64,000 nucleotides of DNA from Bilabrum cf. latius (taxonomy: Eukaryota). This document shows, piece by piece, positions 1 to 64,000 of this stretch. The stretch is taken from contig OZ237749.1 of NCBI GenBank assembly GCA_965178125.1, positions 62,001 through 126,000 of the forward strand. Reading direction: 5' to 3'. The notes under the pieces are model-generated. The model had not been told where the DNA came from, searched no databases, and saw only the letters and a list, made by a program, of their open reading frames with translations. How positions within the stretch are numbered: the stretch's first letter is position 1; each line of letters starts with the position of its first letter. The position numbers were made by a program, and so were the translations under genes.

Positions 1-3000
1 CAGTTGCCTCGCTGAACAACTCTGCATCCAGCTGCACGGTGCTACCGGGGAGACGAGAGGCATCTGCGTCTGACAGGCCCAGCTGGTGCACCTCTGGTCC
101 AGCTGCGTGCGCTGCAGACGGGCAGGATGACGCTTTGGTATCCGGGTAGGCATCGAGCAGCCGTGCCTGCAGAAGGCCAGAAGCAGACGGGACAAGTGCA
201 GGGCTGCAGGGCTAGCCAAGCTGAGGTGCCGTGTTGGCTGTTGTCACGCGCAGCTCCACGGCCACCGAAGACACTTGCCACCCTGGCCCTGGGCCCTTTC
301 TTGACCATGCCTCTCGCACCTGAGAGGCAGTTGGGTCCTTGAGCAAATGTGCTGATACCGTTAGGTAGTCCGTCCCTGTGAATGTCGGCAGGCTGGCGTA
401 CGTAGTCTGTGCCAGTGCAAGGTTCACCTCGGTGAGCGTGCCCGCAATGGCCTTCCGCGAGGCAGCAAGTCCTCCCGGCTAGCACCCAGGGCTCCAGTCC
501 AGCTACCCGAAGGCCGAATGCCCGTGCTGCCCCGAGCAGTTCGAGAAGGAAATCTCCGCAAACTCGCTCTCGAGGACAACAAACAGAACATGCTAGCTCT
601 GCAACTACCCAGGGTACGATAGTTGGAGCCGCGTGTCTTCATCGCGGTAGTTGAACTCGATTGGTCTGCCGAGAGTTACTTGCCTCCGCTCGGGAGCCTC
701 GAAGCGCACGGCATCGTTGACCTGTGATAGTGCGACAAGCACATCCAGTGCAGTCGGCACCTACTGCGGATTGGGCCCACTCACCGACACGCGGATCACG
801 TCGTCCTCTGCCTCGTCAGGACCTTGCGCGTAGCCCACACGGAAACTGCCCGATCCAGCTAGTAGCTCCTGCAGCACGGACAGGCTTGCTCTTAAACTGA
901 GTCGATGATCTTCTAGCGTGATAGCATTCATACCGGCTGCATGGCTCACTGAAACCCCAGCAGCCTAGTCCAGCAACAGTACGTTTCCTCGACTGGCAGT
1001 CAAGTCCAAGTCAAGCATGGCTCCTCCTGATGCTCCTGCATCTGCCCACTCTAGCTAGATCGCCGGTAACATGCCCACTGAGTCTTCTTGCATGGTCAAT
1101 GACGCAGTGCTGTCGTTAGAAAACTGCAGAGAAGGGGCGTCCGGCAGCTGAGTCACGTTTAGGACAACTGCCGTACTAACATCGCCAGCCTCCTGCACGT
1201 ATGTACACACATCAGCTGAGACACCACTAGCAACAAGAAGCTCTGCAGATATGCGGACCAGCCCAGCGTAGTTCTGCGAGGGTGTCCACGCCATGGCAGC
1301 CAGCCATGCATTTGCGCACTTGCTCGTCCCTTTCATGTCCAGGACGTGCGCGCTCCCTCCCTCGCAGGAAGCCCACTCGGTGGCTCCCTCTGGAAGACAG
1401 CCCTCCTCGAAGGAGCCCACGAGCGACAGTGGACCCTCTTGCCCCCTTGCCACCGGGAGGAACTGCCCGGGCGAAATCGCCCTTGCCAGCACCCTCACGG
1501 TAACAGCCTCGAGTTGCCTCAAGCCAGACAACTCAAATAACGCACGTGCGCTCGACACCGCGAGCGAGCGATCTACGGTGGCCAAATCAACAGCGGACGA
1601 GTCGAGCACGACGGTGCGGTCCTCAGGCACACCTATGACTGGGACTCCGGGCCATGGGAGCGACTCGTTCACGTCAATTGTCAGGCGCAAAGCTCGATCA
1701 TTTCTTCGGGAGTTCACCAAATCCAGTATGACAGAGACAGACCGGGGTGTAGGGACTTGCTCCAAGCCGGGCACTTGTGTAGTGCGGTCGCCTCCACCCA
1801 GATCAAGTAAAAGTAAGGAACTTAAAACAGCTGTGGCTGCATCAGCGTACCCGCAGTTGCCTAGGTCAGATAGCACGACCGAGAGCTGGGCGTCATCCAG
1901 AATCGCATCATCTTCACATGAGACAGCGCACCTGGGCAGCATCGAATTGAGAGACTCTAGGGTGCCTCGCAGAACACCTCCGCCAGCTGCTGGCTCAATG
2001 CCAAGCGTTTCACAACCCATCCCGCACCGCATGTTTGGCACACCATCGGCACTCACCACCGTGACGCGCACTTCCATCCTCTGCGTATGCTCAACTGGGA
2101 GCATTGGAGATATGGCCGGCGGCAACACGTACAGACCACCTGCGCCCTTACCAAAGCAAAGCGAGGTGCCATCTTCGGACAAATCGCTATCCCCAAGAGA
2201 AAAGGCAGGTAGTCTGGCTCCCTCTTCTCCAAGTGAAAGGCTTGCAAAGCTGTCCATGTCTATTTCGGGGGGTTCGTTGACCTTCACAACTCGAGCCCTA
2301 AGTTCGAGACTGCTAAATAGTGTTTGGGCACTGCCATTCAAAACGACTGGCGTCACGGTCATGTCCAGATCGACATACCCAGGGCATCCGCCAGCAGAGA
2401 CAATAAGGCCATCAAAGGCGGTTGCAACTTCAGATGCATCGATGCGGAGGGCAGCAAGCGCTCGCTCAGGGGCAGCAACTTGCGCAGGCACGCCCAGCCT
2501 TTCTACCTAAGCCGCAAACTGCACCTGGATAGTTGGAGTGCAGCTGAATGCGTTTGACAAAATCATCGACGAGGCAGATGACACAGCCACGACGAGACCG
2601 CCAACCACCGTCAAATTACTTGAGTCTACTTGGATGCCAGTCAGCACCGTGGAAGATCTAGTCGCCACCACGAAGGATCCGTCAAAGCCAGCTCGTACTG
2701 CATCAGGAGTGCTCCTCAATCTGTGCGCCAGCAATGGCTGCATCGATTCATTCGAAGCCGGCTGGGCTACTGCCCCCGCACCCAGGCTGATATCAAGAGT
2801 AGGGGCATTAGTGGTGATCAAACCCATGCTAGCAGAGTCCGAATCAGCATCACCACCAAGCATTACGGCCGCACCGCCCTCCGGGGCTCCTGGGAGTGGG
2901 AGCACTTGTATTGTGAGTCCATGCGTCCCGCTGGAGGCAGCTGCCTCTAGAGAGGCGAGGGCCTAGACCATGTCGGAGATGAGGAGCCGGCCCGCCTCAG

Positions 3001-6000
3001 CAGCATCGCTAGTGGGCGGGAGTAGGCGTCCCTATACACGAAGGACTCCTGTCCTGACCGAAAGTAGAGTTGCCTGCAGCCAATGCAGGTCATCCTGGAT
3101 GGAGCCGAGCTCGCCATGGACAATCAAGCACCCCGATGCAGGGGATCTGCACGTCTCTCCCAGCCTCTAGTCGATGGCACTGCTGATCCACTGGGACTGA
3201 AGACTTACGGCAATCGGGTCGAGGGCAAGGGTGCAATCGCGGCACGCAAAAGCTAGTACCGCCTTTCTCCCGCGGCTGCCTTCAGAGCCAGCTTCCAATT
3301 CGAGACCAGATACCGTTGTTGGTGAGCTGGGTGCAAGCACAGTCGAAGCCACGCCGCTCAGCTGCAGGTACGGCTCCAATGCTAGCAGAGAACGCAAAGC
3401 AGGCGAAGTATTTGAAAGGCCGGCACCTTGCCCACGGACGAGGGCTGACGCACTCGTCAGCACGACCTGCCCTTGCATTTCATTGGCATTGACTGCACCA
3501 TCCGATTCCGGCACCATGGCGTGGATACCGATTGGCTCAATTGCATCGTGCTCTTCCACTCGGATAGGGTGTACCGCAATGGTCTCCCCGCCACTCGCAT
3601 CAGCAACCAGCACAATCAAGTGAAACGTCTCAGCACTGGATGGACTCTGGATGTGCAGGCGTGGCAACCTGCCGTGCTGTGAATGCCTTGTCGCGAGCCC
3701 CAGGGCGGATACGTTGCGAAGCAGAGATAGCTGCTCCCTAGGGCCCGCAAACTGGAAAAGCTCGCTCGCGTCCATGTTGGTACAAACCATGCTGCCACCA
3801 CAGATAGGCAGCTGTGTGGCGTGAGATCCCCAAGCCAAGCTGCTGAGAGCCTCCGCAGTGCCCGTACTACTAGCAACCTCCGGGGACAGTTCGCTGCCAC
3901 AGGCAGATGACCGACTGGTAGCCACACCGGCCTCAGATAGGCCTGCATAGACCTGAACTCGCCCGAAGACGGTGCCAGATATCGGTGCCGTGGAAGGCGG
4001 CAACACGCCCAGCAGACCACCCGAGACGGCGAAGCAGACCCCGAGATTACCGGCACTCGTTGGTCTTGGAAGTGCATTCCGCATTGCAAGCACAAGAACG
4101 CTCGCGTCCTCGCTGCCTAGGTCGGGTAGCATGGACTGCACAAACCCTGCTTGATTTGCTGGGTCTACGGGGCCCGATACAGCTACCGGCTCGGGAGACG
4201 ACGAATCAGGGTCCACAATCACAAGGCCAGGCATGTCCTGCAGGCCTGGTGAAAGCTGCCACTAGGCACCGGAACCAAGCACCTGGGAACCAGTGCTTGG
4301 TTTCTAGGCTACGCTGGTGGACCCGTTGCCAAGGAGCAGCTGAGGCGCATTGTTCAGACAGCGCAAGTAAATCAGCATAGGGGCGCAATCCACATTTTCA
4401 TCGGATTCGACGCACACGGCCGCACGCACCTCGCCGCATGCACCAGGGGCAGGATTCCATGTTCCCCACCCTCGAGTTTGCAGTGCTTTGGCTGCCTGCT
4501 GCAGAGTACCCTGGTAGACATGGTAGACCGCACTGCTGGCCGTAGGACTGCTGGAGGCTGTACCAGAGGGGAAGACAGCCGTGACGCCGCCGCTGTCCGC
4601 GAACACCATGACGTTAACGTGAGTGTCGGAGGCAGCACCTTCTCCCACGACTGAGGCTCGCACTGCTGGCAGAAGCAGCGCACCACCGTCCTCATCGTGA
4701 TACATGCGGTGGGGTCGGTGACTCTACTGCAGCGAGGCAGCAATGCATATGGCAGAGGTACAGTGCGATGAGACCATAGCCTGGGGCACACCGTCGAGCT
4801 CCAGTGAGACGGAGTGGATCGCATGGCCTGTATGCAATAGAGAGTTTATCTCCAAAGACAGCTCTGCCGTGCTAGCTGCATTAGATGGACTTATGCCCGA
4901 TAGGTCTTTCACAGTGATTGCTACGCTGCCATTGGAGCCACCAGTCAGCTGGGCCCTGGTTTCACGCAAGCAGATGCGCAGCTGGTAGAGCTCTCCTGTG
5001 CAGGACAGTCGACCACCATCCACGAAGGGACCTGAAATCTAGACCTGCTCGTTTGCACTGGTGCGAAGCTCAAACTACCTTCCTGCCGGAGCGACGATTT
5101 CCAGGGACAGGCCGGCTTCAAGCGGGATCCCAGCTCCGGCCGATGCAATCCTGAGAGGTGACCCCCCGGACGAGATCACGGGGGGTTCATAAGGGAGGAC
5201 GATAACTGTCGAAAATAGTGCGGATGAACTGGAATCATCCTGCTAGGCCCTCTAAATCCCATCCCTGTGCATGGCTAGGAGCTCCTGCTCGTCCGTAACT
5301 TCGAGCGCAGAGACACGAATGACCGCCTCCGGGTCGGCGGCCGCACGTTGCTGGACGGCGGTCGAACTGGATGGCACGATCTGCAGGCGATCCCTGAGCA
5401 TGGTCTCAACGCCAGCAATGGGCCCAGATAAGAGCACTATTCCGCCAGTGATTAAGCCACCCTAGTCGCACGATTCGCTGCTCGCCAAGGTTGGCGTACC
5501 CTGGCCAGTCCACACTCCAATGGAGACTGAGGACGAGACGTCTGCGCAAGGTATTCCGAGATCAACCGGTGCATTGTGCAGCACTGACACAACGATGTTC
5601 GCTCGAGTCGTCGGCTCTACCGCGGCCCCGTCTGCGCCCCCAAGACCAACCATCCGCCCCAGCCTGCCGACTGGCGCCCTGCCACTGCCAGCCAGTAGGA
5701 CAATCGGTCCTACGCCACGAAGCTGCCGAGGCTGCTGCATGAAAGACTCAAGTCCCTGGTTTAGCTGAATCTTGCCGTTGTCCATGGTTGCCGAGAATGG
5801 GTTGAAGGCGGCAATCAAGGCCTCAGTTCCGTTCAATGCAGAAACCAAATCGGTTGGCAGCTACTAGATGACGACGGAAGCTCGTCCGGGCGCGGGGTAC
5901 GCAGCTATCGTCACGCTGCTCAGCGCACTGACTCCCTAGGCTACGTCCATGCCCTGCTACCGGACAGATACCTGGACTATCGTCGGGTTGAAACCACTGG

Positions 6001-9000
6001 CTTGCCCCTGCCGCTGGATACTAATCAAATCAGTAGCCGCTGGCCCAAGCGCGACGGGCTCAGTTGAGTGGACAGCTAGCACAGGGAGGCTGCCTGCTAG
6101 GGACGGCGAGCCGCCGGACCGAAGGACAACAGCAAAACTGACCACTCCGGGCTGTGCTTGGCCTGATAAACGCCGAACATTCACTGAAGCAGGGTCGATG
6201 GACGATATTGTCTCCAGGGCAGACTACACTTGGGTAGCTGATGGGACCCACGGTACGAGCGATGACGCGGCAGGTCCTTCGACAGTTTCGACCTGCAGCC
6301 TGAATCCACCTGACTCGATCTCGCTGCTGATTGCCGGTGCTGCTGCAAGCTGCACTGTGCTTGAGGCTCCGGTAGCGTTGATTACCGCGGCTTGCAGAAC
6401 GTCTGCACTGTCGCACCTGAGCTGGACCAGCGTGTATCCGGCACACTCAGCCGGGTGCTCTGAGGTGCTCGCGACTATGCTGCAGCCAAATCTCTCTGCT
6501 AAAGTAGCATTATCGCCAGGAGCCGTTGCTCCACCGATTAGCTACGCAATCTCCTCGCCAGTCTAACTGCTGTCGATCCGCGAGGTGTTGAAGAGCAAGC
6601 CCTGGACCGTCAGCCCAAGCTGGAATGCGAACGTCAAATTGCAAACGGTAGCACTAGCTGAGCCATGATGTTGCACCAAGATCTGAATCTCGGGACTCGG
6701 TGCCAAAATGGTCAAAAGCTGCGTGTCGCTGAACTCTGCAACCTGATCTCCTGACGGGATCTCAACGGACACGTCCCGCAGCCATCGCTGTACCTAGGCT
6801 GCCATCCCGGTGACGGATAGAGTCTTCCTACAACCGCGGAGACCCGCACTTCGAGTCACGCAATTCCCAGTCGTCGTCACTTCGGCTGTCACACTGGCCG
6901 TATGCTCAATACTGACAGCCGGCAGCCTCACTGCTGTCCCTGGGGCGCCGATCACAATCGCATCCGGGCGAGATGTGCTGGCGATAGGGACTCTAGGCAA
7001 GTGCACCGCAGGATACTAGACCGATAGCGCTTCTAGACGAGGGCACTCGTCATCGCTGTAGGTACCTGATCCGCACAGTCGCCTGCGCCACTTTGTCAAA
7101 ACGGTGCCATCCACCTTGACGCCATCTTGGATTGACACGAGAGGCGAGATGCCTTGCGAGGAAGCGTTTACCACTGATACAGAGGAGCTGGACGACAGGC
7201 TGCATTCTTTGCCTAAGCAGCTCTTGGAATGCACCACAACGGCATTGACCATGCTCTGTGAAGCTGGCATTAGTAATAATGCACTTGCAGTCGCAGCCTG
7301 CAGCCCAGCTCTTGCCCCTATCACAGTGATACTTTGGCTGGCCGGTACAACGCCAACGCTGGTTGATTTGGATGCGACATTGGACACTTGTGCCGTGGAA
7401 TTCATCCACCCGGCTAGAGCAGCACCACGTACCTGCCAGACTACTGCCACAGAGCCACTCTCTGAATCCCACAGCTCGCGTCGTCGCACGAGCAACACGC
7501 CATTCTAGCCCGTAACAGGCCGAGATACAGCAACAGCCTGCAACGAAAGCTTCTCCTACCGTACCAAGGAGCTGCCTGGCGCCAGTGCTCTGGCTACTTC
7601 GTGCGCCGATGCATCCCCACCCCATCGCGCCACCTCGCCTGTGCCAGCCATCCTAAGCTCGATTATGCCAGAGGCAGGGTGCTGAGCCACTTGCAGGGCC
7701 TCTGCATGCATGCTGACCTCTGCTTCCCTTGCAATGGGCACAAAAAGCTCGGTTCCTCCGAGGGAATTCAGTGCGATACTCGTCACAGAGCAGTTGTAGC
7801 CTCCCGGACATGCAAGTCCAGAGCAGGTAGACCGAGCCGCATTTTGATCGTAAAGCAACCCATCCACGCCATCCGGAACATCGAAACAAGGCACGTCGGA
7901 CCCTCGTGCGTCTGATATCATCGCATTGTCCATGTCAGGGCCTAGGAATGTGACTCTCCACTCCACCCCGACGGCGACATCCAACCCGTCCCCGCTAGAG
8001 CCTAGCTCGTGCCGTTGCACAGTATCGAAATCAAGCTCTCCAGTGAGTGTCCTTGAGACCTATATGGGGCCATTCCCAAGGCTGGACGTGCTGCAGCAGC
8101 TGGAATGCTACTAGGATGGCATCGAAGTAGCCAGCGACCACTCGACGTGGGCCGGCTCCCTCAGCGAGTTGAGCGCCTGTGCAACGACGGTTGCGCTTGC
8201 GTCCAGCGGCAGCGAGGCTGTGGTGATGCTCTCAAAGCCGTTTGGGAGAGTAAAATCACCGGCTGGTACAGTCTCAAAGACCGATGCAAAGTACTCTGTG
8301 CTCCCAATCGGAGGCACGGTCACCTAGAAAGCAAGGGCTTCCTGGGGAGAGTCACCACTCCGTGCTGAATAGAACCCGCTGGAACCATCTCGCTCCGTAG
8401 TGGCGTTGAAGCTGCACCCAGCCCCATAGCTACTTGAAAGGGTTGGGGTGGGCATATTCCCTAATTCGTGGCTGAAAACGATCCTCCATGCAGCTCGCGT
8501 GGTGTTCCAGCCCACTGCGCTCACGAAAGGTCCAATGGAGGGCGACTGCCGCAGCACCGACTTGAGCTGCTGGGCCGAGGCACCCACAGTGACTCCATCC
8601 ACATTTCCAATCCCCTCGAACGCAAGGGACACTGTCCCACAAGGGGCCGACAGGTCCCAGAACTGCACCTCGGACGTAAGTCGGGCCGTCGCCACGAGTC
8701 GCTGGACTGCAGGCACATGGGGAGAGCTGCCCGCTGTGGACCGGATGACTCTAGCCACCGAGTTATACTCCGAAGACCTTATCTGCAGCAGCGGCTTGGG
8801 CGTCTCAAAGGCGACCGTCAAACCGAACGAGCGACCCTATCCAATGAGCTTTGTTTGTGAGCGCACCAAGCTCTTGCCGGCTTGGCGAACAATTGCACTG
8901 CACTCCTCGTCAAAGCAGCCAGGGGCAAATTCGACTATGAGGTTTGACACGACGGCTTGGCCTACCGGCCAGCGCAGTACCGTAGCTACCACCGCATCAA

Positions 9001-12000
9001 TCGGCGCATCCAAGTCTTGTTGCAGCTCAGGAACGGCAGATGCTGGGACATCTCCGCCAGTTGCTGACAGTCTAGTTGGCAGCGTCTCGTTTGAGCGGAA
9101 AGGGGCCAGGTTCACGCGGGTCCCATCCACGTCGAATGAGAGGAAGAACGAACCGGGGGTGAACGACCCATTCGCGTGTGCAGGCTGCACCACCACGTGC
9201 CACAGTGCCGATACATCGTCCACATGCGCGCAAAGGGTTGCATGAGAGAACTGAGCTGCGCTCGACACAATGTGAGTCGGTTCGATCGAAACCCCGGATT
9301 CCAGCTGCATGGAGGCCTGCAACGCTCTCACAACGCCAATACCCGCGTTGACACTGGGCTTGAACGACAGCAGGCGGTCGTACAACCCTATCGAGACGAA
9401 GGACTCGCTATCGATCGCAGCCGGGAACTGGGTGGCTGATGAGTTGTCGACTCGCCGCGCTTGCAGCACTTGTCTGCCTGCGGCACGCTATGATGGAGAT
9501 GCCTGTGCATGGCCTGTAGTGCATTGCAGCACCTGCACATCGGCAGCAATATCCTTGGGGGTGTCTGCCAGTACCACAGTGAATGCATCCTCCGGTTTGG
9601 CGCTGCTAGTCTGGGCGTACGACACAGAGAATGATGAAGCAGCATCCTTTGAAGCAGTGCTTGCCTAGGGAAGCACGAGGACTTCTGCGCTATCGACTGT
9701 TGCGCTCCACGAGGCCAATCCGTTTGAATCCATGTCAACTTCGCAGGCACCCAGCGGGACGATGCCAGATCCATCTGTGACCGGCAGTGCTGGCGGGCAT
9801 GCAACAGGCAAGCCATTGGCTGAGGGCCTGCGTGGGTGCAGACTAGCTGCGCGTGCATGCACCGCAAGGTACGTACTGATGTCCAAAGAAAGACCGCTGT
9901 CTGCTGCTAAGGTTTCGTTGACCGGTGCGCCCGCCAGCACTGCCTCCCACGCGCTGTATGCCGCCGAGGACGAACTAGCGGAGAATACGAACAGCTCTAT
10001 CCGTGAGGATGTGGCACATGACTGCAGCTCTATGACAATCTCGGCAGCAGCGCGGGCAATAGCCGCCGCATTTCCGAGAACAGCGACCACGCCACCACCT
10101 GGTGCAACTCTGGATCGCACACCGGCCGAGACTCCTCCAAGCACCGCTGCGAGGCCTGGGTGTAGCATGCCTAGCACTGCCCACCGTGGACTTCTTGTAG
10201 TCTAGGCCTAGAGGTGCAGCGCCCTGAGCTGGATCGCACCATTCGAGCACGACAAACTAGCGGGCAAGCTAGCACTCAGCGCCGTTTCTGGCTCGGTAAC
10301 ATCCGCCGTAACGTGCAGTATATCTGATGGCACGCCCAACACAAGGCCAGCTTGGAGAACCACTGTACCTTGAGGTGCCCCAGCAGGCGCACCCACGCTG
10401 ATAGAAAGCTGCTGCAGGACAAAACCTAGCTGCAGCGTAGTGCCCTGGGCCATGAGCTGGCTGGAAGACACGAACTTGATCGTACTTGAATTGGCTGCTG
10501 TTCCAGCGTCAATGGCGTAGCCAGTCGGCGCTGCAACACGGAGCATGAACTGCGCTGTAGATACGTCAGGCAACGGTGGCATGGCAGGGATCCGCATGCT
10601 GAAGCCATTTAATTGTACATGCGCTTTAAGCACATCGTTAGAGGACGGACCACTCCTCGACGATACCACATCGACGAAATCTAGAGAGATCGTGCTGCCA
10701 TGGGGAATAGATGCGTTGATGCACGAGCATGAAGCCCCACTCCTTGGCCTACACGGCGAATTGCTGCAGTCTGACCATACTCCCGGTGCTTGCGATGCGA
10801 TCCTACTGACGAATTGAACAGGTGCCGGAGTTGCTGGCACCACGCTCACATTCGCTTGGCCCGCCTCTTTCCAAGGACCGGAACCGTGCCTCACCGCAAG
10901 TACGGCGTGCAATGATATGTTTCCAAACGAATGGGCAAACAAAGACGTCGACGCATTCTACAGAACTCCCGCGGCATCTGATATCGACCTGCAATCGAGC
11001 ACAAGGGGCAACCCATCGTGCGACTGCACCGTGGATCCTATCGACACTGCCACGCCAGTCACACCTGTGTTCCGTGGGGCGTATGTCTGAACGATGCCTT
11101 GGCTCAGCCAAAGCGCGATTGCAAAGTGCATCCCGTCATCACGACTATTGTCTCCCGCGGCAACCAGGTTGCCGTCCACGGTCATGGCCAGTCCGGCCGT
11201 AGTGAAATCGCTCGAGCCTACAACAATGGAGTCTTGTCCCGCCACAACCCCGTAAATACGTTGGCGCGCCTGCAGCGTGGCCGTTGCACTCGCAGTGCCA
11301 TGAGTGGGCGCAACGTGCGACAGCAGCCGAGTGCTGCTCCACAACGCTACAGCATCCTTCCTTTCGTTCTCGCTCAGTAGCGAGTCCAGCCCTGGAAAGT
11401 TGTCGTGCATGGTCACAGAGAGCAGCACGGCACTGTTGGCAAATGCGCTTCGGTGCGTGAGCTCTAGCCAATTCACCTGCAGAAAAGCCCGCATCGCTGC
11501 GAGGGACCCTTCTAGGGTCACCAGGCTGCAGGATGACTGCTGCACTGCAACGCCCTGAAAGCTGGTCGGCAGCGATCCCAGGCATACTGAGTCTCGCGGT
11601 TCCGACTCAAGAGAAGCAGTGAATTGGACGAGCGAGAGGGGGCGCAGCACAGAGAGCTCCTGGCCCGCAGGCACACTCCAAGCAGCAGCATCTGGCTTTG
11701 AGTCCTCGTCGTCAAGGAGAACGCGGATAGACGCACCAGCGCCGCTGACGACTGTCCACTGGAGCAGCGACACATTCGCCAAGGTTCCGGCCCCTTCAAG
11801 GCTGACGGAGGGCGCCCTGTTCCCTGGGAGGGCCACCAGTGGGAGCTGCAGGATGGTTGAGTTCGGTACTGTGTCGCCATCGCCTGGTGCGATAACTGCG
11901 CCAACATGCACATGCAACTCGCCCCTGTAGGCTGGCGAGTAGGACGCGCATGCCAAGAGCGAGTCGAGGAAATCTGCAACCCCAGCCTGCCCTTGGCAGG

Positions 12001-15000
12001 TTGCAGATATGGTCGAATCGTTTACAAAGGTTGCTACGAACATGGACAGATCCGAGGTCTCCGCACGCAGGGCCACCACTCCCGATGATAACACGGCGGA
12101 CACGTTGACCACAAACTGCCCCTGTGGGGCCCCTGTCCCGCCGGCTTGCAGCACATTGAGTAGGCCAGTCGACCCAATGCGACCAAAGGTCGACGTGCAC
12201 TGCCCCTGCAAAATCACAATTGATGACGCACCGCTGCCAGTTTCCACTGCAGGCACACGAACCTCGGTTTCTGCTTCGACTACGATCGAGGCATTCGAAG
12301 CGCCCGTTACCCCCCCCTGTTTCTGTTCGAGGTCGGTCACGGATGCGTCTACCGTAACATGAGAAGACTAGCATCCATCTGGCAGCATGTGAACATCCCG
12401 CAAGAAAACGTTCAAGACGGCGGCAGATCCTTGCACTCTCACGTGGCCGCTATCGCCACGTTCCTGGAGATCGACTCCGCTCTGCAGCTCGGCCTCCTAG
12501 ACCCTGGGGAGCTGCAGTCGGCCGCATGATGCCGACAGTGACACACTCACAGCGCGGGCGCTGCCAGGCGATACGCTTGCCGACACGGTAGGAAAGCCAT
12601 CTGCGTATGCACCGTGCCGCAGTGAGACCGAAGGCGGCCTGTAAGAAGTCTGCACTACCACGGTAATGGACGCCGACGAAGCGGTGTCGTCGCCGGCTGT
12701 ATCCCCTTCGTGAAGGACATTGGCGACCACAGTAGCGTTGGTGGGATTCCCGTTGGGGGCGGATGATGCCGTGAACCGAAGCACCTGGAGCCCCCTGTTG
12801 AGGTCGTCCACCAGACCAGATACCCGCACCGAGGTGTACCCACCCTCTGCATCGCACAACCTGCTGCCCTCGTCGTCTGCCGTGCATGCCGGTACCGCAT
12901 CGCTGAGAAGGAGCCCCTACAGCATGGGAATCTGGATGGAACCTCCATTCACGCGCAGCTGCACCCGTCTTAACGGCAGCTCCCACGAAGGGGTCACTCG
13001 GACGTACTGGTCCCTTGCTCCGGGCAGCTTCACATGCAGCTGGTCTGGCTCGTGCATGACAAAGCCCAGGATGGGCCTAGAGGCAACCAGGGGGGCGGAC
13101 TAGGTCGTGCGGCCGTTCTGCACAGTCACAGTGGCCTCGTCCAGCACCGGAGCAATGTCCACTACGAATTCCACGGAGTCTTCCTACCCCTTGCTGATCA
13201 GCGTGACGAGCACGCTGTCGGGCTTCTATCCCGCCGTGTAGTAGTCTCTCGGAGGGGCATACTGCATGGCTGACAGGATGCTGGTTAGAGAGCCTTGCTC
13301 CACTCGCAGGGTAGCTTCCGCAAAGGAACGAGTCGTGTCACCCTCCAGTGAGCTGCCACATGGGACAGCGGTCCACTTCTCGCGACTATCCTGGCTTGCA
13401 ACGACCTCGGTTGCGCCATCGCACTCAATCGAAGCCCCAGGAGTCACAGCGGGCAAGCGGATGGATCCAAATTGAGCAGTGACCCGCAGGCGAACCACGC
13501 GGGCACCCTCCACTGCAGCGCTAGCTTCGACCCATTGGTCGAAGGAAACCACAGTGTCTTCGTTGATACGCACGCGCCCAGCCTGCCACGCCTTCCCAGA
13601 CGCTGCCAACAGGGCCGGGCGCACCCCAGCAGCTAAGCGGAGCCGCGGGCTAGGACTGCTCGTCACGCGAAGAGGGGCCGATGCGCGAGCTATGGCAGTT
13701 GCTACGTTTTCACAGCTATCCTGTGATTCGGCCAGTATCGGGCATACCTCAACGACGATCGCAAAGTCGCCCGAGCTGGCCACACCCTGAGACAGCGCTG
13801 ACTCGACAACCGCCACCCCCATGCTTCTCAGGACGTCTTGCACCCGCGCCGTAGGCAGCGCCATGGACACGGCCTACCCCTCGAGCGCCACCTGGCCAGG
13901 CACCAGAGAGGCAGTGACGTTGCCTCGGACCACCGAAGCTGTCGGAGACCCGCCATATGACGTGGGTAGCTGCAGCCGGGCAACCACCGAGTGTTCCGCA
14001 GCGCCATCCGATGCGCTGGCCCCAGCTGCAAGCAAGTGCACAGCCAGGATAGACCTGGACATGCCCGCATCGGAGGCCGGCTTAAACGTGAAACCGCTGA
14101 CGGCTACATGCCTTGCGGCCGAGACGGTCAGGGTCTCGCCCCCCTCCCAAGCCAGGGCTCCTGCCTCCATGCTTTGCTCGCGCATGGGCAACACGACGTC
14201 GAACACGCTCGACGCTCCAATGTCTCGCACCTGCGCACCGGGCAGCGCCAGCCCAACCTAGATCCGCAGTACGCCCACCTGCACCGAGGCATTCGACGGG
14301 GCCACCGTCAGGTGCTGGCCAAGCACAGCGGCCACATCGCTCGGGCTGCCCGTGATGTCTAGCGCGGTGGACTGTGCGCCTGACCGAAGGGTGTGGGCAA
14401 GGAGCGTTGACAGGTCGTCTGCTCCGCCTGCACCGAGCACCAGCGACCGCGACAGCCCGCTGCTCTCAAAGTCAAATCGGCTGCTCAGCTGGTGTGCAGG
14501 GTGCGTGGACATGCGCCCCAGAGGACCAACCGCACGCAGGTTGAAGGTGTTGCCCAGGGTGACCGACACGCCCTCTCCAAGCAGCCGCACACGCAGCAAC
14601 ACAGCCCCGGCCGTTCCCAGCAGCTGGGTCACCGCTGGATGGAGGGGCTCCCAGCGCTGGTTACGCAGGCCGAACTCCTGCCGAATGTTCGACAGGGCGG
14701 TAGCCAAGCGCTCCTGCTCTGGCAACGAGGCCAGCTGCACGGTGAGGGCGTCACCGGTGGCTGCCTTGCCCCGCACCCAGGCCACGGTGTACGGCTCGGG
14801 GCCGCACTGCCCATCTCGCGGGGCGGCGCTGCACCCCTCTGGCACGATCTCAGAGGACAGCTGCGACGAAGCATTCGACACTTCGATGATGGGCGGTGCC
14901 AGCGCCGGCTCGATCACGACGGTGATGGAAGCATGCGGAGCCGACCAGGCCTCGTCCAATTCCAGCCCCTACCCGGTCAGAGAGAGGTCCACCGTCCTCA

Positions 15001-17766
15001 CCGAGCCGCGAATCTGGTCCACGCCAAAGACGCTTTCGGCGGGCTTGTACGACACCAAGCCCAGGTAGTGTGCTAGTTCAGCAACAGGGCCCGCTGCCTG
15101 CATGCACGCACTCGGCGAAGAATCGTCCTGCAGGGCCGCCCCGCCCTCGTCGCACTAGCGAAGGAATAGACCAGCGGCGGCACCCTCCGGCGCCTCGAAT
15201 CTCGCCCCGGCTCCGCCCTCGAGCCTGACTTCAAGCACGCGGCCGGCTGGCAGTGCCCCTGCGATGCTTGCGCCAATGTGAATTTCCTCCCCCTGGGCCA
15301 TGTGGACCAGGGGCGGGTCCTGCCCGGCGGCACCTTGGTTCTGACTCCCCAGCGTCACGCGAGCCCGCCTGCCCCTCGCATCCACGGCTTCCAGCTCCAC
15401 CTGCAGGCCGCCTCCCTCGGTATCCTCCTCGCCGTCAACCGGGGCATCACCGCTGGCAGTCGTCTCCAGCAGCAGGCTCGACACTAGCAGGGCCCTGCCT
15501 TCGGGCCCCTGTCCAGAGGCACCCTGGTCAGACACGGCCACGGCCACTCGCACGGCCCCCGCTCCCTCCCTGACGCCCACCTCGGGCCGCACCACGATCG
15601 CGCCCAACGCCTCGTTGAGCAGATCGATGGGACCTTGCAGCGAGAGGGTGGCACCAGGCACGAAGGAGCGCGCAGACCCGCCCGAGCAGTCGTCCCGCAG
15701 CGCCCCGCGGGCGGTGCTCGTCGCGCTGGGCAGCACGCAACCGAAGGAGAGGGGTGGCGCGTCCCGGACCCAGTAGCTGCGGTTGGCCCCCGCAGCCAAG
15801 GCAATGCTGCCCCCAAATGCCCGAATGGTCGCGTGAAGCACCCCTTGTTCCCTGGCGGGGGAGAGTACTGGGGACAGTGCGGCGTCCTCCTGAGCGTCTT
15901 CGTCCCGGAGCCGTAGGCCGGACAGCTGGGTGCTGACGTCATCCCACGCGGTGTGCACCCTCCAGACCTGCCTGCTGAGGGCTGCTCTCCAGTCCAGCGA
16001 GCCCATCAGCAGAGTGGAAGCTAGCCCCCCTGCTCTTGCCGATACGCTCGGCAGCTGTACCTCAGGAGGGGAATTGGTCTTATAGACGGGGACGCGGACC
16101 GCGACCTGAGACTGGGAATCGGAGCTCCCTGTTACGCCTCCCGTGGATGAATTAGCACCGCCACCTGCGACAGATACAGCGGCCACCAGCAGACAGCTCT
16201 CTGCCCCGCCGGATGGAACGAGCCTCAGCCTGCCGATGGCCTCCTACAGCGCACTGGCACTGCCCTCCAGCATCTTAGGCGAGCCGCCTGCCTCTACCTC
16301 CAGCACGCGAGCGCCGACCGGGGAACCACCGCTGGGTCCATCGGTCTGCACAACCGCCACCCCAGGCAGTCGATCTGTAGATGCACCGCAGCCGAACGCC
16401 CGCAGTTGCACCCGCAGCAGCCGGGGTTCGACCCCCGGCACAGCATCCGGGTCCTCCACCGTCACAGGCGATCCGCCCACCAGGTGCTCCAGCATTGCCC
16501 CGGTGTGCTCTGCGATCCCATCGCCGGGCACCGACACACAGGCAGCGCCTGGCGCGAGCCAGTCCGGGCTGCCTGCGCTCTCGGGAGCACCCCCGGCGGC
16601 GACGCACGCGCTCCTCGGCTGCTCTAGAAGCTTTGACGCTGCCACCACCCTGGGTGAGTCCTCCACCGCCCTCACCATCACCTGCATCCTGCCAGTGCGC
16701 GCGACCACCGAACCCTGGGTGCCTGTCAGCGCGTCCAGCCAGCCCCCCACATCGCTGGGCGCGCCCTTCCCCGCGAGGTGCACCAGCGCCCCCTCTTCCT
16801 GCGGCAGCCCCAAATACATCCTGACCTGGATTTCCTCATCGATGCCCCACCCAGAGTGCCAGTTGGCAGGGGGCTGGTAGGAGAGGCTGGAGAGGAGAAC
16901 AGACACGGAGTCGGCAGTGCCCACCAGAGCCACGGCCGCGGGTTGCTGCTGCGCGACGGCCATACCCGCGTGCGAGACCTCTGGCATGCGGAGCGGAACC
17001 ACGACAGCCCCGCCCTATTGGGGCAACCGCACAGCCTCCGCTGGTGCCGCCACGATCGTGCCGTACTGGGCCCGGACGAGCACTGCGGTCTTAGTTGCGG
17101 TGTGCTGCAGGCCACCCGCATCGATGAATGGCGCCAGTGCTGCGGGCGAGTCCTCATCCACGTGCAGCTCCTTCGCCAAGCTGAATGTCAGCTGCGGCGC
17201 GGGGGCCGGCCCCGCATCCATCCGCACTTGCACCCTGCCGAGCAGCGCCGAGCGCTGGTCCGGGCCTGCAGTGTAGAGCGGGTCAAACCCGTTGCCCAGG
17301 CGCCAATACTGCGCAGTCACCGTAAACTCAGTTTCTAGTGATGTGGAGGATCGCAGCCACCGCACGCTCCTGGCAGCTGCTGCCACTGAGGACGCATCTC
17401 CAACCAGCCTTAGAGACGTCTGCGGTTTGCTGCGGTCAACATAAAATAGCAAGCTGCGAGTGTCGTGAACGGTAAGTAGCCCACCGCTGGAGGCATCTAT
17501 CTACATTTCAAAGACTTGCGTTCTAGAGCTACCAGATACCTCCACCTAAACTGCGATACTGGTGCAGACAGAAAAGAGTTGCAACGTTATGTGTGTATCT
17601 TCGGGAAGCGAAGGGGTTAACACCTGGTAAACTCACGCCCAACATTCGTAGCATGAGGGCCATTAGCTGAGACTGTGTTTGGAGCAGTCATGCGGATGCT
17701 CGTTTGCTCCAATTCACACAGCACACCGCAAGCGCACAGTACCAGCACGCTTATCGCGACATGCAT
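1..17766 (-). CDS. Giant secreted surface/adhesin-like protein (>5,800 aa, 3' end beyond window edge) with cadherin-like/Ig-fold repeats; requires TAG as a sense codon; exon 1 17637-17766, exon 2 <1-17550
   Basis: 27 minus-strand ORF-track pieces (ending at 212, 761, 1055, 2507 ... 16244, 17015) are all in one frame and all end in TAG. Reading the gaps by hand gave about 55 TAG and no TAA/TGA. Exon 1 encodes a signal peptide (MHVAISVLVLCACGVLC). Recurrent motifs such as GTLTEVNLALAQTTYASLPTFTGTDYLTVS, GPIDLLNEALGAIVVRP, GTADSVSVLLSSLSYQPPANWHSG and N-x-P/A-P linkers (VNEPPEI, NRAPSV, NSPPEV, NNAPQL) resemble cadherin-like tandem repeats. Confidence 0.85.
17551..17636 (-). other. Spliceosomal intron (86 nt, phase 1) in the giant secreted protein gene
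   Basis: GTGAGT donor and TATCGCAG acceptor on the minus strand. Removal joins the 130-nt signal-peptide exon in frame to exon 2 and removes an in-frame TGA. Confidence 0.75.
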
Positions 17767-17959
17767 CGTGCCAGCCCGACAACTGCGCAAGTCTCGCAGT
17801 CCTTGGTTACAAATATATGCCGAATTTGCGTTAACGGTCCAATATTTTCAAAATTACGCGTCAAAATGGACCGGATATAAAGAAAGCGTTAAATCTGGAA
17901 AACCGGAAGTAGAGTTTGAGTGGCCGGATCGCGAGCAATGGTCCAGCCCCTATCCATCA

Positions 17960-18955
17960 TTACTTCAATTTCAACTCAGATGGCTTTTGAGCGCCTGAGC
18001 TAGACCTGCTTGCCCCCCTAAAAGCTCGGAGCGCGGATACCATCCAGCTGATGTTCAGGAGTGTCATGCCAGCGGCCCCAGCGTAGCAGTACCACCGTGT
18101 GGGCCCCGGGTCTCCCCCTCCTGCCCCGGCCCCTGACCCCGCCTCGGCGATGCCCCCCTTACTCCCTTCACTCGCGGCATGAATACCGCTGGACTGCGCC
18201 GGCCCGTCCAGCTCGCCGCTGTTCTCCGCCTCGCCCCGGCAGCCTTCCCCCACTTGCACTTGCCCCTGCAGCGCGCCTCTGCTCCTCTCATACCACGCGA
18301 TAACGGCCGGCCAGAACAGCACTCGAAGAAAGAGAAACCCGAGACCAAGGGACGCCTGCAGCAACAGCCGCACCCGCCCCAGCCACGCGCGACTTGTCGG
18401 CGACGTGGCGCCTGACTCATCTCCGCCGACGGAACTGGCAATCCGCCGCAGCAGCCAGGATAGGTTCAACAGTGGTGTAGTAGCATGTTGCACGAACAGG
18501 AGCCCCGCAACTACTGACCCTGCAGACAAGCGAGCCTGCACGGCAAGCAGCAAGACTCCGCCTAGAATGCATGCGGCGTGGTGCACGAGGTCTCGCCATC
18601 GCATCTTCTACTCTCGTATAATTTTAATGATATCAATTAACGTATCGAGCCCGTAGTAGGCAAGCTCAAATAGTACCTGCTGCTCGTTCTACGTCCGAGA
18701 TTCAGCCTCAATCGACATCCGTGGCGGATCGCATTCGATTTCAATCGACCAACGATGAGCTATTTTCGCAGCTTTCACAGCAAAGATTGTTCCTACTACT
18801 GCATGCACTGTAGAAAGCAATCTCTGTGCGGCATCACTCGGGGGGATGCCTGCGGCGGGGACTCTTTGCAGAAATAAAAGTGTGCATGCATATACCAGTC
18901 CCAGCCCTGAGGCCCTTCCGAGAATACCGGAAGCAATATCGAGTATATTTCTCAT
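17960..18955 (-). CDS. TLC (TRAM/LAG1/CLN8) domain membrane protein; 2 in-frame TAG (18608, 18689); alternative start ATG at 19009
   Basis: ORF pieces 18689-19075 and 17960-18604 share a frame. Joined, they give TLC hallmarks: STVHA, AYYGLDT, LVHH, TTPLLNLSW, FLFLRVL, LLNISWM. Ends TAA-TGA. Confidence 0.8.
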
Positions 18956-19618
18956 GTATGCATGATTCGATGTTGTGTCTGGGTCCTCAAATCCTAGGAT
19001 TAACGTCATTCGGATCCCGGGACTGGTTACACACAGTGCACTGCAGTTGCACTTTCCTGTGGCTCTGCTGCACACTCTATGCTAGAACCTGATGGCACGG
19101 GTGCTGGTGTTCAATCATGGATGGACCATGCCGGGCTACTGTGCGCGGGGGCCTAAAGTCTCTCGGAGGCCCAGGCCCCGCCATGTCTTGCCATGATGAG
19201 CCCCATGGGACATGGCCTCATTCAGTAGTCTGCAGGGGGCAAGGCCAGGGGGGGCTAGGATGGCGCCCCCATCAGATCGATCTGATCCTGCCGGACATAC
19301 CCGAGCACATCCCTTGTACCGACCCTCCCTGGTTCCTTCTAGCCTAAGGCTAAACCCATGCATGCCGTATCCGTTCTGGCTCGTTCACTACATGCACGGT
19401 GATCGGTAAGCTAGCTGGCTTCTTGAAAGACTGCGAGGAGGATCAGACCAGGGCCAACAAGCTGCATCTCATCGAATCGTCGAGGTTGCTAGTACAGTGG
19501 CTCCATGCCAACCCCGGTAAACCGTGGCTTCGTATCCAATAGTGAAGATGAATGTGCGAAAATGCTTGTGAGCGAAAGCACAAACTAGACTTCGTGCGAA
19601 CCGACAATAACCCCCAAA

Positions 19619-21011
19619 ATGGTTGAAGTGAGCGCATTGATTGAAGTATATGTTGCTTGCAACAATTGTCTACTAACACTTCTCTAGGCATTGGCTGAAT
19701 AGTTGGACTACTGAAGCACCTCATCTTCAAAAAATCGTCTCGCAGGAAGTACGAGCGCAAGGCAAGGCCCTACTCAAATCGAAGGATTATTCTGGCGCAG
19801 AAGAAGAGTATACAAGGGGGATTGGGATCGATGAATCCCAGGCGTGGCTGTGGAGTAACCGAGCCATCGTCCGCCTGCTAAGGAAAAAGTATGCAGACGC
19901 GGCAGAAGACGCCAAGAAGGCAATCGAACTTGATGAGAGCCTTGCCAAAGCATATAATACCAGAATCAAGGCTACGATGGCCATTGGAAAACTTGATGAA
20001 GCCTTGGAGGCTGCCCTCGAGGGTAAGGAGAACTTGACTGGCAGCGACAAGCAAAACATGGAACAGTACGAGACAACAATCCACAGGCGAGTCATGGCTA
20101 GAATCAATGGCGGTGGTGCGCATGGGGGCGGGGGTGTCCAGGTGCGCGTCCCCTGGTCCGAGAAGCCCGCTTGGGGCGGCACGCTGGACGCTCCGAGCAC
20201 GCTGCAGCTGGCCTCTGGCATCGTCGGGATGGTGTTCGCGGTGCTCCACGTGGTTCCGCTTGTTCCCTTGGGGGGATACGAGAGGTACGTCGGCACGCTA
20301 GCCGTGGGCCTGGCCATCTCTGCGAACGCCCGCGGGATCATGTCGGTGGCGGGCCCCGTGCAGTTCACCAGCGCATACCTGCAGCAGGCGCTCATCCAGC
20401 GGTTCTCCCCTGGGCTGCTCACGGCGCTCACATGCCTCACCGGCACACCTAACGCCGCCTCGCTCGGCGCCATGTGGTTGTTCCCCGGGGTGCAGGCGCT
20501 CACCCAGCTCGCCGTCGTGGCACCCGCCCTTGCCGCCCCGCTGGCCTCGCTGGGCCGGTGGCTGGCCACGAGCGCGCTGGGCATGAAACCGGAAGAGTGG
20601 GACGCCAAGAGCCCGCGGCAGAGGCTGGCTGCGCTGGAGGACCCCGCGCACAAGCTCGCGGCCCAGCTGTGCTTGCTGTCCCTGGCCCTGGGCCTCGTGG
20701 AGATGGTCACAGGGGCGGGGGGCATCTCCACCCTGCTCGTGCTCGGCATGCTCGTGTACCTGCAGAGCGCCATGAACCCGCACATGCGGACGGTGCTGCG
20801 TGAGATAGACGCCTGGGGGCAGGAGAGTCTCCCTGCGGGCATGCAAGGGACGTGGTCCTCGGTGACCTCGCTCGTTGGCTCCTTTGATCCAGTCGAGCAG
20901 GCCAGGAAGCAGCACGAGCAGCAGCAGAGGCAGCAGGCGGGAGGGAGTGACGCGGCGGGGGCAGCTGGTGGGGGCATCATGGGGCAGCTTGGACACTGCA
21001 CTGTGTCATGA
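19619..21011 (+). CDS. N-terminal three-TPR domain fused to a multi-pass TMEM33/Pom33-like membrane region, ending in CaaX-like CTVS; putative 9-nt first exon (19619-19627) and intron 19628-19745
   Basis: The frame upstream of the track ORF (19977) stays open back to a CGCAG acceptor and reads EVRAQGKALLKSKDYSGAEEEYTRGIGIDESQAWLWSNRAIVRLLRKKYADAAEDAKKAIELDESLAKAYNTR, a co-chaperone-type TPR. Hydrophobic C-terminal half; TGA stop. The start exon is tentative. Confidence 0.7.
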
Positions 21012-21262
21012 TGCGACTCAAAGGGGTGCTAGAGGTAGAAGAATACCGGCTTGCCTGGCTGGGCAGCCAGAGTCAGACAGCTCAATGGAACTCAAAGGGA
21101 ATACAAAGCGATTCAGCTGTGGTCGTACACTCAACAAGACAGAAACATGCGCCCCAGGCCTCACCCCAGCTCACGTGGCAAGCGTCCATTGGAAGCTGCC
21201 TCACCAACGACGCCATTCCATTCACACAATCCGGTGCCTCCTTGTCCCACGGCCTGCCGCCC

Positions 21263-24200
21263 TCACCCCTCGAACACCACGGCCCTTGCAGTGAGCAGGA
21301 ACCTGAAGGCGAACACCTCCACGGGCAGCGCGTCGAACTTCTTGAGCTTGCTGTCCTTGGCCTGCGTCTCAGAGGTGGCCTCTGGCCTGGCCGCCAGCTT
21401 GCCCACGATCTCCACGCCGCGAGAGGGGTCGAAGAACCGGGCCGTGTGCGTGGTCAGCACGACGTCGGCGAACCGCACGCGGGTCTCCACGTCCGGAGAC
21501 AGCTGCCTGGCCCCTCCTTCGCTGCCCTTCTTCTTCTTGCCTAGCGCCAGCTCCTTCTTGGTCATCTCCTTCTCGTACTGCTCGTTGATCTCCTTCCGAT
21601 GGTTGCGCTGCTCCTCCGTCTCGACCCTCGAGGGCAGCTCCAGGCCCATGGACGAGATGATCTGCGTCAGCGCGCAGTTCACGCGCTCCTCGTCCTTCTC
21701 GTCGTCCACGGCGGTCAGCGGCAGCCACACCCGGCAGTGGGGCCCGCCCTGCGACGACTGGCAGTCGCACGGCTCCGTCTCGGCGTTCGAGCCCCCGGCC
21801 AGCAGCCTGCCAGACGTGGGGTCCAGCACCACGAGGCCAGGGGTTATCACTCGCACGATGCGGTAGCCCCGCCTGGCCAGCTGGAAGATCATGCGGGTCA
21901 CGACGCACTCGTCCCCGACCCTGCCCTCGGGCCACTCGCCCTCGCCGGTCTCCACGGCGGCGGGCATGGGAGTGGCGCTCTTGGACTGCAGCAGGGCGCG
22001 GTACAGGGCGCCTGCCAGGTCGCCCTTGGTGCCTGCGAGCACAGTATGGCGGCGGTAGAGAGGAATGAGCCGGCCCAGGACCATCTTCATGTCCTGGATG
22101 GTCTTCACACCCGTCCTCGAGGCATCCGCGCCCTCGCCAGTGATGCCCCCGAACGCGGTATCCGGGTCGTAGTACGAGTTCCACTCCATATCCCCATCTT
22201 CGTCGTCAAACAGGTGGTCGTCGGTCACCATGTACATGTCGTCCTGGTAATTCTCGTACGCCATGAAACCCGAGCCATAATCTTCCTCATACCCGCTCTC
22301 ATCGCCGCCATAGTAGTCATCCAGCTTCGCGTCCTCGTCCTTGCCCTCACCCGAGCCGGCCTGGTCCTGCTCGTCATGGGAGTACGGGTCCTCAAACGAC
22401 TCCTCGTAGGCGGCGATATTGTCGTCCTCGAAACCTCCATCGCCCGTGAGCATGACAGGATCATCGTAGTAACTGCTGTACTCGGAGTAACGGTCGTCCT
22501 CATCTGCTGAGGCGTCCCCACCATCACCGTCCTCCCCCTCAAGGCGACGCGCCCCAGAAGCAGCGCCGGCACGAAGCACCGACACCCGCGCCGGAGACAC
22601 CGCCTCCACCGCCTCCGAGGCGTGCACGGCCCCGACGTCAACCAGGCCCGCAAGGCCCCGCGCGCGGCGGCTCTTGTCGAATCCCGCGGGGGGCTACTTC
22701 CACCAGGCCTCGCTGCCCACGCCGCTGTCGGCCGGCAGCTTGGACTCGAGGACGCCTCCGTCGTCCAAGCGGTCCAGCGCCCCGTGGGAGAGCATGGCAT
22801 CTAGCTCCTGCCCGTCATCGTCGTCGCTGGCCACCTGGTTGGCCTGCGCGATGGGCGCGTACACCTGTCGGCCCCCCACCACGCGCCAGGTGGCCTTGCG
22901 GGCGAGCGTCACTGGCAGGTTGGAGAGGCTCGAGTCGAGCAGCACCACGTTCACGTTCTGCCCGCGGGCCGCCATGAGGCCGGTGTAGTAGGCCTGCACG
23001 GCCTGCGAGCTGGCCAGCACGTTCAGCATGGACTCGTCCGAGAGGCGCCGGCTCTTGTTCCCCGCGGCTGCCTTTGCGTCCGCCGCGGCCTTCTCCTCCT
23101 TGGCCTTCTTGATGAGAGCCTGCAGCGTGCCCTGCCCGTGCTTGGTCATCCACTTATCCAGCCTGGCCTGCACCTTCTTGTCGACCTGGCCCGCCTCGAT
23201 CTTCTTGACGAGCTTGCCGATGTGGTGCTGCAGCACCTCCTGCTCCATGTGGCTCACCCGCTTGTCCGTGCGGTCCCCCGAGGTCACGTCCTTGCCCTGG
23301 TTCTTGACGTCCTTGTTCACCCCGGCGTCGTCGTCGTCGTCCGCGTTCTTGTCGTCCGTGCTCTGGCCCGTGCCCCGGCGGCCCTTGGACCATGTGGCCA
23401 GGTCCTTCATCATGTCCTCGGGAGAGGCGGCCACCACCGGCTGGATCTTCACGTCGATTCCCAGGGCAGTACGCGCCGAGTCCACGATGGAGGTCAGCCG
23501 GACGGGGGCGTCGTCTAGCTCCACGTGCCTCGTCTCTACGGGCACGATCATCAGCTCGGCCGACACCCCGGGGCTGTCCTTGGGGTTCTTGGCGCCCACC
23601 ATGCGGGCGAAGGACTTGATGAGGTTGGGCAGGCGGTGCAGGTGCCGCGCGCGGTAGGGCAGCACGGCCACCACGTGCTGCTTGACGAAGCGGGCCCAGT
23701 TCTTCGGCTTCTTCTATACGATCGGCTTGTCCTTTGCGCCCTCTGCATCGGCCAATGACCGCCTCCTGGTGCCCTGCGCGGCCGCTTGCTCGGTGGCCTC
23801 CTTGCCTGCCTCGATCTCTGCCTCTTCCTCCTTCTTGTCCTCCTCGGGCACCGCGCTCTCCTCCCTCTCCTCCTCCTCGATGGCCTCCTCCGTCTCCACG
23901 CCCTTGCTAAGCTTGGACTGCTGGAAGAGGTCTGTCATGTTGGCGCCCTCGCTCAGGGGCTTGACGATGGGCCGCGGCAGCCATCGCCGGCGGTAGCACA
24001 CCTCGCGGTAGTCCCCCGGGCCCAGAGGGACCCGCATGCGGTACATGACCCCGAACACGGGGTGGGGCATGAAGAAGACCCTCCTGCAGCAGCTGTCCTC
24101 GTTCTGGGGCGAGAAGGCCTGTTTCCAGACGGACCGGCCGCGCATCCACTCGAGCGTGCCGTTGAGGCTCTGCACGGCCTGCGCCGCCACGCGCATGGCC

Positions 24201-25031
24201 TGGTTCCGGTTGTCGCTGTAGTACACGCTCCCTGCCACCGGCTTGTCGTCCGCAGATGCCACCCCAATGCAGGGCTGCTCCCCAAAGCTGACGGCGTTCC
24301 TGGCCGAGGAGAGGACGCCCGGGTTGGTGGGGACCCCCTCCCATGCGAGCTGGTCGGGGGGCAGCTGGCAGAACCACGACAGCAGGTTGGTGGCACCGCT
24401 CTCGATGATGCCCTCTTCATGTTCCCTGAGGCTCTTGGACACGATCAGGTCCAGCTGGGACCGCATCTCGTCGCGGATCTCGCCGGCCTTTTCCTTGGCT
24501 CCGGAGCGCAGGGCTTCAATCTCGCGAGTCAGCTTGGCGATTTCAAGAGACGTTCCCTGCGAGCTCCCCGAGCCAGATTCACGGGCCTCTTCCAGCTCTT
24601 GGATGCGTTTGTTCAGCTCGCCGATCTCTTCCGCGGGGGCGCTGTAAACGTCCTCAATCTGCTGCTGGTATTCCGCCTAGTACTTACGGCGGAACTCATC
24701 CTCGAGACGAATGCGCTCGTCTGCAAAATGCAATTATATAGCTGGACAAATACACCAAACATGGAGAGATCCGCATGCACTTATGGTAGCCTCTCGAAAC
24801 CAAAAGAACGCCACAAGAAGTAGATTTCCTAGAAACACTCGCAGAGCATGTACCAAAACACGCTCCACGCCAAATAGCCTGTCAAACAATCTTACCTACA
24901 GATAGGCTGTGTGATACCGTGGGTGCATTGCGAGCGTCTTTTCGAGAGCCCGAGAAGACGAAGAACCACAGAAGACCAGTCACAACAGCTGTTGCTAGGA
25001 CTACCACGCCAATTTTGCGGGGCTCTGACAT
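21263..25031 (-). CDS. Type II membrane protein (~1,197 aa) resembling a divergent chondroitin synthase/CHGN-family glycosyltransferase with acidic inserts; exon 1 24896-25031, intron 24721-24895; 3 in-frame TAG
   Basis: Exon 1 gives MSEPRKIGVVVLATAVVTGLLWFFVFS (signal anchor). A GTAAG...TTTTGCAG phase-1 intron joins it to a coiled-coil stem. Pieces ending 23714, 22694 (TAG) and 21263 (TGA) are in one frame. Motifs VAVLPYRAR, VVLLDSS...GRQVYAPI and GYRIVRVITPGLV recall CHGN motifs. Confidence 0.6.
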
Positions 25032-25239
25032 GAGCATGTAGCTTCGCCATAGACCCTACTCTTTAGGTGTCCTCGTCCTTGGGACGGGGCCGGACATCTT
25101 GGCCCTGAGAAGCAACCACTGTGAATCACGCCGCCGATTGGGTGAATGTTGTTCCGCAATTAGGTACGATTGCGCGGCGCCGATTCGAGCAAAATGAACG
25201 TAAACAAGGATAGATTATTGTCGCCGTGGTGATCCCAGC
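25032..25239. promoter_or_regulatory. Probable bidirectional promoter (~208 bp) between divergent genes
   Basis: Lies between the ATG at 25031 (minus) and the ATG at 25240 (plus); lower GC than the flanking gene bodies. Confidence 0.4.
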
Positions 25240-27113
25240 ATGGCTTTGGACGTTTGCGGACTGGTATAGCTTGATACAGAGATAGGAAAAGCGGGGATGA
25301 TCGGAAGACTTGCGGTCGTGTAGTTTTTCTCAACGCGGACAGAGGAGGTTGCACGCGAAGCTCTTGCACCCAGCCTAGATCTGTACGGCTCCGATCCAAG
25401 AGTTTACTTTTTGAAAGTAGAACGGACGATGAACCCGGGTGCCCTGGACAAGTATGGCATTGATATCCTTCCCACCGTTGTGATTTTCAAGAGTGGCGCT
25501 GCAGTGGCAACTCTTGTTGGGAACGATTCAGCAAGACTCTAGATAGAAATTGAGCGTGAGGTATGCGCCTGCACTCTATATATAGACTTGCCATGGCACC
25601 GCAAGGCTAATAGTGCCGGGTTTCGATAGTTGTGCTTCCCACCCGTTCGTGAGGTATCGCAGGATGTCTTGATGTGGTGCAGCAAAAGGAATGTGAGTTG
25701 AATCCTCGGAAATTTGTAAGCCCGTTCAGCCGTAAAGCATTTCAGCCTGTAGTTTCCCAAAGCACTTGCTCCGGCGTACTCGCAGCGAAGACATCATCCA
25801 GAGGCGACACCGGAAGCGCCGCAGGCTCCAAGGCACCAGCACGAGGCGATAGTCAGCAGCAGGAAGCAATGAATGCAGATGATTCTGCGCCGGCTAGTGG
25901 CGCAGGCGCGGGGTAGGTTGATGGCGAGATGGTGGAGCCGCCCGTGGACGAGGGCCTGCTCCGCCAGCTGGCGGGTGGCGCCGCTAGTTCGAGCGAGGGC
26001 GGTCCTGCTCAGAGTGGGGCACAGGGCGAAGGATAGGGCCAGCTGGGTATGATGGGCGAGGATGACGGGGAGGAAGGGGGTGAGGGGAAGCAGCAAGATG
26101 GGGGTGAGGGCGAGGACGGCGGGCTGGGGATTAGCCGGAACAGAGCGGTCCGGGCCCTGTTCCTTGGCCGGTGCCGCACGGTGGAAGAGGCGATCGAATG
26201 GCTGGAGGAGCATCAGGACGACGACATGGGCGCGGACGAGCCGCTGCTCGTGTCGGAGGCGGCGGCAGCAGTGGCCCGGCTGTCGCTCGAGTCGGGCGTG
26301 ACGGGCGCCGTGGCGGGCGGCGATCATGGGGAGGGGGGAGGGGCGGGGGGTCACGCGAGCGCCGATGGGGAGCTGGGCACGAAGAGGAAGCTGACGAAGG
26401 CTGAGCTGGAGGAGCGCATCCGCAAGCGGCGGCGCGAGAAAGCCGAGGCGGAGCGACAGATGAGCAAGGAGCGCGAGAGGAAGCGCAGGGAGGAGGGGCG
26501 GAAGCTGGCGCAGGTGGCGACGCAGATGGAGGAGCAGAGGAGGAGGAGGGACCGGGAGGAGAGGGAGAGAGAGAAGCGGGCGCGGAAGGAGGAGAGGGTT
26601 CGCCTCAGGAAGCAGATGCTCAGGGACAGGGCGGAGAGGCTGGCGGCACAGGGGGACGCGGAGGGCGCCAAGAAGCTGCTGGAGGAGGTGGCTGCTCTCG
26701 GGGTGGATGCCCTGGCGGCGGGGAGGGGCAAGCCGGTGGGGCAGCGGATGGACGAGGCCGTCAAGTCGCTGTCGCAGTACAGGGCAGGGGCGGAGGGGCT
26801 GAGATCGCTCAAGATGCTGCGTCTGATCGTGGACAACGCGGTCAGCAAGGGTCTGCCGGACAGCGGGGCCGCGTCCGGGGCGGCGGGGGGAGGGGAACAC
26901 CTCAAGTACAGAAAGGTGAACACGAAGTCGAAGGCGTTCGAAAGCAGAGTGCAGGGCTTCAAGGGCGGCATGTCGCTGCTGCTAGCGGCTGGGTTCGCGC
27001 GCGTGGAGGGCGACTTTGATCGGCTCGAGTGCAATCCCGAGGACCCGGCCACCCTAGAGAACCTGCGCTCCGCCCGTGATAAGCTGGATGCGGCAATTGC
27101 AGAGCTAAGCTGA
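25240..27113 (+). CDS. Thioredoxin-like (no CXXC) + UBA + coiled-coil + PUB domain protein, probable p97/Cdc48 cofactor; exon 1 25240-~25560, last exon from ~25786; 5 in-frame TAG
   Basis: Exon 1 is absent from the ORF track because of 3 TAG. It reads MALDVCGLV*LDTEIGKAGMIGRLAVV*FFSTRTEEVAREALAP...VYFLKVE...KYGIDILPTVVIFKSG...LVGNDSARL*IEIE (thioredoxin fold). UBA: VDEGLLRQL...GISRNRAVRAL...VEEAIEWLEEH. PUB: LRLIVDNA...KYRKVNTKSKAF...LLLAAGF. TGA stop. Exact splice sites are uncertain. Confidence 0.75.
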
Positions 27114-27435
27114 GTCTCTTGGTGCGCCTCTCTGCGCCTGTTGAATCTTTTGCGTCTCTTTCTTGTGGCATTCATTAGCCTACCAGTGTGGCCAGGCCGG
27201 GCGGCACCGCTGGTTCACCTGCGCTCTTGCAGCTGTTGCAATGCCCCCACTCCTGCCTGAAAGATGTGCGACGTCCCAAGTAAGGGGTTTAAACAGCGGC
27301 ACAGTTCCTAATCCAGCTCGCTGAACCAACGATAGCCACTGCTCCGGCGGTTCCGGGGTTGCAGTATAACGTGGCAAAGACGGGGGAAAGCGAGATCAGG
27401 CGCATACTTGAGGGTTTTCGTCAAGAAAACTAATC

Positions 27436-30400
27436 ATGAGCACCCGCATATCTGGTACATCTCCGGGAGGTTCGTCGCAAACCGTGGCCGACTTGCTTGA
27501 AGCTGTACTGGGCATTGCGGACGACGGGAACGAAGCTGGGCCGTCGCTGGGATCCACCAGAGGCAGTACTCCCGGGGATGCCCCTCAGCTTGTGGATGCT
27601 GCATCTCGTGCTATTTAGATTCATGCGATGGCGGACGCTGGTACTGTTTCGCTTCGGTCATATCGGGCAGTACGAGCCGGGCTGCTTCGCAGAGTTGGGG
27701 TAATTCGAAGCATAGAGCCTCGGGACCCGCTCACAGAGATATCAGGTCGGCTTCTGATAGCAACTGGGAATATTGTTAGTTTTTTGCAGTCACGCGCTTG
27801 CACCCCATTGCCGTTTTCCTCCTCAGCGCTGTGGTCAACTCCAATTCAGTCGTAAATATTCTGTCGCAGGCGCAAGCTGTGGCAAGATCGGCGGCCAAGC
27901 CGGATGTCCAAGAATGCATACGTCAATTCAAGGAAGCTTCGTTGAAAGCGGTCGCGGGGTAGACAGCCGTGCCGTCGCGAGCGAGTGCCGCGCTGTGCCA
28001 CGGCCTTGCGACAGCCACCGCCGTATGCTTGGCTCCACTCGTGGAAGCAGAGGCCGCAGAAGAAGAAGCCCTCAAGTCAGATACGGGAGGATGGAACATG
28101 GCGAGCCCGCTGCGGAGCAGCCCGCAGGCCATTTCGCAAGGCCTCGCTGCGCTCCGCCGCACGGCAGCCGGTGGAGCCGCTGGTCCTGGCTCCGGCGCAC
28201 CTGGTGCGGTGAGCTCGGGGCAGCCTAGCGCCCCACAAACACTAGTGGAGGCCAAAGCCGCCTCTGCTGCGGCCGTAAAGAACATGGGAGACGCCCTGGA
28301 GGCACTCAGCAGGGCCGTAGCGGCTGTGGCGCACGGCGCCGCGAGACGAGCCTCCACAGCTGCCGCAGCTGCCGCGGCGCCATCCAGCGGAGCGCCGTCC
28401 CGCCCCGTTGGACAGGCTCTCGTGACTGCCCTACGGGCCACCATCCTCAACCCTCAGTGCGCGGGCACCCTGGCAGCCGTGCTTCCCCTCATGCAGCACC
28501 GGCCTGGTGCCGTCCGCCGCGCCGCCCCGCACCTGGTGCTGTCCTCACTCCTGCTCGCCTCGGTCGTGGAGCAGGTGCCCGAGCTCAAGGCCGCCGCGGA
28601 GCACGTGGACTCGGGCGAGCGCGAGGAGGTGCTCTTCTTCGCCAGGATGCGGGCCAGCAGGGCCGGCATGGCCAGCCTCAAAGCGACCCTGCCGGAGCCC
28701 CAGCTGAGGCCAGGGGACACGGAGGCGGGCCGCTCCGAGGAGCAGAAGGAGGCAGTGGAGGCCGTGAGAGCCATCCGTTTGCTGGTAAGGGGGACATCCG
28801 CTGCCCTGGGTGCTCTGTGCGCCGGCCCCGAGATGGAGGAGGAGGAAGAGGGTTGGCTCGGGGGCTGGCTGGCCTCTCGGATCTTCGACGGGGGGCTGCT
28901 GGCGGTGCCATGCAGCGCGCGGGGACCGGAAACAGAGGCGGACGTCGAGGCGGCGATGGTGGCCATCGGAGCAAGGGCCGCAGGTGCAGCGGAAGGCGGC
29001 GCGGCGGCGGCGGCTGCTGCCACCGGAGCGGGTGCCCCTGCGCCCAGCAGGCATAATAGGAAGACCCTCCGGTTGCGTCTCGAGACCGCCATAGACGAGG
29101 CAAGGACCAGATCGTCGGCGGATGGGTCCGAGGCGCAGGCGCTGGCAGATGCTAGCAGTGGCTGGGACGGTCTCCTGACGGCAGCTGCCCGGGCCGCTGG
29201 GGTGGGGGGCACGGGCGGTGCGGCCTGTACTGCCGTTGGCCCGGCGGCGGCTTCAGGGGAAGAAGAGTAGGAGGAGGGTGCCTCTATTCCTACGGAGGCG
29301 CTCGGAGCCCTGCCTCCACTGCAAGCGGCCCTGCAGTGCGCCCGGGCCATGGGCAAGGACTGTCCTCCCGAGCTGTAGGCGGCGGCGAGGCCCACTTGCC
29401 GACCAGACAGGGGCGATTCGGCTGCATGCACCAAGTTCATCTGGACGCTCTTCAAGAAGACCAAGAAACCCAGCGGAGGTGCCGCTGCTGCTTCGCTGCC
29501 GAACGGTGGTCGAGGGCTGGGGATCGACTCGAGTACGTGGCCACCCCCCTCCAAGACAGGCAAGCAGCTGCGCAAGTGGGCTCTCAAGTCGCTGACCCGC
29601 GTGGAGCTCAGGGCCACCACGTTCACTGGGGATGACGGCAAGAAGCTGGTCGAGGTGGATGTGGCTTTTTTGGCGGCGTTCCTGAGGCACAGCGGGATGT
29701 GGAAGGAGCTGGCTGCGCAGGTCAAGGCAGCCAAAGACGCGGTCGCTGAGGGCGGCCCCGCCCCTGACCTGAGCAAGGCCCTGCCAGGTCCTGAGGCTGG
29801 CGGCCCCATCGCAGCTGCGATGAACGTGCTGTCCAGCACCAGGGCCAGGATCATGAAGAACATGGCCGCGCTGGAGAGCAGTGCCACCTCGCCGGAGGAA
29901 GGAGGCGGTGCGGTCCTCGAGGAGGAGGACGAGGAGGACGGTGAGACAGGTGCCCCTCCAACCGAAGGAGGCAGCGCCGCTGCAGCAGAGCCTGCCTCCG
30001 GGGCGGGCGGTCCTTCCTCGGGTGCCGGCGAGGACGGCCTAGCCAGGCAGCAGACGGGGCAGCAGGTCAGGATCCGCTCCCGCCGCTAGATGAGCGTCCT
30101 GCATGCCGCCACCGGCCAGGACTTGGTGGACGCAGCAAGGGGCGCGCTGATGCTGTGGGCCTTCTGCGCGGCGGGCGCGGGGCCCCTGCAGCATGAGGGC
30201 CTGGCGCGGGCGAGCCGAGCCTCTGCAGCGGCGCACGCGCAGGAACCGCCTACGAACGACAGGGTGAAGAGGGAGTTCCAGCTGCAGGCTAGCTTCGGCG
30301 TCATGTTTCAGGAGGCCGCCGATGAGGCAGCCGGCATCAAGCCGAGCGGACCCAGTGAGAGCGTCCGCGAGATCGCCAAAAATCGGGCGGAAGCTTTCGT

Positions 30401-33400
30401 GCGGGTGCACCCCGACGCGCGCAAGGATGGCCTCAAGCCGGTCCTCACTGCCCTGGAGATTCTCATGGGCGAGACGCACACTCTGGACCTTGGGTCGCTG
30501 GCAGGGGCGCTGCACAGGAGGAGGCAGAGGGCAGCGGATCGAGTCATTGGGCTCAGGGGCTTGGAGCTGCTCCTGGCCGGGATGAGCAGACAGGGGGCGT
30601 TTCGCGCACCCCACCCCGCTCGCATGCCCACGAGTGCTCTGCTGCTCAGCGCGGATGCTCTGTGGTGCATGCCCGACGCGCTGCGGGTGCGTTCTGCGTA
30701 CGAGCGGCGCCGTGGCCTCAAGCAGGGCCCTGGGCACGCACTGCGGCCGGGCCACAGGCAGGCGCTTCACCTCGAGGCGGGGCTGAGGGGAGCACCGGTG
30801 CAGCTGGTGGAAGCCGTGCGACTGGCGGGGGGGCGGGTGCTGGGCCGGGCGCTTTCCCTTCTCGAAAGCGCGAGCCAGCCTGCCGCGTGTAACGTGCCCC
30901 TCGCGGTCATGAGCAGCGCGTGCATCGCACTGCACTGGAGACCAACACGGGACGACGGGCGGCTGCTCGCGGCGCTGTACGCCGAGGATCGCCTTCGAAA
31001 GCTGGCGGATTTCCGTGCCCAGCTGGCAGAGATAGGCCGGTGCGTGGACGGGGCCGGTGCCGTGGTGGCGACCGCAGGCCTCGACTCCCAGGGCGCTTTC
31101 CCAGACAACAGCCGGTACTCAGCAGAGTCTCTGATGAAGAGTCTTCCGGCCATCGCAGACGCCGTCCGTGCGGGCGACATGTCCACACGGGAGCTGGCGG
31201 CTCTGCTCGTAATCGCGGCGCAGCGGGGCACCACTGCGGGCTAGAGGCTCAATGAGGACGACAAAATGGGAATCCCGGCCCTGGCGCCAGAGCTGCTGGA
31301 GCCCACTGCAACCGTGCAGTCCGTGTCCGAATCCATGAGCGCCTAGGAGATGCTCGCGCAGCTGGCCCTGGCCACGCACACCTCCAAGCTGTATGCCGCC
31401 CCCCGACTGGGCCAGAAGTCGTGGCGGTGGTTTAACCCAAGCAGCGACATGGTCAAAGTGGCGCGCAGCCGCTACGCCTCCAACGACCTGGGTCTGGCCC
31501 CTTCCTTCCTCACCCCTCAGCCGGGCCTTGAGGCGGCCATGCACGAGGTCGTGGGCCGCACCGGGGCGGATGGTCGGGCCGTCCTGGCCTGCGCGAGGGC
31601 GGCCCACGACCTCGTTCGCATCGCGATGCACGCTGCAGACGCCTCGGACGGGTTGGGCGAGCTGGCCGTCCCTCCGGGGGCCATGCGGCTCCATGACGAG
31701 CACGGTGCAGATGCGGCGGCTGCAGCGGCCACGGGCCACCCCGGTGTCCCCGCCATCGAGGGGATCACTGCCCCGCCCCGAGACAAGCTCCTGCGAGACG
31801 CGGTGGCGCACTCAGCTGCCTCACTCGTGCTGGACATGAGGGAGATCACGCTGGCGATCGTGGACGCGGAGACGGGCGCGGCCGGCGGCGCGGCTGTCGG
31901 TGGCCAAGGATCGCAAAGCGGTGCCTTGGGCCTCAAGCACCCGGGCGAGCGGCCGTGGAGGGTTGCTCGGCTGCGCGAGCTGCTGCGCGCCGTCCTCGTG
32001 CTGCTGGAGACCCCCGACGCCTGGGACGCTGTGGCATCGGCGCCCGGCATTGGCGCCTCTCGCCCGCCCAACTCGTACATCCCTGCCGTGGCACGGGTCA
32101 TGTGCGAGGGCGGCAATCCGTTCGCCCTCGCCGAGCTCCTGCTGGCCTGCCCGCACTCCCTGCAGCCGCAGGTGCACCTTATCCTCAGGAGGATCCTGCC
32201 GACCGTCTCCCCGGGGGACATGTCAAACGCGCTGCTGGCCGTGCTGGGCCGGGTGGCCCCCTGGGTGCGAGACCGGCTGCTAGTGCGGTGCGGGTCCGAG
32301 CCCCTTGCGCCCACCACAAGGGGATTTCCTTCGGGTGCACCAGGGGACATTTTGCCCACCCTGCTGCTGGCCATGGCCGCTGCCGGGTCACTACCGTGCG
32401 ACGGGTGCGCCTTGAGCGAGGCTGCCATCCGCAGCGGGACGCCTTCTCTGCTGCCCAGGGAGCAGCTGTCCCTGCGCCAGGCGGTGCTGAAGCTGCCCTG
32501 CTTCACCAGCGTCCCGTTCGGGCACGCGGGCGGGGCCTGCACCTTTAGCGTGGCCTCGCTCGCCGCCGATACCTTGCGCTCGCTCAAGCAGAGCACAGGC
32601 GCGAGATTCTCCGATGAATGGTCCGCGCTTGCAGTGGGCTGCATCCGGGGCGCCATCAGCGGCAGTGGGGGCTCCGGAGGCAGCGGGCACGAGTTTATTC
32701 GGCAGAACAACCTGACGGGGATGGTGCAGGTGCTCGTCGGCACGGAGGGCAGGTCCACCATCCCGGGCCTGGCGCCGCTAAGGGGCACTGACCTGGAGCT
32801 GGCCGTCCTAGCGGAGGCGGCCGCGGCTGCGTGGGTCCTGGGTGGGGGTCGCAGTGCCGCCGGCCCGGGAACGTGCTACGCGGACCGCAGCGCGCCCGGG
32901 GGCGCCGAGCAGGACCCCGGGGATGGGGATGGTGGCCGGCAGGGCGCCCCTGCGAACGACCGTGACCTGCTGGAGGGGATGTATGACGAGTGCAGAGAGG
33001 GCGTGATGCTGAGCTGGGAGCCGGGCATGTCGCACGTTGTGGTGCTGCAGAAACCGGAGGATAGCGACGGGTCCGGGACGGGCGGGGCGGGGCAGGGCGG
33101 CCCGCAGTTCGGCAGCCGCGTGAACCGCGCGGGTCGGTGCGAGCTGCCATTCGAGGGCTCGTGGGAGTCGGATGGAGCGTGGGCCAGCGGACCCTTCGCC
33201 TCTGCGGGGGCGCGGCACGCTGCCAGCACCGCCGTGGGACAGGTGAGCTGCGTGCCGGTGGCCGACTCGCTGCCTTTTCTTCGCAGCAAAGGCGACTTTG
33301 ACCTGGGCTACGCCTCTTGCCCGCCTCCGCTGCTGGTGGAGGCCGGCGCGAGGGCTTCCGTGGGACACGTGCTGGTGCTGCCTGCCAGCAGTATCCGCCC

Positions 33401-36400
33401 GGTGACCTCGGTGGCGCCGTACACGGATGCGGGTCATTCCATGTCCTCCAGCGGCAGCTTCTTCGAATCGTTCCGGCTGCTCGCCAAGGTGCACTCGGAC
33501 GCGCTTTAGAATCAGCGGGCGCTCGACGCCGCGGCGCTCGTGGGACGGGACGCCGAGGACGAAGCGGAGGGCAGCCGGGCGAGGGAGGCGGCGGTGCTGC
33601 AGGAGAAATCGGCCCAGGCAGTTCGGGCGGCGCTGAGGCGGAGAGTGTTCCAGGCCATGGTGCACCTGATGCGGAGCCCTTCCCAGCTCCAGCTTGTGGC
33701 AGATGTGCAGCACAACTTCCTGCGCACGCTCACCCAGGTGGCGCTGGAGCCAATGAAGTTCAAGAATTTTCAGAAGCCAGAGGTGGTGGAGGACCAGTGC
33801 GACGCGCTGGCGGGCATCGTCCTGGCTTCGGCAAGGGAAGGGGGCTGGCTGGGACACACTAGGCTTGCGGTGCGAGGGGACATACTGCAGGGGGAGCTGG
33901 TGCGACCGGAGGGGGCGGTTGCGGCATCGCCTGTAGCGGAGGGTGAGGAGGGCGCGGCGGGCGCCGAGGCGGCCTCATTGGCGTCCTCGCTGGGACACAA
34001 GGTGACGCCCGATATCTTCCGGTCCGCACAGGCTGTTCACTAGGCTACGGAGCGTGACATCCGGGTGTGCATCGCCGCGGTGGTCAAGTGCGACGGCGAC
34101 CAGAGCAACGCAGTGCAGTACCTCCTGGAGCGGGGGCGAGACGCCGACATTCTGCAGAGAGAGGTGGAGGGGGCAGAGGGCGAGGACGAGGGGCTAGGCG
34201 AGGCAGCGACCATGATCTCTCAGCTCAAGAGGACCCCTCTGATCCCGGACGAAGCCAAGGTGGGCGCGACTGCCTTGGATGCCGCGGATGACGAGGACGG
34301 GGCTGCTGCCGTAGGGAGCGGTGGAGTGTCGGGCACCGCTGTCGAGGAGGAGAGGGAGGACGCGGGTACCTCTGGCAAGCTGACTCCGGGGGGGCACACC
34401 AAGCACGGCATAGGGTCCATGGAAGGCATGCTCCTGAGAACGGCGTCGCAGATGGACGGAGGGGCACCGACAGACTGGGGTGCCTCGCTGTCGCAGCTGA
34501 CGGCTGGCTCGCGGGCGATGAGGGCCCTCGCCGTGGGCGGGCACGCGGCGGTGCAGCCCACTGTGGCGCGGGCCCCGATCGGCTCCCTGCCCGAAGCCGT
34601 GGCCATGCCCCTCGACCTGGGGGCGCCAGCCACTGGGAGCGAGGGCCCCATGCTGGGCTGCCCCGTGGTGCTGGGGGGCAGCTTCGGCGGCCAGCACGGG
34701 GGCCCGCCGCCTGACCTCGCTGCTTCATTGCGGTCCATCGGCGGCACCGTGCCCCTGCAACACCTGGGCGGCGCGGGCGTGCTGGGCCACGTGGTGGGCA
34801 GGAAGGCGCTGCTGGGGGGCTCTCCAGGGCACACGCGGGTGACCGTGAGCGTGCCGGCAGGGGGCAATCTGGACGGGTCGCTAGTCATCGCGGTGCCCAT
34901 CGCACGCGTCGGTCTGCTGCAGGGGCAGTTCGGAGCGACGACAGCCGGCGTCTCGGAGGCGATGGCGCGCGGCAGCCTGCTCGACGCCGCCACTCGGGCC
35001 GAGGAGGCAGCAGGCGCGGCGGCCGCTCGTCGGGCCGTGGGCGCGATCTTCGTGGGCTGGCCTGATAGCCTACACTTCGACCCCGGCAAAATGGGCGGGG
35101 TCAGCCGCATCGTGAGGCTGGCCAGGTATCTCACTGCGTCCCAGGGCATCTTCACGGCTGGCATGCGCGCGGCGGTGTCGGCGGCGGCTGGGGCGGCAGC
35201 GGGGACCGAGAACGATGTCGCGGGTGGGGGTGCTGCGGCTGGCCCCGCTTCGGGTGCAGGAGGAGTTGGTAACAGCGGCAGCGGTGCGACCGTTAGCGGG
35301 GGCAGCGGGGGCGGTGTTGGCGGCGGGTCTACCGCGGGGTCCTCGGTGCTGGTGCAGTCGCTCATGTCTCGAGTGAAGCGCTGCATCGAGGAGGACGCTG
35401 ACCCTCCTTCGTGGGCTGGTTTCAAGTGGACGTGTCCCACCTGCAGCGTGCAGAACGAAGCGGGCGAAAGGGGCGAGCAGGAGGCTTGCATGGTGTGTAT
35501 GTCGCCCCGTCCCCGGCTGCCAAACCGCTCCAGCAAGATGCACGACGTGCTGCTGGACGAGTGCTCCAGCAGCATCATGGAGGCCGCCATCACCGTCTCC
35601 AACCGACCCACCGTGTTTGGCAGGCGCGATGGATCCGGGCAGGTCGAGGCCCAGTCACAGCACCCGGTGGGCCCCAGGGAGCCCATCGTCCCAATCTCAG
35701 TGCCGGGGGCTTCCTCTCTGTACGTGACCTTTGACCCGTCCACCAGGACCCCGCTGGAGCAGCCAGACACTCGGGTGGAGTTCTATGCCGACAGCAAGTG
35801 CACCAGCCTGGTTGCCGTTCGCAAGGGGCCGCCGCACGCCTTCAAGCCGTTCATCGCGCCGGTCTCGAAGCTCTTCGTACGCACCGTTCATCGGCGCAGA
35901 CCAGCACTCCCCTGGGATGGGTGGCGCTGCACGGCCCGCGGGATGAGCGGGGTCCGCTGGTCGAGCGAGCAGGACGTGGAGTACATGCCCTCCCTCGAGT
36001 GGGGCTCGTGGCTGCTGCAGTTCATGGCCAGCGAGGCGCTGACCCCTGCGCTGCTGCAAAGGGGTGCTCTTCACAAAGCGGGCGTCATTGGGGCTCTCGG
36101 CAGCTTCATCAAGGCGCCCAGGGTGCCCTTCAAGCAGACTGCCATGCGAAGCCTGCTGCAGCTTATAAGCTGTCCGCAGTACTTCAACTCGAGCGGGTCA
36201 GACAGGCCCAGCATGAAGCTGTTCTTGGACCTGCAAGGGCCCATCGAGAGGGGATGTCTCGAGGAGGGTGACATCAGAGGGGGGGACGAGAACTCGCTGA
36301 GGGACGCGGCAGGAAGCCTCTTCCTAGCGGAAGAGGCCCAGGCCATCTGCGAGATCATCGCAGCGGCCGACATTGCCAACAAGCATCAGGCCAAGAGCAC

Positions 36401-38444
36401 AGGGTCACCCTACCTGTGCCCAGTGGACGTCGCCGCGTTCGAGGCAGCCGCGCCGATGGAGCACCAGGGGCCTCTGTGGGACCCGAACCAGGGCCCCGAG
36501 GGGTGCTTCCCCCCTCTCAACACAGGGAACAAGGTGCCATCCGACTTCAACCGCTGCTCGGAGATCGTCGCCGTGGCGGCTCTCCGTGAAGTGCTCAAGG
36601 GTCTCGTCGTGGCGGTGGACCTACACGCCAGGGCCGTCCGCCCCGCTCGCATCCCAGACCCGTGGGTCGTGGCTGCGATTCGGCTGGCAGACGGGGAGCC
36701 CTCGGATAGGAGCCGCCTGCCCGTGGGTCGGCTGCACGAGGCGCACGTTTTGCTCAGCGAGTGGACCCGCGAGATGGACGAGGACATGGTGGCCTTCCTG
36801 CAGGAAAGGGCCATCCGCGGCGAGGTCCCCATGCAGGACCTACGCCCGCACACCATGAACGTCACGCAGCGCGACAGGGCAGCCTACATCAACCTTGCCC
36901 TCCCGAGCATAGAGTCGGTCAGGATGCGCGCCTCTCTGCTCATCTTGGTGAACCGCGCCATCAGCCGCTGCATCCGGCTCGTCGATGCGCGCGCCCCGCT
37001 GGGAGCCACATCGGTTGGCGGGATGCTGCGCCGCATGGCCCACATCGTATTTCCCGACTCGGTGATGCCAGTGATGGAGAAAGCCCTGATTGCCACACGC
37101 AACGACGAGAGGAGCAGCCTCTCGGTCACCCTGGATCGCGTGGAGGCGGCTGAGTCCGCCCAGGGAGGGGAGGTATCGCCCTCTAGATCCCACTGCTTCT
37201 TCGCGCAGCTATACAGGCAGCTGGAGAGGCAGCCTGCCTCCCGCATGCGTTGCAAGCTGGACGACAAGGACCGTCTCTTCAAGGTGACCTACAAAGGGGA
37301 GGACGGGATCGACTGGGGAGGGCTGTTCAGGGACATGTTCTCCACCGTCATGGACGAGCTCTTCAGCGCCAACCCAGCCATTGCGCTCTTCGCGCCTACG
37401 CCAGCGCACCGCGCATTTTTGGCTGGTACTGCGCCAGCACACACGGGTACAGATGAGGTATACGTGCCCGTGGCATCCGCACGGAACGCCTAGGCATCGG
37501 GAATGATGAAGTTTGTGGGGGTGCTGATGGGAATCTCCCTGCGGTACAAGCTCTATCTCGACTTCAAGCTGGCGCCCATCGCCTGGAAGCTCATGGTCGG
37601 CGAGGAGCCCACCGCGGCTGACATCAAGGAGGTGGACCCCGTGGTGGGCACTACCCTCGTGAACATCCTGCAGTGGGATCCAGAGAGGGCGGAGCGCGAC
37701 CAGGCGGGTAGTGGCGGTGCTGCCGACGGCGGCGAGGCAGCTGCTAGCTCTGGTGCGGCCGATGAGAGTGTACAGACGGCGGCCGAGCGCGACTTTGACA
37801 ACAAATTCCCCGATTTGTTCTTCGTCGACATGCTAGACCGGCGTACGCCTCTCATGGTGGGAGGAGAGACCACGCCCGTGACGCCCTCAAACCGCCTCGA
37901 ATTCGTGCACCGCGTGGTCCAGAGATATGCTGGGCAGTTCAAGGTGGCCTGTCGTGCCATGCGGCGGGGGCTAGCCGTGGTGGTGCCCGACCGTGCTCTC
38001 TCCCTTTGCTCCTGGCGCAACTTGGAGGGGCTCGTGTGCGGGCCATCCATCATCGACGCGACGCTGCTGAAGCGTCACACGAGGTACATCCGAGGCTTCC
38101 CAGCGGACTGTAACACGGCCAAATGGCTTTGGGAGATCATCGAGGACATGAGCAACCGAGAGAGGCAGCAGCTGATCCGGTATGCGTGGGGCCGCAGCAA
38201 GCTTCCTCACGGCAAAGATGGCTGGAAGGACGCCAAAGGCAAGCCCGTGCATTTCAACCTCTCCCCTTACATGAGGGACGTGGGGGGCGGCCACCTGGTC
38301 ATGGGTGGGGACGAGTCTCTGATCGAGGCACACACGTGCTTCTTCTGGCTAAAGCTGCCGCAGTACACCAGTAAGGCCAAACTACTGAGGAATCTGCAAC
38401 GGTCAATCACAGAGGGCCTCGCCTCTGGCATGCAGATTGCGTGA
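27436..38444 (+). CDS. Large HECT-type E3 ubiquitin ligase (~3,637 aa) with UBA-like segment, RanBP2-type zinc finger, CUB-like region and C-terminal HECT; exon 1 27436-27774, intron 27775-27869; 10 in-frame TAG
   Basis: Track ORFs starting 27969, 29601, 30090, 31350, 33540, 34065 and 37503 share one frame and are separated only by TAG. HECT motifs: FKVTYKGEDGIDWGGLFRD, FVGVLMGISLR, LEGLVCG, catalytic AHTCFFWLKLPQY. Zinc finger WTCPTCSVQN...CMVCMSPRP. GTTAGT...TCGCAG phase-0 intron; TGA stop. Confidence 0.88.
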
Positions 38445-38662
38445 GCCCACGTGGCCCTTGCCACTGGGTCCTAGTTCAAGGAGTCGACTGGGCGTCGCCA
38501 GTGGGCGATCTTCAAGTCCGTAATGGCCACGGATCCCCCGCCGGATAGACTGATCCGGTCGGATGTTGAACTGAAATCTTGGTGTAAGTTTAGTTTTGCG
38601 CACACCATTTCTGGTCAAATATTTTTTTTAACTCCAAATCCGGGACTAAAGCAACGCCTGCT

Positions 38663-41425
38663 TCACATGCCCTTGCGCTGCGCCAGCTCCGTGTACATAG
38701 CCTCGATCTCTCCCTGGAACCTCTTCTTCAGCTAAGGCCGCTTGGGTTTGAACGTTGGGGTGAGCAGCCCATTCTCCACTGTGAAAGCCTCGGCGTGCAG
38801 CCGCACGGCCCTCACCCTCTCGAACCCTGCCAGCTTGGAGGCCTGCGCCACCTCCTCCATCTGCTCCTGAATCGTGGCACGGAACTCAGCCACCTGGCAC
38901 AGCTGCCCCAGCGCCGCGTCCTCCAGGCCTCCCTCCTTCGGAGCTGCAGGCAGTCCCCCGGGCCCGGCGCCCGACGCAGCCTTCTGCCTGACCCACGCCG
39001 CTGCCACCTCCGGATCTGGCACCACGACCGCCACCAGGCTGGGCTGCAGGCTGTCCCCATGCACGAACATCTGCGCCACCAGGGGCGCCCTTGAGTATGC
39101 ACCCTCGATCTTCTCAGGGGCCACGTACTCGCCCTGCGCCAGCTTGAAGAGGTTCTTGACGCGGTCGATGATGGACAACGTGCCGTCGGCGTTGATGCGC
39201 CCCACGTCGCCGGTCCGCAGCCACCCGTCTGCTGTGAGCGCCTCCTTGGTGCGGGCGGGGTCGTGGAGGTACCCCATGAACACGTTGGCCCCTCGCGTGT
39301 GGATCTCGCCCCTGGGGCACGGCGCGTCCGAGGCGCGGTATCCCATGTCTGGGAGGTCCACGAGCTTGATCTCGTTCGAGGGCATGGGCGCGCCCACGTG
39401 TCCGGGGTGCCTCGCGTCAACCGGGGTGATTGTGCTGGCTGCCGTGTTCTCCGTCATGCCGTACCCCTCGAACAGAGGGGCGGAGAAGACCACCTGCACG
39501 AACTCCTTCACTCCCGGGCTGATGGGCGCCGACCCCGTGAGCATCAGGCGCACCCTCCCGCCCAGCAGCGCCCTCAGCTTGGCAAAGACCACAGCATCCC
39601 AGAGAGAGTGCTGCGTGTCTCCGTCCTGCCTCAGGTAGTGCTGCTTGGACCCGTAAGCGTAGTGGAAGAGCGCCCTCCGCACCACTGATGCCTCCCTAAC
39701 GCCCTGCGTCATCTTGTCGTGGATGCGGTTGAACAGCCGGGGCACGCTCACGAACACTGTGGGCCGCAGCGCCTGCAGGTCGCCCAGCAGGAGAGTCACG
39801 TCGCCCTGGTAGAAGCCTACGGCGGCCCCCACCCTGAAGAGACACGCCTGCACGATCCTCTCCATCAGGTGAGCCAGCGGTAGGTAGCTGAGGTACACGT
39901 CCCCAGAGTGCAGCTCCACCCCGCCGGCAGTGGCCCCTGCCATCCCCGCCACGAAGTTACCGTGGGACATCATGGCGCCCTTGGGAGTGCCAGTGGTCCC
40001 GCTCGTGTAGCACACCGTGGCCATGTCCTCCCTCGAGGGCGGGTTCGGGGGCCGAGGGTGCGCCCTCCCTTCAGACACCAGGTCGGAGAGACGCATCTGG
40101 GACACGCCTGAGCTGCCAGGGCCGGACGCGGCGCCACTTTCCGAGGCGCAGGAGATGGCGGCATCTTCGGACGTTGCAGCGCAATGCAGGCCCACAGATG
40201 CGGCGTCTTTGCTGTAGTCCGTCGTGGTAGGAACCTCGGGCGCCGCGCATTTGGCAAGTTCCGCTTGGATGGCCCCGCCTATGGCCTCCACCAGAGCCGC
40301 CTCCTCGTGCCCCATTGTACTGTCTCTGGCACTGGCAGCAGTGCTAGCACTGGCTGCCAAGCTGCTTGGCAGAGGAGATGTCTATGACGAAGCAGAAAGC
40401 GGTGCGGCTACAGCGCCGTCGCACCCCCCGCTGCACGACACTCCGCCATCCCTGCCCTCGACGCCTGCCGCCGCCCCACCAGCCGCGGCCACATCGACCC
40501 CGCTGCAGTCCACCACGTCGCCCGCGCCCTCCCCCGCCCCTGCCGCGCTGACGCCTCCCCCCGCGGGCCCTACGCCGGCGCCTCTCCTCACCGCTGGGGG
40601 CTCCACGTCATCCATGATGATGAGGCAGCGGAGGGCCGGGCACCTCGCCGCTGCTTTGCGGGCGGCTTCCGCCCTGTCCGGGTGGCATACCACGACGGAG
40701 ACCTTGGTCTGGTTCAGGATGAACTCCAGGGCCTCTTCGCCCAGTGTGTCGTACAGGGGCACGGTGACCAGGGACTGCCGGTTGCAGGCTTGCTCCGCAA
40801 GCACCCACTGGTAGCAGTTGCGGCCCCAGATGCCAACCATGTCTCCCTGCGGGCGGTTCCAGTGGGCTCTAGTTGAGAACGGATTAAGGGCGCGCATGGG
40901 ACGCAGCAGCTATGCATTCAGTGTACGCACAATTCCCATGTCTAGAAGTTTGCGCCGGCTCTCACCTTTTTGAGACCGAGCCGAACCAATCCAGCCCCGA
41001 TGTCCGCAGCCAGCCCGTGCGCTTCCTGGTAGCTCAGCCACTTGAAAGGCCCGGCCACCTTTCCGCTACCTGAGCTCGATGGAACCATTTGTCGAGTTCC
41101 CAAGCAAGGGCGGCTGCCTGCTCGCCTTGTACCGATCTGGAAAGTCTCATACAGCGACGACAAATTGTCGATGGTGGTGAGAAGCTTGCTCGGAGACAGT
41201 GATGATCTGTAAATGGCTGACTCGCCAGGTCGGCCCGGCACTACCTGCGCGCACAATATGAGCATGGGGTCTAGCAAAGCTGTGAAGGGTGAGGCCCTGC
41301 CTATTCCATCCGTGAGGTGTGAAGATCTAGAGCTAGTTCACGCAAAGCCGGGCAGTGAATGCCGTTCTACAACACATCAATCTCACTGGAACTGAATAGG
41401 CTACATTAGACTACTCCTACCCCAT
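38663..41425 (-). CDS. LACS: Long-chain acyl-CoA synthetase (AMP-binding); exons 41387-41425, 40966-41244, 38663-40846; 4 in-frame TAG
   Basis: AMP-binding motif YTSGTTGTPKG, YLSYLPLAH, EGYGMTE, GWLRTGD, IIDRVKNLFKLAQGEYVAPEKIE. Past the TAG at 38732 the conserved tail continues as LLTPTFKPKRP*LKKRFQGEIEAMY to a TGA at 38663. Two GTGAG...GCAG phase-0 introns; first exon MG*E*SNVAYSVP. Confidence 0.93.
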
Positions 41426-41587
41426 AACTACGGTGCAATATTTTAGAGGGGACGAACGGGGTGCATTTTTCTACCGACGAGGTTTTGATTTATTGTTGCG
41501 TGTAGGTAAGATCCTCAGATCCGGTTTTTGAGAGGGCCAGTTGCTGTTCTTGCGTGTGGCAACACACGCGACCCCGTTCATTAATCG
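41426..41587. promoter_or_regulatory. Probable bidirectional promoter (~162 bp)
   Basis: AT-richer spacer between the divergent ATGs at 41425 (minus) and 41588 (plus). Confidence 0.4.
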
Positions 41588-44500
41588 ATGACGCCTGTTT
41601 TATTTATATACGGCGCCCTGGGTGCCCATGCCTTGGCAGGAGCAGAGTCGTACGTTAATGCCTCGTGCGTGTCGAGGAGTTGCACCACGTTTCCTGCGTA
41701 TTCCTAGCATGAAGGTATCGATGCAGAATCGAGAATCGAATCGAATCCGGGCCCAAGTATCTACGGCGGTGGATGGGAAGTCCTGGTGATTTTTCTAGTT
41801 CTTTTCGGGATAATGAACGGATTTTATCAGCTGGTCAGACGCTTTGGAATCTGCACCGCTCTGCAGCCTTGTGACCAAGCTATTGCAGAGTACTGCCAAA
41901 ATTTGGCAGGTCTAGACACGAAGGCATTTTAGCTGGAGGCTAGTGAACTCTAGCGAAGACGGCTGCTGATCCAGGCTGCGTCGTTTGCGACTCTCTCGCA
42001 CCCAGCAACGGCTGCGACGAGCCCCACTCCAACCCAAAATCACCGACCAAATTCACTCGACGAGTTGAGCGCTCTCATGTCCCTCTCACAAGACACCGCA
42101 CTCATTGCTTCCATGGCCATGCATGCCGCGGACTCGCCCCTGCGCCGGCCTGCAGAGAGCAACGACTCGCAGGGCCCTATGCGTGGACCTTCCCCCGAGA
42201 GCACCATGCAGATCCCAGCAGCCACATGGGCAGAGCTCAGGGGCCTCGCACGGCTGTGCCGCGCTGCCAGGGGAGAGGGTCTGCGAGGGCCCGTGGTGGA
42301 GCTGGTGGAGGACGCGGGGCGCTCCGTGGCACCCGTCCTGCGGGCAGCAGCGGCCGCTGTGTCGCCCGGGCGGACGAACGGCCAGGGCACCGCACCTGTG
42401 CAGGCTCCTGTGCTTAGCCTGCGGCCCCAGGAGATGGACGTGCCGGCGCTGCCGGATCAGGTGAGAGCCGCTGGTGCTGGTGCTGGTGCTGGTGCTGGTG
42501 CTGGTGCTGGTGCTGGTGCTGCTGCGATGGGCGCCCTGGAGCTGCTCGGGGATGGGGGCGCTGCAGGTGACGACCCTTTCCTGCCGTATCGCTCGACTGT
42601 GCCAGTACGCGACGCATCCGGACATCCTACTGGCCGCAAGGAAGGTCTTGGCAGCACACCACTGGCAGCAGACGCGCGAGACCCAAGTGCGCGAGCCAAG
42701 GCGTCGGGCCAGGTGACCCCCACTGCGATGGCCGGCGCCCTGTCCTTCGCCCTGGATGCCAGAGGGCAGCCGGACCCCTTCGGCTGGTTAGGGAGGGGCA
42801 CTTGGGCCGGCCGCATGTCTGCCAGGCACGTGGCTCTCAGCATGGCTGCCCTGCGGCCGGCCACTGCCTCTGACCTTGACAGGGTGGTGCTCCGCAGAGA
42901 GCGCGCCTCGGAGCTGGCGCAGGCGAGGCAGAGGCTGCTGGATGCAAAGGGGGATGGGGCGGAGGCAGCGGCGGCCTTGCACGAGATACGCAGGCAGCAG
43001 CGGGCTTGGAGCCGCGAGGGCGGGCTGGGCATGGCTGCAGACGCGAGGTCCCCGTTCGATAGGCGCCCCGCGGCCGCTGCGGCTGCGTTTGCCGGTGCCA
43101 CAGCCGATGCCGACGGGAAGGCCGCCCTCCTCGAGGCGCACGCCCCCAGGCGGCTGTTCTGGTTTGCTGCCCCGTCCTCTCCACGGGGCACGCATTCGCT
43201 CAGCGAGCCATCGGGACCAGCAGTGGGGCTCCAGCGGGGGGCAGCTCCGTGGGACTTGGGCAGTCCGGCGGGGAGTGCCCATGCGCGGGACAGGGAGATG
43301 GGGGATACCGATGGTGCGCGAGAGCTGCCGCCGACCTGCGAGGCGCTGGAGGCGTGCTGTCCAGCGGTGTTCACCTGGGCCGCGGCGGCGTGCATTGCAG
43401 TGCTGGCGTGCCTGCAGCGGGGGCTGCTGTGGTGCTTGGACTGCGGAGACCGGGCCTGCCTGGCCGTGTCTGGGTGCAAGCGCTGGGTCCTCTTCCGGCT
43501 TGGATACGGCCCTGCCGGTGCTGCGGCCGACCAGGGGGTCGAGGCCGGCGATGGCGGTAGCGGCGCATATGCATTGCACGATGGTGCTGCTCAAGGCGAG
43601 CTACCCCGGCACACCGGCAATGGATCTAGACCGGATCGAGGCGGCCGTGCCAGACCTCTCGGAGCCAGCGGGCATGGTGCAGGCGGGGTCCGGCGCAGGG
43701 CTGTTGCACGCCCGAGGCGCGGGCGCGGGGGCGGGGTCCTTCCCCGGGACGTGGTGGCCATGGGCCCCCCTGCAGGGGCGAGGCACCCACCAGCGGAGGG
43801 CATGGAGCTGGACGGAGTGGGCAGCGACGGACGTAGGGTCTGGGGCCGGAGGGCCATAAGGACAGGCCGGCCCCGTGCCCCTGCCCAGCGGCTGATGCGT
43901 CGGCTGGGTCGGCTGTGGTCCGAGCTGGGCCTGCTGCTGGGTGCCCTGTGCCTGGAGGGGCGAGCCCGCGTGGACGTCTGCGTGGCTGCTTGCCACGCGG
44001 GGATGGTGTGCGACTGCGAAGGCCTCATTGCCCGCCCGTCCGCGCTTGGAAGTCATGGTGCCGGTGGCGAGGTGACCTAGGCTCAGTCGGGGAGGGCCAG
44101 GGCCAGTGCCAGGGACAGGAGGAGGAGGGGCACCACCGCTGGCAGCAGCCGGGAGTCATCGCGCGCATCTAGCAGGGCCAGGAGCAGGGGAGCGGAGGAG
44201 CATACTAGGGGTGATCCCAGCGGCGTGGACCGCTCGCTGTCGGCTCCTGCCTCGATGACTGCAGAGGCCCAGTCCGGGGCTCGCGGAGTGCTGCTCGGTG
44301 GCGAGTCGTGGACGGAAATGGCGCACAGGTGGATGGGGGGCGAGGAGTGGCGCGTGGCGCGGCTGCTGCGGTACATGCAAGCCTCTTTGGCGGTGGCCGG
44401 GGCGGCCGATGGGGAGGGGATGCCAGCGGGCATGGGCATGGGCATGGAAGTGCAGCACGGGGTGGCCAGCGGCGTGGTGGCCAGGTCCATGTCGGTGGCG

Positions 44501-47500
44501 CTGCCTCTTGCGAGGTCCTTGAGGGAGAGGGGGCTGGCGGTGGCGGCTGACCTTGGGGTGATCCAGGGAACAAGCGCCGGTGCGGGGGTGCAGGACGGGG
44601 GGCTCGAGTATGGCGATGACGGTGACAATGAGGGGGGCCTGCACCGGCGTGGGTGGGGTCGCGGGTTGCGTGCAGGGATCCGGTTTCTGCAGTCGGCTGT
44701 GGCGGGTCTGTGCACGCGCGGGGAAGGTGAGGGGTCTCGTCGCGTTGTGGGGCATGTACGGGGCGGGCTCGTGCTGCCCGCGGTGTCTTCCGGTTCTCTT
44801 GGTGGAGCGCTGGGTCATGGTGATGATGGGCCAGCGGAGGACGAGTGCAGCGGCACTGCAGGCTTGGCTGGTATGGTGGAGAGGGAGGGGTACAGCAGCA
44901 ACAACGATCCGGGTGAGCGTGCGGTGGACGAGGCCGCAGGGGATGAAGAAGGGGGGCCGGAAGAGGAAGATAGAGCCAGAGGGGCTGCATCGCCCGGAAG
45001 GGAACGCGCCGGGACCAATGGCAGAAATCGAACCAGCAGCACCAGCCCCAGCCGTCGGCCCAGCCGCGGCCACGCCACATCCACGACCCGTAGTTCCCCT
45101 CCAGGCACTGTGCCTGTCACGGCCGCATCCCCCCCCGCCGGCGTGCTGCAGCTGCCCACGGACGGCCTGGAGAGGGCAGAGGCCAGGACCAGGCAGGCAG
45201 TGGAGGCAGCCACAGACGCTGCCATCCGCAGGCTGAGGTGGCACCGGATCGTGCTGGCGCTGGGATGCTGCGGTGGCCCCTGCATCCCGCTGTGCACGGA
45301 GCCCTGCTGCGGGCTGCGGAGGGGGGTGAGAAGGGCCGTTGACTGGCGGAGGGTTGCCGAGTCGGGGGGCGGCGAGGGGGAGGACCTGCTGGGGGTGGGG
45401 GGTGTCGGGGAGGAGGCCGGATCCACCGATGCCCAGGCCGCTGGCAGTGGCCGGTCTGGCTCGGCTCGCAGCAGGAGCAGCGGCAGGAGCAGCAGTGGGT
45501 CGCCCAGGAGGAGCGCGCGCAACCGCTCACGGTCCAGGTCCCGCCGGTCCAGAAGCCGGGCGGGCCATGCATCGCTGCGGCCTGCATCCGCAGAGTCGTG
45601 CGTGGTGCCGGCTCTGTGCGGCCGTCACGTCCGCGCCCAGTGCCTCCGGGGCCAGGGCGAGAGGGCGGCCCTCACAGCTGAGGCGATCGACGGGTGCCTC
45701 AGGCGCAGCGCGGCGGCGAGTCTGCGGAGCCGAGGGTCTGCGCTTTCGCTGGCGCCTTCGTGCATGCGGATGGTGACGGAGGGAACGGTGGCTGCGCTGT
45801 GGTCGGGCTTCGCGGCCTGCGGGATCCTCGTGGTGCTGTGGTGCCACCGGGACCCTGCGGCTGCTGGCGCTGATGCATCCGAGGGAGACAGCCACGCTTC
45901 GCTCGGCAAGTCAAGCACGCCCACTGCTGCCCGGTCGACTGGGTCGGCAGGGAACAAGGGGTCGGATTCTGCCACTGCCGACACGGTGGACCGGCGCGGC
46001 ATCCGCACCCCGTGCCCCAGGCCGGAGAGGATGTGCAGCCGGGGGGGTGGTGCTGCCGCGCTGCAGGCCAGCGTAGGGCTGCTGGCCCCGTGCGGCGAAG
46101 GAGTCGCCTCGGTGGACGAGGGGCGGCAGGAACATGCCAATCACTCCGCAGCGGGCAAAGGCTCTGCGGGGTGGTGGGGGCTGTGTGCAGGCAGGCAGCG
46201 GCCTGTGGCTGCTGCGGATGTGCGTGTGTCGTGGCTGCGGGCTGCTGGCGTGGGGGGTCGACTATCTCTGCCTCTGTGGCTCCGACGGGCTGGTGACTCC
46301 ACGGCCTGGCAGGACGAGGCTCTGCTTGGTGCGGCTGCCGATCGCATGCGCCGGCGGTGCCTGTCAGCTCCTCTGAGCCTCATCCCCGAGCAGCTGCTGG
46401 CGGCCCCTCAGCGCAGGCGCGAGGGAGGCCCCTCGGCTTCGTCTCTGCCCCTGTCGTCTCATTTTGCTAGATCGCATGGGACGGAGCTGTTCGCACTATC
46501 GGACGAGGGAGAGTGGGCAGGGCTCGCCTTCAGGGACAAGGCCGGGGAAGAGGCGTCCTGGGGGTGCTGGGAGGCATCCGGTGGGCCGTACAGCGGCGCG
46601 CACGGGACACAGGGTCTGACTGGATCGGGATGCGGGGTTAGCCTGGCTGGTGGTGGCGCGGTGGGATGGGGGGCGGGGAGGGTCGGGCTGTCCTGTCCCA
46701 CCGGCGGGGGTGGGGAGGGCCTGCCTTGCCTGCCCGACCCCACGCAGACCGCCATGGCCCTTCCCTTGCAGTCCATGGCTGGGCAGGAAGACGCCATGCA
46801 GCAGCGAGACCACGGCATGGGGATGGAGGGACGAGTCCTGACAGAGGGGGACAAGCGAGCGAGACTGGACTCGTTGGGCAGCGAGGGATCCGCAGCTTCC
46901 ACCCCGGTCTCTGGTCAGCACCCTGCATCACAGTGCGATGCACCCGTCCCCCCAGCCACAGGAAACCCCCCGAGTGGCAGGGCAGAGTCCGCTCCTGCCG
47001 GCCCGGCCCCGCGGCTGTGTGCCCCGGAGCCCTCCAGCGACGTGGTGGCGGCCATGTCTCCCTACACGACCGCCCGTGCCCTGGCCAACCTGAGGCTGTG
47101 GGTGCCGGGCGTACTGACGGCGAGGCCCAGGGGGCCAGCCGAGCTGCTGCGGGCAGTGGCGGCGGTGAGTGGCACGTGGGGACGAGGGCCGGGTGGAGGG
47201 TGGGGGGGTGCGGCTGGGGCTCTGCCGGGGGCGGCGCTGGTGCGTGTGGCGCTCGGGGGATTCGAGCCTCGGCGGGCGCAGCTGCTGCTGGACGCGGCTG
47301 CGTGCTGCGTGGCACCTGGCGGATTCTTCGTGGTGCATGGGTGCCTGAACGTGGATGTGAGCGCGGCAGCGGACTCTGCGAGTGGGAGGGAAGATAGGCT
47401 TGGCACCGAAGGGGGGCACGCGGGTGGCAGTGGCAATGCTGCATCGGTGCATCGTCCTGGCACCGCCAGTGGTGGGATGGACGAGGACTAGGAGGCGAAG

Positions 47501-47677
47501 GTGCTGCAGAGGGCAGCGGCGAGGGCGGCGGGGCACCGCCGGCTGATGGCAGAGGTGGCCACGCTGCGGGCAAGCGTGCGGGTGGGCAGCCCGGTCAAGG
47601 GCCGGTGGGCGGGTCCTGTGCCTCTGTGTGAGGGGAGCGGGGCTCTGGTGTGGAGGGCGCCCATGCCGCAGCTGTGA
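41588..47677 (+). CDS. Large hypothetical protein (~2,029 aa), N-terminal hydrophobic segments, mostly low complexity; 5 in-frame TAG
   Basis: One frame stays open (TAG only) from ATG 41588, which closely follows an in-frame TAA, through track ORFs 42065-44080 and 44225-47491 to TGA 47675-47677. Signal-like MTPVLFIYGALGAHALAG and TM-like WEVLVIFLVLFGIMNGFY. Introns are not excluded. Confidence 0.6.
42470..42517 (+). repeat. (GCTGGT)8 coding microsatellite encoding (Ala-Gly)8
   Basis: Perfect hexamer tandem read directly from the sequence. Confidence 0.9.
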
Positions 47678-47798
47678 GGGGAGCCGGGCTCTTGAAGATT
47701 ATGTGCCTTGGTCTTGTAAGTAGAAGCAGGGTGGTTTTGGTCGTGATTTCAATTTCCATGATCCTGAGCTCGGCAAGGACCCGTAGTGGAACAGCGAT

Positions 47799-50108
47799 TC
47801 AAGCATCGACCACCCCCACCGCCCCCTCCAGGTCGAGGACAAGCTGGGCGAAGGATAACACGGGCGGGTACTGAACACTGCTGTTATGAACCACAGAGGT
47901 GATGCCTACCTCTAGCATTGGCCCACCTCGCCGCCGCCGCAGACCCCGAGCCAGAAAGGCACGTGCGCACGAAGGCAGGTCCACCTCCTCGAACTCAGAG
48001 GCCGCACTCGTCACACGGACGACTTCTCCCTCGCACCCAGTCACGTTCAGACCAACCGCACATAGACCAGTCACCCTACCGTGCTCCGTGGCCCCGACAG
48101 GACCGCAGGGCGGGCTCTTGATGCCCAGCCGGAGCCGGGCCCCCGCAGTCTGTGCCTTGCTTCCGGTCGATTGAGCTCCTAGAAATGAGCCTGGGCCACC
48201 GTCCGTCGGCAGCAAAAACTGGACTCGGGCTTCTTGGCCGCTGGTGAGGTTCCGCATGACCCCCATGCGCGGCGCCGCGAGCCTCAGTGGAACCACATCC
48301 AACAGCACTGACGGCTGGAAGTTGGCTGGCGGGAACTCCGCGGCATCCTCACCGCCACCATGCCCTAGATCTACCCCTGGGGCCCCTAACACTCGCGACA
48401 AGCGCCCTTCACCACCGTAAAGAGATGGCCTGTATCGCAGAACAGCGATCCCACCGGAGGGAAGCACCCAGCTGACAGGCGCCTTGCCCAGCGCGGGCAG
48501 CAGTCCCGGGCTCAGGCTAACCGTGCCGTTGCTGCCGTAGTGGATCCAGCGACCCCCCACAGGCTCCCAGTGCGTCAAGCCACCGTGAAATGCACCTACT
48601 AACGACCCATTGGTCCCTGCCGTGTGGATAGTCACATTGGTTGGCTCGTTATCCGATGGCCCCACCACGAGGATCCTAAGCTCCCCTGCCGTGCGCACCC
48701 ACACCGCGCTGACCCACGGCTAGGACGAGGTCCCGTTGCCTGCCCCCTGCGGCGGTTGCAACGAACCATTATTGCCCGATCGCGCAACGACCTGCAGGCG
48801 ATCCACATCAGGGGGATTCCCCCGGGTGACACCCCCCAGCGCGGGGGGAAGCCCCTCCGCTAGCAGGCTCTGCGCGTCCTCCGTTGCAGTGAATCCGACC
48901 CACCCACCGCCACCCTGATGCCCTGCCTCTTTGATCACCCCGTAGGCGCAGTGCTTCCCTTGCGCTGCGAAGTCGAACAACTGCCTCCCCAGCACGTGCC
49001 CCGGCCATCGGGAGGCGCGCAAGGCGGCCTGCACCGAGGGCCGCGCGCGCCACCGCAGCGTTGCGTCGTAGCTGCGCCACTCCTCCAGGCTGGCCAGGCA
49101 GTAGTCCGTCTCTGTTACCGCGACGGGGATGGCGGCCCTGCCGCGGCTGCTCCCGGCTGATCCACCGGCGGTTGAGCTTGCTGGCGCTGAGGGTGCCGAG
49201 GAGGTGTACGCGTGCACCGTGGCGAATGCACCCTCCAGCGCAGCCGGCTGCGCCGAGTGGTTATAGGCGTGAAAGTCAAAGAAGTCCGTGTGAGCCCCGT
49301 CCAGGAACGGTTGCGACCAGTGCTCCCACGTGCCCCAGTGCGAGCGAGCACTTGCCGTCGGCGAGCAGTATATGGCCGGGCCTCCCACCGTGGCGCTGCC
49401 CCCGGCCTTTGCAGCAGCCTCTCGAATATGAGGGGCAGCCATGTTGAAAAAATCGACGTAGTCTGTCGCGTTGTGGCCGCTCGTCCAGTAGTGCGCGTTG
49501 GGCTCGTTGAACACGTGAGAAAGCAGGTGGCCAGAGCCGCCCCCTTCAATGTCGGCTCTCACGAATTTCGCCGTGTAAAACGATAAGAGGGCTGCAAACC
49601 ATTCGTATTGCGAAGCATTTGGCGAACCTCCGTGAGGGCAAATCGAATATGGGAACGCTGGCGAGCAGTAGTTGTCGAGATACACCCACGGCCGAATGCC
49701 AGCTCGTTGAAGAGTTCCCTTTTTGAGAACGCCCCCGCCGTAATCCGTCCGGTTGAATCGAGCCGATGGTCCACTGGAGGTAGTGTTTTTGAACCAACGA
49801 GCCAGTTGCTCTACAGTCGACAGGTTCATTGAGCTAGATGGAAGCAGGACAGACTCCAAGCCAGCCATGATGCCCACAGAGGTTGGCTTCGCATGGCTCA
49901 AATACCTCTGTCCTACTGACGTCTCTGATGTGTTGCCCAGCAGACCTACTTCCCCGTAAGCGGTGATGCCATTGACAGGAGCAACTCCGCGGGTGCCATT
50001 CAACGCCATCGCTACATCTGGATAGACTGTTACACGCAGCTCGTTGCTCGGCTATGCGGCAACTAAACAATGCAATGCTACGAACGCGATCAAGGGAGGC
50101 ATTTGCAT
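47799..50108 (-). CDS. Secreted clan GH-A glycoside hydrolase (GH39/GH86-like, ~769 aa), apparently intronless; 2 in-frame TAG (48720, 50052)
   Basis: Acid/base motif VFNEPN, DFFDFHAY and nucleophile strand IPVAVTETDY. Reading through TAG upstream of 50009 reveals the signal peptide MQMPPLIAFVALHCLVAA*PSN. The piece 47799-48704 is in the same frame; TGA stop. Confidence 0.78.
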
Positions 50109-50378
50109 GACCAAGAATTTCGCTTGATGTTGGAAACGGAACCTTCGAATCCGTATTCCGGATTCCGGATCGGATGATCTGCTGCCCGGCCTGGAGGAGG
50201 GAGGGACTTGGTCTCACTGCTCCTGTGGCTGCACACGCATTGAAATCAAATCCCGTTGACCGTACTCATTCACACATGGAACACGCAAACACCACCGCCA
50301 GCTAGGTAGCCGGTCTACCTCTGTCCGCTCTTCTCACACCGAACGAACGAACGAATCTTGATTTTAGAAGACACACCA

Positions 50379-51293
50379 TCACCCAGACCCGACCTGCAGC
50401 AGCCGCATGGCCCCCGTCCACCCTTGTCCGCTCTCGACTACCCAAGCCGCCAGCAGTGCCGCGATAGCAAACCAAGGCGCGCTGGGCACGAAGTCCCTCC
50501 ACCCCTCGGGCCCCCCTGCCCACTGCTCTGGGGTCCGGTAGAGGGCCGTCATGGAGGAGACGAGGGAATGGGGCAGGGCAGAGGGGTCGAACTCGAAAAG
50601 GACCATCACCGCGATCCAGGTTGCAACCGCCAGGCCGGGCATGCCCGCTTTCTTCTCGTCCACGAGGCTAAAGGGGGCAACGCCTCGCTTGGCCAGGCTA
50701 CGGGCCAGCGACACGATCACGCGGCCCAGCAGGTACATGAGGATCTAGTGACTCACGGCAGAGGGGTGTCGCCACACGAGCCACGCCCCCATACCACCGG
50801 CGATAGCGGCTACGACCGCGTTGCTGGGGCGCATCAGGCTGCCCATTGCCGGGCTTGCCCCAGGCGACTTTGGCGCTGGCGCCGATGAGCTCGATCGACT
50901 CTGCGTGTGCCTCACGCGCGATGGAGTTTCCAAAGTACTGGGTGATGTTGCAGCACCAACGTTCCCAGTCTTGCTAATTTTGGGCTCGGCGCCTGCTGTT
51001 CGCGGCGCTTGCAGTCGAGGTGCGGGTTGCCCTAGCACCCTCATAAGCAAGTTCGCGAGCACAGTTACCGCCTTGTATATCGCTGCAAAGTATGCCAAAT
51101 TTCTACCATGTTCAAACGTCATTTTTGCCACGTGTAATGCGTTTTTGCGCAGTCCTTTGGACTAGCGATACAGCGCGGTTATCACCACTGCGTGCGGCAG
51201 CCTTAGCTTTGTCCCAATGAGAGCTCCTTGTCGCAGGGCTCGTGCTAGCACTAAACATAAGTGCCGAGATGCCGCTACCGGGCTAAACGACAT
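50379..51293 (-). CDS. PXMP4: Peroxisomal membrane protein 4 (PMP24, Tim17 superfamily), ~304 aa; 2 in-frame TAG (50745, 51162)
   Basis: GALIGTKLRLPHAVVITALY, TFEHGRNLAYFAAIYK, IAGGMGAWLVW...SH*ILMYLLGRV, WIAVMVLFE, LVSSMTALY match the family. Three track ORFs in one frame; TGA stop. Confidence 0.9.
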
Positions 51294-51363
51294 GATTTGC
51301 GGGAGGAATGGTGTACGATTCAGGGCTATCATTCCGGGGCGACCAACCCGGAACAAGGACGCA

Positions 51364-51823
51364 TCACTCCTCCTTCTTGTCCTTCTTGGATTTCTTTGGG
51401 GGACGGGGCAGCGACATGGTGTCGAACCTCGCGCCAAGCACAAGCTGCCTCAGCCTGCGAGACACGGCCCTCCCCCACGGCCCAGTCGGGAGCGCCCCCC
51501 CCTGGTAGCGCCCTGCCCCCCCCTGACCACTGCCACCCAGCACGACTGCCCTGTCCTCCTCTGGGAGTGCACGCAGCAGCACCCCGCAAGCCTCCATGCA
51601 GCACCGCAGCCCCCTGGCAGCCGCCGAGCTCGCCTTGGCCTGCATCTCCAAAGCGCCTGCCGACTGGTCCGCCCCACTGGACAAGCCCGCGTGCAGCACT
51701 GCCCAGAGAACAACCAGCTCGCGGATAGACACGTACCTCAACTCTTCTCCACCAGATCCCACCAGTGCCTGCTTCCTGCCGCCCTCATTCTGGCCTGTCT
51801 CTCCACCGGCGCCTGCAGCAGAG

Positions 51824-51896
<73 letters not shown>

Positions 51897-53956
51897 CAGC
51901 CACGCCTGCGCCCCGCCGGAGCCGCTCGAGTTCTACCTCGAACGGAGGCAGCGCAAAGATCGGGAGTCCGTCCTCTTTGCCCACCCTTGGAAGCCCCTCT
52001 GGCCACTGCCCCTTGGAGGCAGGGGCAGAGAACCCCCGGAACAGGGCCTCCAGGGCAGCACGCCTGCCCTCCGTCGAGAGCTCCGGCACACCGCCCTTGC
52101 CGCCCGCCTGGCACGCATCGCACAGCGCCCGCACCTGCTCCTCACTCACGCGATTCACATCCCCTTCCTCCTCTTCCTCCTCGCCATCTCCGATTCCCAC
52201 GGGCAGCGGCTGCAGCGCGGGCACCTTTTCCTCCTCCAGGAAGAACGACACGAAGCGGTCCATCCCCACGTAGCCAGCCCGGTCCTCGTCCAGTGCCATG
52301 AGCAGCCTGACGGCCCGCCCCAGCGGCGTGCGGTCCACCCTGTGGCCCATGATCCGATCCGTGACCTGCTTGACCTCCCCGTTTGTCAGATGCACCGGGT
52401 ACCCCTTGCGGAGGACTGGGTCTGCGTCTAGGCTCAGCCGGGCGGCCCTCTCCAGCGCCTGCACGGAGGGCCCCTTGCCCTTCTTGGCCTGTTTGAGGGC
52501 CTTCCTGGCCCTCTTGCACGTATCCAGGCAGTCCATACCCATGGACACATCGAGGAAGCTCACATGGGAGAGGGGGACGCCCATGGCCTCCGCCATCTTG
52601 CGCTGCACGAGGTCCCCGAATGCGTACGGAGTCTGCTGCGACTCCGGAAGCTCCTTCTCGGGGTCCACCACGGGTAGGTACTGCACGGTCATTGTGTTGA
52701 ACACGCTCAGCAGCATCCGAATGGTGAGGGGGAGCCCCCTGGGCCCGTCGTTCACCCAAGAGGGGTCAAAGTATCTGTACCGGTACTGCATCACCACCGG
52801 CTGCACGGGCTTCATGGGCAGAAAGGCACCGTACTTGAAGCTCTGCAGGGCCAGCCCGTTGCCACAGGTACCCTCGGGGAATATCATCAGCCTCGTGACG
52901 CCCGGCCTCGGGTCACTGGCCCTGGCGATGATCTTCTCCGTGATTGTGACCGGCTTGTTCGGCTGCTCGTCTCCTTCGCTGCCGCTGCTGCTGCCAGCCT
53001 TGCCAGGCTATGAGCTGCCCTTCTTGGCCTCCCTTTTGCCGCGGGTCTGCCGGTCCTTCTTTTGTTTCTTCTTCTCCGCCTCCTGTTTCGCTTTCTTCTT
53101 CTCGGCTCCTCTGTCAATCCAGAGGGCCCCTACGGCCCTGAACACCAGCCCGGCGAGAGGCTGCGGTGAGGACGCTTGCAGAAAGAGATACGCATCAAAT
53201 ATGTTAGCAGATTCACCGCGCATCAGGCATGGCGCAACCTCATGCGCTTGTAGGAGCTGTTGCAGCCGAACCACTACGGGAAGTGGCTTGATCTTACGAC
53301 GTTCTTGCTCTCGATTCTGACGGCGGGCGCAGCAATGTTGGAGAACAAATATACCGGGTCCATGAAGCATGTGTGGTTGCCCACCAAGATGGGAGCCTGC
53401 TCGCGGCTTGCGATGGTGCCCTTGGTCTCTATCCAGTAGAACCCGCCTGTCCACAGCTGGGCTCGAACAATGCCCTTCGCCACCTCCATCACGGCCAGGC
53501 GCCAACCAGAAAGCGGTTCTCCGCTGTCTTGATCCGTTCCCAGAGTAGCAATCCAGCAAACAATTCCACATGAACCGACGCACAGTCTGCGGTGGTCGAT
53601 GTTGGAGGATTCCGCAATGCGAGTGGCAGATAGTACAAATGACAGCCAACCTCTTGTGTGATCGTACCGCAGAAATCTTACATTGTCAGAATCACGCGAA
53701 TCAGCAATACTGGAAACAATACAATGCCCTGCGGGAAGGTGCACAACACGAGGAATTGGAAACGAGGACAGCAAAGTACTCCAGAAAACGTTTGTCCCAC
53801 GCGCGCTTGGTCGACTTTTCGCACCTTGGCATAATCAAGTATCGTGGCATCCCTTGTCCTGTTCCGTTGCGTGTCGATTGCAGTCATTGGAAACGTCGGC
53901 AGCAATTTCTCAAGTTCTTGGCCAAGCTCCATTGCCGATTCGCTTCGAGATTCCAT
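51364..53956 (-). CDS. LPCAT: Lysophospholipid acyltransferase of LPCAT type (PlsC domain + degenerate EF-hand); introns 53161-53297, 53587-53681 and probably 53729-53824; 1 in-frame TAG (53008)
   Basis: NHTCFMD (NHX4D), IFPEGT, FKYGAF...PVQPV. GTAAG...CGCAG introns with matching phases restore ESKNV|PLAGLVFRAVGALWIDR. The C-terminal DKKEE (KKxx ER-retrieval signal) sits directly before TGA. Confidence 0.88.
51821..51898 (-). repeat. (GAGCCA)13 coding microsatellite encoding a Gly-Ser repeat in LPCAT
   Basis: Perfect hexamer tandem read directly from the sequence. Confidence 0.9.
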
Positions 53957-55712
53957 GTCAAGATGGACTGACTGTCACCGGCACTTATTAGCAAGCTCTT
54001 GTGCGTTTTGTTTGCACGCTTGTGATGGCACTGCGGTACCAGATTCTGCCACGCATCTCGCCACCAATTTCACCAGGGTGTGACGAGGCCTACAACGACA
54101 AATCCAGATTTCATCAGATTTGGACAGGATACACGCTGCACAGTGCTGTGCTGCCAGGCAAGTTGTCCCACCGCCAACCGTGCCGTGCTCTCTGCAGTGC
54201 GGGGCTTATCGAATGCACATCTGCAGGTTCACCGACCGGCGATCCCGGATCTCCATGATGCTCGGCTCACCGCGATGAAGGCGACCGCACCCGCTGGTTT
54301 CATCGCCCTTGAAGCGCTGCTGCGAATGGTCGCGGGCGGTGTTCAACGGAGGCCCACCGCTGGCAGCATCGCGATTCCAGCCACCTCTGTCTCCACCAAC
54401 AGTCTCGGCCCGGTGGTGCCTGCCGCCACCAGCCCAGCCCGGCTGCAGCACTGGACCCGTCCTTGTCGCTGCGTGATGAGCTGGCTCGCAGCCAGAAACG
54501 TGCTTTATATCATGCATGTCAGAAAGTCACATGGGCTCATGGATCTTCAACTGGAACCACAGGGAGTTCGTGGGCAGCTTCGGCCACGTTCCAGACGATG
54601 ACGGCCGAGTACTCCCAGCCACTTGGAACGCTCGAGTGTTTCGCCTTGGAACTTTTGCAGAAAGATTTCGAGCGAAAGTACGAAGCAGCTGGGCTTCTTT
54701 TCAAGTAATGATTTAGTTGGATGCTGCATGTTTGGCAGCGTTCTGTCCCCGAGATGTTGTGTATGTGGCTCGCGTTGGAAGACACAGATATATCTCGTAA
54801 ATACAATAATGACAACTATTAACATGCAATCCATCCAACCCGCAAAACTATACTCCGCCTTACTCATGAATCATCGTGTGTGTTCAGCACCACCATCATG
54901 GACCCGTCTTAACGCTGCAAGAAGCAGTAAAGCGCCACGCCAACCAGTGCCAATCAGTCGACTTTCTTCCCTTCTGTTTCGAGCCGTTTGCATGAATACT
55001 GTGGTGATCCTACTTCAAACTCTGGCTCTGGCAAAGGCTTGCTAGCTCCAAATCCAAAGTACTCTACCAGAACCTCCATTGGTGCATACACGCACTCTGG
55101 GGTGGGATACACGTAAAAATCGAACCAATACTTGACAAGCTCTAAGTCGCTCCACTGTGGGTGGCCGCGCGACGTGTTCCTGCGGCTCACACGAGATGGC
55201 ACATCGACGTTGAGCACCTCCAAGAACTTGGCTCTCCTACGGGCCTCATGCTCGCCCAGCCACTCCAGTCGCATGTATAGCAATTCCTTTCCCAGCTTCA
55301 GATTGTCGTATATCAGCCGTGAGTGTGTGGTCACCAGCGCTACGTGGCCCTACAAATACTTGACAAGTACTTGCTCGCAGCGAATCGACACTGTGATGCC
55401 ATCCAGAAGCTCGATGGAGCGGAACCCGACTGGAGGTTGGGGTACATAAACCACCCTCTTGTCCTCGGGTCTGATGGCTTCTGCTGCGTGATCCGATGGC
55501 CTGCTCAGCCGCAACTTTCTGCGTTTCAGCGTCTGGCCACCGCGGTCGCTCAAAACCAATGACATGTTGCCGCTGTCAGAAACTGCTAAAGCAAAGCATG
55601 TCTGCAGCGATTTGACTATCAATGGGGAGGAAGATGCATCATTTAGCTAAATGTCTCTAGCATGTGGAAGTTAAGCCAGAGCGCATTTCCAAACAGCACG
55701 CAACTGGTTGAA

Positions 55713-55725
55713 CCCCACGCAGACC
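55713..55725 (+). repeat. 13-bp target-site duplication CCCCACGCAGACC; further copies at 56033-56045 (identical) and 57315-57327 (two C>T changes)
   Basis: The three copies bracket both retroelement fragments exactly. Confidence 0.75.
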
Positions 55726-56032
55726 GGTCCGGGAGGACTTCGCCAGCCTGGCTGTAGGGGCAGCCGAAAACAACAACCTCGCCGTGGCGATCGCCAACGT
55801 CAAGGCAGGGTTGGCTCAGAACGGGCAGCAGGACGGGGTGCCGGCAGCGGGCGCCGGAGGGAACGTGAACGCTGACGCTCCCCAGGGGGAAATGGGTCCC
55901 CAGGGTGGAGCTTAGGTGGTTTAGGCCATTGCAGCTGAAGCGTGAAGTCTGGTAGGTCCCGGGCCCTCGTTCCAGAGGTTTCTTCGTGATAGCGTGCGCT
56001 TTTGAGTTGAGTCCACAAAATATCAGATCCCC
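55726..56032 (+). mobile_element. Short 5'-truncated copy (3' ~305 bp) of the adjacent RLE-type non-LTR retrotransposon
   Basis: Near-identical (about 3 substitutions seen) to 57009-57314; flanked by the 13-bp target repeat. Confidence 0.8.
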
Positions 56033-56045
56033 CCCCACGCAGACC

Positions 56046-57314
56046 TGTCCAGCCTGAAGATGCCCGGGGCATGGTCTGCCAACGTCTTTCCATCCCATAG
56101 CCGTGCAGCTGTCCCCCACAACCTCTTGGGGCAACGCACGGTGCATGTGGGGAGGCGTGGCGCGTCACGCAGATCTGCCCGGGGTGCCGGAAGCAGGGCA
56201 AGGTAGTCGAACTGATCTAGTCTGTTCGCCACGGTGCCACGTGCAAGGACAAGCGTGTCTGCGGAGGCCTTCCAGGCCGCAGGCACTTCCGGGTGCTCAA
56301 CGTGCTCGAGCAGGTGGTCCGCGAGGCCACGGGCAGACGCCCTATCCGGGAGCCAGAGGGCCAAGTGGCCCGGCTGCCGGGTCGGCGCGGTCCGCTCGTG
56401 CCACGAGGCGACCTATTCTTTGAGCACGAGGGGACGGCTTATCTCATCGATGTCACGGTGGTTGATTCCACTGCGGCAACTTACCGGTGGGACCGCTCGT
56501 CGTGGAGGATTGGCAGCGACTGGCAAGAGGGGTCTGCTTTGCGGGCCGCGCATGCCACGAAGCTGGCCAGCTACGGCAGGCCCGTCGACCTCGGAGCGCT
56601 CGGCGTCCGGATCGGAGGAGAAGACAAGTAGTGTCCTGGGACCGTGAGGACGCAGAAAGGGGCGGTACGCAGTGGCGTGCGGGTCGTACCCTTTGTGGTG
56701 GACGTGTTGGGGGGAATCGGGGAGAAGTCGGTCGAGTTCCTGCAGGTGCTCGACAAGTTGCGGAAGAAGAGTTAGGAGGACAAAGGGCGGCGGGTTTCGA
56801 CTCGTCCGGCCAACGCACGCCTCTCGTGGTCTTCTGTGGCAAAGGCTCGCCTCTCCGTTGCCGCCTAGCACCAGCACGTGCGCGGGGAACAGCGTGTGTA
56901 TCACACTATGTACTCACGGGTCATGCAGGACCACTCAAGGATCCTCGATTTTGTCTCGAAGGGATCGAGGAGGGCTGCAGCGAAGGCCAAACGGGCGCTC
57001 GCAAGGGCGGTCCGGGAGGACTTTGCCAGCCTGGCTGTAGGGGCAGCCGAAAACAACAACCTCGCCGTGGCGATCGCCAACGTCAAGGCAGGGTTGGCTC
57101 AGAACGGGCAGCAGGACGGGGTGCCGGCAGCGGGCGCCGGAGGGAACGTGAACGCTGACGCTCCCCAGGGGGAAATGGGTCCCCAGGGTGGAGCTTAGGT
57201 GGTTTAGGCCATTGCAGCTGAAGCGTGAAGTCTGGTAGGTCCCGGGCCCTCGTTCCAGATGCTTCTTCGTGATAGCGTGCGCTTTTGAGTTGAGTCCACA
57301 AAATATCAGATCCC
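56046..57314 (+). mobile_element. 5'-truncated RLE-type (CRE/R2-superclass) non-LTR retrotransposon: CCHC zinc knuckle + restriction-like endonuclease ORF (ends TGA 57228) and ~85-nt 3' UTR; 7 in-frame TAG
   Basis: A single frame reads QRLSIP*P...CPGC...*SVRHGATC...RRHFRVLNVL...REPEG...RGDL...LIDVTVV...KLASY...VVPFVVDVLGGIGEKS...RLSVAA*HQH, the canonical C-terminus of RLE elements. No RT domain (truncated) and no poly(A) tail. Confidence 0.85.
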
Positions 57315-58244
57315 CTCCATGCAGACCTAGTGGAATCTACCCCTAGCAGCCGCAAGAATTCAGCTCCGACAATGGGCGTCTGCAAAACATCCGAATGCTC
57401 CAAGTGCTGACTGGAGGTGACTGTCGCTGCCGTCGACCCCCGGAGGTGCTACTTCCACCGACTAGCACCTACCAAAGATATCGCCACAAATGTCCGCAAG
57501 AAGTGACCACGTCTTGGTTCATCCCAGCTTCCTCCAGCCGAAATCCGAAGCCCAAGCATGATCAGCGGGGCGTAGAGTTCTCTGCCGCCTGCTGTTGTCG
57601 CCCACGCATGCACCTTCTTCAGGATCAATGTTCCAGTTCTTGGCGGGGTGCGTCATGTCCAAAGGGTAGCTTGTCGTCGGCCTGTAATCGACCGCTGAGG
57701 AGGGCTGAGACAGGAGCGGCGGCGGGGCCATGGGCTCCCCGTCAGCACCGTATCCGTCGTGCATCTACTGCAGCTGGCTGCAGCCGCCGAGTTGCGAGAT
57801 GAGGTAGGCCTGGCATAATCATAACATAGATCTGTGCTTGCCTCTCTGCATCTTCTGCTGCTGTTGTCACCCGTGCCAGCCTTGTTGTCTTCGTCCTGGC
57901 CCCTGCCTGTCCCTTGCTGCCTCTCTGCGAAATCTCTCTCAGCCGGCGCTAGCTCTTGCTCTCTTGCTCGCGGAGCCAAACTGCCCTGGCCCAGGGGTGA
58001 TCCGCGTCCAAGACACAGCTGCGGGGCTATTTGATGCGACTCGCGACAGGCACGCATCTTTCCTGGCCAGGGGCGGCGGCAGTTCGGTGGGAGGCGCGCC
58101 TAAGAGGCCCGTCCTTGCAGCAGTACCGAACCTTCTCGAGCCACTCTTGACCTGTAGTGGCCAGGAGATAGCCAAATTCTTTGCTCCTTGCTTGGAGAGC
58201 TGGCAGGTTTGAATCCTCGTCTCGGCCGCTCCCCTCCATCAGGA

Positions 58245-61200
58245 TCACTCGCTCTCCTCTGACGACACGTACGAGTCCATGCTGCTGGTCTCGCTGCTGG
58301 TCTCGCTGCTGCTACCATCGCTGGCGATCTCTGCCTCTATGAAATCTTCTCTGTCTGAAGCTGCATTGCCCGGTACCGGACACCCAAGCGAAGCCGCCAT
58401 AGCTCTCTGGACGGGAGAGATAGCCTTAGCATCAAAGGTCCACCGCATGTGTTCCTTTAGCCGGTCTCTAGCCCTCCCTTCTGCTGCGAGCTTACCTGTT
58501 TCATCGCTATCCACAATGGAGCGCAGGTTGCTAAGCAGCAACTCGAAGGAATCTTCCTCTCTAAGGCTGTGCAGTCGGTACGAGCTTGCTACCCTGTCAA
58601 AGAAGGCCTGGTAGGCCTTGCCAACACCAAATTTCGACTATGCCAGTTCCAGCGCAACTTGTAGCGCGCGAAAAATCTCCCCCGCAGAGCGTTGTCCTGC
58701 ATTGAGGGCTTCAATCTGCTCCTCGACAGCCTCGATGTGCTCCGAGGAGCCCGCCCCAGACGCACCAACCACGTCTTGGACGTACTGCCTCAGCCCACGA
58801 TACGCAATCCCCACCTGCCCGGTGCTGAGCTCATCAGGTTCATACACGCCTTCCCCATCTGCAATATCAACCATCAGCCTCAAGACGCGCACGTAGGACT
58901 TATGGGACTTGCCGGCAGCATCGAACACCTGCTACATGTGTCTGCTAGCCGCCTCAAAGGGTTCACGCCGCATGCCCATCTTCTTCATGCTCTCAACCAC
59001 ACTATCCAGGGCGTTCATGGCACCATCCCCATGAGGGCCGTCAATCTATATACGAATTGCAAGCCGCTGCTGCAGTGCATCTAGTTTGGGTCGATATATG
59101 GAAGAGTGGGACGCGCGACCGCCAGCATGGCTACAGTCTTCAACCGACGTACTGTCGCCATCCTCATCTTCATGGTCATCGACTTCGTAATCCTGCAACT
59201 CTTCGTCATCCTGCCTGCCCTCGAAAAATTCTGCGGTGAGTCCGAGCGCCTCGGCGTGCTCTTCAGAAATGTCGCCGTACTTTCCAGCCACATCTGTGAC
59301 AAATTGCCGCACTAACGCTGCTGCCTCGCCCCGCATGCTAAGACCACGTAGCGATTCGGCAGTCCATCTGATGACTTTTTGATGATCGTTGCTGAACAGC
59401 CCAGCCGCATCACGGAAATGGCCTTCCACTCGGTGCGCGAACTTCTCTGCCTCGCCGGCTTGGCCTCGTTGCTCGGCAGCGCCGAAAACTTCTTCGATCT
59501 ACATTTCCATCGTTTGCCAGCTCGGTCGTTTAACTTCATCGCTTATCTGGGCCAGTACCTCACGAGTCGCTCGGCTGACCTGCCCTGCATCGCACAGAAG
59601 CCGCACCAGCGTGCCGACGGACGTATCGCAGCGCATTGTTCCACGGCATGAGGCCTCAAGCGACATCATCTCTTCGTGAGCTGCAACAGCTTCAGTGTAT
59701 CTGCCGTCGCGATTCAACTGCTCTTTCAAGTCATCAAGGGCCATGATCAGGCTGCTGGGATCTCCACTGCTTGCGTGCTGCTCTCTCCCGCTCTCCACGA
59801 GCTCTCCCAGCAAGGGGATGACTTGATCGAATCGACGAGCTCGCTTGAGGACCTTTATCAATATCCGCCGGCTGGTATCTGTCTGCTTTGATGCGAAGCC
59901 GAATCGCTCCTTGCACAACTTTAAGTGCTCGGCGGCTAGCTCCTCGGCGCTGGGCACATCGGAACTCTAGGCTGCACCGGTGCCCGAATACGGTGCTTGG
60001 GCAGCATCATCGCATTCCAGAGGGCCCTCCTGCGAGCTGCAGTCGCTCTCAATCGTAGAATCTGTGGTCGAATCATAGTCGACTCTACCACTGTGTCTTC
60101 TATTTCCAAGCAGTTCGACAAGCTGGGCCAGCAGCTCCAGGTGCTTATCCCCACCCCTGTCATTTAGTCCGAGCACCTCTACGCAGCTCCTAACGGCCGA
60201 CAAGTGGGCACCGTTCTGCAGCAGCTATTCTTCTTTCTCACTCCTCACCAGGATTGCATCGAAATGCTACTAGCTGCCACGGCCGTGCATTTCTTCCGCC
60301 CTGCGCTCTCGATCCCTGTATCCATGCAACACCTCGGCTTTGCCCCCCTCTCTATGAACAAGCAGCCCCTCGACGTAAGCCTATATTCGCATGTACACGG
60401 AGCCACCTGGACCAGCGGTCTTGCCTTTCTTTGCAAGCGACGATAGTACCCTGCGATACAGCATGAATACTTCTTCGCTCTCAGCAACCCCATCTATACG
60501 ATTTGCTGCCCGCACCATGGCAGCCAGGTGCGGGATACTTTCCGACCCGTGTTTCTATGCTGCTGTTGACACTATGATGTGGATCTTGTCTAGTGCCCAC
60601 CTCACCTACTCTGTTTCAGTTTCATCCAGCTAGTCCTACACGAGGTAGGCCACGCAGTCTACCTTTAGGACAGAGGTCGTAACGTCTTGACGCAGCTGGG
60701 ATGGGCTTGGTACAGAACGAGGACTTTTCTCTGCTGCCAGCTGGGAAGAATCTCGACTGGCCACCACAAGGTCGTTGCTTTTATCATCGCTAGTAAGCCC
60801 AGCACAGTACTCGTTGTAATCAAGATCGTCGAACAGCACGGCTCCGGCTGCCACCTCCAGTGCGTACGTGACTGGATGCGTTCCGTCGTACATGTCGTAA
60901 TATAGCAGTTCGGCTCCCTCCTCAAAGCATAGATCATTGTCTTTCCACCACGGGAAGAGAGCAGTAACGCAATCGGCGTAGGCCTCGACCGCCCGGTCCG
61001 TGTTGCCGAGTCGATGCAAGTCATCGATAACTTTGATGAGGACCGCTAGAAGACCTGAAATGTCGCCTTCCTGGGCATTTCTGTCCTACTTGAGAGCGAC
61101 CTGACACATGCAAACTGCTTCATCTAGCATTCCCACTTGCAGCAAAATAAGTGCCGCGATGTGCCACGATGCGTATCCAACAGAGGCATAGCGGTGCTAG

Positions 61201-64000
61201 AACTCCCACTCCGCGTTGTCCTAGCAAGGCTCAGCAGTGGAAGCTGCAACCGCTGCCAGGGCTTGGGCCTCTGCCAGGCTAGCTTGGACGCGCCAGGATT
61301 TCTGCCGATCCTCCATCATGTCGCGTACATCATTCAGCCTACTCACGGTCCTAGCCATCTCGATCATGCGGTTGAGCAGCTGTTGCTCCGAGGTGCCTGC
61401 CACTCGCTGCACGTGGGCGAGTTCCCTCAGCATCGAGGTAAACCCTGTGACTAGTGCGCCTGCTAGCACCACCCCGTCTCCAGTGTGCTTCACGGCCGAC
61501 TGGTCTTAGGCGTCCATCACCCCGACGGCCGTCTCGTCACGTGCATCATCAAGCATCGACGAAGGATCGCGCGGTTGCTCACCTGCGACTGCATCTGCAA
61601 CACTGGCTGGTTGCTTTGCTGCAAGGTGGTCGTCTGGCCCAGGACCGTGCAGACAAGCCTTGTGGGACTGCTCCCAATCGGATACGACTGCCGATACTGC
61701 ATCTACAGATTCGTCGGACCACTCGATTGGCTGCAGCCCTCGGCAGGCGAAACCTCTTGCCAACACGCAGCAAGCACGCCACTTCATATGGGCCGGTGCA
61801 TCGTCCTTGAAGCCCTTTTCACCCTTCAATCGAGAATCTCCAGACGAGATGACAGCAGCGAATGCGATCGAGGTAGTGGAAGAAGGGGCTGGCATGGAGC
61901 ACGCCGCGATCGCGGGCGCAAGCAGCTGCTCCCAACCGTCCTCATCATCGAGACTTCCCGAAGGACTAGCTTCGGCGTTTCCTGCCTGGTCACTGGCGCC
62001 TGCAGCAAGTACCTGATACAGCAGGCCTACATGGCGCAGGTTCAGCCCGTGGCTGTGCAGTGCGCGCTTGATAGCTCGTCGGAGACTGCGAGCATCAGCG
62101 CGAAGTGGCCCACCATGCGCTGCACTGCCACTGGAAGTCTTGGCTGCATTGCGAGAATTCCTTAGCTATCCAAGCGCTGCGCATGCAGACGCTGCAGCTT
62201 GTTGCAGGTTTGTTGGTCCAGTCAGAAGCTCGCAGACAGCAAACGCCCGTCGTTTCTCAGCCTCCAGCGTCTATGGAGTGCACCGACCTAGCATGAAAGC
62301 ATCAGGGCTCACTCTGTCAGGAACATCTACCTTGTCTGCTGCAGCGAGTCGCTCCAGGTGCTTCTTCACGTCCGGCCGAAGCATGCAGGTCAAAACGCCA
62401 GTCCCGCCGAAGTACCACGCAGGACAGGATGCGACGAAGACTGCACGCTTGCCCGAGCTGTGCCTGCCGTGCATGACCACGCAGCCGCACCCCCGATGCA
62501 CCCCAACAATGCAGACCTCCGCGCCCTTTCTGTCCGCTGCTGAGCTGGTCGACTGTAGAACGCCCTCTTCGGAAGCCGCTGCAGCGCTGCAAAGATGCTT
62601 GGTCGGGCTCCACACGCTCGACACAGCGTCGGCAATGGCCTTAGCAGAACCGCCCCCGGCGTCGAGGCACCTCTTCAGCGATGCCGGCAGCCGGGCATGG
62701 AACATTCTAGGAGCCCACGATGCCGTTTCCTCCTCTTCCTCCACTCCAAATACAACAGGTGCTGTGCCGGGGTCTTTCTTGGCTGCCTGTATCCAGGCCA
62801 TGTCTGGGATCAGCAGCCGGTGCGTGTCCAGCACCACCCTCTCCCCAGTGCCGAGCTGGTGGACCTCCACGTCGAACGGGAGCACCTAGGCGACACCTTC
62901 CGGCGCGACCGGGCCATCGTAGCAGCGGGCTTGGGGAGAGCCCCGATAGAACTCGATGACTGTGCCAAGGTTAGCGCCTGATCGAAGGACTAGATCGGAG
63001 TGGTTGACCTTCCCGACCTCTTCACTGACGCTCGAGTCCGGATTCTAGAATTCCTCCTCCTCATTGGAAGCTGTGCTATCCGATATTGCATCGTGTGACT
63101 CTTGCGGAGCGCATGGATCCGTCAATCGGCTGATGCACAACGGCGACAGGCCCATGGCTCGCAGTATATCTGCAGTGGTTGGATAGTCAGTCCGCCGGTC
63201 CAGAGCCTCGAGCACCTCGCACAAAGTGGCTTCAGCTCCCGTTTCGGAGTCCTTTTCCAACACGTGCCTACTTGCATGTCCATCTCGGTCCTCAATGCCA
63301 GAATCACCGGGGCCACTTGCAGCCGTGCCAGCTGCTGATTCGACCGCGGCTGTGGCTAGCCCACTACTGCCAGCATCATCACCCGCAGCTGAGACAGGCT
63401 CCACCTCAACCCAGTGCTTCACCCAGCAAGAGGCACTCTAGTAGCCCCCATCCAGAGCCTTCAGGTGGAAGTGCTCGGCCAGGGGCAGCACCACGGCCTC
63501 GTCCTGCTCCTTGTCAACGTGCATCGTGTGGCCGCCGTCTGCAGAGCCGCAGCACAGCGTTGACTGGCACATCCACGACTGTCATCAGCGGGGTGTTGAA
63601 GTGCACGGTGTCGATCGCGTGCACGGCCGCCGCCGCGTTCACCTCCAGCTTGGTCGCTTTCGCCGCCAGCTCGTCACTCGGGTAGATGCCCAACCCATTG
63701 TCGGGAATCTTAAGGAATAGCCCGTGGCCTTCGTGCAGTGCCTTTGTGCCTCCTGCCATGCCGGAGGGGGCGGTGATGATCTTGATGCCCGCATGCAGCA
63801 CCTCGATGGAGCTGCCTTCGGCTGCGTGACGCCGCATGGCGGCAGGAAGGAGCAATGCGGCCTCCACCGCATCCTGCCTAAATTGATCCCCTACGGCTAG
63901 GATAGTCGCTGCTCTGGCCTGCGCTTCATACTTGTCTGCGGCGATGCGTTGCTTGGCGGCCACAAGCGCCGTCCACGGCGACCTGCCGGCTGGGCCCGTG
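58245..64000 (-). pseudogene. Large helical-repeat (TPR/kinesin-light-chain-like) protein gene, probably degenerate; 5' end beyond the window
   Basis: Ten track pieces from 58245 to 63422 share one frame joined by TAG, with one in-frame TAA at 61506 and a frame change near 63560. TPR-like segments include GRYTEAVAAHEEMMSL and LGNTDRAVEAYADC. Confidence 0.55.

What the first reader, a model, noticed from the sequence alone, without database searches (positions are those of the whole stretch)
1..64000. Non-standard nuclear genetic code: UAG is a sense codon, most likely glutamine
Seen: 9 of the 10 complete host genes, plus the partial giant gene, carry in-frame TAG. That includes about 55 in the giant gene (with back-to-back TAG-TAG at 5861-5866 and 8108-8113) and 10 in the HECT ligase, with no frameshifts and conserved domains continuing past each TAG. 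No gene ends in TAG. Known family motifs (recalled, not aligned) point to Gln: PXMP4 SH*ILMYLLGRV versus NSQINMYLLSRV; LACS KRP*L versus KRPQ; RLE RLSVAA* versus RLSVALQ; MG*E*S as an MGQEQS myristoylation start; and TAG right after a signal-peptide cleavage site (VAA|*PS). Established: UAG-only reassignment is rare in nuclear genomes (e.g. the fornicate Iotanema spirale, some ciliates). Inference: this GC-rich, intron-containing genome does not look like those lineages, so it may be an undescribed independent origin.
Basis: partly seen in the sequence, partly recalled or inferred. Interest (0 to 1): 0.97.

Follow-up and report, generated by a model that had tools for sequence, protein, structure and literature searches.

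The report
Protist that reads TAG as glutamine
This GC-rich piece of a protist nuclear genome, probably a relative of the flagellate Cafeteria, uses the stop codon TAG as an ordinary glutamine codon, which looks like a new and independent origin of a rare change in the genetic code.

Summary
A 5,877-codon frame holds 55 TAG but no TAA or TGA, and the HECT ligase frame holds 10 TAG. Reading TAG as sense lengthens the longest open frame from 1,149 to 5,877 codons; reading TAA or TGA as sense leaves it at 1,149.

Spliced transcript contigs from three runs in two other studies match the DNA and keep the TAGs. They are therefore not introns, edits or assembly errors.

The amino acid is glutamine.
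- TAG falls on columns that are Gln in 143 of 150 PXMP4 homologues and 89 of 120 acyl-CoA synthetase homologues.
- A syntenic metagenome contig from a diverged relative (L001) also has in-frame TAGs. Of 30 TAG sites aligned between the two species, 8 face Gln against a 2.9% background. Gln is the best fit by 16 log-likelihood units.

All 14 long frames end in TGA (12) or TAA (2).

A single-gene tree places the organism with Cafeteria, sister to oomycetes. Six literature searches found no nuclear code change in stramenopiles.

The tRNA-Gln(CUA) and eRF1 could not be examined, because no genome is held. The code itself is already known; the lineage appears to be new.

The parts
2..17632 (-). Partial giant gene, open at the window edge: 5,877 codons, 55 in-frame TAG, no TAA or TGA. 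TAG-TAG pairs lie at 8108-8113 and 5861-5866.
   Evidence: No Pfam family and no internal repeats by blastp.
27501..38444 (+). Frame of the giant HECT ubiquitin ligase with 10 TAG, ending in TGA. The TAG at 37491-37493 lies inside the HECT domain.
   Evidence: Pfam HECT E 1.3e-49. Transcript contigs cover 34000-38488 with 0 differences.
38663..41425 (-). Long-chain acyl-CoA synthetase gene, three exons (41425-41387, 41244-40966, 40846-38663). TAGs at 41417-41419, 41411-41413, one in a low-complexity insert, and 38732-38734 (KRPXL). Ends in TGA.
   Evidence: Pfam AMP-binding E 6.5e-76. Introns are seen as joints in three RNA runs. Gene model. Column tally.
41585..47677 (+). 2,030-codon frame of unknown function with 5 TAG. 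Conserved in L001 at 40% identity over 2,105 columns, with the same C-terminus. Ends in TGA.
47799..50213 (-). Frame of a probable secreted protein with 2 TAG, one at 50052-50054 just after the hydrophobic N-terminal stretch. This gene is absent from the syntenic contig L001.
   Evidence: RNA contig 48920-50107 has 0 differences.
50379..51332 (-). PXMP4 (peroxisomal membrane protein 4) gene, 317 codons. TAGs at 51162-51164 and 50745-50747. Ends in TGA.
   Evidence: Homologues are named PXMP4 by their sources. Weak Pfam Tim17/Pmp24 hit, E 0.0045.
51364..53900 (-). Lysophospholipid acyltransferase-like gene with three RNA-verified introns (53161-53297, 53587-53681, 53728-53823). One TAG, in a low-complexity stretch.
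17960..19114 (-). TLC-domain protein frame with 3 TAG. Ends in TAA, followed directly by TGA.
21263..24733 (-). 1,156-codon frame of unknown function with 3 TAG. Ends in TGA.
25653..27113 (+). UBA plus PUB domain protein frame with 2 TAG. Ends in TGA.
58245..63581 (-). Two frames in the same register (61506..63581 with 5 TAG, 58245..61505 with 16 TAG), separated by one TAA. Possibly one gene with an intron at 61582..61460.
   Evidence: No transcript data were laid here.

Best explanation
The window is nuclear DNA of a GC-rich, intron-bearing protist in which UAG has been reassigned from stop to glutamine. UGA (mostly) and UAA still end genes. TAG behaves as a third, minor synonymous glutamine codon, about 14% of Gln codons, and swaps freely with CAG over evolutionary time. 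At least one diverged relative shares the trait, so it belongs to a lineage and not to one strain.

Shown here: TAG is in frame, is transcribed unchanged, falls on Gln columns, and is not seen at any gene end.

Inferred from what is established for other UAG-only lineages (PMC5304391, passages read): decoding by a dedicated tRNA-Gln with anticodon CUA, which cannot read UAA, together with an eRF1 that has lost affinity for UAG. The heavy use of TGA as terminator fits loss of TAG as a stop before its capture; that step is also inference.
For: (1) Frame statistics. There are 55 TAG against 0 TAA and 0 TGA in 5,877 codons, while the off-frames carry 109-126 TAA+TGA. Only TAG as sense lengthens the frames.

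(2) Transcripts. Contigs of runs X5, X6 and X7, from two studies other than the source, carry the spliced form of five GT..AG introns that the DNA run X4 lacks. They cover the TAGs of HECT (37491), LACS (38732, 41411, 41417) and the secreted protein (50052). Only one difference (34092, in X7) is listed over the 20 kb.

(3) Deep columns. Window TAG in PXMP4 falls on Q in 143 of 150 homologues. Window TAG in LACS falls on Q in 89 of 120. An L001 TAG in LACS falls on Q in 80 of 120.

(4) Close relative. P0127 (69% identical) has Q at both PXMP4 TAG sites.

(5) Relative contig L001. It is syntenic for 4 genes and has its own in-frame TAGs: 17 in a 1,898-codon frame with 0 TAA and 0 TGA. Of 36 TAG sites inside the ortholog alignments, 6 face gaps. 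The other 30 face Q 8, R 5, A 4, G 3, L 3, S 2, E 2, V 1, P 1, M 1. The Q background is 2.9% (binomial p 1.5e-6). Q is the maximum-likelihood residue, with R next at -16.2 lnL. In conserved context, 8 of 14 sites are Q. Seven of the 8 partner codons are CAG and one is CAA.

(6) Gene ends. The 14 long frames close with TGA (12) or TAA (2). The LACS and PXMP4 C-termini coincide with their homologues' ends. In L001 a TAG three codons before the shared TGA end is read through.
Against: - The TAG inside the HECT domain aligns to E, A, E, D, D in the five solved HECT domains shown, so that column points to an acidic residue and not to Gln.
- The second PXMP4 TAG column is variable (S 30, R 28, K 27, Q 7 of 150).
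- 22 of the 30 reciprocal sites are not Q. Some sit in conserved context (R twice; V, G, E and M once each). This is about what the measured Q-to-Q retention of 0.37 predicts.
- No tRNA of any kind lies in the window or in L001, and no genome is held. The suppressor tRNA and eRF1 are therefore unobserved.
- No peptide evidence exists.
- The frames were defined by TAA/TGA, so with only 14 frames occasional termination at TAG cannot be excluded.
- All transcript evidence is from assembled contigs, which hide rare variants.
Confidence: 0.9

Rival explanations
1. UAG is a sense codon but is decoded without a dedicated CUA suppressor. For example, a near-cognate tRNA-Gln(CUG) with altered anticodon-arm architecture could read it, helped by a weakened eRF1. 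This would parallel the tRNA-Trp with a 4-bp anticodon stem that reads UGA in Blastocrithidia (PMC13092985, abstract seen in a search listing).
For: Nothing here separates this from the dedicated-tRNA model. No tRNA gene lies in the 64 kb window or in L001. The amino-acid outcome (Gln) is the same.
Against: Known and predicted UAG-only cases are explained by tRNA(CUA) (PMC5304391 and PMC11687900, passages read). At about 14% of Gln codons, with TAG-TAG doublets, decoding has to be efficient.
Confidence: 0.12
2. UAG is ambiguous: sense inside genes but also a terminator in some contexts, as in Condylostoma or karyorelict ciliates.
For: Only 14 gene ends were seen, and the frames were delimited by TAA/TGA by construction. 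A minority of TAG-terminated genes would therefore have been missed.
Against: - No frame needs a TAG end.
- The LACS, PXMP4 and 2,030-codon gene ends at TGA agree with their homologues or ortholog.
- TAG is read 3 codons before the stop in L001 and 24 codons before the stop in LACS. A position-dependent terminator would not allow this.
Confidence: 0.07
3. UAG encodes another amino acid, with glutamate the most plausible given the UAR-to-Glu codes of peritrichs and Blastocrithidia.
For: The HECT-domain TAG aligns to E/D in 4 of 5 solved HECT domains. E is the second residue in the LACS column (14 of 120). Two of the 30 reciprocal sites are E.
Against: E is 23.6 lnL worse than Q over all 30 sites and 16.8 worse over the 14 conserved-context sites. 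The PXMP4 column has no E among 150 sequences. Partner codons at the matched sites are CAG or CAA.
Confidence: 0.02
4. Artefact: the TAGs are assembly or sequencing errors, lie in unrecognised introns, are edited in the mRNA, or the genes are pseudogenes.
For: None was found. Only the general caveat applies that contigs, not raw reads, were laid.
Against: The sequence is identical in a DNA run and in spliced transcript contigs of three runs from two other studies, with the TAGs retained and only one listed difference in 20 kb. A second species shows the same pattern. Frames of 5,877 and 3,647 codons free of TAA and TGA are not pseudogenes.
Confidence: 0.01

Closest known systems
UAG-only to Gln nuclear codes (NCBI table 15 logic): the fornicate Iotanema spirale and the ciliates Protocruzia tuzeti, Hartmannula sinica and Trochilia petrani. 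Source: PMC5304391 and PMC11687900, passages read.
   Same: UAG alone is reassigned, to glutamine, and is widely used inside genes. UAA is not a sense codon. The predicted decoder is tRNA-Gln(CUA).
   Different: - The lineage is unrelated: LACS groups with Cafeteria and oomycetes.
- The genome is GC-rich (0.58-0.70) and has spliceosomal introns.
- The preferred terminator here is TGA (12 of 14 frames), whereas the phyllopharyngean paper reports UAA as the preferred stop.
- The tRNA and eRF1 were not seen here.
UAR to Gln codes (NCBI table 6): many ciliates, Hexamita, ulvophycean algae, Streblomastix, Amoeboaphelidium. Listed in PMC11687900, passage read.
   Same: A stop codon is read as glutamine.
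   Different: Here TAA is absent from 5,877- and 3,647-codon frames that hold 55 and 10 TAG, and reading TAA as sense extends nothing. UAA and UAG are therefore decoupled.
Rhizarian exLh and the TARA phyllopharyngean MAGs, UAG to Leu (PMC5304391, PMC11687900).
   Same: UAG-only reassignment, with UAA kept as a stop.
   Different: The amino acid differs. Leu faces TAG at 3 of the 30 reciprocal sites and does not rank among the eight best-fitting residues.
Soil giant-virus genomes that read TAG as Gln, noted earlier in this scan (e1-5483482, e1-5483516, e1-5483507).
   Same: The same code variant, and their hosts are unknown.
   Different: Those are viruses. This window is cellular, with spliced introns and peroxisomal, lipid and ubiquitin housekeeping genes. 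I tested no link between them.

Membership tests
Nuclear code with UAG = Gln and UAA/UGA = stop (table 15 type) | In-frame UAG inside conserved protein-coding genes, present in the mature mRNA | tested here: met
   55 and 10 in-frame TAG in the two longest frames. Spliced transcript contigs keep the TAGs of HECT, LACS and the secreted protein unchanged.
Nuclear code with UAG = Gln and UAA/UGA = stop (table 15 type) | UAG positions correspond to glutamine in homologues | tested here: met
   Q in 143 of 150, 89 of 120 and 80 of 120 homologues at three conserved columns. Q at 8 of 30 reciprocal sites against a 2.9% background, and best by 16 lnL. One HECT column is acidic instead.
Nuclear code with UAG = Gln and UAA/UGA = stop (table 15 type) | UAA and UGA are not sense codons | tested here: met
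   0 TAA and 0 TGA in 5,877 codons. Reading TAA or TGA as sense does not lengthen the top frames. One TAA between two same-register frames can be explained by a 123-nt candidate intron, which is unverified.
Nuclear code with UAG = Gln and UAA/UGA = stop (table 15 type) | UAG no longer terminates genes | tested here: inconclusive
   The 14 frames end in TGA or TAA, and three ends agree with homologues. The sample is small and the frames were delimited by TAA/TGA.
Nuclear code with UAG = Gln and UAA/UGA = stop (table 15 type) | A tRNA-Gln with anticodon CUA | not testable with these tools
   No tRNA in the window or L001, no Rfam match, and no whole genome held.
Nuclear code with UAG = Gln and UAA/UGA = stop (table 15 type) | eRF1 N-domain changes (GTS, NIKS, YxCxxxF region) that weaken UAG recognition | not testable with these tools
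   eRF1 is not in the window, and the organism's proteins are not in the protein collection (the best LACS hit is only 59% identical).
Ambiguous stop/sense codes (Condylostoma type) | The same codon terminates when it lies close to the mRNA 3' end | tested here: not met
   TAG is read 3 codons before the conserved TGA end in L001 and 24 codons before the stop in LACS. These are only two cases.
Stramenopiles, near Bicosoecida (placement of the organism) | Proteins group with stramenopile orthologs in a tree | tested here: inconclusive
   One gene only. In the quick ML LACS tree the window falls in an 11-row clade with Cafeteria roenbergensis (SH-aLRT 98), sister to oomycetes (99). The named PXMP4 hits are Phytophthora and Hemiselmis. 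There is no rRNA or multi-gene data.

The most novel reading that the evidence does not exclude
This is the first nuclear genetic-code change in stramenopiles. It is a clade-level UAG-to-Gln reassignment, shared by at least two diverged species, in GC-rich Cafeteria-like heterotrophic flagellates. It arose independently of fornicates and ciliates, probably after TGA took over termination and TAG fell out of use as a stop. Such flagellates would also be candidate hosts for the metagenomic giant viruses that read TAG as Gln.
Probability: 0.55. Interest if true: 0.85.

Novelty: new member of a known kind. Interest (0 to 1): 0.78.

Why it matters
Codes in which UAG and UAA have different meanings are rare. 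The 2024 paper I read lists one fornicate and three ciliates for UAG-only to Gln (PMC11687900). They are informative because eRF1 has to tell apart two codons that it normally reads together.

A further origin in a different supergroup, in a GC-rich genome that ends genes mainly with UGA, gives an independent replicate. It can be used to test whether codon disappearance precedes capture, and which eRF1 changes recur.

There is also a practical side. Gene callers using the standard code will break most genes of this organism and its relatives; here the longest frame falls from 5,877 to 1,149 codons. Their proteins will then be missing or fragmented in databases.

Genome and transcriptome runs already exist, so the tRNA, eRF1 and proteome questions can be tested directly.

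Tried and rejected
- Whole genome: none is held, so no genome-wide tally, tRNA search or eRF1 search was possible.
- tRNA and RNA-family scans of the window and L001: nothing found.
- Earlier findings of this scan by place and by sequence: nothing on this genome.
- Full-length HECT search: only 4 hits, and only in the HECT domain, so 9 of its 10 TAGs stay uninformative.
- LPLAT exon search: 3 hits, swamped by low-complexity words.
- Internal repeats of the giant protein, as a self-alignment test: none at E 1e-3. It also has no Pfam family.
- TLC-domain protein against solved structures: only chance antibody hits, so its TAGs remain untested.
- No run on record as RNA was listed by the look-up of sequencing runs. 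The runs guessed to be RNA proved to hold spliced contigs when laid.
- PXMP4 TAG sites: depth is present in the covering bins of X5-X7 and no difference is listed, but the covering pieces were not among the rows shown. I count this as weaker support.
Pfam had found nothing there.
- Literature: searches returned no stramenopile nuclear code change. The bicosoecid paper PMC6723347 mentions UAG only for the mitochondrial code. Supplementary files were not consulted.


Full report
**What is in the window.** The 64 kb are GC-rich (0.58-0.70 in 4-kb windows). No whole genome is held for them. With TAG read as sense, the window holds a partial giant frame of 5,877 codons (2..17632, minus strand) and a 3,647-codon HECT ligase frame (27501..38444, plus strand). 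About a dozen further frames follow.

Pfam recognises several of them:
- a long-chain acyl-CoA synthetase (LACS), AMP-binding, E 6.5e-76;
- the HECT domain, E 1.3e-49;
- a TLC-domain protein;
- a UBA+PUB protein;
- a TPR protein;
- an acyltransferase.

A 317-codon gene at 51332..50379 (minus strand) is a PXMP4 homologue: its relatives are named 'peroxisomal membrane protein 4' by their sources. These are ordinary cellular eukaryotic genes.

- The giant frame has 55 TAG, 0 TAA and 0 TGA. Its two off-frames have 26/71/100 and 17/40/92 TAA/TAG/TGA. In-frame TAG is therefore as common as off-frame TAG, while the other two stops are excluded completely.
- The HECT frame has 10 TAG and a single TGA, at its end.
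- As a control I recomputed the longest open frames under four codes. The standard code gives 1,149 codons. TAG as sense gives 5,877, 3,647 and 2,030. TAA as sense gives 1,149, and TGA as sense gives 1,149.
- The TAG-TAG doublets and all five quoted motifs sit at the stated coordinates.
- Of the 14 long frames I looked at, 13 hold TAG.

**The TAGs are in the mRNA.** One run search and one laying of contigs were allowed.
- Runs X1-X4 (organism label A) hold the stretch fully. X5 and X6 (label B) and X7 (label C), from two other studies, hold 55-88% of its sampled words.
- On 34000-53999 the DNA run X4 covers 34000-42462, 42532-51808 and 51908-53999 in three pieces, with no differences and no spliced joints.
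- X5, X6 and X7 all show five joints with GT..AG ends on the minus strand: 40846-40964, 41243-41384, 53161-53297, 53587-53681 and 53728-53823. They are therefore transcript contigs, although their records do not say so.
- These contigs cover the HECT TAG at 37491, the LACS TAGs at 38732, 41411 and 41417, and the TAG at 50052.
- Only one difference from the DNA (34092, in X7) is listed over the whole 20 kb.
- This excludes assembly error, RNA editing and hidden introns for these sites. For the PXMP4 sites, depth is present and no difference is listed, but the covering pieces were not among the rows printed.

**Which amino acid: deep columns.** With TAG kept as X, so that searches were unbiased:
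- LACS found 1,479 relatives, of which the best 120 were aligned. The TAG in KRPXL falls on Q 89, E 14, V 7, D 4 of 120. The other TAG in that alignment lies in an insert opposite gaps.
- PXMP4 found 427 relatives, of which the best 150 were aligned. The TAG in SHXILMY falls on Q 143, N 2, T 1 and 4 gaps. The other PXMP4 TAG lies in a variable column (S 30, R 28, K 27, Q 7).
- Against Gln, the TAG inside the HECT domain aligns to E, A, E, D, D in the five solved HECT domains printed. That column is acidic or variable.

**Which amino acid: a second species.**
- The best PXMP4 hit, P0127 (69% identical), has Q at both TAG sites.
- Its 13.2-kb metagenome contig, L001, is syntenic with window 38.6-53.9 kb. 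It carries the acyltransferase, PXMP4, the 2,030-codon gene and LACS in the same order. The secreted-protein gene is missing.
- L001 has its own in-frame TAGs: 17 in a 1,898-codon frame with 0 TAA and 0 TGA (off-frames 5/22/20 and 4/25/37), 6 in the acyltransferase frame, and 1 in PXMP4 upstream of where P0127 was called. The relative therefore uses TAG as sense too.
- Within the six ortholog alignments there are 36 TAG sites, 9 in the window and 27 in L001. Six face gaps, and none is TAG in both species.
- The other 30 face Q 8, R 5, A 4, G 3, L 3, S 2, E 2, V 1, P 1, M 1.
- Q makes up 2.9% of the aligned residues (binomial p 1.5e-6). Using substitution frequencies measured on the same alignments, Q is the most likely meaning. 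R follows at -16.2 lnL, A at -22.8 and E at -23.6.
- Among the 14 sites in locally conserved context, 8 are Q. The measured Q-to-Q retention of 0.37 predicts about the observed share.
- Seven of the 8 partner codons are CAG, one transition from TAG, and one is CAA.
- One of the L001 TAGs sits on a LACS column that is Q in 80 of 120 homologues.

**TAG as a synonymous codon.** In nine coding segments I counted CAG 464, CAA 117 and TAG 96, so TAG is 14% of presumed Gln codons. The share ranges from 4% to 29% among genes and is highest where CAA is also common. No TAG site is shared between the two species, which fits rapid synonymous turnover.

**Termination.**
- The 14 frames end in TGA (12) or TAA (2), and three L001 genes end in TGA.
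- The LACS and PXMP4 ends coincide with those of their homologues.
- The 2,030-codon gene and its L001 ortholog end at the same residue. In L001 a TAG three codons before that end is read through.
- This argues against a position-dependent stop, but the sample is small and the frames were delimited by TAA/TGA. Occasional TAG termination is therefore not excluded.
- One TAA separates two frames in the same register (61506..63581 and 58245..61505). A candidate GTGAG...CAG intron of 123 nt (61582..61460) would remove it. No transcript data were laid there.

**Who is it.**
- The organism's own proteins are not in the protein collection; the best LACS hit is 59% identical.
- The best named LACS hit is Cafeteria roenbergensis (55%, 606 bits), followed by oomycetes and fungi at about 50%.
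- In a quick ML tree of 64 sequences (57 top hits, 6 further named ones and the window), the window lies in an 11-row clade with Cafeteria (SH-aLRT 98). That clade is sister to oomycetes (99). The window is sister (91) to the subclade that holds Cafeteria. The careful search did not finish.
- Named PXMP4 relatives are Phytophthora and Hemiselmis.
- A stramenopile near Bicosoecida is therefore the best reading, but it rests on one gene.
- The three studies label the source organism differently, so labels should not be trusted without 18S.

**Mechanism.** TAG is shown to be translated as Gln in effect. The rest is inferred. A tRNA-Gln(CUA) would read UAG but not UAA, as argued for Iotanema and the phyllopharyngeans (PMC5304391 and PMC11687900, passages read), together with an eRF1 that has lost UAG recognition. 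A near-cognate decoder is a live alternative. The dominance of TGA as terminator in this GC-rich genome suggests that TAG became rare as a stop before it was captured; this is inference only.

**Comparison and novelty.**
- UAG-only to Gln is a known code. PMC11687900 (passages read) lists Iotanema spirale, Protocruzia tuzeti, Hartmannula sinica and Trochilia petrani.
- This case matches that code in every feature I could test. It differs in lineage, base composition and preferred terminator.
- Six full-text searches found no nuclear code change reported for any stramenopile. The one bicosoecid paper that mentions UAG concerns the mitochondrial code (PMC6723347).
- The library omits most subscription journals and I could not open supplements, so prior description cannot be excluded.
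- Earlier notes of this scan describe soil giant viruses that read TAG as Gln and have unknown hosts. The present lineage is a conceivable kind of host, but I tested no link.

**Verdict.** This is a real, transcribed, lineage-level UAG-to-Gln reassignment in a probable stramenopile flagellate. It is a new member of a known kind, and worth following up with the existing read sets.

Noticed in passing
window 38600-53900 and L001 1-13194: Metagenome contig L001 is syntenic with the window (acyltransferase, PXMP4, the 2,030-codon gene, LACS). It lacks the secreted-protein gene at 47799-50213. Ortholog identities range from 40% to 84%.
   Followed up: partly
window 58245-63581 (-): Two long frames in the same register are separated by a single TAA at 61506-61508. 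A candidate 123-nt GTGAG...CAG intron (61582..61460) would join them into one gene of roughly 1,700 codons with 21 TAG. No transcript data were laid here.
   Followed up: partly
window 40846-40964, 41243-41384, 53161-53297, 53587-53681, 53728-53823 (-): All five transcript-verified introns are short (95-142 nt). They start with GTGAG, GTAAG or GTGCG and all end in GCAG.
   Followed up: yes
window 34000-53999 (runs X1-X7): Runs from three studies, carrying three different organism labels, hold essentially identical sequence (one listed difference over the 20 kb laid, G>C at 34092 in X7). Either the labels differ in resolution or this organism travels as a co-cultured or contaminant flagellate.
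   Followed up: no
window 38444-38663: The HECT gene (+) and the LACS gene (-) converge with only about 220 nt between their stop codons. One transcript contig of run X5 bridges both genes.
   Followed up: no
window 2-17632 (-): The giant gene product (more than 5,877 residues, rich in Ala, Ser, Val and Gly) has no Pfam family and no internal repeats detectable by blastp, which is unusual for a protein of this size.
   Followed up: partly
window 53900-58200: This lower-GC stretch has several overlapping frames on both strands with in-frame TAGs and no Pfam match.
   Followed up: no
window-wide coding segments: The TAG share of presumed Gln codons varies from 4% to 29% between genes. It is highest in the genes with the most CAA (the giant gene and 58245-61505), as expected for a synonymous codon under the same base-composition pressure.
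   Followed up: partly
window 51364-53160 (-) and 41585-47677 (+): Long dipeptide-repeat stretches, (GS)n in the acyltransferase and (GA)n in the 2,030-codon gene, coincide with places where run contigs break (42463-42531, 51809-51907).
   Followed up: no

Follow-up and report, generated by a model that had tools for sequence, protein, structure and literature searches.

The 64-kb stretch of DNA analyzed here as a whole (the window) probably follows a code in which UAG alone has been reassigned from stop to sense, being translated into an amino acid, with UAA and UGA left as non-sense; judging from alignments with homologues, that amino acid is very likely glutamine. Twelve coding stretches with 17,811 sense codons contained 102 in-frame TAG, no TAA, and no TGA, compared with the 216 TAG, 70 TAA, and 73 TGA expected in frame from position-specific base frequencies. 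One in-frame TAA, at position 61506, was counted apart from these stretches and is discussed below. The other five frames of the same 12 stretches held 30 to 52 TAA each. Selection has kept reading frames as free of TAA as of TGA, exactly as a stop codon would predict, and an unassigned codon would predict the same. These counts bear out the first-pass annotation of this DNA, which had described UAA as apparently uncoupled from UAG on the grounds of many in-frame TAG, no TAA in intact genes, and free use of CAA (136 occurrences in the 12 stretches).

The window has a G+C content of 63% and represents nuclear DNA from a protist that is GC rich and poor in introns. Its eukaryotic Pfam families—HECT, AMP-binding, TLC, UBA, PUB, TPR, and acyltransferase—and its GT-AG introns rule out a bacterial origin. 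The standard code splits the long genes, and reading through TAG yields frames of great length, with at least 5,874 codons spanning 2 to 17623 (minus strand), 3,548 codons at 27798 to 38444 (plus strand), and 2,029 codons at 41588 to 47677 (plus strand). When translated with NCBI table 15, all genes tested opened up, and TAG was read in frame inside genes that encode HECT, AMP-binding, and TLC domains (Pfam). The HECT ubiquitin ligase gene (27798 to 38444, plus strand; PF00632, E = 1e-49) has nine TAG and no TAA in its 3,548 codons and ends in TGA. A TLC-domain (TRAM/LAG1/CLN8) gene, with an open reading frame (ORF) at 17960 to 19114 (minus strand) and an uncertain 5′ end, has three in-frame TAG; its match to Pfam PF03798 (E = 3.1e-9) covers residues 96 to 360 of 384. 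The long-chain acyl-CoA synthetase (ACSL) gene (38663 to 41240, minus strand; AMP-binding domain, Pfam E = 6e-76) has one intron and a TGA end. It also carries, at about 39900 to 40500 (minus strand), an insertion of ~140 residues, rich in G, A, and S, that is absent from 17 of 17 aligned homologues and holds a TAG. Two further genes end in TGA, namely, a TPR gene without TAG (19677 to 21011, plus strand) and a 1,156-codon gene with three TAG that belongs to no Pfam family (21263 to 24733, minus strand). The CLU/TPR frame (58245 to 63581, minus strand), CLU-like in its middle region and TPR-like in its C-terminal half, runs for 1,778 codons with 21 TAG and one TAA before a TGA end. The giant ORF (1 to 17632, minus strand) spans at least 5,877 codons with 55 TAG, no TAA, and no TGA, and its 3′ end lies beyond the window; its glutamine codons comprise 177 CAG and 65 CAA. 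Rich in S, A, V, and G, it is still open at the window edge, and a protein library search with residues 3090 to 4210 returned two short relatives only.

Four introns, all GT-AG and all on the minus strand, were verified. The ACSL intron (40847 to 40965) was fixed by homology, and three introns of the acyltransferase gene (53161 to 53297, 53587 to 53681, and 53729 to 53824) were fixed by spliced joints in run sets X5 and X7, which may be RNA; no such joints occurred in X1, a DNA run. Spliced joints in X5 and X7 were confined to the acyltransferase gene. The four introns are 95 to 137 nt long, with 5′ ends of the form GT(A/G)(A/C)GA and with CCGCAG at the 3′ end in all four, an unusually uniform splice site, although the sample is small (n = 4 introns).

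The TAA count is not circular, because the zero persists in ORFs delimited by TGA alone: the giant ORF (5,877 codons) has 55 TAG and no TAA, and the HECT ORF so delimited (3,648 codons) has 10 TAG and no TAA. The TAA codons that remain in such ORFs are four that lie upstream of the first ATG, plus the one at 61506 to 61508. An ordinary code in which both UAA and UAG (UAR) specify glutamine, as in NCBI table 6 (many ciliates, Hexamita, ulvophytes, and Amoeboaphelidium, as listed in PMC11687900), would share the reading of TAG found here but would also make TAA a sense codon, its scarcity then being due to GC bias alone. Such a bias is evident in a GC3 of 72% across the coding stretches, and the single TAA at 61506 would also accord with a UAR code. 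However, A-ending partners are common in the same 12 stretches: CAA makes up 20.6% of CAR codons (136 CAA versus 523 CAG), GAA 22.9% of GAR, and AAA 19.1% of AAR. Were TAA and TAG synonymous, 20 to 24 TAA would be expected (~21 from the CAA share, given 103 TAR codons), and none was found (P = 1e-9 to 7e-11). The related metagenome contig L001, described below, likewise has seven TAG and no TAA. Since TAG is a frequent sense codon and TAA is excluded as fully as TGA, a UAR = Gln code is highly improbable, and on this point too the earlier annotation, which had taken the pattern to argue against such a code, was right.

The TAG-sense code appears from sequence comparison to be common to a clade of three or more related organisms, of which one is represented by a metagenome contig. 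When 1,191 residues of the CLU/TPR protein were used to search the full protein library, short predicted proteins with 57 to 86% identity were returned, and part of the giant ORF as a query returned two further fragments with 84% and 91% identity. Starts or ends of these near-relative fragments coincide with TAG codons of the window, namely, codons 232, 1104, and 1361 of the CLU/TPR gene and codons 3610 and 4124 of the giant ORF. We attribute this to a standard-code gene caller having been run on a TAG-sense genome; standard-code callers have thus already fragmented the proteins of these organisms in public collections (P0123 to P0127, P0132, P0176, and P0177). A query with P0124 found no match to the near relative's DNA in metagenome contigs. 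The third organism, a more distant relative (54 to 60% protein identity), is represented by contig L001 (3,982 nt). Positions 1 to 3982 of L001 are syntenic with 19677 to 24733 of the window, and the convergent pair formed by the TPR gene and the 1,156-codon gene is kept in order and orientation. Across 1,162 in-frame codons, L001 has seven TAG, no TAA, and no TGA; both of its genes have a TGA stop, placed no more than a codon from the corresponding C termini in the window. No further loci of the clade were found in viral or prokaryote genome collections.

Eleven TAG sites in the window face a sense residue in a homologue, and that residue is glutamine at five of them. Opposite the ACSL TAG at 38732 to 38734 (residue 792), 16 of 17 homologues have Q and the other has E, and 22 further codons lead from this TAG to a TGA at the homologues' C-terminal end. 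The TAG at 22694 to 22696, within the otherwise invariant motif WWK-PAGFDKSRR, faces Q in both relatives (P0178 and P0179). Codons 4054 and 3687 of the giant ORF face Q in the near-relative fragments P0176 and P0177 (84% and 91% identity), as does CLU/TPR codon 1067 in the near relative. At the other six sites, close relatives have E, E, S, S, W, and A; the window residues opposite the seven TAG of L001 are Q, Q, R, R, L, A, and D, the first six of these TAG belonging to the homologue of the TPR gene at 19677 to 21011. Given such mixed residues, glutamine is a plurality and not a proof.

It is accordingly conceivable, if improbable, that UAG is sense but specifies another residue (Glu, Ser, Leu, or others) or is ambiguous. 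The six non-Gln sites would be in keeping with another residue, and nuclear codes with UAG = Leu and UAG = Ser do exist (PMC11687900). At every well-conserved column tested, however, the residue facing TAG was Gln (a small sample: 16 of 17 in ACSL, 2 of 2 in WWK-Q-PAGFDKSRR, and 2 of 2 in the giant-ORF fragments). Five of the six non-Gln sites lie in the fast-evolving CLU/TPR gene, in gapless stretches with 57 to 76% identity to the spanning fragment, and the residues at all five are one base from TAG; the sixth, the A in gene 21263 to 24733, is not. With the residues opposite the TAG of L001 included, A, L, and D are the exceptions to this one-base distance. Compared with the rhizarian exLh (UAG = Leu) and Scotinosphaera (UAG = Ser), in which UAG is decoupled from UAA as it is here (described in PMC5304391 and PMC11687900), TAG in the window never faces L, and it faces S only at two poorly conserved sites. 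Ambiguity of the Condylostoma or Blastocrithidia type, in which one codon serves both as sense and as a gene-end stop, is opposed, as far as TAG goes, by its use at 0 of 11 gene ends; for TAA, the counts are one terminal and one internal occurrence. Glutamine remains the reading that we prefer.

At the 11 gene ends, TGA was used 10 times, TAA once (in the TLC gene), and TAG never, in line with the first-pass statement that nearly all genes end in TGA, a prevalence that we ascribe to the GC-rich genome. The TAA of the TLC gene (17960 to 17962, minus strand) is its first stop, 24 codons past the end of the domain, and is followed directly by a TGA (17957 to 17959), so that the plus strand reads tcatta across 17957 to 17962. 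This tandem at the sole TAA-ended gene was present as originally noted, and it is equally the case, as that annotation cautioned, that with one TAA end and a TGA right behind it the window alone cannot prove UAA to be a stop. No support emerged for the further proposal of UAA as a weak or transitional stop with UGA as its backup. Trinucleotide TGA is 4.6 times as frequent as TAA in the whole window and 2.5 times as frequent outside genes, and one TAA or fewer among 11 ends would occur with P = 0.39 or P = 0.13 under these respective ratios. A set of 11 ends would show one or more stops at position +1 by chance in 14% of cases. The UGA-backup reading rests on one case, which is within chance; moreover, the TGA-ended CLU/TPR gene (58245) likewise has a second TGA, at +2. 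The TAA-TGA at 17957 to 17962 would then be an ordinary TAA stop with a chance TGA downstream.

The window contains two TAA of consequence for this question, one terminal and one internal. The internal one is codon 692 of the CLU/TPR frame (61506 to 61508, minus strand), with conserved protein sequence on both sides. It is spanned without differences by contigs from two independent run sets (X1 record 7 and X5 record 13), so its presence, reported at first pass, is read supported. The frame was then called a decayed TPR-like gene, and that description survives only in part: the in-frame TAA is there, but it is the sole defect, the 1,778 codons of 58245 to 63581 (minus strand) being otherwise free of frameshifts, TGA, and TAA, and the frame-0 coding score is positive across it.

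Codon 692 is a stop in the near relative too, since its predicted protein P0127 ends in ...VGVRDA and P0124 begins five codons later. The relative's eight internal stops face TAG in the window five times, AAG once, GAG once, and the 61506 TAA once. As the facing codons in the window are all TAG or one base from it, TAG is the simplest reading of what the relative has at codon 692, which would make the TAA at 61506 a G-to-A transition. A TAG-to-TAA change of an ancestral sense TAG thus seems the likeliest origin of this codon. With UAG as glutamine and UAA as stop, such a change would be a nonsense mutation, a hazard peculiar to this code. Because 1,086 codons are still open downstream, the nonsense change would be either recent or leaky.

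Two other accounts of the TAA at 61506 were tried and rejected. An intron at 61582 to 61460, the sole in-frame GT-AG candidate, would be 123 nt long (GTGAGC...GCTAGCAG), but it lacks the CCGCAG end shared by all four verified introns, and its GC fraction of 0.63 matches that of coding sequence and compares with 0.51 to 0.57 in those introns. Its frame-0 coding score is positive throughout, and it is mostly covered, with protein-level identity, by the relative's peptides P0127 and P0124. The spanning X5 contig is unspliced, although that contig may be DNA, as its ends match those of the DNA contig; X7 covers the CLU/TPR gene in pieces only, which exclude 61460 to 61582. A split into two genes at 61506 would leave 75 nt from the TAA to the next ATG, compared with at least 337 nt between other same-strand neighbors. 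In addition, four of the five long homologues of the N-terminal half have TPR repeats in the same protein. These four (P0157, P0148, P0173, and P0175) carry TPR_12 repeats downstream, and three of them also have a CLU domain (E ≤ 0.0015), P0148 having none. On these comparisons the CLU/TPR gene is ancestrally single.

The conserved flanks and the long intact frame after 61506 would also fit read-through of UAA. This would be one element of a broader reading, in our judgment rather unlikely, in which UAA is weak, leaky, transitional, or unassigned, being avoided within genes, seldom used at gene ends and then backed by UGA, and read through at 61506. Such a reading draws on the TGA directly behind the only TAA gene end; on the flanks of the 61506 TAA, conserved at the protein level, with 1,086 open codons downstream and a stop in the relative; and on homologues with both CLU/TPR halves in one protein. 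UAA is, besides, the preferred stop in the UAG-only codes described in PMC11687900 and PMC5304391 and is rare here. Yet there is a single example of each kind; neither the number of TAA ends nor the tandem stop departs from chance, as calculated above; and a functional stop would be expected to leave no TAA among the 17,811 codons. A further point against this reading is that the stop in the relative, at codon 692, is most simply TAG. A stronger version, in which UAA is being freed from its stop role—rare and UGA dependent at gene ends and translated or efficiently read through at a codon of the CLU/TPR gene where the one relative compared also has a stop—is more doubtful still. If true, it would place this organism, alive today, partway from a UAG-only code to a UAR = Gln code, with UAG reassigned first, the reverse of the usually assumed route. 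We favor UAA as a stop, with the TAA at 61506 derived from a sense TAG.

The best named relative of the ACSL protein is that of the stramenopile Cafeteria roenbergensis (55% identity), with oomycetes next. In the ACSL tree, the window sequence sits on a long branch in a polytomy with Cafeteria, oomycete, and other sequences, and on this placement the organism would be called stramenopile-like and no more. In a full-text literature search that covered few subscription journals, neither a stramenopile nor any GC-rich organism outside the ciliates was listed with such a code, and the lineage may be new. If the stramenopile affinity holds, the code would fall within a supergroup for which no nuclear code change was found in that search.

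The kind of code is already known, as UAG-only reassignments occur in Iotanema spirale and some ciliates. We take the code of the window to be of the type of NCBI translation table 15, with the same reading of TAG as Q; the table describes a code and does not denote a lineage. The first nuclear codes with UAG as sense and UAA as stop were described by Panek et al. (2017; PMC5304391) from a rhizarian (Leu) and from Iotanema spirale (Gln), for which the authors argued that a tRNA with a CUA anticodon and changes in eRF1 were involved; the Iotanema eRF1 carries T32G, at a position that reads the third base of the stop codon. Codes with UAG = Leu and UAG = Gln have since been reported from phyllopharyngean ciliates by McGowan et al. 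(2024; PMC11687900), who also cite Protocruzia (Gln) and Scotinosphaera (Ser) and stress UAA as the preferred stop. Before 2017, no nuclear code was known to separate UAG from UAA, and few are known today; those named in these two papers are from Iotanema, a rhizarian, Scotinosphaera, Protocruzia, and some phyllopharyngean ciliates.

Iotanema offers the closest parallel in kind, being likewise a non-ciliate protist with UAG alone reassigned to Gln and UAA kept as a stop, as is probably the case here (PMC5304391 for Iotanema). There, however, UAA is described as the primary stop, whereas 10 of the 11 gene ends in the window are TGA, at 63% GC. Iotanema is also a fornicate, whereas the closest named homologue of the window comes from a stramenopile, and its code was established from a transcriptome and eRF1 (PMC5304391), whereas the present case is known from in-frame codons and homologues. 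The ciliates Hartmannula sinica, Trochilia petrani, and Protocruzia tuzeti likewise have UAG = Gln only, with UAA retained, and independent origins show this variant to be recurrent (PMC11687900). Their genomes are reported at 27 to 54% GC, with UAA preferred and UGA least used (PMC11687900), an order reversed in the window.

The window thus appears to represent a further independent case of a UAG-only code. It is unusual in three respects: the genome is GC rich, so that UAG was presumably a common stop before its reassignment; the main stop is UGA and not UAA, the reverse of the published UAG-only cases with which it was compared; and the trait occurs in at least three related organisms. With regard to mechanism, a tRNA-Gln with anticodon CUA would pair with UAG and not with UAA, and eRF1 would have lost recognition of UAG while keeping that of UAA and UGA. 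This scheme carries over from the tRNA-Gln(CUA) and altered eRF1 proposed for Iotanema (PMC5304391), and we infer it from published cases because the window holds neither gene. ARAGORN and Rfam detected no tRNA genes in the window, no Rfam family of any kind was matched there, and an eRF1 gene is absent from both the window and contig L001.

Two repeated features of the window were recorded separately. A coding dinucleotide-type repeat at 51809 to 51907 would be read as GS repeats on one strand and AR repeats on the other, and public contigs break there. A multi-copy element occupies 55300 to 57340, where the summed X1 contig depth rises from ~14 to 490 to 1,390; neither this element nor the small ORFs had a Pfam match. 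The element is represented by many variant contigs, with loose ends in X1 at 56034 and 56047. Its ORF at 56011 to 57228 (plus strand) comprises 405 codons with seven TAG, and the last 77 residues are repeated at 55712 to 55945 on the same strand.
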